Positions 1 through 64,000 of a stretch of 64,000 bases of DNA are shown here, in pieces. The notes beneath the pieces were generated by a model. That model was not told where the DNA came from. It saw only the letters and a program-made list of their open reading frames with translations, and did not search any database. The DNA is from a virus, in the IMG/VR virus record IMGVR_UViG_3300033512_000075, positions 1-64,000 of that record; one strand, written 5' to 3'. Position numbers and translations under genes: made by a program. Positions within the stretch are counted from its first letter, which is position 1. Each line of letters opens with the position of its first letter.

Positions 1-2
1 AT

Positions 3-1859
3 ATAGGTAGTGATTGGATACCGGGTTATTATTACTTCTATTTGAACTTCTCTCCTATAATGAGAGTAGAGTATGATGAGAGTGAATTAGTTAAGGTTAG
101 GGAAGGTAAACAAATTAAAGGAAAGAGGATATTCTCTCACCCTGATATATGGGATTATGACTACTACTACTTTCATTATTTAGAAGAAGCAGAAAAAGCA
201 GGTAAACATGGCAGTGTATTGAAATGCAGACGTAGGGGATATTCATTTAAGGGAGGCTCTATGTTAAGGAGGAACTTCCATTTAATACCTAATAGTAAGA
301 GCTTTGCATTAGCAAGTCAAGAGACGTTCTTAATAAAGGACGGTATATTGAATAAGTCTAATGATATAGGTAACTTTATAAATGAGTACACTGGATTTAG
401 GAGGTTGTCGCAGAAGCACAATCAGCTAATGCACACAAGAGCTTCTTACTTTAGGGGAGGAGTAGAGCAGGGTATTATGAGCGAGATAATAGGAAAGACA
501 CTTAACAATAATGCAGATAGAGCGAGAGGTATCAGCGGTAAGTTGATACTGTTTGAAGAGGCTGGTGAGTTCCCTGAATTACTTAAGGCATGGCAGATAG
601 CTAAGGAATCAGTACAGCAAGATAATATAACTTATGGATTGATGGTAGCATTCGGTACTGGCGGCTCTAAGATGACTTCATATCAGACACTTAATGAATT
701 GTTCTTTAAGCCTGAAGCATATGATATACACGGTATAAAGAACATATGGAGTTCTAAGGCAAGAGTAGCTAAGTCTGGGTTCTTTGCTCCTGTATATGCT
801 AATGTGTATGGGTTTATGGATAAGAATGGAAATACAGACGTGTTGAGTTCTTATGAACATGAATTTGTAAGCATTGAGAAGATGGAGGCTATGGGTACAG
901 ACCCGTCCGCTATTATGCAAAGGAGGTCAGAAAGACCATTAAGACCGGAAGATGCTTTGTTGAGAGCAGACACTAATGACTTTCCTATAAAGAGAATAGA
1001 GAATAGATTAGCTGACTTGCAAGGCAATGAAGAGCTTATATCTTATAGTAGGGTAGGTAATATGAAGATAAAGAATAAGGAGGTTATATTTGATTATGAT
1101 AAGAATGCTTCTGTAATTAAGTATTATCCTCACGCTAAGACAGGCTCTAATGAAGGTGCAGTAGAGATGTGGGAAGTACCTACTAAGTTGAATGGTGTAG
1201 TTCCTGAAGATTTGTATATAATGGGTGTTGATGGATACGACCAGAACTCAAGTAGTACAATGAGTTTGGGTAGTTGCTTTGTTATGAATAGGCTGACTGG
1301 CTTGTTGGTTGCAGAGTATACAGGAAGACCGACTACAGCAGATGACTTTAATGAGCAGGTATTGTTGTTGGCTTTGTATTTTAATGCTAAGGTTAATTTT
1401 GAGAATAACTTGTTAGGTATAAGGAACTACTTTAAATCTAAAGGGTATGAACATATATTGATACCAGCACCTGAGATTATAAAGAAGATATCGAAGGTAG
1501 CCGCAGAGAGGGAATTAGGCACACCCGGTACAACACAGATAAATAAGTATGCAAGAGAGAGAATCAAGGCATGGTTATTGGAGAGTGTTGTTAAGGGAGA
1601 TATGCTGGACTTTGTAGATACTATTAATAGTGTTCCTTTATTGCAAGAGTTAAGTGGCTGGAACATAGAAGATAACTTTGATAGAGTCAGCTCGCTTGGT
1701 ATGCTTATGATATTCTATGAAAGCACTAAAGGAGTGCAGGGATTGGAACTTAATAAAGACTTAGAGGTATATGACCCAGCAGCTGACCCTTTCTGGTCAA
1801 GGACGCTACAGGTAAACAATACAAAATTTAATATAGATGATTTTATTATGAAACTGTGA
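3..1859 (+). CDS. terL: Terminase large subunit, 5'-truncated by the window edge
   Basis: The frame is open from nt 3 (IGSDWIPGYYYFYLNF...), so the TTG at 42 used by the ORF track is not the real start. Motifs seen: 'GYYYFYLNF', Walker-B-like 'KLILFEEAGEF', 'AFGTGG', and the nuclease-domain Asp 'IMGVDGYDQ'. A portal-sized gene follows directly. Confidence 0.85.
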   Translation: MGSDWIPGYYYFYLNFSPIMRVEYDESELVKVREGKQIKGKRIFSHPDIWDYDYYYFHYLEEAEKAGKHGSVLKCRRRGYSFKGGSMLRRNFHLIPNSKSFALASQETFLIKDGILNKSNDIGNFINEYTGFRRLSQKHNQLMHTRASYFRGGVEQGIMSEIIGKTLNNNADRARGISGKLILFEEAGEFPELLKAWQIAKESVQQDNITYGLMVAFGTGGSKMTSYQTLNELFFKPEAYDIHGIKNIWSSKARVAKSGFFAPVYANVYGFMDKNGNTDVLSSYEHEFVSIEKMEAMGTDPSAIMQRRSERPLRPEDALLRADTNDFPIKRIENRLADLQGNEELISYSRVGNMKIKNKEVIFDYDKNASVIKYYPHAKTGSNEGAVEMWEVPTKLNGVVPEDLYIMGVDGYDQNSSSTMSLGSCFVMNRLTGLLVAEYTGRPTTADDFNEQVLLLALYFNAKVNFENNLLGIRNYFKSKGYEHILIPAPEIIKKISKVAAERELGTPGTTQINKYARERIKAWLLESVVKGDMLDFVDTINSVPLLQELSGWNIEDNFDRVSSLGMLMIFYESTKGVQGLELNKDLEVYDPAADPFWSRTLQVNNTKFNIDDFIMKL

Positions 1860-1876
1860 TGATTTAAATTTGTATA

Positions 1877-4255
1877 ATGAAACAATTACCATTACAAAAG
1901 GTATCAAGTTCCGCAAAGACTAAACAGTGGTTTACGGAATGTGCTAAAGCGGCAGTAAGTATAGCTACAACTGAATTAAATAGTATCGCACTATCAGCTA
2001 AGGAAAAGCAAGTGAATATAGACTTGTATGATAGTATAATAGATGAAGAAGAGTTAAAGAACAACTTTGATACTATGAAATTGTTTACAGGTAATTACTC
2101 TCCAAACTTTAAGAATTATGCAGTAATAAGAGATAAGATAGATTTACTGTATGGTGAGTATTTAGAACGTGGTGAGGAGTATGGTGTTGCAGCAATTGAT
2201 ACAAATTCGATTTCAATGAAACTAAAGGAAAGAAGCAAGAAGGCTTCTGAGATATTAAATGAGTTATTAGTTAATGATTATAGTGAAGAAGAAATGAAAA
2301 AGAAGTTGAAGGAATTAGACCCTTCGAGGTTCATGTCTTCACTTGAGAAAGGAGCTAATAGTTTATTAAGTATAGTAAAGAAGAGTAATAACTTACCATT
2401 CTATAAGGCAGAAGGGTTCAGGGAATCTTTAATAACAGCTCAAGCTATATTCCATGTGGGTATATCTAATAATAGGGTTGTTGTTAGGAAGACCGACCCT
2501 TTAAATACTTATACAGTGAGGTCTGGCAGTAGCAATGATGTAAGAGATGCTGATGTAATAGTAGAGATTAGATATATGTCAAGGGGTCGTATAATAGATG
2601 AGTTTGGGGAATTTATTGAAGGTAAGAGAGACTTTGAAGATGTGGTATTTAATAAGAGTGTTACAGGTTTCTTAGGAGATGTAAGTAATGCCGAATTAGA
2701 TTTATATAGTTTGGCATTTCCCGGTGATAGCTTACATGGATTCATGACTACACAGTCGGCAGGTAATACTGCTATATCTGACAGTGAGGGTAATTTGAGG
2801 GTAGCTGATATTACTTGGGCTGGATATAGGAAGTTATTTAAGAGAAAGTATTATGGAGATAATGCTGAAGTGCTTTATGATTATGTAAGTGAGCAGTACA
2901 CACCGGATAAAGATAAAGGGGAGGAATTGACTCCAAGATATGTTAAAGAGTGGTATAGAGCTACATTAGTAGGTTCTGATTTAGTGGTTAATCAGGGTGT
3001 AGTAGAGCCAAGAATAACATCTCCATCTAATCCATTCGAGAGCTTCTCGGGGTATGTAGGTGGTTATTTTAATGTAGTTAATAATAGAGCTAAGTCAATA
3101 GTATCTTTGGCAGCACCACACTTGTATTTTTTGAATGTGTTGTATGCAAGAGTTGAAGATATATTGAGTAAAAATATGGGTAAGATAATAGAGTTAGATT
3201 TGGCTAATATACCAGATAAGTGGTCAGTACAGCAAGTAATGCAGTATATGAAAATACATGGTATAAGAGTTAAGGATAGCTTTAGAGAGGGTACAAGAGG
3301 TGCTGCACAGGGAAGAATGGCTGGTATGTATAATGCTTCGAGTAAGCCAATAGATATGGAAGTTGGAAGCAGTATACAGTACATTATAGGAATGATGGAT
3401 AAGACTGAAGAACAATTGAGTAAGATTACTGGTATAACACCACAGAGATTGGGTGCTATTAGTAATAGAGAGTTGGTAGGTAATGTAGAAAGGAGTCGTA
3501 TACAAAGTTCACATATAACTGAATACTGGTTTAATAGGTATGAAAAGATAATGCTTGATTTGAATTATACTATCTTGAGTGTAGCTAAGCAATTAGTTAG
3601 AGATGGTGTAATGTTCCAATCAGTATTAGATGATTATTCCTACTCTATATTCAAGGAAATACCTGAAGGATTTAATGTAGCAGAGTTTGAGTTATTCCCT
3701 GTTAATACAAGGAAGTTTAAGAAATTGACAAATACATTAGAGCAAGCTGTAATACAAGGCTTACCTAATGGACAGGTTACATATACAGAATTGATTAGGT
3801 TATTTAAGGCGGATAGTAGTTTTGATATGATTGTAGAAGCTCAAAGATTAGATGACAGTAAAGAAGAGAAGTTGCAGAAGGCTCAAGAGGCTGAACGACA
3901 ACATCAAGTACAGATAGAAGATATGAGAAAACAAGCAATGGCAGAACAACTTAAAGCTGAAAAAGAATATGAAATTATGTTGGAGAATATAAGAAATCAA
4001 GGTAGATTGGATGTTAAGAGAATGGAGTTAGATATGAAGCAGTACTATGACAATACTAAGGAGAATAAAGATGTAAATGCTAATGGAGTAGAAGATGGTG
4101 TTGAATTAGTTAAAGAACAGATGAGAACAGATACTAAGAATAGAGAACTTGATATTAAGGAAGAACAAATGAAAATTGATGAACGTATTAAGTTAAGGGA
4201 ACTTGAACTTAAGAAACTCGATATAAATACTAAAAATAAACCAAGTAGTAAATGA
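1877..4255 (+). CDS. Portal protein (putative)
   Basis: 792-aa ORF starting 17 nt after TerL. Size and position match crAss-like head modules, and it has a K/E-rich coiled-coil C-terminal tail. The assignment is positional; there is no catalytic motif to verify by eye. Confidence 0.6.
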   Translation: MKQLPLQKVSSSAKTKQWFTECAKAAVSIATTELNSIALSAKEKQVNIDLYDSIIDEEELKNNFDTMKLFTGNYSPNFKNYAVIRDKIDLLYGEYLERGEEYGVAAIDTNSISMKLKERSKKASEILNELLVNDYSEEEMKKKLKELDPSRFMSSLEKGANSLLSIVKKSNNLPFYKAEGFRESLITAQAIFHVGISNNRVVVRKTDPLNTYTVRSGSSNDVRDADVIVEIRYMSRGRIIDEFGEFIEGKRDFEDVVFNKSVTGFLGDVSNAELDLYSLAFPGDSLHGFMTTQSAGNTAISDSEGNLRVADITWAGYRKLFKRKYYGDNAEVLYDYVSEQYTPDKDKGEELTPRYVKEWYRATLVGSDLVVNQGVVEPRITSPSNPFESFSGYVGGYFNVVNNRAKSIVSLAAPHLYFLNVLYARVEDILSKNMGKIIELDLANIPDKWSVQQVMQYMKIHGIRVKDSFREGTRGAAQGRMAGMYNASSKPIDMEVGSSIQYIIGMMDKTEEQLSKITGITPQRLGAISNRELVGNVERSRIQSSHITEYWFNRYEKIMLDLNYTILSVAKQLVRDGVMFQSVLDDYSYSIFKEIPEGFNVAEFELFPVNTRKFKKLTNTLEQAVIQGLPNGQVTYTELIRLFKADSSFDMIVEAQRLDDSKEEKLQKAQEAERQHQVQIEDMRKQAMAEQLKAEKEYEIMLENIRNQGRLDVKRMELDMKQYYDNTKENKDVNANGVEDGVELVKEQMRTDTKNRELDIKEEQMKIDERIKLRELELKKLDINTKNKPSSK

Positions 4256-5289
4256 CAATAGAGAATGATTTAATTACGTCTGATGATTCATTAAATGAAT
4301 TGACAGGTGTAGAGCTTAATCCAGACGATTCTCCTATTAGAGATGAGAAACCGATCTCTGATGTAGAGTCTGCAGCTAAGGAAGGAGGTATTCCTGAAAT
4401 AAAAGACGACGAGCGAGAGCAAGAACAAGAAGTTGAGGAAGTAGCTAATGTACCTAAAATGCTTGCTACTTTACTTGTAGAGAATAAGGTATTAGATACT
4501 GCTGATAATATTAATAGTTATCAAGATTTAGTTAATATCTTTGATGTTAAAGATGAAGAGATTATAAATAGATATAAACAAACACTTCCAGAAGAAGTAA
4601 GGTCTATGATTGATATGTCTTCTGAAGGGGTTGATTTGAAACAAGTAAAGGAATCAGTATTAACACTTACAGAACTTAATAAGTTAAATGATAAGTCAGA
4701 TGCAGAAACTTATAAGAAGATAATAGCAGAGAATCTAAGATTGGAGGGATATCCTGAAGAGTACATAGCTAAGAGAATAGAACAGGCAGAGGATACAGAT
4801 TCAGTTAAAATGGAAGGTAAGATAGCAAAGGAAAGACTTATTAGTAAACGAACTAAAGAAATAGAACAAGTAAAAGAAGATACTAAACGAAGAGAACAGG
4901 AACAGTTGAGTGCTTATAATAAATGGCTTGAGGATACCAAAGCTAATGTAAACAACAGCTTAGCGTCCAGATATGCTATGAATGCAGACCTTAAAGAGAA
5001 GGTTATAAAAAGTGTAATAGAGCCTGTTGATGTTATCGAAGAGAATGGCATCAAGAGGCCTCTATCTTATTTAGAGAGGAGTCTTAGGGAGGACCCCTTA
5101 TTATTAGCTGAAATTAATTATTTTATAATGACAAAGAAAATAGGAACAAAAGCAGAACCGCATAAGGCGGAAGTAAGTAAAGCAGTAGAGAATTTAGAAA
5201 ATGCATATAAAAATTCAAGGATATCTGGTAGTAATAAGACAGATAGTAAGTACGCATCACCTTTATCTAATTTAAATTTAAACATCTAA
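4252..5289 (+). CDS. Acidic coiled-coil protein, putative scaffolding protein
   Basis: 345 aa, D/E/K-rich with long helical-looking stretches. Its start overlaps the portal stop (ATGA). It lies between the portal and the MCP candidate, where scaffold genes usually sit. Confidence 0.4.
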   Translation: MTIENDLITSDDSLNELTGVELNPDDSPIRDEKPISDVESAAKEGGIPEIKDDEREQEQEVEEVANVPKMLATLLVENKVLDTADNINSYQDLVNIFDVKDEEIINRYKQTLPEEVRSMIDMSSEGVDLKQVKESVLTLTELNKLNDKSDAETYKKIIAENLRLEGYPEEYIAKRIEQAEDTDSVKMEGKIAKERLISKRTKEIEQVKEDTKRREQEQLSAYNKWLEDTKANVNNSLASRYAMNADLKEKVIKSVIEPVDVIEENGIKRPLSYLERSLREDPLLLAEINYFIMTKKIGTKAEPHKAEVSKAVENLENAYKNSRISGSNKTDSKYASPLSNLNLNI

Positions 5290-5293
5290 AAGA

Positions 5294-6745
5294 ATGAATT
5301 ACAACGGTATTTTATTTAGACCTGAACCCGGTTGGAGTGGTTTAACAACTAAGAATAACTTGTTAAAGATACGAGCTATTGAGCCTAAATGGGCAGATGA
5401 GACACTGACTTACGTACAATCAGTTAATTCATCTGGTATGGCTATGGAAGAATACTTAAAGAAAGCTTTAGGTAACAATGTAGAAGTAATGGACTCTGAT
5501 GACCCAATTAACTATAGAGTATATGGTGAATCTAAAGGTAATACTAAATTAACTTCATATAGAGCTGACGATATGAATCGTGCAGGACTTGGTAAATCTC
5601 GATTTACTATGGTGTTTGCGGACCCGCTGTTCAGTGAAGTACATGAGATTGTTGGTATGAATGACCGTTACAGAGTTAAAGTAATTGATGGTCCAGCACA
5701 AGAGGGTACTAATTATGCTTACTTATGTGAGGTATTTGGACCGGCTGATAGCTTTATACCTGCTTCTGAATTGAGAGCCGGTACACTATGGAGCAGAGAC
5801 GGAGCTTCTGTACCATTGACACGTTCAATGAAAGGTGCTAAAGCATACCATACTTCACCATATGCTATTACATTCAATTGGAGTTCTACACGTACAGAGC
5901 GAGAAGCTGGTGGTGATATGGCTAATCGACCTGTAGCTTTCTCATGGAAAGACGATAAGGGTAATACATTAACTACTTGGGAACACTATGACACTTGGGT
6001 TAATGACTTACATTTCCGTGAGTTGAAGAATAAGACTATCTTGTGGGGTAGAGATAACATGAATAAGACAGGTGGTTATGATGATGTCGATAGACACTCA
6101 GGAGAAAAGATTATACAGGGTCCTGGTTTAGTTCAACAAATGGAACGAGCTAACTTGAATTACTATAATACATTTGACATTGATGAGTTCTCTGACCATA
6201 TCTTACGACTACGAGTAGGTAAGAAATCGACAGATAAAACACATTATGTAGTAAGTACAGGTACTTATGGTGCCTTACAAGCACACAATGCTATTGCAGA
6301 GAAAGCACAAGGTTGGACATTAGTAGATAACAAAGTAGTGTTTGGAACTAATGAGAATATGGGTTATGGTAATTCATTTAAACGCTATATGCACCCATCT
6401 GGATTTTATATTGACTTTAGAGTAGATCCTATGTTAGACGATGAGTACAGAACACCTGTACGACACCCTGCTAAAGGATATGCACGTTCATATGAATATC
6501 ATATAATGGATTTAGGACAAACATCAGGAGAAAGTAATATCAAATTGAATTATGTAAAATCAGCTCAAGATATTACAGGAGTACTTAAAGGTTTGAGAAG
6601 TCCTTATACCCCTACAGGTGCTTATGTTAAAGATGAAGTAGCTTCATTGAAAGACGGTTGGACTGAATCACGTATGAGCCAATTTATGGTTGTTGTTAAG
6701 AACCCTAACAATACAATGATTTACAGACCTAATATTTTAAAATAA
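5294..6745 (+). CDS. Major capsid protein (putative)
   Basis: 483-aa ORF two genes after the portal, giving the TerL-portal-X-MCP order typical of crAss-like phages. The size fits crAss-type HK97-fold MCPs. No low-complexity sequence. Confidence 0.6.
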   Translation: MNYNGILFRPEPGWSGLTTKNNLLKIRAIEPKWADETLTYVQSVNSSGMAMEEYLKKALGNNVEVMDSDDPINYRVYGESKGNTKLTSYRADDMNRAGLGKSRFTMVFADPLFSEVHEIVGMNDRYRVKVIDGPAQEGTNYAYLCEVFGPADSFIPASELRAGTLWSRDGASVPLTRSMKGAKAYHTSPYAITFNWSSTRTEREAGGDMANRPVAFSWKDDKGNTLTTWEHYDTWVNDLHFRELKNKTILWGRDNMNKTGGYDDVDRHSGEKIIQGPGLVQQMERANLNYYNTFDIDEFSDHILRLRVGKKSTDKTHYVVSTGTYGALQAHNAIAEKAQGWTLVDNKVVFGTNENMGYGNSFKRYMHPSGFYIDFRVDPMLDDEYRTPVRHPAKGYARSYEYHIMDLGQTSGESNIKLNYVKSAQDITGVLKGLRSPYTPTGAYVKDEVASLKDGWTESRMSQFMVVVKNPNNTMIYRPNILK

Positions 6746-6756
6746 TAAGTATATAA

Positions 6757-7620
6757 ATGGACGTTAAAAGTTGTTTACAAAATAAGGTAGTTATAGTAAG
6801 ACCTGTAGCAGAGAATAATGCTATGCACATACCAGAAGGAAAGAATGGACATGTTAGATTTGAAGGTTCATACTGTACTTATTGTGCACCACTTACTGCT
6901 AATAATACTATAAAAGAAGTATTAACTCAAGAAGAGAGAGAGTATTTAGAGAATCTAATGGATAGTTCAAGACCGAAAGGTTGGTTATCTGCTTATGCAA
7001 GAAAAGAGAATGCATGGTCAGGTAATAGAGGATTTAAAGTAGAACTTGGTAATGATGAAGTTGTACTTGAATTAAGTAATCCTGTTGATTTTATTAAGTG
7101 GAAGATTCTATTAAGCAATACAGAAGATATATCACCTACATTTGAGAATAGATTAGACAAACAGTATTTGTTTTACATAGAGAATAAAGAAGAGATGGAT
7201 AAGAATAAGTCAGAGTTGATTGATTCTAAGATTAAGGCAAGCAATTTATTCTCTGAAATATCTAAATCTAAAGATAAGACTATTGAGTGTCTAATGGTTA
7301 TCTATAGTGGTGATACTAAGTTTGTACCTGATGAAATGCCAGACCATACAGCTAAGGCTACTTTGTTTAATTTTGTTGATAGTAATCCTAAGAAGTTTAT
7401 AGAGATAGTAGAAGATGTAGACTTTAAGGTAAAGGGTGTATTATACAGAGCTATGCGAAGAGGAGTAATTAACAGAAATGGATATACTTATAATTTAGGT
7501 ATGGGAGACGGCAGACAAGTAGGTAATGGAATTGCAGAGGTAATTGCTTATATTAAGGATTTAAGTACTAATAACAGTAAGCAGGAAGAATATATTAAAT
7601 TTAAAGCTGCACTAAAATAG
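6757..7620 (+). CDS. Hypothetical head-module protein (287 aa)
   Basis: Clean ATG start 11 nt after the MCP stop. Same strand and operon. No recognisable motif. Confidence 0.75.
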   Translation: MDVKSCLQNKVVIVRPVAENNAMHIPEGKNGHVRFEGSYCTYCAPLTANNTIKEVLTQEEREYLENLMDSSRPKGWLSAYARKENAWSGNRGFKVELGNDEVVLELSNPVDFIKWKILLSNTEDISPTFENRLDKQYLFYIENKEEMDKNKSELIDSKIKASNLFSEISKSKDKTIECLMVIYSGDTKFVPDEMPDHTAKATLFNFVDSNPKKFIEIVEDVDFKVKGVLYRAMRRGVINRNGYTYNLGMGDGRQVGNGIAEVIAYIKDLSTNNSKQEEYIKFKAALK

Positions 7621-8502
7621 ATGGACGCTAATACTATGGGGGCTGAATTAGTTAGGAGACTTGGGTCTTCTAACTATAACCTCATAAACTTCGATGATAG
7701 GGAAAGAACAATACTGTTGAATGAAGCTATGGACGAGTGGATAACAGAACGGTTTATTCCCGATATGAATATAAAGAAAAAAGGATTTGAATTTGATGTA
7801 AAGAGAAGATTAGACCTTGCTGGTGTTATAACTTCTCACGTTACATTGAAAAGAACAAGTGGTGATTTTGTATTAGGTACTGCAGATAACGGGGCATTAC
7901 CTACTCCAGATTTGGACTACCAATCAAGTAGTGATATTGGTGGACTGCCACAAGTAGAAACTGATTATGGTGTGTTCTTTTCTATACCTGATGAGTGTTT
8001 GTATATAATAGCTGATACTTGTGGCACAAGTAAGGGTGCTGAAATAAAGCATAACGTACCGGTAGAAGTAGTTACATATGAAGACTATTATGCAAAGATA
8101 TATAATGTGTATTTAAGTCCTTATTATAATAAGGTATGGAGATTGGATAATGGTACATATAAACCTGCAGGTACAGGAGGAAGTACAACATCTACAAAAC
8201 ATCAATTGTCTGGATATAATGCAAATATGACAGGAGTTACAAAGATGCTTACTACTTATAGAAGCGGGTTACTGATACCCGGTAAGGACTGGACTGTAGA
8301 ATCATATAATATGCACTATATAAAAAGACCTAATAGAATATTAGTAGATACAATAACACCAGCAAATATGAAGAATTGCGAACTGCACCCTTCAGTACAT
8401 ACTGAAATAGTAGATAAGGCAGTATTAAAGGCAATAACAGGCAGAATACCTGAACAATCTAAATTTCAATTAGCTGATAAAGATGATAAAGAAAATCAAT
8501 AA
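7621..8502 (+). CDS. Hypothetical head/connector-module protein (293 aa)
   Basis: The ATG directly abuts the preceding TAG stop (7618-7620). No recognisable motif. Confidence 0.75.
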   Translation: MDANTMGAELVRRLGSSNYNLINFDDRERTILLNEAMDEWITERFIPDMNIKKKGFEFDVKRRLDLAGVITSHVTLKRTSGDFVLGTADNGALPTPDLDYQSSSDIGGLPQVETDYGVFFSIPDECLYIIADTCGTSKGAEIKHNVPVEVVTYEDYYAKIYNVYLSPYYNKVWRLDNGTYKPAGTGGSTTSTKHQLSGYNANMTGVTKMLTTYRSGLLIPGKDWTVESYNMHYIKRPNRILVDTITPANMKNCELHPSVHTEIVDKAVLKAITGRIPEQSKFQLADKDDKENQ

Positions 8503-8731
8503 GATAGACCCTAAGACATATATAGATGGGAGCAGATTTAATTTATTAGTTGATACTGTTAATCAGTTGATAGCTAAAGTCAATGGGATGGAAAGTGTTA
8601 CATCTATGTTTGGAGAAGAAATACCGAAAGAAGCTACTAAGGAAGTAGTAACTGAAGCAACTCCTGATAAAGTAGAAGCTGAGATAGAAGAAGTAAAAGT
8701 TGAAGTAGTAACTAAAATAAAAAATAAATAA
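8483..8731 (+). CDS. Small acidic hypothetical protein (82 aa)
   Basis: ATG at 8483 overlaps the upstream gene by 20 nt. The stop overlaps the next start (TAATG at 8729-8733). E/V/K-rich C-terminus. Confidence 0.55.
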   Translation: MIKKINKIDPKTYIDGSRFNLLVDTVNQLIAKVNGMESVTSMFGEEIPKEATKEVVTEATPDKVEAEIEEVKVEVVTKIKNK

Positions 8732-10110
8732 TGCACTCACAAATAGAAACTAAAAAGGTATTTGTTGCACGTAATTGTGCAAGAACATCAATTTTGACAG
8801 CTTCTAATCTGTATACTACTATAGGAGCAGGAGAAGTAGTCGTATTGAGCGATACAGGTAAATTAATTAAGACTATAGCCGAAGCTAAAGCCGCTAAAGC
8901 TATTAGATTAGTACAAGGTATCACAGGAGGCGGATACTATATATCAGATTTGATTGAGAAAGGTAAGGTAGCATCATTTAAAGGATTCAAGTTTAGTCAA
9001 TCAGAAGAACAACGTGTTGTATTAGGTTATAACGGTACTTCAGGAAGTATTGCAGTATTTGACGATAATGTATATTCAGTAACACTTGAATATGATAACG
9101 TAGGAAATGCAGTATGCGAAGAAAGCAAGTTGCATAAATTAGCATATAGAAGTCCTTTTACGGCAGCTAATCAATGGGACATAGCTAATGGTATTGCAGA
9201 ACAGTATGCAACTATTATAGAGAACTCACGATTCCTTTCAATGAAAGTGAATGTAATAAGTAATGAGACTGGTGCTGGTTCTTTAACTGGTTGTGAGGTT
9301 ATTAAAGGCTCTAAAGCAATAAGCTATACAGGAGGTACTCCGGCTGTAGGTGATGTTATTAAAGTACCAGGACTGACAGGAACTCCTTATCGAGATGAAT
9401 TTGCAAGTATATACAAAGTAGAATATGTAGATACTGTAAATAAAGTAGTAACTATCAATATACCTTACCAAAATGTCAATCAATCAGCAATAGCAATTAC
9501 TAAAATAGCTGACTTGACTACAGGTAATTACGGTATTGTATTTGAAGGAGTGTTGTTTCCGTTTGAGTTCCGTAATGGTGATTATGTAAAAGCATTTGCA
9601 CACGTACAACGTGAAGGATTTGGTATTACTACATTCACTAATGGGGGTACAGGATTTGAAATGCTTATAGGTAATGGACGCCATGAGCCTGTATCAGTTG
9701 AAGAGTTCTACTATCAAGGCAGCGTACGCAGTACTGACAACGATAGAAATTATTCAAGTTACGTACAAGAAACACAAACAGGACACGGTTATTCTTCTGT
9801 TAATATTAAGTTTCATTCACATGATAGAATCAACATATTAGAATCTAATGGAGCAATTAAAGAAGTAGTAGTGTTTGTGGATAGAGGAACTTATGCTGAT
9901 ATTAAAGCTAATGCTGCAGGTACTGCTTTAGGAACTAATATAATTGAAGGAACAGGTGCAGATACAGTAGGTACTATAGGCAGTTTCTTAAATATACTTA
10001 ATACCTTTATGGTTGCTTCTGAAGTGATAGCAACAGGAACTAATATAACTAACAATGAGGGTAAGTCCTTGACTTGTTCTGGTGTATTTAATTCCGGTAT
10101 TGATTTGTAG
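8731..10110 (+). CDS. Virion structural protein of unknown role (459 aa)
   Basis: Translationally coupled to the upstream gene and followed by a strong intrinsic terminator, which suggests a highly expressed structural gene. G/T/V-rich, beta-rich-looking sequence. Confidence 0.6.
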   Translation: MHSQIETKKVFVARNCARTSILTASNLYTTIGAGEVVVLSDTGKLIKTIAEAKAAKAIRLVQGITGGGYYISDLIEKGKVASFKGFKFSQSEEQRVVLGYNGTSGSIAVFDDNVYSVTLEYDNVGNAVCEESKLHKLAYRSPFTAANQWDIANGIAEQYATIIENSRFLSMKVNVISNETGAGSLTGCEVIKGSKAISYTGGTPAVGDVIKVPGLTGTPYRDEFASIYKVEYVDTVNKVVTINIPYQNVNQSAIAITKIADLTTGNYGIVFEGVLFPFEFRNGDYVKAFAHVQREGFGITTFTNGGTGFEMLIGNGRHEPVSVEEFYYQGSVRSTDNDRNYSSYVQETQTGHGYSSVNIKFHSHDRINILESNGAIKEVVVFVDRGTYADIKANAAGTALGTNIIEGTGADTVGTIGSFLNILNTFMVASEVIATGTNITNNEGKSLTCSGVFNSGIDL

Positions 10111-10127
10111 TTATTTATATAATTAAT

Positions 10128-10166
10128 AGGGGTGTTGTATGTTAGCATATAACGCCCCTTTTTTTT
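10128..10166 (+). terminator. Rho-independent terminator
   Basis: Stem AGGGGTG (10128-10134) pairs with CGCCCCT (10153-10159), including one G-U pair. A run of 8 T follows (10159-10166). Confidence 0.7.
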
Positions 10167-10173
10167 GACACAT

Positions 10174-10731
10174 ATGCAATTTGAAATAATAGAATTAAAT
10201 GATTACAGATTAATAGTAATGGATATTACAAGACGTAGTATATCAGGATTACCAAGAAAGATAACAAGTATTAGAATGAATATTATAAGCGAGTCTATAC
10301 CTGCGAATGTCTTTGACTTAGAAATACTCCCTTATATGTTCACAAAGAAGATAGAAAATCAGATATATGAGATAGACTCCAGTACACTTGGGTTGCCTAA
10401 GAATGTAAGGATACCTGATGGTGCTTACAACTTCATATTCAGGATTAATAATACTGATGAATTTAATGTATCTTGTTTAATAGTAACTGAAGTACAGGAG
10501 AAGTTGGCAGAGTTATATAAGTTACTACCTTACCCATTAGAGGATTTAACTAAGTTAAACACAAGTACAAAAGAAATAAATATTATAGTAAAGTACTTTC
10601 AAGCAATGTCTTTATATGCTAACCTTATACAGAATATAGCAGAGATATATGATTCCTTTGAAGCTAATAAGAAGCTGAACGAATTGAAGAGAGTATTATC
10701 AATAACAACTGAACCTAAATTTATAATATGA
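10174..10731 (+). CDS. Hypothetical protein (185 aa)
   Basis: The ORF-track start (TTG 10165) lies inside the terminator T-run. The first ATG is at 10174 (MQFEIIELND...). The stop overlaps the next start (ATGA). Confidence 0.7.
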   Translation: MQFEIIELNDYRLIVMDITRRSISGLPRKITSIRMNIISESIPANVFDLEILPYMFTKKIENQIYEIDSSTLGLPKNVRIPDGAYNFIFRINNTDEFNVSCLIVTEVQEKLAELYKLLPYPLEDLTKLNTSTKEINIIVKYFQAMSLYANLIQNIAEIYDSFEANKKLNELKRVLSITTEPKFII

Positions 10732-13670
10732 GTTTAATGCAGATAAACAAAGGATACTTTGATAAAGGTGTATTCTTGTTTGAGAACGGAAAATACATCT
10801 ATATAGAAGAGATTTTATATAGTGGTAATGGGATAGTGTGGGAGTCTGAATTTGAGCCTCTTGCTCACCCTAATCCTAATAACTTATCAGAGATATTACC
10901 GGGACATAAATGGAGACAAGTAAGACACGCAGGAGATGAATATCCACAAAAACCCATGAAGATAATTCCAGAAGATGGCAGAACTCCTATGTTTAAAGTA
11001 GAGGACAGGAAGCTGTATCAAAAGTACATAGATGAGCCCGATACTAAGTATGTGCAATTATTTGATTTAGAGGAGTTAAGAGGAACTAAAGGTGATACAG
11101 GAGACAAGGGAGAAGGACTTAAGATAGATGCTGCAGGTTATTTGAATCATAGACCTAACTGCAATACTAAACATGAGCATACACAACCTACTTGCAATTC
11201 ATGTAATCCCAATGCAAGACCCGTAGTTACTACTTGCAGTGGAATTGGTAGTACATTTTTAACTTTGGGTAAGTCTGACGGTACCGATTCAATTGAAGGT
11301 GTACTTTCTGTAGATGATATTGTACTTTATAGTCCTGTGGTAGGAGAAAAGACATTATCTTATGCAGGAAAGACTGTAGTATTTACTGAGATAAACCCAC
11401 AAGATTTACCTAATGGTATAATTTATATAGGAGAAGAAGTAAGGTCAAGAGGCTCTATTACTATAAGTAATACAGGTGCAATAGGTAATACATTTACAGT
11501 TACTGTAGATGGTAATCCAATAGCAATCTATACTACAACAGGACTTGAAACAGTATCAAATATAGCAGCCACGTTGGCTATTAGTTTGGGTGCTGGATAT
11601 AGAGGTATTACATTTGGGGCTTCGTCTTTCTATGTAGATGCTCCTATAGGTGCAGGGGAATCTGGAGATAATAGAGTGTTGGCATTGGTTGTTACAGGTA
11701 CTGCTGCCGGTTCAGTAGTGGCATTAGGCAACGTGACTGCAGGAGTTAATAGGGGAGCACATACAGTAGATGAACAAGTTAATGCAATACTTGCAGTACC
11801 ATCTCCTATTGACTACCACGAAGAAGGAATAGGAAGCGGTATTAAACTGACTCGAAGATTGACTTCTGGTACTATAGATGGTAATCTTACAGTAGGCAAT
11901 ACCGGAATAGATTTAAGACATAATATAATAGCACGAGGTATAGAGGCTATTGTTGCTGTAGTGGATACAAGATATCCCGGAGAGGCTGCAGGAGTAGGTC
12001 AGACAGGAGAGGGAGTCAGGGGTAATGTTTATGTATGTACTAAGGCAGGTTGGATTTTAATGACTAATATAGCTGCTCCTGTATACAAGATGGCACCTAC
12101 AGAAGACTATGCTATAACAAAGTTTAACGGATTGTATATGGAGGACTATGTGGATTTAGAAGTTCCTGCTGGTGATGGAAGTACTATATACATGGATGAG
12201 ATTACATATAAGTTAGGAGTAAAGATAAATAGCATAGAACCCGCACACCTTAAAGATGGTAGTTTTGGGGACGGTTTAGAGGAAGGTGTTGTTGGAGGTA
12301 CAGGATATAAAGAGGATCCGATTATAGTTAAGGTGTCTGATTTTGATGGTGTTGGTCTTAAAGCATATACATCAATAACAGATTTATATGATGATTTACA
12401 AGTAGATGTAGAGCCTTTATTAAGTGATGGTTTAATACATACTGATAAAGGTAGAAATGGATTAGTTCCTTTAACTACAGATGGAGAGATGGTTAAATTT
12501 GCTACTGTTAAAGTAACCGATTTAATTACACCTACAACAGCTATACAAACAGGGTTAATTAATTCATTAAATCACCCACTCGGAGTTATACATGAAACTG
12601 ATACATTTGAGAATATATATGTAAAACCCGGAGATGCTATAGAAGTTGATATAAAAGGAGTTAATGTAAAGTCAGACGAGCTTACTTTAACATCATTAGA
12701 TAGTCCTATAATTAAAGTAATGGAGACAGATAGTCTCACATTAGGAGTACAAGCTAAGCATATCCATAGTAATATGGCTAATGAAACTAAAGGATTAGAA
12801 AAAGAAAATGACACTACAGGCCAGTTCTATGTTAAGATAGATACTACTGATGTAGTTATAAATCCTCTAATGTATAATAACTTAGGTGAAGTCACATTGA
12901 CTATTCACGGAGTACAAGGAAAGCACCTACATAGAAATATAGCAGATGAGGATAATGGGGCTTTATTTATGGATGAGACTTTAGATAAGCTTCAAGTCAA
13001 GGTAGTACCTTTAGGAGGCTTGAGAATAATAAATGAAGGCCTTGAAATAGATAAGTCTGATTTGACTTGGTTAGATGATTTTGTAGTTAAGAAAGTAGAA
13101 CTACAACCATATAAGGGATGGGTTGGCGGACTCGGTGAAACTAATCTCGGAGATTTGACAGGCGATATTGGAATAAGAGGAGATGTGAATTCAGATATTT
13201 ATATGAATATTCTGATAAAGAGAGATGGTCAATTTATTGAAGTAGTTCCTGAGACTAATATAGCAGCATTACAGGCGTTAATAGATTTAAAGATAAATGC
13301 CTACGACTCATTGGTTCATAGTATACCAGATATAAATGGACTTCAGGCAGCACTTGATTCTAAGTTAGATGATTCTCAAGCAGGGGTGTCTATTGCAACG
13401 TTAGGTATAGATGGAAAATTAACTCCGTCTCAAAGATGGGATTTAGCAGCACATACACATGTGATAGCTGATGTAACTAGTTTACAAATAGAATTGGATA
13501 AAAGAGTCGAGAGTTGTACTTGGTATGATAATATATTAATAAGAGCTGTAGAGAATTCTACAGGAGGGTTATATATAAGGTCTGCCGACGATGCAACTAA
13601 GATGTTTAAATTACATGTAGATAACAATGGTAACTTGTTTACAACAGACACTGACCCTAATTGCGGATAA
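10728..13670 (+). CDS. Tail fibre protein with short collagen-like segment (980 aa)
   Basis: GXY run 'GTKGDTGDKGEG' and a G/T/V/I-rich beta-rich body. The C-terminal 'LAAHTHVIADVTSLQIELDKR' resembles phage tail-fibre repeat endings. Confidence 0.7.
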   Translation: MSLMQINKGYFDKGVFLFENGKYIYIEEILYSGNGIVWESEFEPLAHPNPNNLSEILPGHKWRQVRHAGDEYPQKPMKIIPEDGRTPMFKVEDRKLYQKYIDEPDTKYVQLFDLEELRGTKGDTGDKGEGLKIDAAGYLNHRPNCNTKHEHTQPTCNSCNPNARPVVTTCSGIGSTFLTLGKSDGTDSIEGVLSVDDIVLYSPVVGEKTLSYAGKTVVFTEINPQDLPNGIIYIGEEVRSRGSITISNTGAIGNTFTVTVDGNPIAIYTTTGLETVSNIAATLAISLGAGYRGITFGASSFYVDAPIGAGESGDNRVLALVVTGTAAGSVVALGNVTAGVNRGAHTVDEQVNAILAVPSPIDYHEEGIGSGIKLTRRLTSGTIDGNLTVGNTGIDLRHNIIARGIEAIVAVVDTRYPGEAAGVGQTGEGVRGNVYVCTKAGWILMTNIAAPVYKMAPTEDYAITKFNGLYMEDYVDLEVPAGDGSTIYMDEITYKLGVKINSIEPAHLKDGSFGDGLEEGVVGGTGYKEDPIIVKVSDFDGVGLKAYTSITDLYDDLQVDVEPLLSDGLIHTDKGRNGLVPLTTDGEMVKFATVKVTDLITPTTAIQTGLINSLNHPLGVIHETDTFENIYVKPGDAIEVDIKGVNVKSDELTLTSLDSPIIKVMETDSLTLGVQAKHIHSNMANETKGLEKENDTTGQFYVKIDTTDVVINPLMYNNLGEVTLTIHGVQGKHLHRNIADEDNGALFMDETLDKLQVKVVPLGGLRIINEGLEIDKSDLTWLDDFVVKKVELQPYKGWVGGLGETNLGDLTGDIGIRGDVNSDIYMNILIKRDGQFIEVVPETNIAALQALIDLKINAYDSLVHSIPDINGLQAALDSKLDDSQAGVSIATLGIDGKLTPSQRWDLAAHTHVIADVTSLQIELDKRVESCTWYDNILIRAVENSTGGLYIRSADDATKMFKLHVDNNGNLFTTDTDPNCG
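11082..11117 (+). repeat. Collagen-like GXY triplets (4 units) inside the fibre gene
   Basis: GGA ACT AAA GGT GAT ACA GGA GAC AAG GGA GAA GGA encodes GTK GDT GDK GEG. Confidence 0.8.
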
Positions 13671-14149
13671 TGGATAATAGTAAATTACAACCACAAGCAC
13701 ACTTATTTAATGAAGTCGATATTACGAGGAATGATTTATCATTCCTTGTTTTCGATTTGAATGGGACTAAATATAAAATAAGTGTAGAGAATTTAAAGGA
13801 ACTATTAATAGATAATAGTGAATTAGTTAATGCTATTGATACATTAGATATTAAATTTAGTAGCAGTACCTCATCTAATAGACAAGACTTAATTGTATTA
13901 TCGGATAGTTTAAATAATTTATTAACAAACAACAATGAGTTAATTAGTAAAATTGATAAAATAGAAGCTAAGTTAGATAGTAACCCATTAATTAATATAC
14001 AGGACTTACTTGTATTAGTAACTCCTATAAATATATTATCAGATAGTAAGATAGAGCTTATTGTAGATAAGATAGGTACTGTATATAGTGATGGGGACAG
14101 AATAAGAACATTGACAAGGAATGGGTGGAAAACAATCAAATTTGAATAA
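13670..14149 (+). CDS. Hypothetical coiled-coil protein between the two fibre genes (159 aa)
   Basis: The real start is probably ATG 13670 (TAATG overlap with the upstream stop), not the TTG at 13661. L/N/I/D-rich with heptad-like repeats. The stop overlaps the next start (TAATG). Confidence 0.6.
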   Translation: MDNSKLQPQAHLFNEVDITRNDLSFLVFDLNGTKYKISVENLKELLIDNSELVNAIDTLDIKFSSSTSSNRQDLIVLSDSLNNLLTNNNELISKIDKIEAKLDSNPLINIQDLLVLVTPINILSDSKIELIVDKIGTVYSDGDRIRTLTRNGWKTIKFE

Positions 14150-16101
14150 TGAGAGATATAAGAGAATCAGTACAAATATTATACAGTCCTGATATAGAGT
14201 GGGACTTTACTACAGGACTGTATCCCCCACATGATCATGCTGGATTTAAATGGTCAGGTAACTTTATACCTGTAAAAGAAAGTAGTGTAAAAGGAGAGAT
14301 GGAATTATATCATGTGTGGATGAAGATGAAAGTAGGAGAAAGAGATGCATGGACAAGCCCAATGAAGTTAGTTACTACATTAAATAAAGGAGACAAGGGA
14401 GATAAGGGAGATAAAGGAGACATCGGAGTTGGAGTTAAGGGAAACGATGGATTAAGTCCTGTAGTACAGTTTGCAGATAGTAAATATGTGCAAGTGCCTC
14501 ATACAAGTCCTTCTATAAGATTCTTTAGATTTTGGAAAGACCCTTATAATGCTACATCATGGTATCCGCTTAATAGACAAATAGATTTATTTGAGGCACT
14601 ACCGGCAGGACAGGATGGACAGATACTGTCAAGTCATGGAGGGATGGTAGAGTGGGTAAATCCAGTATTGCCTTACACAGATGCAGATGCAGTAGCGGCA
14701 GTTATAGATGATAGCTTACTTACAGCATTAAATAGAACATATTCCATAGATAAGTTGAATTTAGTATATGCCCCAATAGTACATACACATGATGATAGAT
14801 ATTATACAGAAACAGAATTGAGTACATCCGGACAATCTTCAATTCATTGGGATAATATAACAAATAAGAGTATATCAAGTATATTAAGTGCTTCTTCTCC
14901 ATTACAATTAAGTTTAGGAGTACTCACACATTTAGATACAGATGGAAATAAGCATATACCAACAGGAGGAGCATCGGGTAGTGTATTAAGTACAAATGGA
15001 AGTGGTGTGTATAATTGGGTAACCCCTTCAACAACAAGAATACAAGATACAGACGGCGACACGTTTGTAGACACACAGTATGATGGAACTGACCCAGATA
15101 TAGTTACAATTAAAACAGGGCTTACAACAGGCACAAAGTTTCAAATACTTTCTTCGGGTGGAAGTTTTTTTTCTTATGGCACTTCATTATTAAGTTTTAA
15201 TGTAGGAAAAACATTGAATTTTACTGCTGACGGCGTTGGTAATGGTCGTGTATTTGCTCTTACACCCGCAGGCATAGGTTATAATTTTGGAACTAATGAT
15301 ATTGTTACTCCTGTTATTTTATGGGGTAACGGATTATATTTTCATAATGATGGTTATGGTCAATCAAGATTAAACGCCACAGGAGCAGATTTTTATTTGC
15401 AAACTGTTAATGCTAAAATAGGAATAGTAGGGTATGGCAATTCTGCAAGGCATAATACATATTCTAAACCTGATAATTTAAGAGCATCTATTAATCTTGG
15501 CATTGAACATTTATTCAATGGTAGTACAACAATAAATGCTCCAGCCGCATTTACTATGGTTGAAAATCTATTTTCTATTTATAATCCTGTTACGACATAC
15601 AGCCTTTATGGACCAGGTATTGCCGAAGCAACATACACATTAACTAACGGCAGTAGTTCCGTTACAATAATAGGAGGAACCGCTGTTTTATTAAGTGAAG
15701 TTAGAGCAGGTGATACTATAACTTTTAAAAAAGGAAACCCAAACACACCAACAGAAACACACATACTTACAGTTCTTAGTGTAAATAGTAATACATCTTT
15801 GACATTAAGTTCTCCTTTTACGGGAACAACAGGAACAGATTATTATTTAGAATTAAATAGTTCTGTTGGAAGAAAATTTACTATAAATCGGTTTGGTGAA
15901 TCTGCTTTTGGAAGCCACGAACCAACAGAGAAATTAGACGTACAAGGTAATATTAGAGTTAGAGGTAATATGCTTAAATTAGATGGTATATCTACAGCAA
16001 CAAGAGACGCTTTAACAGGTGTTGCGGGGGATATTATTTACAATACTACTACCAATAAACACGAAGGATTTAACGGTAATATATGGAATCCTTTATATTA
16101 A
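14149..16101 (+). CDS. Tail fibre protein with collagen-like (GDK)n segment (650 aa)
   Basis: 'KGDKGDKGDKGDIGVGVKGNDG' collagen-like run. 'YAPIVHTHDDRYYTETEL' is a tail-fibre-repeat-like motif. The C-terminal half is beta-rich. Confidence 0.7.
   Translation: MRDIRESVQILYSPDIEWDFTTGLYPPHDHAGFKWSGNFIPVKESSVKGEMELYHVWMKMKVGERDAWTSPMKLVTTLNKGDKGDKGDKGDIGVGVKGNDGLSPVVQFADSKYVQVPHTSPSIRFFRFWKDPYNATSWYPLNRQIDLFEALPAGQDGQILSSHGGMVEWVNPVLPYTDADAVAAVIDDSLLTALNRTYSIDKLNLVYAPIVHTHDDRYYTETELSTSGQSSIHWDNITNKSISSILSASSPLQLSLGVLTHLDTDGNKHIPTGGASGSVLSTNGSGVYNWVTPSTTRIQDTDGDTFVDTQYDGTDPDIVTIKTGLTTGTKFQILSSGGSFFSYGTSLLSFNVGKTLNFTADGVGNGRVFALTPAGIGYNFGTNDIVTPVILWGNGLYFHNDGYGQSRLNATGADFYLQTVNAKIGIVGYGNSARHNTYSKPDNLRASINLGIEHLFNGSTTINAPAAFTMVENLFSIYNPVTTYSLYGPGIAEATYTLTNGSSSVTIIGGTAVLLSEVRAGDTITFKKGNPNTPTETHILTVLSVNSNTSLTLSSPFTGTTGTDYYLELNSSVGRKFTINRFGESAFGSHEPTEKLDVQGNIRVRGNMLKLDGISTATRDALTGVAGDIIYNTTTNKHEGFNGNIWNPLY
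14389..14457 (+). repeat. Tandem 9-nt GGAGAYAAR units encoding collagen-like triplets
   Basis: GGAGACAAG GGAGATAAG GGAGATAAA GGAGACATC, followed by degenerate GXY codons. Confidence 0.8.
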
Positions 16102-16119
16102 TAAAATAAATACAACACA

Positions 16120-16503
16120 ATGATAAAAATAGCAGCAAATAAAATTAAAACTTCTGATGTATTAATACCAGAAGAAGTGTATGTAAGAACAATGCAAGAT
16201 AGTAGAGAAGGAGAGGTTGAAACATTGGATTCAATTCCTTGTTTAAGATTCTTTTATGATTATCGAGCTTACTTAAAAAGCAAATGGGATGAAAAAATAG
16301 CAGAAGGTAAAAAAGGCATAGAAGCTAATACTATTACTGTTGATAGTCTTGATAGGGGTAATATTGTATTAATACCTGTCTTAAAGCCTATTGTATCAGC
16401 AAATTTAGCAGAGTTGTCTCTATTTTTTAATAGAGAATACAAAGATCACCTAAAGACTTGTTTAGGTATATTAGAAGAAGACATAACTATAATTCAAATG
16501 TAA
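16120..16503 (+). CDS. Hypothetical protein (127 aa)
   Basis: ATG start 18 nt after the fibre gene stop. The stop overlaps the next start (TAATG). Confidence 0.7.
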   Translation: MIKIAANKIKTSDVLIPEEVYVRTMQDSREGEVETLDSIPCLRFFYDYRAYLKSKWDEKIAEGKKGIEANTITVDSLDRGNIVLIPVLKPIVSANLAELSLFFNREYKDHLKTCLGILEEDITIIQM

Positions 16504-17681
16504 TGGTAACATATAATAATTTAAAATTAGACCCTGCTGGAAACACTATAAAGATAGATAGTTTCCAAGATAATTACAAAGACTTCAGAACTATATTTGG
16601 TGGAGGTACTACATTAAGAGAACCATTAAAGAAATTTAATAAGTTTACTAATGGTACAGGAACTGTAGTATACAACACTTCTGAAGAGAGATATGTGCTG
16701 TCAGTAGCTACTGCTGGAGATTATGCTATATTACAACAGTCCTATAACAACCCTTACTTTGAAGGTAATAGACAAATATTCGACATAACATCAGAGTTAA
16801 TGCACCCTGAGACAGGTAAGATTAAGATGTTTGGTTATTGGGATATGCAGTCTGTCGGTGTGGATTTTGCCAAGAAAGATGGTATATTGATAGAGACAGA
16901 TGATACTAAAGTGTACTTAAGGACGTACCATGATGGTACAAAAGGATTTGAAGAAGATATAACAGCTTATACAGATTGGGAAAAGTTTGCTGTATTATCT
17001 TATATATTCCTTTGGTTAGGAGGTGCTTTATTAGAGCCTTATATGTTTTTAAGCTCTGTTGGAGTCAAGGAACTAATAAAGAATACACAGGTAGGTCTGG
17101 CAGGTCAGTTTATTAAAAGACCTAATAAGCCTATAACAATGGCTATATTAAGTACTTCAGGTGCAGGTAGTTGTAAGTATATATGTTCTATGGTGGCTAC
17201 TAAACAAGTAGATAGCTGGGCAGGGCTTTCTGTTCCTGTTTATATGAAGTCCCAAGTAAATACTAATATAGTAGGAACTTACTATCATTTAAAGTCTGTT
17301 AAGATAGCAGAAGAATATACAAGGGGAGGCTGTGCTATTATAGAAAGAATAGGTATGACAGGAACTACTACTTCAGATGCAGGCATATTACTTATATGTA
17401 AAGGTGCCAATATAAGTCCGACTATGGTGCCTGTACCTGATAGTATAATAGAAGAAAGTAATAATTTGACTGGTACTACTATAACAGAAGCCAACTTGGG
17501 GACAATTATAAGTGCATTTGAGTTTAACAGCGGTTCTCCAATAGAACATAAGACAGAGTATATAGGTAAATTTTTACCTATAAGTATCAGCGGGGATAAT
17601 CCTATTTACAATTTTATATATTTGTCGTTATCTGCTACGCAGTCCACAAGTGTGTTAGTTAATTTTATTGAATTTAAATAA
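16503..17681 (+). CDS. Hypothetical tail-module protein (392 aa)
   Basis: ATG at 16503 overlaps the upstream TAA and is preferred over the in-frame non-ATG start at 16458 given by the ORF track. Beta-rich sequence with no motif recognised. Confidence 0.7.
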   Translation: MVTYNNLKLDPAGNTIKIDSFQDNYKDFRTIFGGGTTLREPLKKFNKFTNGTGTVVYNTSEERYVLSVATAGDYAILQQSYNNPYFEGNRQIFDITSELMHPETGKIKMFGYWDMQSVGVDFAKKDGILIETDDTKVYLRTYHDGTKGFEEDITAYTDWEKFAVLSYIFLWLGGALLEPYMFLSSVGVKELIKNTQVGLAGQFIKRPNKPITMAILSTSGAGSCKYICSMVATKQVDSWAGLSVPVYMKSQVNTNIVGTYYHLKSVKIAEEYTRGGCAIIERIGMTGTTTSDAGILLICKGANISPTMVPVPDSIIEESNNLTGTTITEANLGTIISAFEFNSGSPIEHKTEYIGKFLPISISGDNPIYNFIYLSLSATQSTSVLVNFIEFK

Positions 17682-17689
17682 CTAAAATT

Positions 17690-19234
17690 ATGGAATGGAC
17701 ATTCTTAGATATTCAAAAAGTAAAGGAAGCTTGTAAAGTTATCATAGCAGGGTTCTCTACATCTGCTCCTAATATGTCTGTAACTGAGACTAATAGTACT
17801 GCAATGCTATCTCAGTTAAGTGCTATAAATGGCAATACTAATTTAATAGAAACATTGCAAAGTAATACTAATTCATTACTTACAAGTATATCAGGCTACA
17901 CAGACCAGCTTGAAGGTTATGTTGATAGCATGGAATCTTTACTTACACTACTTGGAAGTAATACAGATAATATAGAGACGTTACTTACATCACTTGGATT
18001 AAATACAGATGGTATAGAAGCTGGGTTAAGTTCGATTCAAACAGCTATTGGATTACAAGCTAAATTAACTGACACTCAACCTGTATCAATAGCTTCTATT
18101 GCATTGCCTACAGGAGCTGCTACAGAAGCAACACTATCGAGTATAGAATCAAAAGATTTCGCTACACAAGCAACATCAGCAGCTATTTTAGCAAAGATTA
18201 TAACATCTCCTGCTACAGAATCTAAACAGGATAATACTATAACGGCCTTAGGTAACTTACTTACTGAATTGCAGTTAAAGGCAGATTTAACTGAAACACA
18301 ACCTGTATCTATAAGTAGTATCTCGTTAGCCGCTAATGCAGCTACTGAATCACAACAAGTATTACAGTTAGCTGAAGAGCAACAAATCAATTTAAACCTT
18401 GATGCTCTTACAACAGAAGTACAGCTAACTAATACTAAGTTAGATTTGGCAAGTACAGAAGCTACATCAAGTTCTATTCTTACAGCTATTGGTACATTAA
18501 ATACAGTAATAGGAGTGATGAGTGGTGATTTAGTATCTGTATTATCTAAATTAAATGAACAGGCTATTTTAACAGATACACAACCTGTAAGTATATCCAA
18601 TAATGTAGTAGTTGATTATTCTGCTACTACAAGTACATTTGAGTACGACCAAACACAAAGTCTATTAACCGGAATGGGTAATTTAGCTCAGAGCTGGCAG
18701 GCAGATAGTATAATAACTGCTTTAAGTACAAAGTTAAATAGTGGAGAAACTGTTAATGTGAGTCCTTTATCTGCCTTACTACCTCCTGACGGAGCTACTG
18801 AATCAAAGCAAGTTGAGATTAATACTAATCTACTTAGTATTCAATCAGATATGAACACATCACTAAATACCTTAATATCAAAGGATTTTAGTACAGATAC
18901 TACTTTAACTGCTTTGAGTGCAAAAGTTGATTATACAAATCTTCTTCTGGAAGCAGCAAATCTTAAATTAGATGATATAAATACAGGTATAAGTAACATT
19001 AATAGCTATACAAACGAGATACCTCTTATAGGGCTTTATGGTTCTGATGGGCAGATAAACGCAGGTTCAAGAAGTGTATCTTTGACTACAAGCAATGACT
19101 TTACAGGAACTGTATTAGGTATGTCTGTTACCCCAAGTACGACATATTCATTTACTGCTTCTGGTATAAATAGACTTGCGGATATCGGTTTTACAATATC
19201 TACAGGAACTTTACTAGTATTATCAACAAGATAG
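17690..19234 (+). CDS. Repeat-containing fibre-like structural protein (514 aa)
   Basis: T/S/L/A-rich. It has three 'T[DE]TQPVSI' motifs, at nt 18068-18091, 18290-18313 and 18572-18595. 'ATE[AS]...' segments recur between them. Confidence 0.55.
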   Translation: MEWTFLDIQKVKEACKVIIAGFSTSAPNMSVTETNSTAMLSQLSAINGNTNLIETLQSNTNSLLTSISGYTDQLEGYVDSMESLLTLLGSNTDNIETLLTSLGLNTDGIEAGLSSIQTAIGLQAKLTDTQPVSIASIALPTGAATEATLSSIESKDFATQATSAAILAKIITSPATESKQDNTITALGNLLTELQLKADLTETQPVSISSISLAANAATESQQVLQLAEEQQINLNLDALTTEVQLTNTKLDLASTEATSSSILTAIGTLNTVIGVMSGDLVSVLSKLNEQAILTDTQPVSISNNVVVDYSATTSTFEYDQTQSLLTGMGNLAQSWQADSIITALSTKLNSGETVNVSPLSALLPPDGATESKQVEINTNLLSIQSDMNTSLNTLISKDFSTDTTLTALSAKVDYTNLLLEAANLKLDDINTGISNINSYTNEIPLIGLYGSDGQINAGSRSVSLTTSNDFTGTVLGMSVTPSTTYSFTASGINRLADIGFTISTGTLLVLSTR

Positions 19235-19237
19235 AAT

Positions 19238-19672
19238 ATGTGTATATTAGATGCAACACAGGGAACTGATGGTATAGTCAGTGGATTACTGAACTATGGG
19301 GTGCTTGGTATATTTGCTGTTATAATGATAGCTATAATAAGATATTTAACAAAAGAATACAAAACACAGAATCAAGTAATTATAAATACTTATGTAGAAC
19401 AGATTAAATTGATTGTAACAGATAAGGACAAAGCAGTAGCAGAAAAGAATGAAATAAATGATAAATTTTTAGTACACTTAGAAACTACTGAAGTAAGATT
19501 ACTTGATATAATAACAGAAAACTCAAAGGCATTTGGTAAGGTAGCAGATTCAATAGAGAAAGTAGCAAGTTCTATATCTCTATTAGTACACAGTATAGAA
19601 GATAGATTTGAGTCTACTGATAACCTTAACTTAGGAATAAAAACACTAATAGCACAATTTAAACAGAAATGA
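19238..19672 (+). CDS. Membrane-anchored coiled-coil protein (144 aa)
   Basis: Single hydrophobic helix 'LLNYGVLGIFAVIMIAIIRYL' near the N-terminus, then a charged helical region. The stop overlaps the next start (ATGA). Confidence 0.6.
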   Translation: MCILDATQGTDGIVSGLLNYGVLGIFAVIMIAIIRYLTKEYKTQNQVIINTYVEQIKLIVTDKDKAVAEKNEINDKFLVHLETTEVRLLDIITENSKAFGKVADSIEKVASSISLLVHSIEDRFESTDNLNLGIKTLIAQFKQK

Positions 19673-20352
19673 TATTAAAGTACTATATAGATGAGATAAG
19701 ACTCACTCTAAAGTTAGATAATTCAGATGCTGAAATAGATGATAGGATAATAACACGCTGGCTTAACTCCCAGCGTGCTTTATTCATCAAGAATGAAGTA
19801 AATAAAGGAAACCCATTAACACATTCAGCATACCAAACCATCAATGGACTGCCACTAACACTTGTTAGTGGTAGGATGGTTCTAACTTATGATAGTAAAC
19901 AGTCTTATTTAACTACAGTAAGTAAGCTTCCACGTATAATGGAAGTGAAGGGAAGTCCATTAATAAGGTCTTTAAGATTACCTGAATTGGGTGGTAAGGA
20001 ATTGAATATTGAACTTCCAGAGAAGATAGAATACACCGGAAAAGGGGTGTTCAATAAGAATGAACTGTATGCAACCTATTATAAGGATAGAGTATATGTA
20101 AAGAATACAGAAGACTCCTTAGTGTCTACAAGTCTAAATGATATAACAATAGATGCTATATTTGAGAATCCGTTAGAGCTGATTAACTTCGTGGATAGCA
20201 ATGGTAATGCAGCCTATAATGTAGATAGAGACCATTACCCGATTAATGATACACTATGGGAGTATATATTGGGGGCTATTAGAAATAATAGGTATCTGTT
20301 ATTAAATCAAATAAAGGAAAACGAAGTAAATGACGACAGAGACAACACGTAG
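19669..20352 (+). CDS. Hypothetical tail-module protein (227 aa)
   Basis: Translationally coupled ORF. It contains degenerate copy E of the bipartite element at 20015-20043. Confidence 0.7.
   Translation: MILKYYIDEIRLTLKLDNSDAEIDDRIITRWLNSQRALFIKNEVNKGNPLTHSAYQTINGLPLTLVSGRMVLTYDSKQSYLTTVSKLPRIMEVKGSPLIRSLRLPELGGKELNIELPEKIEYTGKGVFNKNELYATYYKDRVYVKNTEDSLVSTSLNDITIDAIFENPLELINFVDSNGNAAYNVDRDHYPINDTLWEYILGAIRNNRYLLLNQIKENEVNDDRDNT
20015..20043 (-). repeat. Copy E (degenerate) of the bipartite element, in coding sequence
   Basis: The plus strand reads TTCCAGAGAAGATAGAATACACCGGAAAA. Confidence 0.4.
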
Positions 20353-20851
20353 TATAAAGATTACAACAACAATAAGAAGCTCCTTTGATGTAGATGACTG
20401 CTGGGACATATCTAATAAGGAACATACTAAAGACCTATTTAGAGATGTAATTAATAGTTACTTCAGAAATGTAGCAGACTACTTGATAGAAACAGGAGTA
20501 GATGTAAAGATGCAGTATAGATTAGGGCACTTTACATTAAGGAAAGAAAAAGTAGAGTTTATAATAAGAGATAATGGAGAGGTATTTACTAACTGCTATG
20601 TGAATAGAGAAGCTACAAAAGAGGTACAAAAGACAGACCCCTTTGCAAGACCTATCAGGTTAATGGATACAGAACATATATTAAGATTTAGTTGGAGGAA
20701 GGACGGATTTAGGAATATGAGTTCATATTACTTTAAGAAGTCCGGTGAGTTTTCTAAGAGGCTATTCGATAAAGCAATTAATAATGACTTAAGTAATTTC
20801 AATGAACTACGTAGAAATTTCTCGTATCTTAGAGAAGATAAACAGGGATAA
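20330..20851 (+). CDS. Hypothetical protein (173 aa)
   Basis: ATG start overlapping the upstream gene by 23 nt. Basic and aromatic-rich. Confidence 0.65.
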   Translation: MTTETTRSIKITTTIRSSFDVDDCWDISNKEHTKDLFRDVINSYFRNVADYLIETGVDVKMQYRLGHFTLRKEKVEFIIRDNGEVFTNCYVNREATKEVQKTDPFARPIRLMDTEHILRFSWRKDGFRNMSSYYFKKSGEFSKRLFDKAINNDLSNFNELRRNFSYLREDKQG

Positions 20852-21464
20852 GCCAGATACGTTTAAATATAATATAGCAGATGTTTACGAGTGGGTGTGG
20901 GAAGCTATATCTTTTATAGGTGCTGAAAAGGCATATGGAAGGACTACATTATCTATAGAATTAGATAATAATATGTGTATAGTTCCAAGTAATATATCTG
21001 ATGTAAGGACTATATATACTTATGAAGGAGAGGCTATGATCGAAACAAGGAATAGATTTGAGACTAATGTATTGAATGGGTATCAATATATACTGAATGG
21101 ACGGACACTAACAACTAACTACACCGGAAAAGCAGTCAATATAGAGGCATTTATATTTCCTACTGATGAAGATAATAAACCCTTAGTGCCTGACAATGTG
21201 TATGTAATAGAGGCTGTTGTATCATATGTTATATATAGATTAGCTAAGAGGGAATGGATAAAGAACAACGTTGCAGGACAAGTATACAAGGATTTAGAGC
21301 AGGGCTGGCTATTCCATGCAGAAGCAGCTAAGAACAAACTTGTAATGCCCACTGTGGACGAGATGAGGGAGCTTAATGAGCTACATGATATAAGTAGTGG
21401 AGTGAATAAAGTAATGAGGGGTAGAAATGTAGATGACTATAATCTTAACAGATATGTAGTATGA
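20802..21464 (+). CDS. Hypothetical protein (220 aa)
   Basis: ATG at 20802 is the only plausible in-frame start. It overlaps the upstream gene by 50 nt. Confidence 0.65.
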   Translation: MNYVEISRILEKINRDKPDTFKYNIADVYEWVWEAISFIGAEKAYGRTTLSIELDNNMCIVPSNISDVRTIYTYEGEAMIETRNRFETNVLNGYQYILNGRTLTTNYTGKAVNIEAFIFPTDEDNKPLVPDNVYVIEAVVSYVIYRLAKREWIKNNVAGQVYKDLEQGWLFHAEAAKNKLVMPTVDEMRELNELHDISSGVNKVMRGRNVDDYNLNRYVV

Positions 21465-21471
21465 GGTCGTA

Positions 21472-21500
21472 TTCGGTGATATTCATCTTTCTCTGGAAAT
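21472..21500 (+). promoter_or_regulatory. Copy A of the conserved bipartite element (TTCGGTGATA-TTCATCTTTCTCTGGAAAT)
   Basis: Fills nearly all of the 37-nt gap before the 1,388-aa gene (ATG at 21502). It shares an exact 19-mer, TTCATCTTTCTCTGGAAAT, with copies at 54573-54591 and (inverted) 54332-54350. Confidence 0.6.
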
Positions 21501-21501
21501 T

Positions 21502-24500
21502 ATGATTACAAAACAAAGGTTTATTAAGGGAATGGTAAGGGACAGTAATCCATTAGATTTGGACAACCAGTCCTATACGTATATGGAGAATGGAGATATA
21601 GTCAATAATGACGGAGAGTCTTTTGATGCTATATCAAATTTAAGAGGAAATAAAGAACTTCATATAGAGTTAGGAGGAGATGAGAGTCTATTCAAACATG
21701 TAAGTCCATTTGGGAGTGAGCATACTGAATGGAAGATAGTAGGTGCTGTAAATGTGAGAGATGATATAGTGTTATTTTATGCTAATAATGAAGGAACAGA
21801 ATCACGGATAGATTTACTTAAGTATGACACAGCTATAAATCATTTGGATAATAGATATTATAGAATACAACTGGTAGACTTGAATTTAGGATTTTCGCAA
21901 GATAAGATAATACATGCAATAGGTAACTATGAAGCCCCTGATAAGATAAAGGTCTATTTTGGAGAGAAGTTTGTAACTAATTCAGACATAAATACAATAA
22001 GGCAATTAAATATAGCACAAGATTTTACTGATGGTATAGGTGCTCCCGTATATGAACAGTCAAGTTATACAAGAGTTAATGGATTACTTGAGCAGGATTT
22101 AGAAATGATGGCTTTAAGCTATAATGCAGACTTAAGTAGATTGACATTTGATAGCGGTAATCTTAGAATAGGTAATGGAGTATTAAGGAACGGAACATAT
22201 CAGTATTCTTGTAGATATATAGATGATGTAGGAAGGAAGACAATGTGGAGTGAGTTGAGTCCTATAATAAGTATAACTGATAGTGTAAAGAATCAAACTA
22301 CAGGAACTGAAGGAGAAATGAATTCAGGTAAGTCTATAGAGTTTGATATAAGTATAGCATTCAACCATAATTATGATAATATAGAAATTGCTAGATTATG
22401 GAAGTCAAGTATAAATTCTACACCTGAAGTACTTATAATAGATAGAATTGGTATAAAAGGAGCTACTACAATAAGTGTTATTGATTCTTATTATGGAAGT
22501 ACATTCGGATTTGTAGATTATAATGAATTTAATATACAAGCCAACTTCTTTAAAGCTAAGACAATGGTTGTTAAAGATAATAGATTATTTATAGGTAATA
22601 TAGAAGAAGATTTCTTTGACACTGAATACGATGCTCGCATATACAGATTTAACTCAAGTAGAATAAGTGATATATATAAAGCTGATGGTACTACATTAGT
22701 GGAGTCTTTAAATGGAGCTTTAGTTAATTGGAAAGACACTGCTGAACTAATACCTATTGATTCAGATATACATAACAAGTTCAATGATATATCTTTAGAT
22801 ACTATAGGAACTAATGCATATAAGTATCAAGCTGATGGAACTACATTAGGTGCTCAAGGAGTAAATGTAAGTGTTTCATTTGATACCTCTTATGATTACA
22901 ATAATAACGATTTTAAGTTAGGCGTTATTAAGGGATTTATGTATGATGAGATATATAGTTTTGGTATTGTATTATTTGATAAGTATGGAAGGCAAAGTCC
23001 TGTAAAGTATATAGGAGATATAAGAATGCCTAAGTATCGTGATATATATCCATCATTTACATATAAAAGAGAGTACGATTTATGTGTCCCTTATTTTAAT
23101 GTAAGTAATCTTCCGGGTGAAGTAAATAACTATCAGATAGTTAGAGTAGAAAGAACTGTGAAAGATAGAACAATATTAACTCAAGGTGTATTAAGTAGTC
23201 TTGAAGATAAAGGTACTCATTTTCAACATGGTTGGTATGAACCTCAATCGCCTACATTTGAGTCTTCCGAACTATTCAGATTACATAGTCCTGAAATAAG
23301 TTTCTTTAAGGATTTGAATTTAAAAGATACTTATATAGAACAGTTAAATGATGTTAGTTATGATTATTTAGAATACGGGCATGATATAGATGCATTTGAT
23401 TCTGGAAGTGCTTGTTTCTATTACTCTGATTTAAAAGTAAGTGGCAGTGCATTATTTCCATTTAGAAATAAGATAAAGGACTTTGCAATAGCACAACAAA
23501 AGGATACTGTGTATGTAGATGGAAATACTATAGTTCCTATAGGAACAGGATTAGACACTCTTGGTGCTCCTGTTATATATTACAACAGTACTGCTTCTAT
23601 AATAGCACTTGATACTTCAATACTTGCAATAGGAAAGAGAACTCTAATTGTAAATATAAGAAGGTATATAATTCCATACGGCGCAGGTTCATATAATAAA
23701 AGATTGAATAGTGTATATGTTCCTGCAAGTATTGTATATACAGGAAATGGTACAGTAGGTTGTAGATATGGTGATACGTTTGTTAATAGATATAAGTACT
23801 TTCATGCAACTTGGATACATATACCAGAATTAGAGGCTGAATATCCGGGAGGTGTAATAGACCCTAATAACCCAGCATCACTTAAAATATACTCTGCTGC
23901 ACATATAATAGATACTATAGTAGAAAGTTCAATTAATTTGAAGTTAAGACATGATGATTTTTATTCAATAGGAAACTCCAATATAGATGCTATACAAGTA
24001 CAAGAGGAAGGACTTACCTTAACTGATAGCAGGGTATTAAAATTAGGTGATGGCAGAGAAACACAACATAATGCTATAGTAGATATATCTCCTACATACT
24101 TATATAATTCAGTATATAGTAGTATAAATAAAACTAAATTAGCAATACAGTTACCAGCCGACAGATTAAAGAATTATGTAGCAGATACTATGATAAGATA
24201 CAGTGAAAAGAAGATATCAGGAGAGTTATATGATAGTTGGTTAGATTTCAAAGCTAATAACTATAGTACATTAGATGCTAATTATGGCTCACTTAATTAC
24301 ATGGTTAGATTAAATGATAACGTATTTGTATTTCAAGATAATGCAGTAGTAGCACTTAGTATAAGTCCTACAGTACAAACAACAACAGATAGTGGACTAC
24401 CTGTAGTGCTTGGTAAGGGAGATATTATACATTCGCATCAGTATCTATCTACTAATGTAGGAATACAGAAGTGTAATGAAGCAGTAGTTAGTGTATCTTT

Positions 24501-25668
24501 TATATATTGGATTGATTTGAATAGAAAGAAGTTATATAGATTTGGAGAAGGCATACAGTCAATATCAGATATAAAAGGAGTGAGTAGTTACTTTAAGCAA
24601 ACTTTAAATAAGAATACGAGATTCTTAGGGGTATATGATAATTCAAGGACTTGTGTTATGTTGTCCATAGTAAATGATTCAATAGGAGTTAAGTATGATG
24701 ACAATACATTTACAGTAAGTGTGGGATTTGAATTTACCTATCTAACAGGAGATACAACTAACGTAATAATGGAAACAGGCTTGATATATAAATTAAATAC
24801 AAGCAGTGGAAAGGAAGGTACTTATAGATTAACAGGTATTTATGAAACTAATTTAGAATTTGAGTATCTGTACGGAGATGAGTTTATAAATGCCGATAAG
24901 GTGTATATGCACAAATTTATAGACTTAAAGAACAACTACACTATGGTATTTAATGAACCTCTTAATTTGTTTATAGGGTTCGAGACTTTTATACCAGACT
25001 TGTATTTAAAGACACCTAAGGGGTTTATGACATCTAATAACGCTAATTTATTATATGAACATAATTTAGGAGAGTATGGTGAGTACTATGGAATTACATA
25101 TCCATTAATGTTTGAATATGTATTGAATCCACAATCATCTAATGCTTATTATGAAGCCATAGAATTGATAAATGAACTAACTACAGGTGAAAGAAAGCTG
25201 GAAGGTAAGTCAAATTATATCGGTATAGAGAATAGGACAATAACTGAAATAAGGGGAATTACTAATACACAGCAATCGGAGTACATTGATTTGTTTGTAA
25301 AGAATTCGACAGCAATGACTGAAACAGAACTTAATACAAGTACAGGAGAATATGAAGCAACTGATAATCAGTCCTTTTTAAACTATGCAGGAAGTAGTAG
25401 GGTAATAGCAGACACCAATGGAGTTAAAACAGATACTGTGTATCCGGCTTACCTATATAATATAAGTAAAGATTTGAATCAATTTAAGACAGCGGTACCA
25501 AGAAATAAGACAGGCTTAACTTATACAGATGAAGGATACAGTAAAGCAATAAATGAGTTGCTTAATGGAAATTATTGTAAGATACGGGTTTTATATGATA
25601 ATAGTATGATAGGAGGAAGATTTAAGATATTAGATATAATGACACATTTTGAACCATATACATTATGA
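21502..25668 (+). CDS. Large tail structural protein (1,388 aa; candidate tail-stabilisation/muzzle-type protein)
   Basis: Very large beta-rich ORF at the end of the tail module, where crAss-like phages encode their largest tail protein. The functional label is positional only. Confidence 0.5.
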   Translation: MITKQRFIKGMVRDSNPLDLDNQSYTYMENGDIVNNDGESFDAISNLRGNKELHIELGGDESLFKHVSPFGSEHTEWKIVGAVNVRDDIVLFYANNEGTESRIDLLKYDTAINHLDNRYYRIQLVDLNLGFSQDKIIHAIGNYEAPDKIKVYFGEKFVTNSDINTIRQLNIAQDFTDGIGAPVYEQSSYTRVNGLLEQDLEMMALSYNADLSRLTFDSGNLRIGNGVLRNGTYQYSCRYIDDVGRKTMWSELSPIISITDSVKNQTTGTEGEMNSGKSIEFDISIAFNHNYDNIEIARLWKSSINSTPEVLIIDRIGIKGATTISVIDSYYGSTFGFVDYNEFNIQANFFKAKTMVVKDNRLFIGNIEEDFFDTEYDARIYRFNSSRISDIYKADGTTLVESLNGALVNWKDTAELIPIDSDIHNKFNDISLDTIGTNAYKYQADGTTLGAQGVNVSVSFDTSYDYNNNDFKLGVIKGFMYDEIYSFGIVLFDKYGRQSPVKYIGDIRMPKYRDIYPSFTYKREYDLCVPYFNVSNLPGEVNNYQIVRVERTVKDRTILTQGVLSSLEDKGTHFQHGWYEPQSPTFESSELFRLHSPEISFFKDLNLKDTYIEQLNDVSYDYLEYGHDIDAFDSGSACFYYSDLKVSGSALFPFRNKIKDFAIAQQKDTVYVDGNTIVPIGTGLDTLGAPVIYYNSTASIIALDTSILAIGKRTLIVNIRRYIIPYGAGSYNKRLNSVYVPASIVYTGNGTVGCRYGDTFVNRYKYFHATWIHIPELEAEYPGGVIDPNNPASLKIYSAAHIIDTIVESSINLKLRHDDFYSIGNSNIDAIQVQEEGLTLTDSRVLKLGDGRETQHNAIVDISPTYLYNSVYSSINKTKLAIQLPADRLKNYVADTMIRYSEKKISGELYDSWLDFKANNYSTLDANYGSLNYMVRLNDNVFVFQDNAVVALSISPTVQTTTDSGLPVVLGKGDIIHSHQYLSTNVGIQKCNEAVVSVSFIYWIDLNRKKLYRFGEGIQSISDIKGVSSYFKQTLNKNTRFLGVYDNSRTCVMLSIVNDSIGVKYDDNTFTVSVGFEFTYLTGDTTNVIMETGLIYKLNTSSGKEGTYRLTGIYETNLEFEYLYGDEFINADKVYMHKFIDLKNNYTMVFNEPLNLFIGFETFIPDLYLKTPKGFMTSNNANLLYEHNLGEYGEYYGITYPLMFEYVLNPQSSNAYYEAIELINELTTGERKLEGKSNYIGIENRTITEIRGITNTQQSEYIDLFVKNSTAMTETELNTSTGEYEATDNQSFLNYAGSSRVIADTNGVKTDTVYPAYLYNISKDLNQFKTAVPRNKTGLTYTDEGYSKAINELLNGNYCKIRVLYDNSMIGGRFKILDIMTHFEPYTL

Positions 25669-28163
25669 GATTTAAAAAACAAGAAGTATATAATTTAAAG
25701 AAAGCTAAGTGGGGAGAGATATTAACTGCTGCAAGTGGTGTGGCAAGTATGGTACCGGGAGGACAGGTAATAGGTGCTGTAGGTGGAATTGCTGGTATGG
25801 GATTAAGTGCTTGGGAAGCTAATAATGAGAGATTGAAAGAAGAGCAGAGAATGAAACAAGAGCAGTTACAGCAATCAGCACAAGGTAGACTACAGACCAA
25901 TCTACAAAACTACGATTTAAATATACCTACATTTGCTTATGGTGGACAAATGCCACCTCAACAAGTAAGACAACAACAAGTTACACCAATAGCAGGAAAT
26001 ACACATGAACAGGGAGGTACTAATTTAGCTAATGTAGTTGAGGCAGAGCAAGGAGAAGCTAAACAAGGTAATGTAATATATAGTGATAGGCTTAAGATAG
26101 AAAAGAAGGATTTAGATAGGTATCAATTACCTAAGAAGTATTTAGGAAAGACTATTGCAGATATTGCAAAAGATATAGAATCGCAGTTCAGTCTTAGGAA
26201 GTTGGATAGTTTAGATAATAAAGAGAAGCAAAGACGATTAGATGACTTGACACAGATACAAGAAGTAAAGAAAGTAGAACAAGAGAATAAGACATATAAT
26301 AACGACTTGAAGCAAGGCAGAGTAGAGATTACACCTGAAATGATGCAAGATATGCAAGGAATACAACAACAAGATATGATGGGACAACAGGCACAAATGC
26401 AACAACAAGTGACTCCTGAAGTGCAACAACAAATGATGATGCAACAACAAGGAGGACAGATACCTATGATGATGTATGGTGGCAGACTGCCTAAGGCTGC
26501 ATTTGGACGTACTATACCACCTGAAATAAATGATAAATATAAACAGAGTGCAGAAGAATATTATAGACAAGGAGGAATAGCAGATTATCCTGTAATGGGT
26601 AATTATAGTCCTCAAGATGAAGCATATAATGCAAGTTTAAGACCTATAAGTCAATTAGTAGATACTCCTTATGGTAAAGAAGCTGCATCGAGTAGAAGGT
26701 TTCCTTTATTTAGTAAAAAGATAGATGAAAGCAACCTAAATAATATAGCACCTTCATTTACATCTACTTCTAATTTTGTAGTTAATGATTATGGAACATC
26801 TATTAATCCACCCGGTGTTATAGATACGGGTTCGGGTTCAGGAGACCCAAGAATAGACACTACTGATATAACAAAAGGATATACGCCAAGAACTGATAAC
26901 ACGAGTAATAATAACATACAATCGAATAATACTGTGAGTTCAGGTAATCCTCTAATATATGAGTATGGAGTAAGTAAAGACCCTATGGAGTTTAGAAAGT
27001 CTTATGATAAAGGTATTAATTTAAATACAAATTCCAGAGAAAATAGAACAAGTACCGGAAATACAAATTCTAGTAATGTATTAACAAGTAGTAATGTAGC
27101 AGACTTAAATGCAACACAAGATTTAAGTTTCTTATCTCAAAGATCAAATAGTAATATAAACACAAGTAATAAAACTAATCCATCAGCAAATGTAGGTACT
27201 GTATCTATATCACCTGCAAATACAAGTAATGGAATATCAAATAATATAGGTACGACACAATCAGGTACAAATCCACTACAAAGCAAAGACTGGTATAATA
27301 ATGGATATGGAAGACAGAAAGCAGAAGCAAATAGCAATAAGGGAGTACTACCAAGCGATTATATAACTAAACGTGAAATTAATCAAGGAGGCGGTTCAGG
27401 AAATCCTATGGTAGATAATAGTGGCTTATTTACAGGAATACAAGGGGCTGAAGGAAATAGTAATTATACAATGCCTGTATTTGATAGTACTGGTGCTAAT
27501 ATAGCCAACAAGGCAGCTTATACATCAGCAGACAATACAGGTGATCCCAACATGGGCACGGAGTTCAATTTTAACTACGAACAACCCAATGCCTTCTTAT
27601 CTAATTTAGGTGGTATGTATGATATAGCAAGAGGTATACATGGATTACTTAAACCACAAAAGAAGTTCTCAAGAATCAAGCCTGATTATGTAAGAGCTTC
27701 CTATGTAGACCCACAAAGAGCCCTTCAAGATGTATCTAATTCATATGGAAGTGCCGCTAATGTGGTAAGAAATAACAGTATAGGAGGAGGTAATTATATG
27801 TCTAATATGCTTGCATTGAAAGGGCAGGAAGGACAAGACAGAGCAAGAACAAATCAGGCTTATGATGAAGCCAATGTAGGAATAGCTAACCAGTATAAAG
27901 GAGTAAATGCACAGATGAATGTAGGTACACAACAAGCCAACTCACAAATACAACAGTATGAAGAGATGGTAAATCAACAAGAGAGAGATGTTGCATCTAA
28001 TATGATACAAGGAGGACTTACAGATATGTCTGGACATTATTTACAGAGACAAGGAGACCAGAATCAGTATAATATGCAAACGGCTACACTTCCTTTCTTA
28101 TCACAGAACAATATAAAGGTATACCAAGACAAAGGTAAATGGTATTATAAATATCAAAAGTAA
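25665..28163 (+). CDS. Low-complexity virion protein (832 aa), putative ejected/internal protein
   Basis: N-terminal glycine-zipper-like hydrophobic stretch 'AASGVASMVPGGQVIGAVGGIAGMGLSAW'. Two 'YGG[QR][ML]P' motifs and 'GNTHEQGG'. Q/M-rich and N/S/T-rich tracts. ATGA overlap with the upstream gene. Confidence 0.5.
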   Translation: MRFKKQEVYNLKKAKWGEILTAASGVASMVPGGQVIGAVGGIAGMGLSAWEANNERLKEEQRMKQEQLQQSAQGRLQTNLQNYDLNIPTFAYGGQMPPQQVRQQQVTPIAGNTHEQGGTNLANVVEAEQGEAKQGNVIYSDRLKIEKKDLDRYQLPKKYLGKTIADIAKDIESQFSLRKLDSLDNKEKQRRLDDLTQIQEVKKVEQENKTYNNDLKQGRVEITPEMMQDMQGIQQQDMMGQQAQMQQQVTPEVQQQMMMQQQGGQIPMMMYGGRLPKAAFGRTIPPEINDKYKQSAEEYYRQGGIADYPVMGNYSPQDEAYNASLRPISQLVDTPYGKEAASSRRFPLFSKKIDESNLNNIAPSFTSTSNFVVNDYGTSINPPGVIDTGSGSGDPRIDTTDITKGYTPRTDNTSNNNIQSNNTVSSGNPLIYEYGVSKDPMEFRKSYDKGINLNTNSRENRTSTGNTNSSNVLTSSNVADLNATQDLSFLSQRSNSNINTSNKTNPSANVGTVSISPANTSNGISNNIGTTQSGTNPLQSKDWYNNGYGRQKAEANSNKGVLPSDYITKREINQGGGSGNPMVDNSGLFTGIQGAEGNSNYTMPVFDSTGANIANKAAYTSADNTGDPNMGTEFNFNYEQPNAFLSNLGGMYDIARGIHGLLKPQKKFSRIKPDYVRASYVDPQRALQDVSNSYGSAANVVRNNSIGGGNYMSNMLALKGQEGQDRARTNQAYDEANVGIANQYKGVNAQMNVGTQQANSQIQQYEEMVNQQERDVASNMIQGGLTDMSGHYLQRQGDQNQYNMQTATLPFLSQNNIKVYQDKGKWYYKYQK
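27032..27062 (-). repeat. Copy F (degenerate) of the bipartite element, in coding sequence
   Basis: The plus strand reads TTCCAGAGAAAATAGAACAAGTACCGGAAAT. Confidence 0.4.
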
Positions 28164-28273
28164 TTGATTAAGTAAAATCGTTTCTAATCGCTCCAAATTT
28201 TTGATTCGATTCAGTTATCATTTTATATTTTTTAATTCATTAAAATCGATTTTTATAGCTTTTTATAGAATTT

Positions 28274-28307
28274 AACCGACAATCTGACTAAGGTTGTCGG
28301 TTTTTTT
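28274..28307 (+). terminator. Rho-independent terminator
   Basis: Stem AACCGACAA (28274-28282) pairs with TTGTCGGTT (28294-28302), followed by a T-run to 28307. It lies in the only sizeable intergenic gap of the plus-strand block (28164-28344). Confidence 0.7.
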
Positions 28308-28344
28308 ATGCAGTTACATAGTATTTAATTAAACATATAACATA

Positions 28345-30741
28345 ATGGCAAGGTATTTTCAACGTGAAAGAAGTTTACCACAAAGCACATATGCACCTAT
28401 TAATTTGGGTGCTGTTAATCAATTTCTGACAGAGAAGCAGAAAGGAGTAGACCAGTTAATGGGAGCAGCTGATGAAATAAAAGACCAACAGTTAGAGTAC
28501 GAAGCAATCAAACAGTATGAGGGATTAGGGCAAGATGCTAAAGACTATGCAGTAGTTAAAGGAGCTGCAGATGAATGGTATGCAGAAAAGGAAAAGGCGC
28601 TTAATTTCTTGACTAATGATTTGAATTTAGATAATTTAGGGGATGCTACAAGAAGTATAGCTAAATTAAAGAATAAGAAATATAATATGGAATCAGGTAT
28701 ATTTAAAGTGGCAAGTGAGAATTTGCAATTATATAATAAAGCAAAGAACGATTTGATGCAGAATGCAAGAACAGAAGGTATAGGTGATTATGAGCAATCT
28801 GTTTTATTGAGAGAGTTAGAACAGCAGTATGTTAATAAAGGTGAATTGAAAGGAAATAGTGGAGATTTTAATACATTTGGTTCTTATAATCCATATGCTT
28901 TTACTAATACAGGTAAGTTTGTAATGGATGTAGGTAAGACAGAGATAGATAAAGAAGGAATTACTAAGATATATCAAACTACTATAGGAGGTGCTCCTTA
29001 TATAAGAAAAGATCATTCAACTACAGAAGAAAGAAGCCCTGAAGAAATAGCTCTTATAGGATTTACTTCTATGACAGGTAATAGAAAAGAAAACGCTTCC
29101 TTAGAGTCTCAAATAGAAATAAAAGGAAAAGCAATATTTGATAAGACTTACTATGATTTAATTAAATCAGGTGTGAATAAAGACGAAGCAAGAATAGAAG
29201 CTAATAAGAAAAGACAAGAAGTAGTTGATTTTGAGAATGAAGCGAGAAATCCTGAAAACTACGGAGCTATTACAAAAGAAGGTTTTTCTTTTGATAATTT
29301 AAGTAAAGATGGATTTAATAACAAGTATGCAGGTACTATATATGGTAATGCTTTAAATCAAAGTATTATACATAATGCAGTTAAAAAAACTGATTTAGAT
29401 TCTACTATACAGGAAAAATTGAATTGGAATTACGCAGGTGGTGGAGGAGAATATGAAAAGAAATCTCCGGGAACCGCTATATTCCATACAGATGAAAATA
29501 AGAAAGACATAACAGAACAAAACAAAAGCTACTCTCAAAACGCAGATAAGATAACACAACTAAAAGCACAAATAGCAGCTAATCCTAACGACTTGAATGC
29601 TAAGAGTGAGTTAATGAAAGTAGAAGAAGCCCAAAACTCATTATCTTATAATTTGAATGGTAGATATACAACTAAGGATGGAAAGAACCTTATAAATGAA
29701 ACAGAGAATATATTAGCTAAACAGATGCAGGAAGCATTTAAAAATAAAACAATGTCTAACGAAGACATAAAAAAATACAACACAGCAATAAATAAAGTAG
29801 AAGATTATGTACTAAGATATGGACCAGAAGAAGGATTAAATAAGGTACAAGAAGAAATAGATAATATAGATAAAGTGTTGGGAGACACAGAAGGATTCTT
29901 CTCTACTGTAGGAACTTTAGTTAATCCTATATTAGGTGTTGCTGGAACAGTAATAAACAGTTGGTCAGATGTTACAAATAGTGAAGCTTCAGATAATGTA
30001 TTGAATGATATGAAGAAACAACTAAAGGCTGCAGAATTAGATGTTAGCGGATATACTACAGGAATGGTTATGTATGGAAATAGCGAGAAGAGTCAAGCAA
30101 AACAAGTACAGGATTATATGAAAGAAGGATTAAAACAAAACGCTATTACTGATATGGCTGGTAATAAGATAGAAACTAAGGAAACAGATGAATTAGTGTT
30201 TGCTGCTGCTACAGGAAGTAATACACACGGAGTATTAATACAAAGGTATAAGGATGAAGAGGGAAAGGACGTAGTGAAGGAAACACAAGTAATGATTGAT
30301 ATGAGTGAAGAACAAGGAAGAAGATTTAAAACCATGCAAGGAACAGACGCCATGCAAGATTTCATAGAAGATACACACAACACTTCTGTCGGCTCTTTAA
30401 CTAATGCTGATATAAATGATATGGCAAGTAAAGGGTCTGTATTTGCAATGGAGGGAAGTTATACTAATGGAGAAAAATTAGCAGTAGCAGACAAAGGAAC
30501 TAAATTAGTACTAAAGGGAGTTAATCCGGCATTTGGTACTTTTGAAGTAGAGGCTTTAGGAAATCAAAAATTTAAAGTAAAAGATGGCACAGGCAACGGA
30601 TACATAAAAGATAGATATAAGAAAGCTGACGGTACTATAGAAGAGTTTGATAAAGAGTTTAATTTATTCGATATAGGCGAACTAACCACATTAAGAAATA
30701 AGAAGTACATGGATGAAGTAAAACAAAATAAAAACGAATAA
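28345..30741 (+). CDS. Hypothetical virion/cargo protein (798 aa)
   Basis: First gene after the internal terminator. K/E-rich with no recognisable motif. Confidence 0.6.
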   Translation: MARYFQRERSLPQSTYAPINLGAVNQFLTEKQKGVDQLMGAADEIKDQQLEYEAIKQYEGLGQDAKDYAVVKGAADEWYAEKEKALNFLTNDLNLDNLGDATRSIAKLKNKKYNMESGIFKVASENLQLYNKAKNDLMQNARTEGIGDYEQSVLLRELEQQYVNKGELKGNSGDFNTFGSYNPYAFTNTGKFVMDVGKTEIDKEGITKIYQTTIGGAPYIRKDHSTTEERSPEEIALIGFTSMTGNRKENASLESQIEIKGKAIFDKTYYDLIKSGVNKDEARIEANKKRQEVVDFENEARNPENYGAITKEGFSFDNLSKDGFNNKYAGTIYGNALNQSIIHNAVKKTDLDSTIQEKLNWNYAGGGGEYEKKSPGTAIFHTDENKKDITEQNKSYSQNADKITQLKAQIAANPNDLNAKSELMKVEEAQNSLSYNLNGRYTTKDGKNLINETENILAKQMQEAFKNKTMSNEDIKKYNTAINKVEDYVLRYGPEEGLNKVQEEIDNIDKVLGDTEGFFSTVGTLVNPILGVAGTVINSWSDVTNSEASDNVLNDMKKQLKAAELDVSGYTTGMVMYGNSEKSQAKQVQDYMKEGLKQNAITDMAGNKIETKETDELVFAAATGSNTHGVLIQRYKDEEGKDVVKETQVMIDMSEEQGRRFKTMQGTDAMQDFIEDTHNTSVGSLTNADINDMASKGSVFAMEGSYTNGEKLAVADKGTKLVLKGVNPAFGTFEVEALGNQKFKVKDGTGNGYIKDRYKKADGTIEEFDKEFNLFDIGELTTLRNKKYMDEVKQNKNE

Positions 30742-30742
30742 C

Positions 30743-33700
30743 ATGCCAAGAGATATAGATTATAATAAATTCGGATTTGACCCAGCTGAATTAGGACAGA
30801 AGACAGCAGAGAGAGTAGAGAAACAAAGAATGGAGACATTAAATAAGGACTTTGATAGAATGAACATAAGTCCTGAAGATGGAGCATCTTTACTCAATTA
30901 TGAGCAATCAAAAGCAAAAGATACAGGACTTGTATTAGAAGGAGTTGATATAAGTGGATTTGAGGGATTGGTTAATACAGATGATTTTAGTATAAGTACA
31001 TTTGATAATAGTAAATTAAATGACTTAGCAGCCGAAAGACAAACAACCTCACAGAAGTTATTAAGAACTGCAGCCAATACATTAGGTAATGTACCTATAG
31101 GTATAATAGGAGATATAGGAGGTACAGCCGCCATCTTTGAAGATGACTTATCTAATTCATTAACAAGATGGGCAGAAGAGAATAGAGATTGGGCTGCAGG
31201 TAAAGTATATACTAAGACAGGAGATACGGATTGGTATGGTAATATAGGAGGAGGCTTATCAAGTGCTATTCAATTTGGTATAGAGGGTGCTTTATTTGGT
31301 GCTATGTTTGGACAAACAGGTGCAGTAGTAGGTAAGTTACCTAAGTTATTAGCAACTACTGCTAAATTACAGAAAGCAACTAAGTTAGCTACAGTATTAG
31401 AGAAGTATGGATTAGCTTCAAGGAATGCAGCAGAAACAGCACTTGAGTTAAGTTCATTTAGTAAGAATGTATTAGCAGGTACTACAAAGGCATTTGAAAC
31501 TACTATACCAAGACTTGCTACTGCAACACATCTTAGCTTACTTGAGGGCAGGTTAAGTGGTGTTACTGTATATGATGATTTTATGAGAGATAACCTACAG
31601 GCATATATAAATAAGTACGAAGAACAAGATGGAACTAAAAAGGCACAAGAGGCTGCATCACAGGCAGGTAATACTACTATGTATATAAGTGCCTTAAAGA
31701 ATATACCATTAAATATAACAGGCACAGCAGCTGCATTTAAGAATGTGAATAAAGAAGTAGTTGAGAGATTTGGATTGAATGAATTAGCTAAGAAGGGAGG
31801 ATTTGCAGAGGGATTAAAGACTATAAAGCAAAGTAGAGACTATAAGAATTACATAAGAGATAACTACGGGTATAGAGCATTAGGGGAACCACTTCAAGAG
31901 GGACTTGAAGAAACCAATACAGGAATGGCTGAAGTATCTGGTAGAAGATTAGGGGAATCACTTGCAGGAGAAGATTTAAGAGGAGAAGAGAATAAGTTCT
32001 CTTATATAGATGAAATGACTAACTTCGGCGAATCACTTGAGAGGATAGGAACTAAAGAGGGAGCTATTGAGTTCGGTATGGGAGCTGTTATGGGTGCAGT
32101 TACTACAGGAGTAATGGATATCATGCCAAGAAGAGTAACCGAGAATGGAGAATCTAAGTTAGAGTGGTATGGTAGAATAAAGAGTGATAGAAAAGAAAGA
32201 GAAGATAGATTTGACTTAGTAGGTGAGACTATGGTAAAGGACTTAGAGAGGATAGATAGTCTTAATGATGAGTTGATTGAAGTAACTGCAGATGAACAAG
32301 CGGGTATTAAAGTAGAAGGACAAAGAAGCAAACAAGATGTAGAGAATGACTTATTTAATATAACAAGCTTTAATGCAGTTTCATTAGGTATTACAGACCA
32401 CTTAGTACAAGAGTATAAAGATATAGCAAACCAAGACAATAAAGACGTAAACAAAGTAGCTAATAAAAGACAAGAGGAATTCAATGCACTTAATAAGGAG
32501 AGTGCTAAATTAGATGAAGCAATCAAGACTACAGAACAGGACTTCAATATGGCTAATGAGCAACAGAAAGAACAAATACAAGGACAATTAGAAGAACTAA
32601 CAAAAAGAAAAGAAGTAATAGAGAAAGATAAAGTAACATTAAAGGCTGAAATAGCTAAAGTAGCAGGTAAGACAGAAGCTCAAGTTAATGGATATGCTAA
32701 AGATAAAGACGATAATAGATATAAGCAATTAGCTGAAAGACAGATAGATAAGTTGAATGAAGCTAAGGCAGCCTATAAAGACTATGAATTCAAGTACGGT
32801 AATACTGCTGCAAACAAATATGGTATAGTTAATAGATTACTTGAGTTGAGATTGGGCAGTATGACTACTCAAGAGAATATAGAGAATAGTATAGAAGAGT
32901 TCAATAAAGACTTAACATATAAAAGCCCTAAAGATAAAGGCAGTTTAGTTGAATATGAGATGGATAGTATGTTAGGTAATTATGTTAGAGTTAAGAAAGA
33001 AATAGAAGCTCTGCTTGAATTACAAGCTAAGGAGAAAGATAAGGGAATATCTGATGTAATGACTAAAGAGATTAATAGTAGAAAAGATAAGTTATCTGAT
33101 TTAAGACAGCAAATTACTGTAAAGGAAGTTAGTGCAGGAGTTAAAGTTAATATGTTTGAAGAGAAATATAAACAAGAAGAAAAGATATTGAAGAAGAGAT
33201 TAGATGCATTAGAAGGAGATAAACTTAAAGTACTGAAAGGAAGAGAAGAGGAAATCAGTAAAACAAATAAAAAGATAAAAGAAGTAACTGATGAACTCAA
33301 TAAATTCAGTACAGGCTTAACAGAAAATAAGTTAAATAGTAAAGCATCAAAAGAAGCCCTTTTATCTTACGAAATCAGATTGACTGCACTTAGACTTCAA
33401 GCAGAGAAAGAGCGGAGAGAATTAGAAAGAACGAGAAAAGAAATAGCTGGTATAGGCTCTAATGTAAGTCTCTATGAAATGAAATCAAGGTCTTTAACAG
33501 ATAAAGAAAAACAATTAAAAGAAGATACAATACAACTCGAAGAAGATAAAGATAAAACAAGAGAAGTAATAGATAAGATTAAAAAAGAAATAAGTACTTA
33601 TGATATTAATACACCAACAGATAAATTAAAGATAGAGGAGCTGAATGAAAGTCTGTTTTTATATGAAGAGAAGTCTAAGTTCTTAAGGACACAGAAAGAA

Positions 33701-36640
33701 ATGATTGAAGATGAATTAGATAAATTAAGAAAGGAGAATAAAGATACTATAGAATATAGTAAAGATAAATCTAAAGCTGTTGTAAATAGTGAAAAAGACA
33801 AAATAAGAAATCAATATGAAGAAGAAGTAGCATATGAGAGAAGTGAAGAGGGGTTTAAAACACTAGAAGATAAAGTATCAGATAAATTGAACGGACACTT
33901 AATTAACTTTAAAAACAATATAGAATCCTATCTATATCAAGTAAATAGACATGATAAGTTATTAACTGAAGAAGGACAAACAGAATTTGTTAAGAATGGT
34001 ATAAAAAATAAGACTGAAGCAGTAGAGTCATTTAAGAAAGCAGTACAGAAAGCAAAGGATAATGTGGACAGAGAAGCAAACTTAAAGTCAAAAGAAACAA
34101 CCGGAAAGACAGTAAATACAGTAAATGAAAAAGCAGAGAAAGAAAGGTTAGCTAAGGAAGCTAAAGCAAAGGCTGCAGAAGAGGCACTGAAGAATAAGGC
34201 ATCTGCAGGTGTGCAAGCAGTTATAGATTTAAAGGAACAGATTATTAAATGGTCCGTAGTTGAAGGTGAAGCTGATTTATTAGCTTCATTAGATAAAGTA
34301 ACAGAATGGATACAAGATAATCAAGATGAGCATAAGGATACTATAAAATATATAAATGAATTTACAGATGCCTTTAAGAAAGGACAGCCTGAAAAATTCA
34401 CAGGTATAGTAGATAATATATTAAAGACACTTCCATTATTCCCTATAGATGCTACAGAAGCCATGAAGAATGTACAGTATGCTAAGGGTAGAATGAATAA
34501 TGAGTTAGCAGACCTTGAAGACTTGAACTTTGAAGAATCTAATATACACGAAGAAGCACGTGATTTATTTAAGGTAATACAAGACAAGAAAGATAATGGA
34601 GAAGCTACTACAGAAGAAGAAACTAAAATGACTGATTTACGTAGCAGACTTAAAGAGCACAGTAATAAACTAATAGACCACTTCACTAAGCTAATAGAGG
34701 ATTATAAATTAAAGACATATGTATTAGACGAGAATGGTAATCCAATAGCAAGAGATTTAATAGAAGAACACCGCAAACTATTTGCAGTAATGAAGAGAAG
34801 CTTCGATGTAATATCTCCTACTATGAGAAAGAACGCACGTAGAAGTAGCTTAGATGCTGTAGTAGGTTACTTAAATAATTACTTCAGACTATTACAAGAT
34901 AATATGGAAGTAGTAGGAACAAAAGAAGTTGAAGGTAAGCCTGTAGATGAATTAGTAGCTAATCTATTTAACTTTTCTATACTTATAAATGATAATGAGA
35001 TTATAGGTGTAGATCCTGATATAGTCAATTCAGGTACTATAAAAACAGTACTAAATAAAGCACCTGAATATGAAGAAGACTACAATAATAGACATCAATA
35101 TACAGATGAGACGAATAGATTAAAGACAAGTGTATTATCTATTGCTAATACAAGTGTAAGATATAATAAAACAACTAAATTACAGGAGGGTACAGGTGTG
35201 TTATCCATACCTACAGAATCATCTAAATATCTAAATAGAGGAGATGTAGTAGAGTTCATAGTAGAAGATAATGACGATTTGCTTATAACAAATTATGAAG
35301 GTGAGAAAGAAACTAAGATGACTTGGGGAGAATTTAAGAAGAAGTTCAATGGAAATGAGCAACTATTAAATGATTATATACCTATTAAAGTAATATCTAA
35401 AGGAATTGAGGCAGGTTACTTACATAGTATAGGTAGAGTAACTGATGATTACTTCCAAGTAGAAAAAGATAGTAGTATAGAAATAAAGAGAGATGAACTA
35501 AGAAGTGCTCGTACAAATATACTAAAAGGAGCCGATACAGGTAAAGTATACTACAAGTCTGTAGGTATATTAAATGCAGAGAAGTCAGGAAGCGAGAATG
35601 AATTAGATAACTACGGAACACTTAATGAAAGACTTAAAGACTCTAAAGAGGGATTAGGTAATCCTATAATAGCAGTATCTATAGGAACTTCATTGGTTAC
35701 TTCTGTAGATGGACAGAAGAGGAATATAAAAACAAGTGAGTTCTCTGATGAGTTGAGAGAGTATCTTAAGACATTTGGGTTTGGTAAGGCAATAGCATTA
35801 GTTCCTTCTGCTGATGGAAGTCTACAAGTAGAGTTCGTATTGCAGATGAGTCTTAATGGTAATGTAAAGAAAGGAAATAAGAATAAGAAGATAGGAACTG
35901 ATTTGATAGAAATCTTTATAGGATTCCTATCTAAATTAAATGCAACAAGTAATCCATTATATAAAGAAGGAGTACTTATAAAAGATGAGTTCAATATACA
36001 TGACTTAATAGAAGCTATTACATATGTAGATATAAATCATAGTGATATCGCAGGAGTTAATATAGATGCTTCTAAGAATGCATATAGTAAGATGTATAGA
36101 GTTAAGGAAGGAACTAAGTCTAAGTATTATATAAACATAAATCAAGCCAGCCCAGCAGTAGAGATTACAGAAGCAAGTCTAAAGAATAAAGATGTTATAA
36201 ATGCTATAGGTAATTTAAGATTTAATGCAAGTACTAAAGCTATAGAAAAGAACATACAAATACCTAATGGGAATGGAGAGCTTGTAAATTATATAGACTT
36301 TATAGGAGATAGATTTGTAATAGATGCTAAAGTAAAGACAGTAATACATAATACAGAAGATAACTTAAATAACAATATAGGAAATACGGAATTCATATAT
36401 TATAATAATCCTGTAGTGGCTTTTAGTGTAGATGTAATGAAAGATAAGCCTAAACCACCAACAGAAGAAACAAATAAAGAAGAAGTAAAGCAAGAAGTAG
36501 AATCAACTAAACAAGGACTAAAATTAAATAATGCAGAGCTATTTGAAATAGAAGGTTCTGAGCTATTCGATTATAAAGTATTTGAAGGTATTGTACCTGA
36601 AGTAGAAGCAGTAACAACAGTACCATGCAAAACAAAATAA
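30743..36640 (+). CDS. Giant coiled-coil protein (1,965 aa), putative ejected cargo protein
   Basis: N-terminal glycine-rich hydrophobic segments ('VPIGIIGDIGGTAAIF', 'GGGLSSAIQFGIEGALFGAMFGQTGAVVG'), then about 1,000 aa of K/E-rich coiled coil. It sits just upstream of the RNAP-like giant gene. Confidence 0.55.
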   Translation: MPRDIDYNKFGFDPAELGQKTAERVEKQRMETLNKDFDRMNISPEDGASLLNYEQSKAKDTGLVLEGVDISGFEGLVNTDDFSISTFDNSKLNDLAAERQTTSQKLLRTAANTLGNVPIGIIGDIGGTAAIFEDDLSNSLTRWAEENRDWAAGKVYTKTGDTDWYGNIGGGLSSAIQFGIEGALFGAMFGQTGAVVGKLPKLLATTAKLQKATKLATVLEKYGLASRNAAETALELSSFSKNVLAGTTKAFETTIPRLATATHLSLLEGRLSGVTVYDDFMRDNLQAYINKYEEQDGTKKAQEAASQAGNTTMYISALKNIPLNITGTAAAFKNVNKEVVERFGLNELAKKGGFAEGLKTIKQSRDYKNYIRDNYGYRALGEPLQEGLEETNTGMAEVSGRRLGESLAGEDLRGEENKFSYIDEMTNFGESLERIGTKEGAIEFGMGAVMGAVTTGVMDIMPRRVTENGESKLEWYGRIKSDRKEREDRFDLVGETMVKDLERIDSLNDELIEVTADEQAGIKVEGQRSKQDVENDLFNITSFNAVSLGITDHLVQEYKDIANQDNKDVNKVANKRQEEFNALNKESAKLDEAIKTTEQDFNMANEQQKEQIQGQLEELTKRKEVIEKDKVTLKAEIAKVAGKTEAQVNGYAKDKDDNRYKQLAERQIDKLNEAKAAYKDYEFKYGNTAANKYGIVNRLLELRLGSMTTQENIENSIEEFNKDLTYKSPKDKGSLVEYEMDSMLGNYVRVKKEIEALLELQAKEKDKGISDVMTKEINSRKDKLSDLRQQITVKEVSAGVKVNMFEEKYKQEEKILKKRLDALEGDKLKVLKGREEEISKTNKKIKEVTDELNKFSTGLTENKLNSKASKEALLSYEIRLTALRLQAEKERRELERTRKEIAGIGSNVSLYEMKSRSLTDKEKQLKEDTIQLEEDKDKTREVIDKIKKEISTYDINTPTDKLKIEELNESLFLYEEKSKFLRTQKEMIEDELDKLRKENKDTIEYSKDKSKAVVNSEKDKIRNQYEEEVAYERSEEGFKTLEDKVSDKLNGHLINFKNNIESYLYQVNRHDKLLTEEGQTEFVKNGIKNKTEAVESFKKAVQKAKDNVDREANLKSKETTGKTVNTVNEKAEKERLAKEAKAKAAEEALKNKASAGVQAVIDLKEQIIKWSVVEGEADLLASLDKVTEWIQDNQDEHKDTIKYINEFTDAFKKGQPEKFTGIVDNILKTLPLFPIDATEAMKNVQYAKGRMNNELADLEDLNFEESNIHEEARDLFKVIQDKKDNGEATTEEETKMTDLRSRLKEHSNKLIDHFTKLIEDYKLKTYVLDENGNPIARDLIEEHRKLFAVMKRSFDVISPTMRKNARRSSLDAVVGYLNNYFRLLQDNMEVVGTKEVEGKPVDELVANLFNFSILINDNEIIGVDPDIVNSGTIKTVLNKAPEYEEDYNNRHQYTDETNRLKTSVLSIANTSVRYNKTTKLQEGTGVLSIPTESSKYLNRGDVVEFIVEDNDDLLITNYEGEKETKMTWGEFKKKFNGNEQLLNDYIPIKVISKGIEAGYLHSIGRVTDDYFQVEKDSSIEIKRDELRSARTNILKGADTGKVYYKSVGILNAEKSGSENELDNYGTLNERLKDSKEGLGNPIIAVSIGTSLVTSVDGQKRNIKTSEFSDELREYLKTFGFGKAIALVPSADGSLQVEFVLQMSLNGNVKKGNKNKKIGTDLIEIFIGFLSKLNATSNPLYKEGVLIKDEFNIHDLIEAITYVDINHSDIAGVNIDASKNAYSKMYRVKEGTKSKYYININQASPAVEITEASLKNKDVINAIGNLRFNASTKAIEKNIQIPNGNGELVNYIDFIGDRFVIDAKVKTVIHNTEDNLNNNIGNTEFIYYNNPVVAFSVDVMKDKPKPPTEETNKEEVKQEVESTKQGLKLNNAELFEIEGSELFDYKVFEGIVPEVEAVTTVPCKTK

Positions 36641-36659
36641 ATCAACTAAATAAATTAAT

Positions 36660-39600
36660 ATGAATTGTGAACCAGTTGAATTAATAGAAGTATATAAATC
36701 ACTAAGACCAAATGCCACAGAGAACGAATCTAATATTTTGGTAAAGATGGCTGTAAACTATAATAATAAATACGGAGATAGAATAAAGGACGCAAAAGAG
36801 CCGTTTAAGTATTTAGATAAAGAATATAAGATAGAGTCTAAGTTATATAAAGACTTAGTTAGTTATTATGGAAATAAGAGAATGGCTAATGAAGTATTAG
36901 CCATTCATGTCTATTCGGGCTCTAAACAAGCTAATGCTTTTTTAAGTAGTATTGGATATGACTTCGAGAATAAGACAGGGGAACCTACCTTTAATCAGAT
37001 ATCATCACTATTAAAGATAAAGACAGATACATTCAATCCTGAATTTATAAAGGCACTAAATGAGGATTCAGTATACAGTGTAAAGGGATTAAGTGCTAAT
37101 CAAATAATAGAGTTAGTTAATAGTTATGTACAAGGCTTTAAATTAGATAAAGATGTATCACCTATACAGCAGTTGGATTCCTTTACAGAGGACTTAAAGA
37201 CCATATTAGAAAGATATAAAGCAACAAGAGATAAAATAGCATCTCTTATAGGAGACGATACAAAAGACCAAAAACTTGTAAATAGTGAGTTAGATAGATT
37301 TAATTATTTAGTAAATGTGTTTGAGGCTGCTACAAACGAATCTAATTTAGAGAAAGTAAGGACACTTGTAGAAAGAAGACTTATAAATGATAAGACTATA
37401 AAGATAAATCTGAAGAATAAGAAGATAGAATTAGCAGCAGATGAGAGATTAAAAGCTATGTGGAATGATACTGCTTCATTCTCTATAGATTGGAAAACTA
37501 CTGCTAATGCAGCCTTAAAAAAGGTACTATCCAACATAGATAAATTAAATGACCTTAGTATAAAAGAAAGAAATGAGTTCGGGTTAGTTAAGAAGTTAGA
37601 TAAGGAGTTTGTTATGCAGTATATGATAAACTCTGTAAGTAACCCTAATGCAAGTGCAGAGGAGATGCTTGAAGAGATAAAAACTAAGGGTACTATAGGA
37701 AGTAATATAGTAGAAGAGCTTAATAAACAAAAAGATATAGAAGGATTAAAGAACAACTTGAAGGCAGTATTAACGACCCAAGACGTAAACTTAATTACTA
37801 TATTACATAATACAGGAAGAAAAGAATCACAAGAAGGAGCCAATGACGGTATAAAGAAAACTGCTTATCCGTTTCTCACTAACAGAAATGCCTTAGAGAA
37901 TAGAATAAATAATGAATGGAGATTAAATCAAAAGATGTTATCTGAAGGTATATACAGTTCTGAGTTAGGTAATATGAAAGGCAGTTTGAAGTTAATAACT
38001 GATAAAGGTATAGATTACAAGTTATTAAATCATATAAAATCATCAAGCCTATCCACATGGGAAAAGAAAGCAAAAGAGCTTATTAAAAATACTACAAATA
38101 GACCACAACTTATACAAGCCATTATAGATGATAGAACCATAACTGTAGATAGAAAACCTGTAATAGAGTATGGTCTATTAAGTACTCTTAATGGATTAGG
38201 TATAGATGTAACAAGACCTGAACTTGAATCTTTATTTAATAACCCTACTAAGTACTTTAAACTTGCAGGAGTTAAAGGAAATGTAAGTATACATGAGATG
38301 TTTACAAGTAATAAGAACGGTATTATACGTAATATATTCCATACAGGATTTGAAAGAGATGCAGGTGAATTTGAAGAGCTATCAAGTGCATTTAATCCAT
38401 TAAGTAATAATAAACTTGTAAAGGTATTAGCTAATCTAAAAGCAGAGAACTCAGATAAATATGTATTAAGCAATTACAGAAACAATGAAGGTAATATGAT
38501 TTCATCTAATAGTATACCTTCAAGATTCAGCTTAGTAACAGATAAACTAACTAATGAAGATAAGGGTTTTATAGAAGATATGAGAAAAGGGGATTTTACA
38601 AGATACTCTGCATTTCTACCAGAAGCAACTAAAGAAGAAAGAAAGAAATACAATGATAAGATTAATCTATTCTCTCTAAAAGAAGTCAATTACTTCTATA
38701 TAGATTCCATGAATAAAGAGAATGGAGGAGAAACAGATAAACCTAAGACCCGACCTAAGATGACAAGAGAAGAGCAATATATGCAAATGATTACCTCCTT
38801 CTTTAATAGCGGTAATGATTTAACATATATGTCTCCAGAAGTAATGTCTGATAAATCTAAGTATCCATTACTTAGTTTTGAAAGGATTGAAGTAGCTGAC
38901 TTCAAAGATGTATATGATAAAGACGGAAAGCTTAATTTAGTTAAGGCATACACTAAAGGAAATAAAGATGAGGAGCCAATGAATATCTTAAATATGTTAA
39001 TGCAGTCAGCCTATGCAGAGATAGAGAGATATAATATGATGGTAGACTTAACTAATAAGTACAACAATAATGAATTGAGTGTAGAAGATAAACTTAGATT
39101 TGAGAAGATTAGTAAGACTTATAAAGATGGAGCAATGAAGTTCTTCTTCTATACAGAAATGAATAAAGAGAACACATTCGTATTTACTGACGGTAAGATA
39201 GATATATCAATAAATGATAATAAGAAAGCAATAGCAGCCATAGTAAATAGAAGTGCCGAATTATCTATAAATAAACTAGTAGATGAGTTTAAGAAATATG
39301 GTATATATAACTATTTAGAATCAAGAATAGCAGATGAATACAAAAAGAAGTCCGGTAATATAACATTGTCTGCAGAAGAAACTAAAAGAGGTAAAGGATA
39401 TATGGATAAACCAATAAGAGCCTTAGCTACAGAGATGCATATCAATCAAATATTATTGAATCATAACTTCACTATGACGTTTGGCGGAGACCCTGCAATG
39501 TTCTATAAAGAGAAGAAAGGAAGTTGGATTAGAAATTCAATAGATACATACTTTAAGAGAATGGGAGGTATATCCGGTACTGCAATTAAAGGAAGGTACA

Positions 39601-42600
39601 TATTTAAGAATGAAGATGGAACTACAGACGATTATAGTAAAGTAGAGTACTTTGTAATAGATGATGTGGAAACAAGAAGATATCAAGTAAGAAATAAAGA
39701 GCTGCTTGATGTAGACCAATATGGTAAAGTAAATGTAGCAGATGCTGAAGAGATAACATCTCTAAGAGAAGATATGACTGTACTATATAGTAAGGAAGGT
39801 ATATCTACAGACACGTTTAAGAAGATAATAGATAATTTAAATGCAGGTAAGATGCCAAACTTACATGAGCTTGGAGTAGAATTACAAAAAAGAAAACCTC
39901 TATTCTTTGCTACAGAGTATGACCAATTCACAGCATCTAATCAAGTAAACTACATGAAATCAAGTTCATATGCAGCAACTAAGGAGTTAGCGGCTGGGTT
40001 TGATTTAGAGGTATTGCAAAAGTATATAGAAAAGAGAGAGAAGAAGCATATAGCTGACGGTAACAGAATCAACGTAAGAGTAATCACCAAATCTGCAGCA
40101 AAAGCAAGAGGTATTGAACCATTTGCTATATTTGATGTACCTACTACAGATTCTAATAGAGCACAAGATAGAACAGCAAGGATAAACGAAGTTAAAGTAG
40201 AAGCTATGTTCGAGAGAGGTGGTATGATATTAGATAGAGATGGATTAGGTCTACAACAAGAGGAATTAGATAATGAAGATGATACTATTACTAACATAAG
40301 CCAATTAAACAAGTTAGCATTTCAAGGACTTCTACTTGATGACAGGAAGCTATTTATATATAAAGGAGGTAAACCAATATCAGCAAAAGAATTAAAGAAG
40401 ATAAAAGAGAATATAAGAAAAGAGATATTTAAAGAAGCTAAGAACGAATTTGAGAAAGAGTTTGGTATAACTAATGGTAAGTTTACAGACCTAAAGAAAA
40501 TAGTAGCTTTTATAAAAGAAGAACTTATATCATCAGGTAAAGCTAATGAAGCAGATATGATTAGGATTGCAGAAGATGGTAACTTGGTGGTGCCATTATA
40601 TCTAACTCCTGTATATAATACAATAGCTTCTAATTTGGTATCTTTAATTACTAATAGAGTAGTTAAGTCAAGAATGCAAGGTAAGTCCCATGCACAAATG
40701 AGTAACTTGGGATTTAGACATTTAGGAGACTATAATAAATCTAATATAATATTTACAGATAGTTTCAATGAATCTCTTACATATACAGAGATAGAGGGTA
40801 ATACAGTAAAGAGAGCACAGATAATAATCCCTTGGCCCTTTAAAGATATAGATATGAAAGACTATATGGTAGGAAATAAGATAGATATGAATAAGATAGA
40901 TAAAGCTCTACTAAATACCATAAGTGCTCGTATCCCTAATCAATCCCATAGTAGTACAATAGCATTGGAGATAGTAGGATTTCTTCCGCAAGGCTATGAA
41001 GATATGGTTATATTGCCTGACGAGATAACAGCTCAAATGGGTTCTGATTTTGACATCGACCATTTATATAGCTACTTATTTAATCACGAAGTAGATAGTA
41101 ATGGCAAGTTAACTAAGATAAGAGAGAAGACAAATAAACTCGCATGGCTGCAAAACAACTACATGGAAGTATTAGAGTCTCTATTCACACACCCGGAAGT
41201 AGCCAAGAAGTCATTAAGGTCATTAGACTTTAAAGATGTTGAAGATTATGTAGAAAAGAAATTAAACAGTAAAGAAATTAATCTAATAAATAACCATTGG
41301 GATATAGTAAATACCTTAGATGACTACAATTCAAATCAGAGCGGTAAGAAAGGTATTGCTATACAAAGTGTACATAGTGTTGTAATGGCTTATTTAGAAG
41401 ATAAGGGCATGAAGTTAAATGAAGCTATTAAATTCAATGGAAAGACATACACAGGAGTTGGATTAGGCACATATAAGAATCATAAGAATGAAGATAGAAC
41501 AAACTTCAACTTCACTACAATGATACAGAATGAAGCAGTAGATAATGCCAATAATAAGCTATTAGATGCTACTGGTTGGACATTAGAGTTGTCTAAGGCT
41601 TTTAATGGATTGAATGCTTTGATAACAGATGAGAAAGATTCTATATCAGGAGAGATGATAATGGCTATGTTCAATCACCCAATAGTCAAAGAGTTACAAT
41701 TCTTATTAGAGCAGTCAGATAGTCAATTCTCTGGACTAAATTATACATTTAATGGTGCAGTAAAGAAGTTAATAAGAGAAAATAAGCTTACACTTGAACC
41801 TAAAGTATATACTGCAGAAGAGATAATAAATAGTTATAAGAATCCTGTAATGGATAAAGGAATAGCACTTAGTATACTTGAGAGCTTAGTACAAGCCAAT
41901 AGAGTAGGTCAGTCCTTAGTTAATATAGGAAGTGTACTTAATATAGATAGTAAAGGAGTTGGAAGCGACTTCAATGAACTTGAATCCAAGCTACTTAAAT
42001 ATAATAAGGTACTAAAAGATAAGATATTTGAATCTACTAAACAGCTATTTGAAGATGAAGACGGTACTAATGAGTTAGGAGAAACTATTAGCTTAGGAAT
42101 TAAATATACTAAAGATTTATTCAATAACAAGGTAGGAGATAAAGAAGCTCTATTCCACTATAAGAAACCATTATATACAGACATAATACAACTAGCTTCA
42201 GAGTATAAAGGAACAGATTTAAATGCAGAAGATATAAGTTATTTGTCTAATGCTACATTAGATTATTTAAAAGCAGATAGAACTAATCCTATATTTGAGG
42301 GGGATTCATTAGATTCAATAAGAAGTAAGTTCTTATTCGGTGAATCTACATTATATAATAGAGTTAATGCTTTCCTTAAGAGTATAAGTAGAGCACATCC
42401 AGCCTACAAGTTTATATCTAACTTAGAAGGTAAAATAGACAGGAAGACAGGTGCAGTCTATATAGAATATAAACAAGACACTAAGACAGAAGAAGAAGTA
42501 CAGTTGAATGCAAACTCATTACTATCTATGTTCTACAGTGATGACTTAGTAGAGAACCTATTAGCTAAAGACTTGCTTAAGTATAACTTTGCTATGGGTG

Positions 42601-50000: not shown

Positions 50001-53000
50001 AGTGAATTTGAAGTACTGCATAAAAAAGTTAGTGGAGATGATTGGAAAAATGTTACACAACAAGAAATAGAAAGACATGAATATTTATCTAATTTAATAA
50101 ATAAAGTAGGTATTCAACCAACTCAAACTAATGAAAATTTAAAAGAGAATATTGAAAGTGTTAAAGGAAGAATAAGTGATTTAGTTAATACAGAAGAAGG
50201 AATAATTGATTTACAAGAAGAATATTTATCTCAGGCAATAGAAAATTTAAAAAGTCTTAAAAACGCTAAAATTTTATTTAATGATAGTTCTGTAAATGAG
50301 GAAAATGTTTCTGCTAATAAATGGTTTATTCAATCAGAGAATAATTATCCTTCAATAGGACTTGATACAAAAAAAGAAGCTGAAGAATACCTAAAAAATG
50401 AACTAACTGATGCTGAAAATTTTCTTAATAAAATAAAAACTAAATCTAAAAAAGAATATAATAAGCAAGCATTAATTAACACTAAATTAGCAGCATTAAA
50501 GGAAGTAGCTAAAAAATACCCAAGAAGTTTAATTAGAAGCGAAGTTAAGCAATCACTAGTAAAGAATACCAGTACACAGAATTACCTATTTGAAGATGAT
50601 GAATTACCATTTCAAAGAATACAATCAGAAACACAAGAAGACTTCCAGTCAGTAGAACCTACAATAAACTTGGATATAGTATCAGACGAAGAGTACCAAA
50701 TCCTTAAAGAGGGTATAACAACCACTGCAAATGAAATATACGACAATAGAATAAAAGCATTAAAGAACACAATAGCAAAGCACCCTGATAAACAAGAGAA
50801 GTATAATGCCCGTATTCAAGAATTACAGGAAGCCCAAGAGAAGCTAAAGGAAGATACTGTATTAAATGAGATACTTACAAGCGTTGAAGGTCTATTAAGT
50901 AGTGCTAAATCAGACTTAACTAATGACCAAACAGCCACAGGAGTAATGAACACATTACAACAGTTAGCTTCCATGAATGTAATATTAGAGATGTATGCAA
51001 ATGAAGATAGAATAAACAACCAAGTACTTAAAGACAAGGCATCAGATTTAATATCAGAAATGATGAGATTGTCTAATGTAGCCAATGCACTTGTTCCTAA
51101 AGTAATGAAAGGAATAGCAGACAGATATAATATAGATGTATCAATAGAAGACTTAAAGATAATACCAGAAGAGAAGACCATGAATGCTATATTTAGAGGT
51201 ATTGAGAATATGTCATCTAAATTAGTAGCCACTATAAGTAAAGCACTTGATTTAGCAGAACGTCTTAAGAACAATAACCTAAATAAGAACTTCATAGTTC
51301 CATTCAATAAGATATTAAAGGACTTAAAAGATGCTAAAGTAGATATAAACTCACAGGAAGTTATAGATAGTCTTATGCAAGAAGACAAGGACGGAAACCA
51401 AACAAAGAACTACATAAATGAATACAGTGATAAGTTCTGGTCAGAGAGAAGAGATGTAAGATTCAATTTAGGTGCAATATCTAAATATAAAAAGAAAGGA
51501 CAAACCAACATAGTATCAAATCTATCAAAAAAGATACGTGAGTATTATGATAGAATGGTATATGTTAATCCTGCCTACTTCTATGAAGATACAACAGAAG
51601 AAGATAAACAAGAGATATATAATAAGATAGTAAATGAGATAGGTATAGAAAAAGCAGATAAGTTGATAGCTGAAGCAGATAAGAAGTATGCTACATATCT
51701 AACAAGAAAGAATGATGCGGAATTACGTATTGTAGCAGAAACTAACAGTGAACAAGAACAAGACTTTAAAATAGGTAAATGGATTGAATACAATAGTCCT
51801 GAAAACTTCATGAGACAGTTGAACTCAAATCTATCTATAGAAACCACTAATGGAAGCAATTGGCTTGTAGTTGCACCGAAGAAACAAATTAATGGAAAGA
51901 ATACAGGACTATATGATACTAAGTATGAGAAGCTATATAAGAATAAAGAAAAGAATAAAGCCCTTATAGCTTTCTTTGAATTCACTAATGAGTCTTTAAA
52001 TAAATATAAGAAGTACTTCCCGCATTACATATCAGATGAGTTAAATGCTAACTTTCTACCAGAAGTATTTCAAGACTTACAGACTACAGGACTTACAAGT
52101 AAAATAGAGAAGATAAAAAGAGCTGCAATAGAATCTGTTTCAGAGACAAGAGAAGGTTATGCTGGATATGATATAAGAGACCATACAGGAAAGAAGATAG
52201 GTACTATACCAACCCCTTACACTAAAGATACTCTTACAGGACTCAAGAAGAAGATAAGTACAATAGAAAAGAGAATGAAGAACTTAGAACTTGAGATACT
52301 TGAGATATTAGAAATAACCCCTACTGTAGATGATTACTTCAGAGAAGGTAATATGAAGATGGTAGCAGACAAGAAAGAAAAGCTCAAAGAAGATAAAGAA
52401 GAAATAACAAAACTAAAAGAAAGATACAATACATCATTCAAGTATAAGTCTACAGACTTAGTTAAGACTACAAGACTATTTGCAGAATCAGCAGAGAACT
52501 ACAAGGCAAAGGCACAAGTAGAGGATATAGTGTTATTAGGTAAGACAGCCCTACAGAATGCAAGAGAGCTTGAATTAAATGATGGAGGTAAACCAGTTAA
52601 ACTTGGAGAGAATAGACTCGCTTCATTTAAGAATGGATTACAGATAACACAGAAAGCAGTAGACCATGCAATAGAGAGCATACTATATGAAAATAGAAGA
52701 GATAGAGAAATGAAATCAAATGTAGTAGTTACCTCAACACCTGCAGGAAAACAGACTATAAAAGAACATAATGTATTAAATAAAGAACTTAAAGATAAAC
52801 TAAGTAAAGGAGAAATAACTAAAGACGAGTTCAATGTAAAGATAGCAGACTTAAACGAGAAGTTAATGGAAGAAGCTTCTGTTAGAAAGGTATCAGGTAA
52901 TAAGATAATGGATTTGCTACAGAAATTTACATATATATCATCATTAGGCTGGAATCCGTATTCAGCTATATCTAACTTGATATCAGGTAGATTAGTAAAT

Positions 53001-54140
53001 TCTTTAGAAGCTTCATCTGGTCAGTTCTTTAGTCAGAAAGACTTGATGTTTGCAACTAATAAGATAAAGTACTCATTCATAAAGAGCTTAACAGGAAGAG
53101 AAACAGAAGAATCCAAGAAAATAAAAGCACTTATAGATAAGTATGGTATCTTATTCAATCTACTTGAAACAGACTACGGTAATAATGGTACACTATCATT
53201 CCTTAATAAGAAAGAGAGCCTACTTAATCCTATGGAGATGCAGAAGAGAGGGGAGTATATAAATCAAGGAACTACATTCCTATCAATGATGAACGCTACA
53301 AAGATAACAGACTTGAATGGAAAGGAATATACACTATGGGAAGCATATGATACAGACGGTAAATTAAAACCTAACTTCGATGCAACAGAGTGGGAGAATG
53401 AACTTACAATAGATACTATAAATGGATATACTAAATTCAGAGATAAAGTAATTAAATTAAATAAGAAGCTACACGGTAACTATGCAAGTCCTGTACTGTA
53501 TAAGAAGTATGCGATAGGTAGAGCAGTAGGTACATTCAGGAGTTGGTTGCCTGAAGCCATTGCATCAAGATTTGAACCTGAAAGAGATGATAGTGATTTA
53601 GGAACTAAGGTAAAGGGAAGATATAGAAGCTATGCTAAGTTATATGAAGAAAAGAACTTCATAGGTGCTTTAAGGACTACTATGTCTATGTTAGTTAAAT
53701 CTACATTAAGAATGAAAGTAGATAAGAATGGACTTAATGATGTAGACTATTATAATATGAAAAGAAACATAAGGGAAATACAGTGGGGGATAGGTATGAT
53801 GTTAGCCTATTATGGTCTTTCATTGATACTCAATGCCTTTGGAGATGAAGATGATGAAGAGAAGTTTGGTATAATTACTACAATGAATATGCTTAATAGA
53901 GCTCAAGGTGATATATCATTATACCTTAATCCAACAGAAGCTAAGAGAATGATAGATAATCCATTCCCTATGATAAATTCATTATATAAAGTATATAAGA
54001 TAATACCAAAGATGTTTGAGACTGCAAGTAATGATGATAAGAATCACGATATAATGGACTTTGGAAAGTATGCACTATCGGCATTACCCGGTACTAATGT
54101 ATTGACTAAGACTTACAATATGGGTACAATGGAATATTAA
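47031..54140 (+). CDS. Giant polyvalent protein (2,369 aa) with an N-terminal ART-like module and a C-terminal membrane segment
   Basis: Uninterrupted ORF. The ART-PolyVal-like motifs are given in the sub-feature. Hydrophobic helix 'IQWGIGMMLAYYGLSLILNAF' lies near the C-terminus (about nt 53778-53845). Confidence 0.6.
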   Translation: MAFCPQVSDPNVVVAFNNIVTMFDGTPLKVEEFKSLDLRKERTGADKEAMDIAYNVWDITKGENLPETIKEAVDLILNNTAQETNTSNSKEQIEANRNKETDSELSRNENGEVLAPNGNVSKLYKDIEQLEEVTTKQQAEQLYKQTRSKEFKDWFGDSKVVDENGEPLIVYHGSPFKFNYFKKENIGKNTLKEIEGFYFSFSKEYSKGYYNMDLVGDNYIFEDIIMRNPDTYGYYMNLSSNGYFNIKTREFTVSDNTLLDDILNNEKLIYEISNVIRKYNKDYNFYNSSIDIFELSSISFNNELIDTKEKKKLIIDEIKNNVINFFEMADKKLKDKGVPNYNPTVYPVFLSLVDPIEIDIAIGDITSKQKLNLNNNDGLITKEELLVKEPNQIKSVLNQGTFSTTENNIYYQNNTTQSTEDYIASEKTIRDLAARMSDRIGIPIRFESDRTKKYKGKLENNTAHINLAYATLDTPIHEILGHSIIRAIKDKELYNNLLKELETGKGKEVLDRIKRDYQYKQSNIESGNWEYGMYRIQTSSTAHQYFDTLKEAEENIEKYSPKYTLEEQQEEAIVELLGMMTAEKLDVIKDGKLISLLKRLLKEIKSFVKDLLKQKEIEIDKLPDNMTLGDLSDLLAYSNSKLILPGYEVEYTTPDNMKFKTYSEANNHISKLVKSVKDVDLSGAKLNIINQNTISSINEIKVNSFSGTDIDDIPFYAERRNGIWYLSYTKIDLENDFYNNQENVTTNVSVIRYYNLTLNYNNINQFIEKNKEYEQSKEIIDEWKRINNIVYNPEEVYSRGQGFYSVVGAYSSFDVNLMFQNLLTHLEDHKKVGGEFVISAFTKPIDKNIGHLEGGGGKIKFKIFPQSNDIKWAANRDVFSGSVWDASEKINKDKKSEILGVSYTKAPSMTHINSDAIVPNLADVIDKLAYQHNELGIQLTGNNFRLEYDEDIPYQTKKLLGSLNNILEKKFGKLIEPEISKKQNINKDIISEFEVLHKKVSGDDWKNVTQQEIERHEYLSNLINKVGIQPTQTNENLKENIESVKGRISDLVNTEEGIIDLQEEYLSQAIENLKSLKNAKILFNDSSVNEENVSANKWFIQSENNYPSIGLDTKKEAEEYLKNELTDAENFLNKIKTKSKKEYNKQALINTKLAALKEVAKKYPRSLIRSEVKQSLVKNTSTQNYLFEDDELPFQRIQSETQEDFQSVEPTINLDIVSDEEYQILKEGITTTANEIYDNRIKALKNTIAKHPDKQEKYNARIQELQEAQEKLKEDTVLNEILTSVEGLLSSAKSDLTNDQTATGVMNTLQQLASMNVILEMYANEDRINNQVLKDKASDLISEMMRLSNVANALVPKVMKGIADRYNIDVSIEDLKIIPEEKTMNAIFRGIENMSSKLVATISKALDLAERLKNNNLNKNFIVPFNKILKDLKDAKVDINSQEVIDSLMQEDKDGNQTKNYINEYSDKFWSERRDVRFNLGAISKYKKKGQTNIVSNLSKKIREYYDRMVYVNPAYFYEDTTEEDKQEIYNKIVNEIGIEKADKLIAEADKKYATYLTRKNDAELRIVAETNSEQEQDFKIGKWIEYNSPENFMRQLNSNLSIETTNGSNWLVVAPKKQINGKNTGLYDTKYEKLYKNKEKNKALIAFFEFTNESLNKYKKYFPHYISDELNANFLPEVFQDLQTTGLTSKIEKIKRAAIESVSETREGYAGYDIRDHTGKKIGTIPTPYTKDTLTGLKKKISTIEKRMKNLELEILEILEITPTVDDYFREGNMKMVADKKEKLKEDKEEITKLKERYNTSFKYKSTDLVKTTRLFAESAENYKAKAQVEDIVLLGKTALQNARELELNDGGKPVKLGENRLASFKNGLQITQKAVDHAIESILYENRRDREMKSNVVVTSTPAGKQTIKEHNVLNKELKDKLSKGEITKDEFNVKIADLNEKLMEEASVRKVSGNKIMDLLQKFTYISSLGWNPYSAISNLISGRLVNSLEASSGQFFSQKDLMFATNKIKYSFIKSLTGRETEESKKIKALIDKYGILFNLLETDYGNNGTLSFLNKKESLLNPMEMQKRGEYINQGTTFLSMMNATKITDLNGKEYTLWEAYDTDGKLKPNFDATEWENELTIDTINGYTKFRDKVIKLNKKLHGNYASPVLYKKYAIGRAVGTFRSWLPEAIASRFEPERDDSDLGTKVKGRYRSYAKLYEEKNFIGALRTTMSMLVKSTLRMKVDKNGLNDVDYYNMKRNIREIQWGIGMMLAYYGLSLILNAFGDEDDEEKFGIITTMNMLNRAQGDISLYLNPTEAKRMIDNPFPMINSLYKVYKIIPKMFETASNDDKNHDIMDFGKYALSALPGTNVLTKTYNMGTMEY
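47478..48260 (+). other. ART-PolyVal-like ADP-ribosyltransferase module (candidate)
   Basis: 'EFKDWFGDSKVVDENGEPLIVYHGSPF', 'GFYFSFSKEYSKGYY' and 'KEELLVKEPNQIKSVLNQGTF' give an H / Y-S / E arrangement. I recognise it from memory of polyvalent-protein ART domains. Confidence 0.5.
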
Positions 54141-54163
54141 AATCTAATTTAAAGAAAAAAAGA

Positions 54164-54216
54164 ACCTACAACCGAAGCTAATAGCTTTTTTAGGGTTGTA
54201 GGTATCTTTATTTTTT
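54164..54216. terminator. Bidirectional intrinsic terminator 1
   Basis: ACCTACAACC (54164-54173) pairs with GGTTGTAGGT (54194-54203). An A-run lies upstream (54151-54162) and a T-rich run downstream (54207-54216). It starts 24 nt after the stop of the 2,369-aa gene. Confidence 0.75.
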
Positions 54217-54331
54217 GATATTTGACTTGTAATATGTAAAAAGAATTTGAGCTTAATGTAGGGCTTTTTTAATCTTTACATACTGTAATATATAATAACA
54301 CATATACTTATTCTCTGTTAGTTAAATACTA

Positions 54332-54369
54332 ATTTCCAGAGAAAGATGAAGTAACAAATTCACCGAAAA
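54332..54369 (-). promoter_or_regulatory. Copy C of the bipartite element (inverted relative to copies A and B)
   Basis: The plus strand reads ATTTCCAGAGAAAGATGAAGTAACAAATTCACCGAAAA. Its reverse complement contains TTTTCGGTGAAT and CTTCATCTTTCTCTGGAAAT. Confidence 0.6.
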
Positions 54370-54380
54370 TAAAAAAAAGA

Positions 54381-54434
54381 AGCCAATAACACCCTATAAA
54401 ATAGCTTTTATAAGGTCGTTGTTGGCTTTTTTTT
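54381..54434. terminator. Bidirectional intrinsic terminator 2
   Basis: An approximately 21-bp imperfect stem: AGCCAATAACACCCTATAAAA / TTTTATAAGGTCGTTGTTGGCT, with loop TAGC. An A-run precedes it (54366-54380) and a T-run follows (54427-54434). Confidence 0.75.
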
Positions 54435-54562
54435 GTTTAAAGTGGATTGTAATATAAAACAGAAAAATGGAAGCTATTGGAAAGCTTTTTATTGAGTTAA
54501 ATACTATTCCGTAAATTTTAATTAAATACATATCTTTACTTAGTTACTTTACCTATATTTAA

Positions 54563-54591
54563 TTTTCGGTGCTTCATCTTTCTCTGGAAAT
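54563..54591 (+). promoter_or_regulatory. Copy B of the bipartite element (TTTTCGGTG-C-TTCATCTTTCTCTGGAAAT)
   Basis: Ends 2 nt before the stop codon (54593-54595) of the last minus-strand gene. Divergently oriented to copy C. Confidence 0.6.
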
Positions 54592-54592
54592 C

Positions 54593-54991
54593 TTATGGTA
54601 ACTTATTAAATGGCTTTAATGTCTTTCTTAGTACGTGTCTTGGACATAGTGCTTTAAATATAAATTCCTGCACACTCTTGTCTGTGTTAATCACATCAGC
54701 CCACACTTTGTTATTTTTATCTATATTGAATATATCCAATATGTATTTATCATCTATTTCTTTGATATGTGATTTGTACACTATAGCAAGTGTTACTTTT
54801 TTCTTTATTATGTTTTGTTTACCTTCCACTTCCTCTGACCTTGAGTAGTATTTTCCTCTCAATAAGGCATTTTTAATTATCCTTAATTCATTGTAGTAGA
54901 ACTCAACTAAATTCTCATTTAGCTTATTGCTTTGAACTATTCTATTAGCTAAGTTCAATAGATTTGTATTTATATATCTGTTACTTAACAT
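54593..54991 (-). CDS. Hypothetical protein (132 aa)
   Basis: ATG start. Last gene of the minus-strand block. No motif recognised. Confidence 0.65.
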   Translation of the reverse strand: MLSNRYINTNLLNLANRIVQSNKLNENLVEFYYNELRIIKNALLRGKYYSRSEEVEGKQNIIKKKVTLAIVYKSHIKEIDDKYILDIFNIDKNNKVWADVINTDKSVQEFIFKALCPRHVLRKTLKPFNKLP

Positions 54992-55457
54992 ATGTTATAG
55001 TTATTGAAGTTATTATGTTTTTAAGTAGTACTGTCTTATTGGTTATATCTATTGGATTCATTATGTATAGTAGTTCCGATTTTCGTATGTACTTTGTAGC
55101 TACTAAGCCGCTACATTTGAGTCCTGTTATGCTTCCTGTTGTAGCATCTTCGTGTGCGTCTTTATAAGATAGTGTTAATTTAGTTATACAGCTTCCTACA
55201 TTATCAGGTTTAGTGAAATTTTCACTTCCATTGATTAAGTCTGGTGATATGTAGTTATTATCTACTATATCAAGGAATCTCCAATCTTCTTCATCTACTC
55301 CTAAGTATACAGGAATTAACATATCTATATTAGCGTCTGTTTCTGTTGCATCTGTATCAACACTTATGTCTCTCGATGGAGAGAACATAAGTATTAATAT
55401 TGTGGTTGTTAATGCTGTTGCTATCATAATCAGTATTACTCTTATAGATGTATCCAT
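54981..55457 (-). CDS. Membrane-anchored/secreted hypothetical protein (158 aa)
   Basis: N-terminal hydrophobic helix 'VILIMIATALTTTILILMF'. TAATG coupling to the upstream gene. Confidence 0.65.
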   Translation of the reverse strand: MDTSIRVILIMIATALTTTILILMFSPSRDISVDTDATETDANIDMLIPVYLGVDEEDWRFLDIVDNNYISPDLINGSENFTKPDNVGSCITKLTLSYKDAHEDATTGSITGLKCSGLVATKYIRKSELLYIMNPIDITNKTVLLKNIITSITITYVK

Positions 55458-55768
55458 TATTCTTGTGTTACTATTTTAGTTAATTCTACTAATAGAGTAA
55501 CATCTTGTTCAACTCCTTCTTCATCTTTGTATGTAACGCATACATTGAATTCATTATATAGAACTCTATCAAATTTGTATCTGCTTTCAATAGCTAATTC
55601 TGTTTTAATATCATTTATTAGAGCAGATTTAGATATTGGTTTTATACATTTCTCCATAGCCTTTGTTACGGATTTATAAGGTTTAGTCAGTTTAATAACT
55701 AAAGAACATCTTGCCCTATCACTATCTTCATCTATTAGTCTTATTAGTAGTCCTTGTTCTTCTTTCAT
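55457..55768 (-). CDS. Hypothetical protein (103 aa)
   Basis: ATG start coupled by TAATG to the upstream gene. Confidence 0.65.
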   Translation of the reverse strand: MKEEQGLLIRLIDEDSDRARCSLVIKLTKPYKSVTKAMEKCIKPISKSALINDIKTELAIESRYKFDRVLYNEFNVCVTYKDEEGVEQDVTLLVELTKIVTQE

Positions 55769-55986
55769 TAGTTTTCATTTTTATATGCATTTAAGGACAT
55801 TAATACATCTTTATCATTTCCTATTTCAAAGTCGTAATGCCAGCTATTAACTATTCCTTGTGATAGTCTATACATTAATCCTTTATCTCCTTCTTTCATT
55901 ATAGCTGTAACTATTCTTGGAAGTTGTTCACCATCTGTTCTTAAATATACTATTTCCCTTATATCAAACTTAGTCTCTAAGTTCAC
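55768..55986 (-). CDS. Hypothetical small protein (72 aa), GTG start
   Basis: The only in-frame start is GTG at 55986, overlapping the upstream gene by 17 nt. The pattern looks like an SH3/KOW-type small beta domain. Confidence 0.55.
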   Translation of the reverse strand: MNLETKFDIREIVYLRTDGEQLPRIVTAIMKEGDKGLMYRLSQGIVNSWHYDFEIGNDKDVLMSLNAYKNEN

Positions 55987-56200
55987 CTGATTGCATTGAC
56001 TTATTTAAGTGTATATGATGTTTATGTAATGCTTTCTCTATTGTTCTTGCTTTATATTCTTTACCATCAAATGAGAATGTCTTAATTCCTCTATTAAGTT
56101 CTCTTTCTTCTTTTTTTCTATTTTTTTCCTCTAATTTAATTTCTTTTATCTGTTTTTTTGATAATTTGATATTAGGGGCTAAATTGCTGTTTAGTTTCAT
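55970..56200 (-). CDS. Small basic K/E-rich protein (76 aa)
   Basis: ATG at 56200. Highly charged 'KKQIKEIKLEEKNRKKEERELNR'. Confidence 0.6.
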   Translation of the reverse strand: MKLNSNLAPNIKLSKKQIKEIKLEEKNRKKEERELNRGIKTFSFDGKEYKARTIEKALHKHHIHLNKSMQSGELRD

Positions 56201-56290
56201 TTTTTCTTTTTAGTTAATAGGTTATTGATATAATCGAATCCTATGTATATCATAAATATTATGATTAATACTATAAATAAGTCGTTCACT

Positions 56291-58765
56291 TTATCCACAC
56301 TTAGAAGTCCCACAATTCATACATTTAAGACAGCCCTCTTCATATACAAGATTAGCAGATTTGCAGTCTTTATTGTCGCAAGTGTGTCCTATAGCTACTT
56401 CACCATCTTTGATGTATTTCTTTAACATACGAATCACTCCATTCTTCCAATTAGTTAATACAAATTCTTCATCATTTTCAAATTTGAGTTGTTCTATGAT
56501 ATTAATTACATCTGTTAATGGAACTCCATGTCTTAGTGTGGTTGATATTAGTTTAGCTGTGTTCCAGCATTCTCTATCAAATACCCTATCAAGTCCTTTC
56601 ATGATTTGTGTATATCCTTCTTTATCTATAAATGTAAAGTCATATCTGCTTCCTTTAGCTGACTTTACTTTTATTATTTTACCTATATCTATATAAGAAG
56701 GTACTTGGAACTCATTTGCCTTACCTGTAAATATCTCATAAGGTTTACCGTCTTTAAGCCCTAAGAATCCAATCCATTGTTCTTTGTTATTAGTAAATCT
56801 AATTACAGAGGACATGAGTGTCTTTGGTCTTGTTATTAGTTTCTCTTGTTCTTCAGGTTTGTTATTTATAAGAACTCCATCTCTACTTCCTTCTCTATAT
56901 ATAGTAAGTCCTTTACAACCTGATTTATGTGCATATCTGTAGAGCTTATCTATTGTAGATGTAGTTGTTTCTTTTGGTAGATTTATGGTCTTACTTATAG
57001 AGTGTGTTGTGTATTTCTGACATATTGCCTGTATATCCACACTGTCAAATGGGTCTATTTCATTTGCAGTACTTCTGTAATAAGGTGATTTAGGAAATAT
57101 GTTTTCCATTATCTCTTTATCTGATAGATTAGCTATATCTGTGTCTGTATCTGAGTATGCATGCTTGAACCAAGTCAGAAAGCCTTTATGGAATACATTA
57201 TACTCTTCCCATGAGTCCCCATTCTTATCTACAAAGTAAGATTTTACTTTATCTGAATCCTTATTTACCTTCTTTCTTCTTTTATACATTATATTGAATA
57301 CAGGCTCTATACCAGATGTGGTCTGAGTTAGTATTGATATACTGCCATTAGGAGCTATAGTGGATAGGCTTATGTTCCTTCTTCCATGCTTCTTCCATTT
57401 CTCTTTATAGTCTGAAGTAAGTAATGAATTGATGTATGTACTATTTTTCTCTAATTCATAGTCGAATGCTTGAAAGCTTCCTCTTGATATTGCTAAATCT
57501 ATAGTAGCCTCCATTTCAGCTTTTGCTTTTACTTTCATTAGTTCTTCTATGAAATGATAGGCTTCTTTACCGTATCTTAATCCCATTCTTGCAAGAGTAT
57601 CCCCTAATCCTGTTATACCTAATCCTATTCTTCTTCCTCTTACCGCATTATTTCTTATTTTATTCCATAATTGATTTTCTACTCTCTTTACATCAAATAC
57701 TTCAGAGTCGTTTATTATCTTAAATAATATACTATCTATTCTCTCCATTTCAAGTTCAATCATGCTATCCATTAATTGAATACACTGCCTTACAATTATA
57801 TCAAGTTGAGTGAAGTCGAAATGAGGTAATCCTGTATAGGGATTAAATACGAAGTGTACAAGATTTATAGAACCGAGTCTACATGAATCATAAGCCGACA
57901 GCGGTATCTCCCCACAAGGATTAGTGCTTATAGTCTTAAACTCTGGATAGCAATCTGATATGCTGTTGTTTATTATGTTATCCCAGAAGAGTATGCCCGG
58001 TTCTGCACTCTTCCAATTGCTTTGTACTAACTTATTCCATATCTTTGATGTTGATACTACCTTTTTAATTGTATTATCTTTTATTGGAAATGATTGAATG
58101 TATGGCTTCTTTTCGTCAAGACATTGCATGAATTCATCATCTATCTTAACAGATATATTAGCACCTGTTACTTTAGTTAAGTCAGTCTTGGCTTCTATGA
58201 AGTCTATTATATCTGGATGTTTTATGTGCATAGATAGCATAAGTGCTCCTCTTCTGCCATCTTGAGCTACCTCTCTTGTTGAATTTGAGAATCTCTCCAT
58301 GAATGGTACAATGCCTGTTGAGGTAAGGGCACTATTAAGTACAGTACTTCCCTTAGGTCGTATGTGAGATAGGTCATGTCCTACACCACCTCTACGCTTC
58401 ATAAGTTGTACTTGTTCTTGGTCTGAAAGCATTATACCTCCATATGAATCAGCTTCATTACCTATTACAAAGCAGTTGGACAGACTTGTGATTTGATATT
58501 CATTTCCTATTCCATTCATAGCACTACCTCCCGGTATGAAATACTTGAACTTATGCAGTAAGTCAGATATATCTCTATAGCTAAGTGGGTTACTGAATTC
58601 AGATTCTACTCTATAGAGTTCTGTAGCTATACGTTCATGCATATCTTTTGGAGTTTTTTCTAATATATTTCCTTCTCTGTCTTTTAGAGCATATTTAGTC
58701 AGCCACACATTTGCGGCTAATTCATCTCCTTCAAAGTAATCTAATAGTTCTTTAGATATTTGCAT
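56291..58765 (-). CDS. nrdJ: Ribonucleotide reductase, class II (adenosylcobalamin-dependent) type
   Basis: 'TNPCGEIPL' active-site motif (class II form, unlike the class I SNLCxEI). N-terminal 'FEGDELAANVWLTKYALKD...EKTPKDMHERIA'. C-terminal Cys cluster 'CDNKDCKS...CLKCMNCGTSKCG'. No NrdB-like gene is adjacent. The ATG at 58765 is preferred to the TTG at 58774. Confidence 0.8.
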   Translation of the reverse strand: MQISKELLDYFEGDELAANVWLTKYALKDREGNILEKTPKDMHERIATELYRVESEFSNPLSYRDISDLLHKFKYFIPGGSAMNGIGNEYQITSLSNCFVIGNEADSYGGIMLSDQEQVQLMKRRGGVGHDLSHIRPKGSTVLNSALTSTGIVPFMERFSNSTREVAQDGRRGALMLSMHIKHPDIIDFIEAKTDLTKVTGANISVKIDDEFMQCLDEKKPYIQSFPIKDNTIKKVVSTSKIWNKLVQSNWKSAEPGILFWDNIINNSISDCYPEFKTISTNPCGEIPLSAYDSCRLGSINLVHFVFNPYTGLPHFDFTQLDIIVRQCIQLMDSMIELEMERIDSILFKIINDSEVFDVKRVENQLWNKIRNNAVRGRRIGLGITGLGDTLARMGLRYGKEAYHFIEELMKVKAKAEMEATIDLAISRGSFQAFDYELEKNSTYINSLLTSDYKEKWKKHGRRNISLSTIAPNGSISILTQTTSGIEPVFNIMYKRRKKVNKDSDKVKSYFVDKNGDSWEEYNVFHKGFLTWFKHAYSDTDTDIANLSDKEIMENIFPKSPYYRSTANEIDPFDSVDIQAICQKYTTHSISKTINLPKETTTSTIDKLYRYAHKSGCKGLTIYREGSRDGVLINNKPEEQEKLITRPKTLMSSVIRFTNNKEQWIGFLGLKDGKPYEIFTGKANEFQVPSYIDIGKIIKVKSAKGSRYDFTFIDKEGYTQIMKGLDRVFDRECWNTAKLISTTLRHGVPLTDVINIIEQLKFENDEEFVLTNWKNGVIRMLKKYIKDGEVAIGHTCDNKDCKSANLVYEEGCLKCMNCGTSKCG

Positions 58766-58807
58766 AATTAACAAATATGTTATATTCTGTTAATTCTGTT
58801 ATTTTTT

Positions 58808-58984
58808 TCATATCTTATTCATTAAGTTATTTAATTCCGTTATACAGTCAGATATTTTAGATATTATATCAAAGTCGCTTGGTATGTGTGTATAATCTAT
58901 TTCATTAATATCTACATAATTGTTTAATTCAGTAGTTATGCTTTTAATGCTACTTTTAATTTCTTTAAAACTTATTCCCTCCAC
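58808..58984 (-). CDS. Possible small ORF (58 aa, GTG start), absent from the ORF track
   Basis: GTG overlaps the upstream TAG (TAGTG). The open frame (V)EGISFKEIKSSIKSITTELNNYVDINEIDYTHIPSDFDIISKISDCITELNNLMNKI fills the otherwise empty 209-nt gap. Confidence 0.35.
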   Translation of the reverse strand: MEGISFKEIKSSIKSITTELNNYVDINEIDYTHIPSDFDIISKISDCITELNNLMNKI

Positions 58985-59820
58985 TATAATATATTTAAGA
59001 ATTTATATAATTCATAATTCCATTTAGCATCTGCTAAAGCATTATGTTCGTTGGTTTGTGTTGGATAACTGCGTTTGCTTTTAATATACTCAAGACGTTC
59101 TGATAGTGTTTTAGGTCTTCGCTCTCTTCTTATTATACTTAAATCTACTTCAATTGCTTTTTTATCCAATTCTTGTTTTAAGTCTATACAATACATAGGA
59201 AACCCTTTAGGTAAGTCTATCATAGTACCAAACAACTGACAAAATACTACCCAATCATAATCTGCATAATAAGCATAAAATTCTGAGAAATCTATTGACT
59301 CTATTACTTCAATATCTGTCAATTTACATCTTTCAGATTTTGGTCTGCAAAATTGTATAATTTCTTTAGCAACTTGTTTATTAGTTTTACCGTATCTATT
59401 AATATATTTTCTAAGATTATTAATATTAAATGTAGTACCTATAACACCTTTAACTATTCCGAATTGTAATGCTTTATTGTATTCTTTATAATCTTTATTT
59501 TCAAGTTCATTAAATATAGGTCTTAACACATTCTCTCTCACCCATTCATTTTTCCATGCTTGTTTAAGATTAAAATCTTTTGATATTGCATAATATTCTC
59601 TATTTTTAAATTCAGTATTGTAAAATTCAAACTTGTTTAATTTACATACTGTATTTTCATTAATTTCGGTATTAGTAATTCCATTAAACTCTTTAATTTC
59701 CTCACTAACAATCCCAACACTAATTAAATCAATAGTAGGTTTAGTTTCACCATACTTAAATCCAAGTATGGTTTTATCTTGTTTACCTTCAATAAATTCT
59801 GTATCTATAAAGTATTTCAT
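58984..59820 (-). CDS. DEDDh-family 3'-5' exonuclease (DnaQ/RNase T-like)
   Basis: ExoI 'YFIDTEFIEG', ExoII-like 'YYADYDWVVF', ExoIII 'HNALADAKW' (H-x4-D). Confidence 0.75.
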   Translation of the reverse strand: MKYFIDTEFIEGKQDKTILGFKYGETKPTIDLISVGIVSEEIKEFNGITNTEINENTVCKLNKFEFYNTEFKNREYYAISKDFNLKQAWKNEWVRENVLRPIFNELENKDYKEYNKALQFGIVKGVIGTTFNINNLRKYINRYGKTNKQVAKEIIQFCRPKSERCKLTDIEVIESIDFSEFYAYYADYDWVVFCQLFGTMIDLPKGFPMYCIDLKQELDKKAIEVDLSIIRRERRPKTLSERLEYIKSKRSYPTQTNEHNALADAKWNYELYKFLNIL

Positions 59821-60089
59821 TTTATTTCAAGCCCGCTCAAATACTCTCCTAATTGTACATATTCCATATACTCTCCAATTACTTCTTTAATTTCTTTTAT
59901 TCTTTCCGCGTAACTGTCTAACTGCGGAGTAGTTAACGAACCATTTGATATAGAAACTAGTAAGTTGTTAGTTAGGCTTTTATAACTGTTTATCTTTTGT
60001 TCATTTCTTTTATACTTTTTACTTAGTTGTATATATCTTTTCACCTGTTCTACTACAGTACTTAATTGTAGTGGTGTATTATATTCCAT
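59817..60089 (-). CDS. Hypothetical protein (90 aa)
   Basis: ATG start. The stop overlaps the next start (ATGA). Helical-looking. Confidence 0.65.
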   Translation of the reverse strand: MEYNTPLQLSTVVEQVKRYIQLSKKYKRNEQKINSYKSLTNNLLVSISNGSLTTPQLDSYAERIKEIKEVIGEYMEYVQLGEYLSGLEIK

Positions 60090-60885
60090 ATATTAATTTT
60101 TTTATATTATCTACTGTTTGCGCTGTTATATTCATAGTGCCTGTCTTATCTCCTCTTAATGCAAATAGATTATCCCATGCATCAGGATTCTGCTTCCATG
60201 CACACATAGCAAAATGCACCATTCTTCTATCACCTAATTCCATTGTAAGGTCTTCGGCAGGTATTCCATGAAATGAACCATTAGCAATTATATCATCTAA
60301 TCTATATTCATCTCTCACCTTGAATTTAGTTTTTGCTTCTTCAGTCCATTTGCTTGGATACCAGAACTCTACGTTGGTTAAGTATCTTCTATTTCTACTA
60401 CTCTCAACTAAGAAACTGAATGCTCTGTGGGTACGTAAGTGTGATATTACTTTGATTGGAACTCTACCTGCTATTACTTTAAAGTCTTCAACTTCTTCTG
60501 CTGTATTGTATTTATCATATTCTCCATAATTAGTCAATTTATTTCTAAGATTAGTCAGTATATAGTCAAAGTGAAGATGTCCATACTTGTAGTAGTTATT
60601 AATTGTCTCTTCAGTTTCTAATCCTCCATTTAAGTAACTTTTTGATGTACATGGAATAAACTCAAATGGAGTGCTTGGTTTATTATTGCTTTCAATAAGT
60701 AACCTGCTGTATAGATGTTTTCTTTTTTCCATGTCTGCTGTAAATGCTAGTTTTCCTTTAGTTACACTTGCTATATCTGTAACAGCCTGTATTCTATCCG
60801 TTTCACTTCTGTTAAAAGTAGAGCTATTAATCAGCCCTACCCAACAGTTATCTTCAAAGTCTATTCTATTTATTATATCTAACAT
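60079..60885 (-). CDS. thyX: ThyX-family (FAD-dependent thymidylate synthase-like) protein, divergent
   Basis: 'HLRTHRAFSFLVESSRNRRY' compares with the ThyX signature RHRxxSxxxxSxRY. Also 'STPFEF' (ThyX has GH.sP.EH) and 'NLFALRGDK'. Confidence 0.6.
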   Translation of the reverse strand: MLDIINRIDFEDNCWVGLINSSTFNRSETDRIQAVTDIASVTKGKLAFTADMEKRKHLYSRLLIESNNKPSTPFEFIPCTSKSYLNGGLETEETINNYYKYGHLHFDYILTNLRNKLTNYGEYDKYNTAEEVEDFKVIAGRVPIKVISHLRTHRAFSFLVESSRNRRYLTNVEFWYPSKWTEEAKTKFKVRDEYRLDDIIANGSFHGIPAEDLTMELGDRRMVHFAMCAWKQNPDAWDNLFALRGDKTGTMNITAQTVDNIKKLIYGI

Positions 60886-62525
60886 TGATTACATTCTTGT
60901 TTTAATTTATTTAATTTAATACCATATATGAGGTCAAATGCGTTCTGTTTTTCGCTGTAGTATCTATAATCCCGATTCTTTTTAGTTTCTTTATCTATTT
61001 TAAATTCCCACAATGATAAGTTTGAGTAATGTACAGCATATACAGTACCCCCTATATTAAGTTCTTTTCCTTCTATAGTTACTAACTTGTATCTATTATC
61101 TTCAAATTCATTCAAACCTTTAAAGAATTTAGATTTATTATCAAGATATACTTGGTCGTATATTACAGGTATATGTATATGATACCAATCACCATTTGTA
61201 AATGGGCTTGCCGTAAGGTTAGTTAGCTGTTCTCTTTCTTTATCTATCTTTAATTTGTTAGGCAGTCTTATTAGTTTTGTCTTTTCATTATCTATATCTA
61301 AATCACAGCCGGTGTTATTAAAGTCTATTGTTGTTTGTTTTACTTGTTTTAACTCCTCTACTTTTTTACTTTTATTAGGCTTCTTTTCATTCATATTCCT
61401 TAATTTTGTATAGTAGCTTAGTGCATTTGATATACTTGAGAAATACTTAGTCTCTTCCCATACTTTATTTCCGTTCCATGTATTGCACTCTACTCCAGTT
61501 TTAGTCACTTTCCAGCACCTGTCTCCAGCATGTATAGGTGCCCCTCTAAGTCTGTAATGGTTATAATCCTTACAAGTTTCTAAATACTTACAACTGTGTT
61601 CTATATTTACTGGCTGTTTGAAGCAATTATGACATTCTTTTACTGGGAAGCTACCATCTTTAAAATCTTCTGTATAGAATAAAGGAGTTCGTTTATATAA
61701 CTCCCAGTTATTCTGACTCGTTATATTAAGACTATCTTTTCCTCCATCTTTATTTTCTAATATATAAAGAGTATCAGTTGTATCAGTTACTTTAAAGTAT
61801 TTAGGTAACTGCATTCTATTTGTTATACAGTCTCCTATTTTAAATCTAGGTTTTAACTCATTTAAGTAGTCTTTTGCTGCTTCGTATGTACTAAATACAT
61901 CAAATGTGGTACATATTCCATTAGAAATTGCTTTGTTTTTAAGTATATTATTTTCTACTGTTATGTAGTAATAACTCATTCCTACATATAAATTTTTACC
62001 GTCTTTTGTTACAGTTAAAGGACCTATTCCTTGTGATTTCATATAACTATCTATAGATATATATAACCATTCTGTTAAAGCTTTGTATATTAAGCTGTCT
62101 ATATACCCGACTTCATTTAATTTAATTGATGTTGCTTTATTATATACTATTTCATTATTAAATAAATCGTACTTTAAATAATCATTAATAAATTCAAAAT
62201 CCTCTTCAGTAGGACAAAGTACTGCTACTCTACTTGTTACAAATTTTAAATGGTGCTCTTTATATTTATTATTATTTGTATGACAACATAGTATTGACTC
62301 ATCATTAAAATAAAAGCCATCTACTTTTCCTCTGTGTTCTTTAGTTAAGTTATCAAAAATATTATCGCCTATACTAAATCCAAGTTTATTGGCTTCTTGT
62401 TCTGCTATTTCTTTTTTATCTTTAGTTATTATGTTAATAGCACCTAAAGAATTTAAATTAACATATCCGATTTCCTTACCTTTAGGAATTAAATCCTTTA
62501 TTTTAGTTTCTTCTGTTATTTTCAT
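60879..62525 (-). CDS. Hypothetical protein (548 aa) with repeated small modules and a Cys/His cluster
   Basis: Recurrent module endings 'FSTYEAAKDYLNEL', 'YFSSISNALSYYTKL' and 'YYSEKQNAFDLIYGI'. Also 'ECHNCFKQPVNIEHSCKYLETCKDYNH'. Confidence 0.65.
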   Translation of the reverse strand: MKITEETKIKDLIPKGKEIGYVNLNSLGAINIITKDKKEIAEQEANKLGFSIGDNIFDNLTKEHRGKVDGFYFNDESILCCHTNNNKYKEHHLKFVTSRVAVLCPTEEDFEFINDYLKYDLFNNEIVYNKATSIKLNEVGYIDSLIYKALTEWLYISIDSYMKSQGIGPLTVTKDGKNLYVGMSYYYITVENNILKNKAISNGICTTFDVFSTYEAAKDYLNELKPRFKIGDCITNRMQLPKYFKVTDTTDTLYILENKDGGKDSLNITSQNNWELYKRTPLFYTEDFKDGSFPVKECHNCFKQPVNIEHSCKYLETCKDYNHYRLRGAPIHAGDRCWKVTKTGVECNTWNGNKVWEETKYFSSISNALSYYTKLRNMNEKKPNKSKKVEELKQVKQTTIDFNNTGCDLDIDNEKTKLIRLPNKLKIDKEREQLTNLTASPFTNGDWYHIHIPVIYDQVYLDNKSKFFKGLNEFEDNRYKLVTIEGKELNIGGTVYAVHYSNLSLWEFKIDKETKKNRDYRYYSEKQNAFDLIYGIKLNKLKQECNQC

Positions 62526-63151
62526 TTTTCATTTATTATTAAGTTAGACATAGGTAATTCTTTAATCCAATCACAGAAATACTTCCACTCTTCTAATTTA
62601 TGTGCCTTTCTCTGATTGTATATTGTTTTAAGTTGTAAGTAATTAGTTGTTATACCCATCCACATCTCAAATCCCATTGGTAAATTACTTATAATATATT
62701 GAAATAACTCTTGTTTACTATTAATTTCAATTATTGACTTTCCTGTATTATAGAAATTTGGATATTCTGTATTTGCATTGTTGTATCTACTTATAAAAAA
62801 TTTAATCAAACTTAGCTGTTCAGGTAATACATATTTGTTGCAACTATTTTCTATATCTTTTATTTTAATTAAACTGTGCATTTTACTTTGACTTGATATT
62901 ATATCAACCCAATGGTATCTTTGTAACTGTGGTGTAAAGTATTGCGGGTATTTTAAATCAAATTGCACTATAATTCCTTTTAAGAACGTATCATGTCCGC
63001 TTCCTTGTTTTGAGTTTCCCAATTTTATAGCCCTGTTTAACTCATTTGTAAATGGAACATCTATGAACTCTATTTCATTTACTGTATGCGGATAGCTACT
63101 TCTTTTTATGGATTCTTCTAATCCATAAACTTTTGTATTTTTAATTTCCAT
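62522..63151 (-). CDS. ThyX-fold paralogue with degenerate catalytic motifs (209 aa)
   Basis: 'GSGHDTFLKGIIVQFDLKYPQYFTPQLQRYHWVDIISSQSKMH' aligns by eye with the ThyX core 'GHETPFEHIVFTF...RHRIASYNELSGRY'. 'LPMGFEMWMGITTNYLQLKTIYNQRKAHKLEEW' aligns with the ThyX C-terminal 'LP...N.R.L..F..LR...AQ.EI'. Confidence 0.5.
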   Translation of the reverse strand: MEIKNTKVYGLEESIKRSSYPHTVNEIEFIDVPFTNELNRAIKLGNSKQGSGHDTFLKGIIVQFDLKYPQYFTPQLQRYHWVDIISSQSKMHSLIKIKDIENSCNKYVLPEQLSLIKFFISRYNNANTEYPNFYNTGKSIIEINSKQELFQYIISNLPMGFEMWMGITTNYLQLKTIYNQRKAHKLEEWKYFCDWIKELPMSNLIINEK

Positions 63152-63791
63152 TATTAAGATTTTTAATCAATTCAAAGCATTTAAGTATTCCTATGTGTCT
63201 TGCTTGTTGTTTAGTGTTGCCTTTAATTAATTCTTCATATTCTAATTCAACATTTTCTAATTTATTATTTAAAGAACTCTTATAATCTTGTAAATTTATT
63301 AAATTGTACGTGTATTTAGGATAATCTGATTTACTTCCACAAGTTTCTATAAGTAAATATAAGTGATTTTTCTCAAACCAATTCAATAACATCCCTGTGA
63401 ATCCTTCTAATACAAATTCATTTTTAATATTAAATTCTTGTGTATTTAATGGAAGTTTAGTATATCTAATATCTATTAATTCAGGTATTAAAGTATTATA
63501 CCAAAATTCTAACCACTCTCTTTCTTGCTCTTTTATAGAGGCATAGGGTCTACTACTTACAGTTAAATAATCACAATTAAATAACCATTCTATTAGTTGT
63601 TGATATGAAGGACAAGCAATCAAGTCATCTGTTATATCTCTATAATTTATGAAGTCATTATCTCTTTGCTTTAATTGCCCTTCATCATAATAGCCTTGTG
63701 TTCCTTCCTTAAATCCCCTCTCTTTAGCAAGTAATGCTATTTCCTTACTTACATATTCAGTTCCTGTATATATCTTTCTATTTAAGTCCAT
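63141..63791 (-). CDS. Hypothetical protein (216 aa)
   Basis: ATG start overlapping the upstream ORF stop. No motif recognised. Confidence 0.65.
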   Translation of the reverse strand: MDLNRKIYTGTEYVSKEIALLAKERGFKEGTQGYYDEGQLKQRDNDFINYRDITDDLIACPSYQQLIEWLFNCDYLTVSSRPYASIKEQEREWLEFWYNTLIPELIDIRYTKLPLNTQEFNIKNEFVLEGFTGMLLNWFEKNHLYLLIETCGSKSDYPKYTYNLINLQDYKSSLNNKLENVELEYEELIKGNTKQQARHIGILKCFELIKNLNNGN

Positions 63792-64000
63792 AGGAATTGT
63801 CTTAATTTAATTAGTTCTGTTAGTTTTTCTTTTATTGTGATATCAGGATAGTCAGTCCAGTTGTCTTTGTTTTCATACCACTTATACAACTTCTTTAATC
63901 TCAATTCTACTTTTCTTTGTCTTCTTGCTAAATCATATGTATATTTATCACCTATACAGTATTCAACTCTTCTATCTAATAGTATCGTATGTCCTGCTGT
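63782..64000 (-). CDS. Hypothetical protein, 5'-truncated by the window edge (C-terminal 72 aa)
   Basis: The minus-strand frame is open from nt 64000 to the TAA at 63782-63784 (TAGHTILLDRRVEYCIGDKY...LIKLRQFLWT). It overlaps the next ATG. Not in the ORF track. Confidence 0.5.
   Translation of the reverse strand, partial: TAGHTILLDRRVEYCIGDKYTYDLARRQRKVELRLKKLYKWYENKDNWTDYPDITIKEKLTELIKLRQFLWT

Follow-up and report, generated by a model that had tools for sequence, protein, structure and literature searches.

A two-part nucleic-acid element of a crAss-like phage with a reversed copy at the start of the muzzle gene

Copies of the element and their surroundings

The window, by which we mean the whole 64,000-nt stretch of DNA analysed here, comes from an uncultured crAss-like phage and contains six exact copies of TTCCAGAGAA, at 20015(+), 21498(-), 27032(+), 43835(+), 54334(+) and 54589(-), each within an element of 30-40 bases. 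These are the places at which the original prediction had put six copies, and all six strings that it quoted are reproduced. Copy E (20015..20043, plus strand) lies in sense inside the Ring_2 gene (19669-20352), in the codons for L-P-E-K-I-E-Y-T-G-K. The A-site (21465..21501, plus strand) takes up all 37 nt that separate the stop codon of Ring_1 from the ATG (21502..21504, plus strand) of the gene for the 1388-aa muzzle protein (crAss_MUZ, here MUZ), in agreement with the placement first given. On the mRNA strand the A-site reads GGUCGUAUUCGGUGAUAUUCAUCUUUCUCUGGAAAUU, the reverse complement of the motif, and the MUZ leader is C/U-rich, whereas the leaders of neighbouring genes are A/U-rich. 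Its motif-sense reading, copy A' on the minus strand, is 30 nt long and thus spans 21500-21471, not 21500-21472 as previously numbered. That this copy is reverse-complemented and covers a translation start went unremarked at the time. Copy F (27032..27062, plus strand) is in sense in the gene for the CARG1 cargo protein (832 aa), within a non-conserved linker rich in S, N and T (about aa 456-466), and copy D (43835..43866, plus strand) is in sense in a charged low-complexity linker of a 3451-aa ORF, an inter-domain position that bears out the domain junction proposed for it.

The two remaining copies lie where the gene blocks converge. The plus-strand block is closed by T1 (54159..54216, plus strand), a terminator-like hairpin followed by a U-run, and beyond it stands T2 (54371..54434), a bidirectional terminator-like hairpin composed of an A-run, a 17-20-bp stem and a T-run and bracketed by copies C and B'. 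Copy C (54332..54369, plus strand) is non-coding and sits between T1 and T2; it had been described as directly following the last plus-strand gene, but it is 190 nt past the stop codon of that gene, beyond T1 and 2 nt before T2. Copy B' (54563..54591, minus strand) does abut a stop codon, beginning 1 nt past that of the last minus-strand gene (54593-54991), which places it within the 3' UTR of the minus-strand operon; in this position, 128 nt upstream of T2, it must by all appearances be transcribed as 3' UTR. C and B' form an inverted repeat, with arms of 20 perfectly matched nt plus the 8-nt second box flanking 260 bp. An intrinsic terminator within the motif was considered and rejected, T1 and T2 being separate hairpins adjacent to it. 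We found no tRNA or tmRNA, no match to Rfam 15 in the whole window, and only hairpin-like matches far under the gathering threshold in a sensitive Rfam scan of 54100-54650. The neighbouring small proteins, examined as candidate regulators, gave no informative domain, and no DNA-binding protein was identified among them.

The 10-mer TTCCAGAGAA is observed six times versus 0.15 expected from dinucleotide shuffles. Its rarity had been argued from base composition, by which measure it is far less exceptional: 110 other strand-specific 10-mers with at least three G/C occur at least five times in the window, because the coding strand is purine-rich, and the count by itself is unremarkable. What is exceptional is the two-box layout, the identity of the non-coding copies and the conservation. 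The pattern TTCCAGAGAA-N6-20-ACCGRAA has five matches versus none expected, with 8-17 nt between the boxes; the downstream box had been assigned to all six copies and holds for five, copy A' having ACCGAAT instead. Alone among the frequent 10-mers, TTCCAGAGAA has a common G+C-rich 5-mer downstream (CACCG in 5 of 6 copies; at most 3 of 5 for the others). The three non-coding copies (A, B' and C) are exactly identical over 19-21 nt, of which a shared 19-mer had been noticed, and box 1 (TCCAGAGAA) is almost unchanging across all nine copies known from the window and a relative, L010. Searching with a profile made from every known copy recovers these six and no others in the window, at 13-26 bits, with the next best at 8.8 bits, and no copies in the 7.9 kb past the right end of the window; the sequence covered begins after the left 15.8 kb of the genome. 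The bipartite co-occurrence, together with the orthologous conservation described below, leads us to reject a chance origin.

Five of the six copies are in mRNA sense and A is reversed, a bias that is not significant alone and could stem from the purine-rich coding strand. The sense copies are rich in purines and unstructured; folding of the motif copies yields about 0 to -4 kcal/mol and shows no U-run, and no uniform intramolecular fold was found across them. The second box lies in or beside a hairpin loop at E, D and F, with a clear hairpin only at E (20029..20052, plus strand; GAAUACACC[GGAAAA]GGGGUGUUC, the second box in or beside the loop) and at D, where a 7-bp hairpin holds the second box in its loop; B' lacks a hairpin, and C and A' show only trivial ones. 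Across the window and L010 copies, the offset of CCG relative to box 1 covers a continuous range of 17-29 nt, which speaks against a rigid DNA-binding protein or a promoter. The peptides encoded by the three coding copies are unrelated to one another, and a protein-level repeat was rejected on this ground. The statement that D, E and F lie in different reading frames needs qualification, since box 1 is read in the same frame in D and F (TCC AGA GAA, S-R-E) and differently in E (CCA GAG AA, P-E-K), while the second boxes do differ in frame.

Conservation in a relative and among strains

The relative L010 encodes a muzzle protein that is 46-49% identical to that of the window, and it has no BLAST-detectable nucleotide similarity to the window: synonymous sites are saturated and the other intergenic gap is not alignable. 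L010 nevertheless retains the element at two sites orthologous to those of the window, one immediately ahead of the MUZ start codon and one within Ring_2, so that the conservation at orthologous positions that had been proposed as a check is found at both. Its copy of A ends 2 nt ahead of the MUZ ATG, the N-terminal peptide of MUZ being conserved, and its copy of E is at the identical codon offset (346). In all, L010 carries a reversed copy before MUZ and two sense copies, E and a further one, G. The coding copies F, D and the G copy of L010 are all in non-conserved linkers, which are places where a nucleic-acid signal is tolerated. This conservation is seen in one independent relative, and the comparison covers all but 19 kb of the L010 contig, the part in which its convergent region would lie.

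Codon choice inside copy E points in the same direction. A rare NCC codon is present in both genomes in only 1 of 169 aligned Ser/Thr codon pairs, and this pair is in E (ACC versus TCC), where the codon is kept rare despite the differing amino acid. Among 108 glycine pairs only two are GGG/GGG, one of them in E, and by our own estimate from empirical pair frequencies the joint chance of the rare-codon pairs of E is ~1.6e-5. At these codons a relative that lacks the motif has the common AGT and GGT. Since A and E are held at orthologous positions and E keeps its rare codons, purifying selection is required, and the comparison of the two genomes indicates, as originally proposed, that the element is conserved as nucleic acid and not as protein. 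The E hairpin is also stable beyond expectation (z = -3.5 both for the 24-nt hairpin of the window and for the 58-nt region of L010), and its counterpart in L010 shows two double (compensatory) stem changes in a pair-by-pair reading of two sequences only. Copies within one genome agree past the core, with AGATGAA in the window and AGATATA in L010, and this agreement could reflect gene conversion instead of selection for pairing.

In more distant crAss-like loci (L011-L014 and L158) the element is absent. In relatives without the motif the Ring_1 stop and MUZ start codons overlap, and the convergent gap of relatives is just 46-66 nt, with one terminator. Among the sampled strains every copy is present with identical boxes, no copy shows a presence/absence difference, and the only variation in any copy is in the spacer of C (54348, 54351 and 54358). 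Divergence patches between strains neither start nor stop at any copy, contrary to the suggestion that the element is a junction used in module shuffling. We found no close relatives among GenBank phages, the best MUZ matches being only 25-28% identical, nor in a protein-pattern search of IMG/VR and a JGI/ENA metagenome collection. DNA-pattern scans of viral, metagenome and genome collections gave one match per returned locus, which we judge to be chance; the viral and metagenome loci contained no MUZ or Ring homologue by tblastn, and the two bacterial-genome matches resembled ordinary chromosomal sequence.

Complementarity to the muzzle start and its possible explanations

With a reversed copy occupying the whole 37 nt ahead of the MUZ ATG, the MUZ initiation region is complementary to all other copies. 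Among 34 translation-initiation regions, only that of MUZ finds a perfect 21-nt complement among the sense transcripts (the runner-up reaches 16 nt and the median is 11), and this is copy C, which exactly matches the complement of the A-site over 21 nt. The predicted duplexes with the A-site are strong for all partners (C -41.5, B' -41.2, D -34, E -32 to -34 and F -26 kcal/mol) relative to a background of -12.4 +/- 3.7 kcal/mol. The B' duplex (a 20+7-bp match) pairs all three bases of the AUG, and the 21-nt match of C ends at its first base. For the A-site of L010, the top partners include its own copies G (-30.3 kcal/mol) and E (-27 kcal/mol). Cognate and non-cognate duplexes give a mixed picture, in that the E copy of L010 pairs slightly better with the A-site of the window, a comparison that involves one relative only. 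E and A stand 1.45 kb apart in the window and again in L010, where their positions are orthologous, and we infer from the gap-free gene order that E and A are on the same transcript.

The presence of a reversed copy on the MUZ start site leads us to take RNA-RNA pairing as the most likely form of regulation, and we tentatively propose, at less than even confidence, that the element controls MUZ translation in this way. We infer both that these RNAs encounter and pair with one another and which way the effect would go. The pyrimidine-rich A-site, which takes up the whole MUZ leader to the AUG, would be the target, and the partners would be E (in the same late mRNA, 1.45 kb upstream), F and D (in the linkers of cargo genes), B' (in the opposing 3' UTR) and C (by the terminator). 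Pairing of the A-site with any of these may occlude the MUZ initiation region or create a processing site in double-stranded RNA, so that MUZ synthesis would hinge on whether the partner of the A-site is engaged. Ribosomes translating Ring_2 across E, for example, could free the A-site, as in the coat-replicase interaction of MS2, and the B' and C RNAs could repress in trans, as does the c4 antisense RNA of P1/P7 with its two-box pairing. The variable offset between the boxes would be taken up as bulges in such a duplex, but it is hard to reconcile with a rigid protein. Against the model, we know of no regulatory design with a single target and five partners. A more elaborate form, which we consider improbable, is a hub-and-spoke network in which the MUZ leader is titrated by the copies in the cargo-gene linkers and the opposing 3' UTR. 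If such a network exists, it would couple MUZ translation to the abundance and translation state of several late and early transcripts, a control by competing-RNA stoichiometry that is not described for phages.

An unlikely alternative, though the one among the rivals that we take most seriously, is a double-stranded DNA site for a sequence-specific protein of phage or host (a regulator, an architectural or partition-type protein, or a transcription roadblock), for which orientation would be irrelevant and the copy in the MUZ leader one more site in a scarce intergenic gap. Such a site could account for six dispersed copies that include intragenic ones under codon-level selection, as is the case for some chromosomal protein sites, for two inverted copies bracketing a bidirectional terminator where gene blocks converge, and for the near-invariance of box 1 in the nine known copies. 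However, the box offset varies continuously from 17 to 29 bp and exceeds one helical turn, the sequence is not palindromic, the 19-21-nt exact identity of the non-coding copies is stricter than protein sites typically require, no copy is at a plausible promoter and the neighbouring genes yielded no DNA-binding protein. An IHF-type site in particular, which had been suggested, finds no match to WATCAANNNNTTR, with at most 5 of 9 specified positions agreeing (both strands of the six copies, direct reading). Still less probable, in our view, is a protein-bound element in RNA resembling a nut site, with a linear box, a variable gap and a small hairpin showing CCG(G)AAAA, that would act on sense transcripts through antitermination, stabilisation or processing. 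The sense orientation of five of the six copies, the second box in or beside a hairpin loop at E, D and F, and the E hairpin, which is significantly stable in both lineages (z ~ -3.5) and keeps its rare-codon C-G pairs, are all compatible with it, and the hairpin holding part of the motif could equally be a protein-recognition feature. But B' has no hairpin and C and A' have trivial ones, C and B' stand at operon ends right before a terminator, which is not where antitermination would be sited, we know of no candidate N-like protein, and the conserved copy A is antisense and thus left unexplained.

The element may also have no regulatory role at all and be a selfish or duplicative short repeat (a miniature mobile element, a gene-conversion family or a recombination scar), with C and B' as the terminal inverted repeats of a 260-bp insertion carrying T2 and the other copies as solo ends. 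The C/B' arms around 260 bp, the short, single-terminator convergent gap of relatives, the permissive linkers that hold the coding copies, and the greater likeness of copies within a genome than of orthologous copies between genomes would fit such an origin. We nevertheless hold it to be improbable: there are no target-site duplications and no transposase, the sampled strains show no presence/absence difference of any copy, only a single repeat-flanked unit exists where several full-length copies would be expected, the viral, metagenome and genome collections yielded nothing beyond single-copy matches judged to be chance, and A and E are orthologous across a deep divergence with the rare codons of E maintained, which points to purifying selection. 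Least probable of all, and very much so, is the idea originally put forward, that the element serves the phage virion RNA polymerase, or another polymerase, as a promoter, terminator or pause signal. C and B' are indeed sense-oriented at the 3' ends of both converging blocks. Antisense readings excepted, however, no copy precedes a gene in the orientation required, the spacing between the boxes drifts, the motif has neither a hairpin nor a U-run, and terminators at the internal sense positions of E, F and D would cut essential late genes short. Scans with Sigma-70 and Bacteroidota sigma-A promoter consensus sequences placed no site on the copies, five of which have no gene in reach downstream. 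In the only crAss-like phage studied, the middle and late genes are transcribed by the host RNA polymerase from -35/-10-like promoters, and the virion-polymerase transcripts have no shared upstream motif (bioRxiv 10.1101/2020.03.07.982082).

Significance and comparison with known systems

Crassvirales are among the most abundant phages of the gut and the environment, and to our knowledge almost nothing is known of their post-transcriptional gene regulation. Purifying selection acts clearly on this short nucleic-acid signal, to the point of bending codon choice within a structural gene, and the single reversed copy covers the translation start of a major tail protein. If the pairing model is true, it would be the first post-transcriptional control circuit proposed in a crAss-like phage and would offer a mutationally testable handle on how the ratios of virion components are set; if it is wrong, the element is still a defined candidate binding site with which to find its factor. 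The reach of these conclusions is limited because the element is found only in one sparsely sampled lineage.

Similar to the nut sites of lambda (boxA and boxB), the element can be read as a two-part sense RNA signal in which a linear box is followed by a small hairpin with an A-rich loop; unlike nut, the hairpin is inconsistent among copies, the copies are in mid-operon or at operon ends and not promoter-proximal, and one conserved copy is antisense. As with the T4-type promoter-stem-loop cassettes and the boundary sequences of lambdoid phages, we see short repeats dispersed at gene boundaries, but the mosaic boundaries of strains miss the copies, half of which are intragenic, and there is no promoter or stem-loop. 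Closer to the proposed pairing are the bacterial small RNAs that derive from 3' UTRs or terminator-proximal positions and block ribosome binding: B' is in a 3' UTR, C is 2 nt before a terminator, both seeds are unstructured and the predicted pairing reaches the AUG of the target. The 21-28-bp duplex far exceeds the usual seeds of such RNAs, however, and no processing site, promoter, chaperone or Rfam family was identified here.

In the immI operon of phages P1 and P7, the c4 antisense RNA acts on icd/ant through two separate short boxes, which pair with a site further along the same transcript that covers a translation start. It is a processed, structured and defined RNA of 77 nt with its boxes in loops, one regulator for one target. 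The element shares with c4 a bipartite complementarity, with unpaired sequence between the parts, over a translation start, the pairing here being predicted. It differs from c4 in having five potential partners, three of them inside coding sequence, in showing no sign of processing and no sequence similarity, and in that the gene controlled would be a structural and not an immunity gene. In the long-distance coat-replicase interaction of MS2 (the Min Jou sequence), an initiation region is complementary to a site ~1.4 kb upstream inside another gene. MS2 has an RNA genome and a single pair, whereas here the phage has double-stranded DNA, there are extra copies downstream and on the opposite operon, and the pairing is a prediction. 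The E/A pair nonetheless has the same geometry, 1.45 kb with an upstream translated gene, and is conserved in L010; similar to MS2, the downstream start could become accessible when the upstream gene is translated.

Anatomy and genomic setting of the element

All six copies of TTCCAGAGAA, the first box of the element, were confirmed at the positions originally predicted: E (20015-20043), F (27032-27062), D (43835-43866) and C (54332-54369) on the plus strand, and A' and B' (54591-54563) on the minus strand. The copy strings were also reproduced, save that A' was off by one base and correctly spans 21500-21471. Five of the six match TTCCAGAGAA-N6-20-ACCGRAA, where none is expected, and the second box of the sixth reads ACCGAAT. 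The rarity claimed for the 10-mer by itself was overstated, because, on a coding strand rich in purines, another 110 10-mers that contain G/C turn up at least five times; a dinucleotide-shuffle control likewise exaggerates it. TTCCAGAGAA is the sole frequent 10-mer with a common G+C-rich downstream word (CACCG in 5/6 copies; all others at most 3/5). An exact 19-21 nt is common to A', B' and C, and a profile from all copies separates them cleanly (13-26 bits) from everything else (8.8 bits or less). The finding is real and, judged from the sequences compared, stands on firmer ground than the original prediction could give it, being backed by conservation and by the codon evidence.

The consensus is (A/T)TTCCAGAGAAAGAT(G/A)AA..., then 0-10 extra nt and CACCG(G)AAAA, and it is non-palindromic. 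Across the nine copies in the window and in L010, a related JGI contig, the distances from box 1 to CCG are 17, 20, 20, 21, 21, 22, 23, 25 and 29 nt. The purine-rich strand is the mRNA sense in five window copies. F, D and G (the third L010 copy) lie within non-conserved linkers, and B' begins 1 base past a stop codon. The motif RNA has no structure of its own except for a local hairpin at E, which is significant and present in both lineages. Strain variation within copies amounts to three substitutions, all in the C spacer, with both boxes intact. Short antisense stretches upstream of box 1, UUCUCUG for C and UCUGG for the L010 E copy, could pair with the box and so mask it in potential local hairpins (within 54311-54343 and L010 2270-2284, respectively).

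The window belongs to an uncultured crAss-like phage. Its plus-strand block (up to 54140) holds the genes for capsid, ring, muzzle (MUZ) and giant cargo proteins, and its minus-strand block (54593 onward) those for ribonucleotide reductase and further enzymes of nucleotide metabolism; a near-identical ENA strain shows a dUTPase and a primase-like gene just past the right edge of the window. Within 36660-54140, the 3451-aa ORF carries a PIF1/UvrD-type helicase domain at its C-terminal end (aa 2955-3416), and the 2369-aa ORF includes an ART-PolyVal domain. Roughly one third of the latter ORF, presumably the core of the virion RNA polymerase, is 50-57% identical in the best matches among the 200 homologues found. 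Strains in four assemblies (one ENA, one Logan, two JGI) are 99.2-99.9% identical to the window. At 29449-30996, which takes in the C-terminal portion of a 798-aa protein (its counterpart in the other strains has 781 aa) together with ~250 nt at the start of a 1965-aa ORF, the window has no detectable similarity to the ENA and Logan strains, elsewhere 99.9% identical, and this looks like an exchanged module of host-range or tail-fibre type. Other strain differences cluster tightly (e.g. 5 mismatches in 13 nt) at 21008-21093, 23682-23733, 26421-26885, 27824-27908, 29367-29442 and 31004-31016, with kilobases of identity between them, which suggests frequent short-patch import from diverged relatives.

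In the convergent intergenic region (54141-54592), C sits between two strong terminator hairpins (54159-54216 and 54371-54434), and C and B' flank the second, which is bidirectional. The region is 452 nt long, as against 46-66 nt in three more distant crAss-like loci (L011, L013 and L158), and the 12-nt sequence AGTTAAATACTA recurs exactly within it as a direct repeat (54320 and 54495). It may encode one or more small non-coding RNAs; intergenic regions of phi14:2 are reported to be highly transcribed.

Conservation in a distinct relative

L010 is the closest distinct genome available; its MUZ is 46-49% identical and it has no BLAST nucleotide similarity to the window, while MUZ in GenBank phages reaches 25-28% identity at most. 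It carries three copies. One, on the minus strand, ends 2 nt short of the MUZ ATG (CAT-AG-TTCCAGAGAAAGATATACCG) and is orthologous to A'; the other intergenic gap common to the window and L010 shows no alignment whatever. Another falls at codon offset 346 of Ring_2, the exact position of E, and G is found in a low-complexity linker within a giant ORF.

The peptide at E is similar in the two genomes (PEK[IV]xY[TS]GxG), with Thr as ACC in the window and Ser as TCC in L010, codons that account for 5% of Thr and 4% of Ser codons among plus-strand genes of the window. Of the 169 aligned Ser/Thr positions, NCC takes 6.5% in the window and 5.3% in L010; both genomes have it at only one of them, the one in E. 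The next glycine is GGG in both, a pairing seen at 2/108 positions, and the joint chance of the motif codons is estimated from empirical pair frequencies at ~1.6e-5. AGT and GGT stand there in a more distant relative that lacks the motif. Read from these frequencies, codon choice at E shows selection on the DNA. The element is absent from the more distant crAss-like loci, in two of which (L011, L012) the stop codon of Ring_1 and the start codon of MUZ overlap, and it is therefore limited to one lineage, thinly sampled in its known distribution. Pattern scans of viral, metagenome and genome collections returned single-copy matches only, judged to be chance.

Complementarity to the MUZ leader and alternative readings

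One reversed copy occupies the entire 37-nt gap (21465-21501) up to the MUZ AUG, and the MUZ leader is therefore complementary to every other copy. Predicted duplexes with the leader reach -41.5 (C), -41.2 (B'), -34 (D), -32 to -34 (E) and -26 kcal/mol (F) against a background of -12.4 +/- 3.7 kcal/mol, and those of B' and C extend to the AUG. When 34 translation-initiation regions were compared for perfect complements in sense transcripts, only MUZ had a long one (21 nt, with 16 for the runner-up and a median of 11). The pair kept in L010 is E and A, 1.45 kb apart and presumably on a single late mRNA. Comparison of cognate and non-cognate duplexes in the window and L010 gave a mixed outcome.

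The gene callers of the ENA and Logan strains begin MUZ at Met11 (1378 aa). The Logan DNA is identical to the window across 21502-21534, and the real start is probably ATG 21502, since L010 conserves residues 1-10; gene callers may be misled by the atypical C/U-rich leader. In early Ring_1 of L010 (3121-3170), a G-U-rich stretch is the second-best partner of the L010 leader (-29.7 kcal/mol), with no counterpart seen in the window. A 16-nt perfect complement of the major capsid gene's initiation region (5257-5298, start 5294), TTTAAATTAGATAAAG, lies at 37137-37152 in the 3451-aa ORF; being A/T-rich, with roughly 0.2 expected over all genes, it may well be chance.

Because of the leader complementarity, its uniqueness, the variability of the spacers and the conservation of the E/A pair, we tentatively favour RNA-RNA pairing that would control MUZ translation or processing. 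A double-stranded DNA site for a protein would account for dispersed, conserved, orientation-independent copies and for the bracketing of a terminator by C and B', but variable spacing is hard for a rigid DNA-binding protein and 19-21-nt identity fits poorly, so that we regard it as a less probable reading. That the element is a selfish repeat is rather improbable: the inverted C and B' repeats do enclose a lineage-specific 260-bp insert, but the idea fails on target duplications and strain polymorphism, and purifying selection is seen at E and A. We also give little credence to an RNA-protein element of nut-like layout, for which the E and D hairpins speak, but which accommodates neither B' nor the antisense copy. 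The originally proposed promoter, terminator or pause signal for the phage polymerase is very unlikely, contradicted by copy placement, by the absence of structure and by what is known of phi14:2 (bioRxiv 10.1101/2020.03.07.982082), and a promoter would hardly accommodate the variable box spacing; the suggestion of a module junction likewise found no support.

Under RNA-RNA pairing, E could pair in cis with the reversed copy before MUZ, RNAs carrying B' and C might pair with it in trans, and the variable spacers would form bulges within the duplex. The element may provisionally be classed as a phage cis- or antisense-regulatory repeat. We know of no precedent for a scheme in which five partners share a single target. 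The proposed cis pair of E and A resembles the long-distance interaction of MS2, and the proposed trans action of B' and C resembles the P1 c4 antisense RNA and 3'-UTR small RNAs.

Follow-up and report, generated by a model that had tools for sequence, protein, structure and literature searches.

A giant crAss-type RNA polymerase ORF fused to a zincin-like module and a SLOG-NADAR-helicase cassette in a virus contig

The window, the 64,000 nt stretch of DNA analysed here (positions 1 to 64,000 of IMG/VR virus record IMGVR_UViG_3300033512_000075), contains a gene block that runs from TerL, portal and capsid genes to a crAss_CARG1 homologue and then to three giant ORFs, followed by a strand switch. 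The crAss cargo protein 1 homologue (25665..28163, + strand), identified by a match of PF25725 crAss_CARG1 to the identical gene of L005 (see below), marks the beginning of the cargo/ejection gene block. The first giant ORF (30743..36640, + strand; 1,965 aa) occupies the position of phi14:2 gp67, a virion protein, is weakly similar to the equivalent ORF of L006 and had no family match in Pfam or PHROG. The third (47031..54140, + strand; 2,369 aa) includes the ADP-ribosyltransferase domain ART-PolyVal (PF18760; aa 162-399, E 6.3e-10), and its aa 1948-2329 match aa 961-1371 of phi14:2 gp65 (E 7.6e-19). The order of the giant ORFs is the same as that of g067-g066-g065 in phi14:2. The central one (36660..47015, + strand) is a giant fusion gene for a polymerase, a zincin-like module, SLOG and NADAR domains, a small beta domain and a helicase.

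In the mechanical ORF list the central ORF has an ATG start and 3,451 codons, with no internal stop in the translation. As stops make up ~8% of random codons at ~31% G+C, the probability of a 3,451-codon open run arising by chance, calculated from the composition of the window, is near e^-280. A single ORF of this length could be the product of an assembly or sequencing error that joined neighbouring genes, as missed stops or frameshifts can create giant ORFs in metagenomic contigs, and parts of this one are separate genes in phi14:2 and in contig L003. However, the complete 10,356 nt ORF is also found in ENA ERZ27248460 (locus L005), a second, independent assembly from a different archive, which differs by three substitutions (two synonymous and one causing I489V) and no indel, and comparably long fused ORFs are present in relatives that share ~42% identity. 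Because L005 carries the same ORF, a frameshift or missed-stop artefact is very unlikely, and the second assembly effectively refutes this explanation. The initial annotation had described an uninterrupted ORF with five motif sets along it; the ORF is as described, and each of the motif sets was found in its place when positions were checked in the translation. The HExxH and DxDxD motifs each occur exactly once in the protein. An exact look-up of the product returned no identical entry, the I489V variant (P0101) being on record, and a megablast search of phage records with 25 kb yielded no match.

The polymerase core (aa ~964-2057; 39549..42830, + strand) was recognized by profile and by an AlphaFold model. 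A family profile seeded by aa 951-2150 matched phi14:2 gp66 with an E value of 4.6e-116 over gp66 aa 891-1388 and 1469-2033, and direct pairwise comparison with gp66 using phmmer found nothing. The model of aa 1000-2150 (pLDDT 72.9, pTM 0.70), compared with known folds as the initial annotation had advised, matched the gp66 structure, PDB 6VR4_A (E 5.2e-30, probability 1.00, TMq 0.62, 1,145 columns); the next matches, to Pol II and the ASFV polymerase, were both weak. The catalytic DFDID (aa 1463-1467; 41046..41060, + strand) aligns column-for-column with the gp66 triad, D1463, D1465 and D1467 corresponding to D1361, D1363 and D1365, and the three aspartates are conserved in 152-153 of 172 aligned rows. 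Of 30 listed family-conserved residues, gp66 has 23, including the lysines that align with K1079 and K1100 and the arginine that aligns with R1424. We conclude that a gp66-type two-barrel polymerase with a catalytic DFDID occupies aa ~964-2057, and the crAss-type RNA polymerase proposed in the initial annotation is upheld on all three lines of evidence.

An exhaustive search found 956 homologues of the polymerase, nearly all of them giant (2,000-6,000 aa), and tblastn with the ORF returned a crAssphage 'putative RNA polymerase' and FpV4 structural proteins. A word-indexed homologue search with the polymerase region returned nothing, probably because low-complexity K/N-rich words swamped the candidate list. 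No relative was found in a pattern scan of IMG/VR with this region, and the whole protein had helicase matches only among PDB sequences. The N-terminal region (aa 1-950; 36660..39509, + strand), the positional counterpart of the N-terminal ~890 aa of gp66, had no Pfam or NCBIfam match, and in phmmer searches it was similar in sequence only to the two closest relatives, P0102 and P0103.

Behind the polymerase lies a zincin-like HExxH module (aa 2162-2399; 43143..43856, + strand) that is homologous to the N-terminal domain of gp65 and to the C1 domain of the N4 virion polymerase. It includes the metal-binding motif HELLH (aa 2235-2239; 43362..43376, + strand) and, further along, IDEFMIALMTD (aa 2307-2317), in which E2309 (nt 43584-43586) is the likely third ligand. 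H2235, E2236 and H2239 are conserved in 136-137 of 145 rows and E2309 in 135, and in alignment A4 all four are invariant or nearly so. The profile of this module matched gp65 aa 186-356 (E 2e-21), N4 polymerase aa 2224-2329 (E 2e-4), 9sfn_G (7e-14), 8vb2_A (2e-5) and Spartan SprT (0.014). Pfam DUF5700 scored 23.5-24.2 bits, under its cut-off of 25, and the zincin part of an 800-aa model, predicted with low confidence (pLDDT 29-68), had no fold match in the PDB search. The HExxH module was found in 126 of 150 polymerase relatives, directly behind the polymerase in most, and the zincin has already been noted in the literature as a partner of the polymerase family. Judged by its distribution among these sequences, the zincin is a conserved partner of the polymerase and not an add-on. 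Thus, of what the initial annotation proposed, the domain assignment stands, with homology to gp65 and N4 and a conserved HExxH...E; its inclusion in an extra effector cassette does not, given its presence in 126/150 relatives. The gp65 homologue is in effect split, with the zincin half in this ORF and the C-terminal half ending the next, and the SLOG-to-helicase cassette and the ART-PolyVal domain sit between the two halves.

The next domain is a SLOG or DprA-like Rossmann domain (aa 2431-2635; 43950..44564, + strand), whose motifs YAGIGSRETTPE and GGTGQAVEMARRKG fall within aa 2448-2614. It matched phrog_768 'DprA-like' over 182 of 191 profile positions (E 2.8e-43) and has 100 homologues, with E values down to 5e-84. 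In the 800-aa model, this part had a pLDDT above 90, and Foldseek matched it to DprA (4LJR/4LJK, probability 0.99), to the SLOG domain of ThsA (7UXS, probability 0.93), to TRPM N-terminal domains and, in a viral library, to phage DprA-like proteins (E 1e-9 to 5e-7, TMt 0.4-0.7). The phrog_768 and fold matches bear out the SLOG/DprA-like assignment. Because the Pfam DprA models did not match, even at E <= 10, membership of DprA proper is not claimed.

The NADAR domain (aa 2652-2776; 44613..44987, + strand) is a shortened variant, identified through family profile A1 and the model, with the motifs KLSNFA and SSEEAYQENK (aa 2665-2692) and the catalytic residues E2685 and K2692. Profile A1 matched YbiA (2B3W, E 5e-18) and 8BAU (E 8e-15), and the window's segment matched members of A1 by phmmer (E 8e-7 to 3e-5). 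PF08719 was matched by 19 of 28 aligned NADAR relatives, and relatives match both PF08719 and PF08010 (Phage_30_3). Scanned alone, the segment matched neither PF08719 nor any other Pfam model and found nothing among PDB sequences; TIGR02464 gave a partial match (18.7 bits, cut-off 73.7, E 0.0016). E2685 occupies the only invariant column of A1. K2692, 7 residues past it, aligns with the family Lys and the Lys of YbiA, and the spacing is the same as that of E36 and K43 in AdfN-T4. The third catalytic position in known NADARs is Glu, Asp or His, but it does not align cleanly for this domain: His2742, conserved in the subgroup, lies 4 alignment columns after the canonical last-strand His/Glu column. 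The window's NADAR is without about 40 internal residues of canonical members. The modelled domain (pLDDT above 90) matched 2B3W in Foldseek with a probability of 0.99, TMt of 0.45 and 20% identity, at an E value of only 0.04 with the multidomain query, and a Marseillevirus NADAR protein in the viral library (E 4e-4). Because no PDB fold matched the 800-aa multidomain model at E <= 0.001, fold support for the modelled SLOG and NADAR domains comes from match probabilities and the viral library. The NADAR assignment is nevertheless supported through relatives and fold, the copy in the window being divergent and shortened.

A small beta-rich domain (aa 2811-2907; 45090..45380, + strand) accompanies the helicase. 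It was delimited from the model (~8 strands, pLDDT 64-88) and from relatives, as it also precedes the helicase in P0009, P0008, P0092, P0140 and P0201; the 800-aa multidomain model gave no PDB fold match for it. The helicase itself (aa 2951-3440; 45510..46979, + strand) is an SF1B enzyme of the Dda/RecD/Pif1 type with a full motif set, including Walker A, Walker B and motifs III, V and VI (GYAGTGKTS, ILVIDESSM, FMGDPAQLKPP, YAHTIHKSQGGTY and YVAVTRARK; aa 2983-3412). It matched Pfam AAA_30 (77.9 bits, cut-off 27, E 1.1e-21), PIF1 (45.8 bits, cut-off 25.9, E 7e-12) and UvrD_C_2 (41.1 bits, cut-off 27.4, E 1.6e-10), as well as phrog_325 'Dda-like helicase' (E 2.4e-78) and the PDB entry for Dda, 3UPU (E 6e-16). 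With above-cut-off Pfam matches and complete motifs, the assignment as an SF1B Dda-like helicase is secure. The profiles that the initial annotation had expected were recovered in part: AAA_30, UvrD_C_2 and a PHROG DprA-like profile were matched, Pfam NADAR and Pfam DprA were not, and the peptidase (DUF5700) stayed below its cut-off.

Comparison with the 150 polymerase relatives revealed that in 44 the polypeptide also includes a helicase, NADAR or SLOG module, and that 106 have none of the three. A Dda-like helicase is in the same polypeptide in 39. The exact module order found in the window is unique among them; P0140 has the same module set in another order. The nearest relatives, P0102 and P0103, have the zincin and helicase without SLOG or NADAR at this place. 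A Pfam scan of the zincin-helicase inserts of P0102, P0105 and P0106 found nothing, and that of P0103 contains DUF7831. ORF boundaries in the polymerase block shift freely between relatives. The true add-on is the SLOG-to-helicase cassette of ~1,000 aa (aa 2431-3440). Thus, the cassette of ~1,000 aa on the polymerase that the initial annotation proposed has the right size and is fused as described, from SLOG to helicase, and the zincin is not part of it.

The initial annotation had also raised the question of whether the modules are separate genes in relatives, and in another phage contig the cassette does stand alone. P0009 (1,244 aa) is colinear with aa 2363-3106 at 31% identity, and is a gene of its own in L003, where it precedes a gp65-like zincin ORF. 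This stand-alone gene is inside the cargo block, between the structural genes and the gp65-like ORF, and outside the replication module. A truncated ORF upstream of the L003 cassette was considered as the zincin and rejected, as the zincin was found in the downstream ORF. As the cassette is a gene of its own elsewhere, and SLOG and NADAR are absent from the nearest relatives, sequence comparison suggests that it behaves as a mobile unit.

Taken as a whole, we read the ORF, with a probability of roughly 0.6, as coding for a virion RNA polymerase from a divergent podophage of crAss-like (Crassvirales) type, joined in one polypeptide to the module that usually partners it and to an accessory cassette that it has acquired. 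Polymerase homologues of phi14:2 and crAss001 were found packaged by virion mass spectrometry, and in crAss001 all three large polymerase-associated proteins (gp47/gp49/gp50) are in the virion. Like these proteins and gp66, the fusion protein would be packed in the capsid as cargo, and by the same analogy it would be ejected before the DNA or together with it, and would then transcribe early genes. The helicase, with all its motifs present, would act on the entering phage DNA. The NADAR domain, which retains the Glu and Lys that T4 AdfN requires for activity, would most likely strip ADP-ribose from guanines of the incoming DNA and so counter DarT1-type defence; alternatively, NADAR and SLOG may degrade ADP-ribose-derived immune signals. 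For the zincin, a role in packaging, ejection or polymerase regulation, like that of the N4 C1 domain, is more likely by analogy, and one dedicated to cutting the modules apart is less likely.

The cassette may have less to do with defence than this reading supposes. The helicase and DprA-like SLOG could be transcription accessories that unwind the duplex and hold single strands for the polymerase, comparable to QDE-1 with the QDE-3 helicase and RPA. It is known that gp66 is efficient on single-stranded or denatured DNA and barely reads duplex, and QDE-1, a eukaryotic relative, depends on a helicase and RPA. The 39 relatives with a Dda-like helicase in the same chain, and Suoliviridae giants that have one without NADAR and SLOG, point the same way, as does the fact that DprA, which the SLOG part matched best among PDB folds, binds single-stranded DNA. 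However, there is no helicase in gp65, gp66 and gp67 of phi14:2 and none of the three modules in the 106 relatives mentioned above, the SLOG part has no Pfam DprA match, and viral SLOG fused to NADAR has been argued to act on NAD-derived molecules, not DNA (PMC9503650). We regard this proposal as possible, if clearly less probable than the main reading, and for a helicase beside a polymerase that is unable to read duplex, a transcription role fits at least as well as counter-defence. The targets of SLOG-NADAR could instead be small NAD-derived immune signals (Thoeris-type cyclic ADP-ribose isomers) and not ADP-ribosylated DNA. SLOG with NADAR and/or Macro recurs in viruses, where this role has been proposed, the SLOG-NADAR pairing being known in DNA viruses (PMC9503650), and the fold matches include the ThsA SLOG sensor in complex with 3'cADPR (probability 0.93). 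This appears doubtful, as guanine de-ADP-ribosylation in DNA is the only activity of phage NADARs shown by experiment (PMC11825919, PMC11125620), and the helicase and DNA-binding-type SLOG present in cis suggest DNA as the target.

The product may also be a true polyprotein. The zincin or a different protease would then cleave it ahead of assembly or in the course of it, so that only the polymerase is packaged; the SLOG-NADAR-helicase piece would not be injected and would work late in the cell that makes the phage, perhaps, like T4 Dda, in replication or repair. Both cleavage of fused crAss polymerase-block proteins and autoproteolysis by polyvalent-protein metallopeptidases have been proposed in the literature, and the freely varying ORF boundaries and the separate cassette gene are in keeping with this. 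But that gene is still within the cargo block and not the replication module, the N4 polymerase, which has a HExxH domain homologous to this one, is reportedly packaged without cleavage, and crAss001 packs all three of its large polymerase-associated proteins; we therefore think it unlikely. A more speculative extension of the main reading is a self-contained, ejected 'read-and-repair' machine, a phage counterpart of QDE-1/QDE-3/RPA, in which the helicase and DprA-like domain would open the duplex and hold its strands for a non-melting polymerase while NADAR removes host-added ADP-ribose from template guanines before phage gene expression, and in which HExxH would be an ejection or regulation adaptor shared with the unrelated N4 polymerase, and not a protease.

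Should the cassette enter the cell along with the DNA, counter-defence enzymes and a helicase of a crAss-type phage would be active before any phage gene expression, and the response to DNA ADP-ribosylation or NAD-signal immunity would come pre-packaged. The census, in which roughly one polymerase in four shares its chain with a helicase, bears on the question of how a single-strand-preferring polymerase starts on injected duplex. The link between the crAss zincin and N4 C1 concerns a relationship described in the N4 structure paper of 2026 as one that 'warrants further investigation'.

Among known systems, phi14:2 gp66 (6VR4) is like the window's protein in its homologous core (~20% identity over the aligned core), its DFDID triad, its fold and its place after structural genes and a giant ORF in the gp67 position, and in gp65 the HExxH module is a homologue of aa 2162-2399. 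In phi14:2, however, gp66 (2,180 aa) and gp65 (1,421 aa) are separate genes and the HExxH module begins gp65, whereas in the window the polymerase carries the gp65-type zincin as a fusion, and the next ORF contains the C-terminal part of gp65. SLOG, NADAR and helicase were sought in phi14:2 gp65, gp66 and gp67, and none was found. The giants of the Suoliviridae cr50_1 (4,774 aa) and cr118_1 (4,946 aa), annotated 'DNA helicase' and 'exonuclease V', also pair a crAss-type polymerase with a Dda-like SF1 helicase at the C-terminus of a single polypeptide from the same gene block, but they have no detected SLOG or NADAR, carry HExxH upstream of the polymerase and have ~2,600 extra N-terminal residues. 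The TerL proteins of their genomes are only ~38% identical to that of the window.

The ORF combines several unrelated enzymatic domains with a metallopeptidase module among virion genes, as is characteristic of polyvalent proteins, and the ART-PolyVal domain in the next ORF also fits the polyvalent framing of the initial annotation. Polyvalent proteins, found in phages and conjugative elements and including the N4 virion polymerase, similarly unite a large virion-associated polymerase with a zincin-like module and conflict-type enzymes (PMC5512222), but the N4 enzyme is T7-like and single-subunit, unrelated to the two-barrel polymerase of the window. NADAR and SLOG are not mentioned in the text of Iyer et al. 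2017 on polyvalent proteins (PMC5512222). T4 AdfN (gp30.3) and other phage NADARs share the NADAR fold and the conserved, identically spaced Glu and Lys, but AdfN is a small stand-alone protein and the window's NADAR is embedded in a probable virion protein. The metagenomic P0009 and P0053, separate genes of ~1,000-1,250 aa that are unjoined to a polymerase, have the same SLOG-NADAR-helicase order, are colinear over ~740 residues and also precede a gp65-like zincin ORF. The initial annotation knew of no description of this fusion, and the exact module order is unique among the 150 relatives; but 44 of them have such modules and the Suoliviridae giants are already deposited. We conclude that the domains are real, that add-ons are common in this polymerase family, and that the ORF adds a further arrangement to a family that is known and highly shuffled.

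The 36660..47015 (+) ORF is unbroken, starts with ATG and, according to the ORF listing and its translation, encodes 3,451 aa. At approximately 31% G+C, about 8% of random codons would be stops, which rules out chance for 3,451 codons in a row without a stop. On either side lie two further giant ORFs, encoding 1,965 aa (30743..36640, +) and 2,369 aa (47031..54140, +). Two sources of public data contain the fusion protein: a 96 kb JGI/IMG contig and an 87.7 kb ENA contig. In the ENA locus (ERZ27248460), the 10,356-nt ORF is identical but for three substitutions, two synonymous and one leading to I489V, and has no indels, while the DNA flanking it shares 98.3–99.9% identity with the window. As the ORF is intact in the ENA locus, sequencing or assembly error is effectively excluded as the source of the fusion, and we reject the possibility that it is an artefact. 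The uninterrupted ORF described in the initial annotation thus stands, and each motif quoted there was found where it had been placed.

ORFs upstream of the giant ORFs match the crAss-type terminase, portal and major head protein families, as well as other virion structural proteins. The cargo/ejection block begins with a homologue of crAss cargo protein 1 (832 aa; 25665-28163, +); its identical gene in the ENA locus has PF25725 on record. Beyond the giant ORFs, coding moves to the other strand, the skews reverse, and a replication module including ribonucleotide reductase comes next. GC skew and AT skew both change sign at approximately 54100–55000, exactly at the boundary between the structural/cargo block, coded on the + strand, and the replication block, coded on the − strand. 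This arrangement mirrors the gene order in Cellulophaga phage phi14:2, namely g067, g066 (polymerase) and g065, then a strand switch. TerL is only approximately 38–39% identical to those of classified Crassvirales, and no DNA-level match to phage records was found. The source genome is an uncultured, divergent crAss-like phage. No tRNA or tmRNA genes were found in positions 1–64000. As the large ORFs are all open in the standard bacterial code, nothing points to the stop-codon reassignment that occurs in some crAss-like lineages.

In tblastn searches, aa 1007–1484 matched virion structural proteins of Flavobacterium phages FpV4/Fpv3 (E 7e-31) and aa 1275–1542 matched a crAssphage 'putative RNA polymerase' (E 5e-12). 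When aa 951–2150 were used in an exhaustive HMMER search, 956 homologues were returned, 215 of them below 1e-30, and nearly all are 2,000–6,000 aa long. The homologue profile matches gp66, the phi14:2 virion RNA polymerase, with an E-value of 4.6e-116. In the alignment, D1463/D1465/D1467 are in register with the experimentally defined D1361/D1363/D1365 of gp66, which also retains 23 of the 30 other listed family-conserved residues. The comparison with the gp66 structure that had been proposed was run with an AlphaFold model of aa 1000–2150 (25-sequence alignment; pLDDT 72.9, pTM 0.70), and the top match was 6VR4_A (E 5.2e-30, probability 1.00, TMq 0.62, 1,145 columns), followed by weak fold matches to Pol II Rpb1 and the ASFV polymerase. 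Assignment of the core as a crAss-type virion RNA polymerase with a DxDxD motif, first made from the motif, is secure.

The zincin-like HExxH module (43143-43856, +; aa 2162–2399) retains H2235, E2236 and H2239 in 136–137 of 145 aligned rows and E2309 in 135 of 145. Its profile matches aa 186–356 of phi14:2 gp65 (E 2e-21; HExxH at residue 245), mentioned as a 'Zincin-like' protein by Drobysheva et al. Its matches in the PDB include 9sfn_G (7e-14), described as an 'internal virion protein', 8vb2_A (2e-5), a 'tetrameric ejection protein', and aa 2224–2329 of the N4 virion polymerase (2e-4). That N4 region is what the 2026 structure shows as the HExxH C1 domain and what Iyer et al. 2017 (PMC5512222) described as a metallopeptidase. 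The Pfam DUF5700 score is slightly below the cut-off, and the structure model has low confidence across this part. The HExxH module follows two unrelated packaged polymerases, the crAss-type and the T7-like N4 enzyme, and homologues of it occur among ejection or internal virion proteins from other podophages. The initial annotation recognised the zincin-like module but counted it as part of the effector cassette; as iterated profiles place it in 126 of the best 150 polymerase representatives, nearly always directly behind the polymerase, it belongs to the polymerase family and is not an add-on.

The end of the 2,369-aa ORF (its aa 1948–2329) matches the C-terminal part of gp65 (aa 961–1371, E 7.6e-19). 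As the zincin and C-terminal matches to gp65 fall in different ORFs, the gp65 homologue is split over the 3,451-aa and 2,369-aa ORFs. Between the two halves lie the cassette, which consists of SLOG, NADAR, a small beta domain and a Dda-like helicase, and an ART-PolyVal ADP-ribosyltransferase domain (aa 162–399 of the 2,369-aa ORF, 47031-54140, +). An ADP-ribose 'writer' thus adjoins a NADAR 'eraser'. A relative's locus, L006, differs in having only the C-terminal 1,372-aa part of the counterpart of the 2,369-aa ORF, without the ART region. The 1,965-aa ORF (30743-36640), in the gp67 position, has weak similarity to its L006 equivalent (26% over approximately 460 aa) and a marginal match (E 0.009), without HExxH, to the zincin region of gp65. 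It matched no family in Pfam or PHROGs.

The remaining domain assignments were also borne out. The SLOG part (aa 2431–2635) matches phrog_768 'DprA-like' (E 2.8e-43; 100 homologues), is modelled with pLDDT above 90, and has fold matches to DprA, the ThsA SLOG domain and phage DprA-like proteins. It is SLOG/DprA-like; as no Pfam DprA model matches, we do not claim DprA proper. Scanned alone, the window's NADAR segment (44613-44987, +) fails PF08719 and only grazes TIGR02464. Its identity comes from relatives, catalytic residues and the model: the homologous-set profile matches YbiA 2B3W (5e-18) and NADAR 8BAU (8e-15), 19 of 28 set members match PF08719 and 11 match Phage_30_3, E2685 and K2692 are the counterparts of the mutated residues E36 and K43 of T4 AdfN, and the confident model recovers YbiA at probability 0.99. 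An internal deletion of approximately 40 residues is common to the window and seven relatives (P0009, P0029, P0036, P0053, P0075, P0135 and P0166). The absent residues correspond to the segment with the 'GxxAKxLGR' stretch of canonical members, and this subgroup, no member of which passes PF08719 when scanned alone, has its own conserved motif, 'F-[LI]-x-x-S-[ST]-H'. For the third catalytic position (Glu, Asp or His in known NADARs), the subgroup's conserved His2742 falls 4 alignment columns after the canonical one. The RecD/Dda/Pif1-like helicase exceeds every Pfam cut-off, has a complete motif set, and matches phrog_325 (2.4e-78) and Dda 3UPU (6e-16). The small beta domain (aa 2811–2907) travels with the helicase in several relatives.

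In another phage contig, the cassette does form a gene of its own. The stand-alone cassette protein P0009 (1,244 aa) is colinear with aa 2363–3106 at 31% identity, and its gene lies immediately before a gp65-like zincin ORF, after which the strand switches. P0080 is a polymerase with a SLOG domain at its end. When iterated profiles were run on the best 150 cluster representatives of the polymerase homologues, polymerase–zincin (RZ) accounted for 84, polymerase alone (R) for 20, polymerase–zincin–helicase (RZH) for 19 and rarer combinations for 27. The order in the window, RZSNbH (S, SLOG; N, NADAR; b, beta domain), is unique among the 150, and P0140 has the same modules in another order, RSNbZH. 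However, helicase, NADAR or SLOG is present in 44 of the 150; the fusion suggested to be undescribed is therefore distinctive in module order but not exceptional as a fusion. The nearest relatives, P0102 and P0103 (approximately 42% identity), have the zincin and helicase, with other inserts replacing SLOG and NADAR. In P0103 the insert is DUF7831 (PF25176; aa 2740–2875, approximately). Many metagenomic proteins have DUF7831 alongside SLOG, NADAR and AlkB-type dioxygenase domains, so it may belong to the same pool of shuffled modules. To account for the 39 proteins with a helicase, a rough neighbour-joining tree of the polymerase core requires at least 27 state changes, a count partly inflated by truncated contigs and shifting ORF boundaries, and presence of the helicase in the polymerase ORF is thus very labile.

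The identities of the domains, their conserved catalytic residues, the position in the block and the modular history are established. Homologues of the polymerase-block proteins have been located in particles by virion mass spectrometry, and the 3,451-aa protein would likewise be cargo that is ejected, its polymerase part transcribing early genes. NADAR, possibly with SLOG, would oppose ADP-ribose-based immunity on arrival. T4 AdfN, a phage NADAR, takes ADP-ribose off DNA and overcomes DarTG1 (PMC11825919, PMC11125620), and SLOG–NADAR pairing has been described in DNA viruses, with a proposed role against NAD-derived signals (PMC9503650). The helicase would work on incoming DNA. A serious rival, which partially overlaps this explanation, is that the helicase and DprA-like domain supply single-stranded template to the polymerase; gp66 reads single-stranded DNA and hardly any duplex, and QDE-1, a relative of gp66, requires a helicase and RPA. 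Release of the modules through self-cleavage by the zincin is speculation. The N4 polymerase, which bears a homologous HExxH domain, is reported to be packaged uncleaved, and in its structure this domain is part of the C-terminal domain, which binds the polymerase and has been proposed to reduce its activity through autoinhibition.

The appeal of the fusion lies in testable ideas on pre-packaged counter-defence and helicase-assisted early transcription. A search of the available literature text turned up no account of NADAR or SLOG within a crAss polymerase ORF. Polyvalent proteins and the N4 polymerase–metallopeptidase link are known (Iyer et al. 2017, PMC5512222), giant multidomain proteins, including ones with zincin and PDDEXK domains, are established in the crAss transcription block, and fusion of three proteins of this block into a 'huge polyprotein' has already been found. 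The giants of the classified Suoliviridae genomes cr50_1 (4,774 aa; 3010-17334) and cr118_1 (4,946 aa; 2944-17784) have the polymerase mid-protein and a Dda-like helicase at the C-terminus, and the single HExxH (aa 1665 and 1734, respectively) is upstream of the polymerase. Their annotation is limited to 'DNA helicase' and 'exonuclease V'. The interpretation given in the initial annotation is supported in part. We conclude that the fusion is a new arrangement in a highly modular family of virion RNA polymerase polyproteins that was already known. It does not represent a new kind of system, nor is it unique as a fusion.
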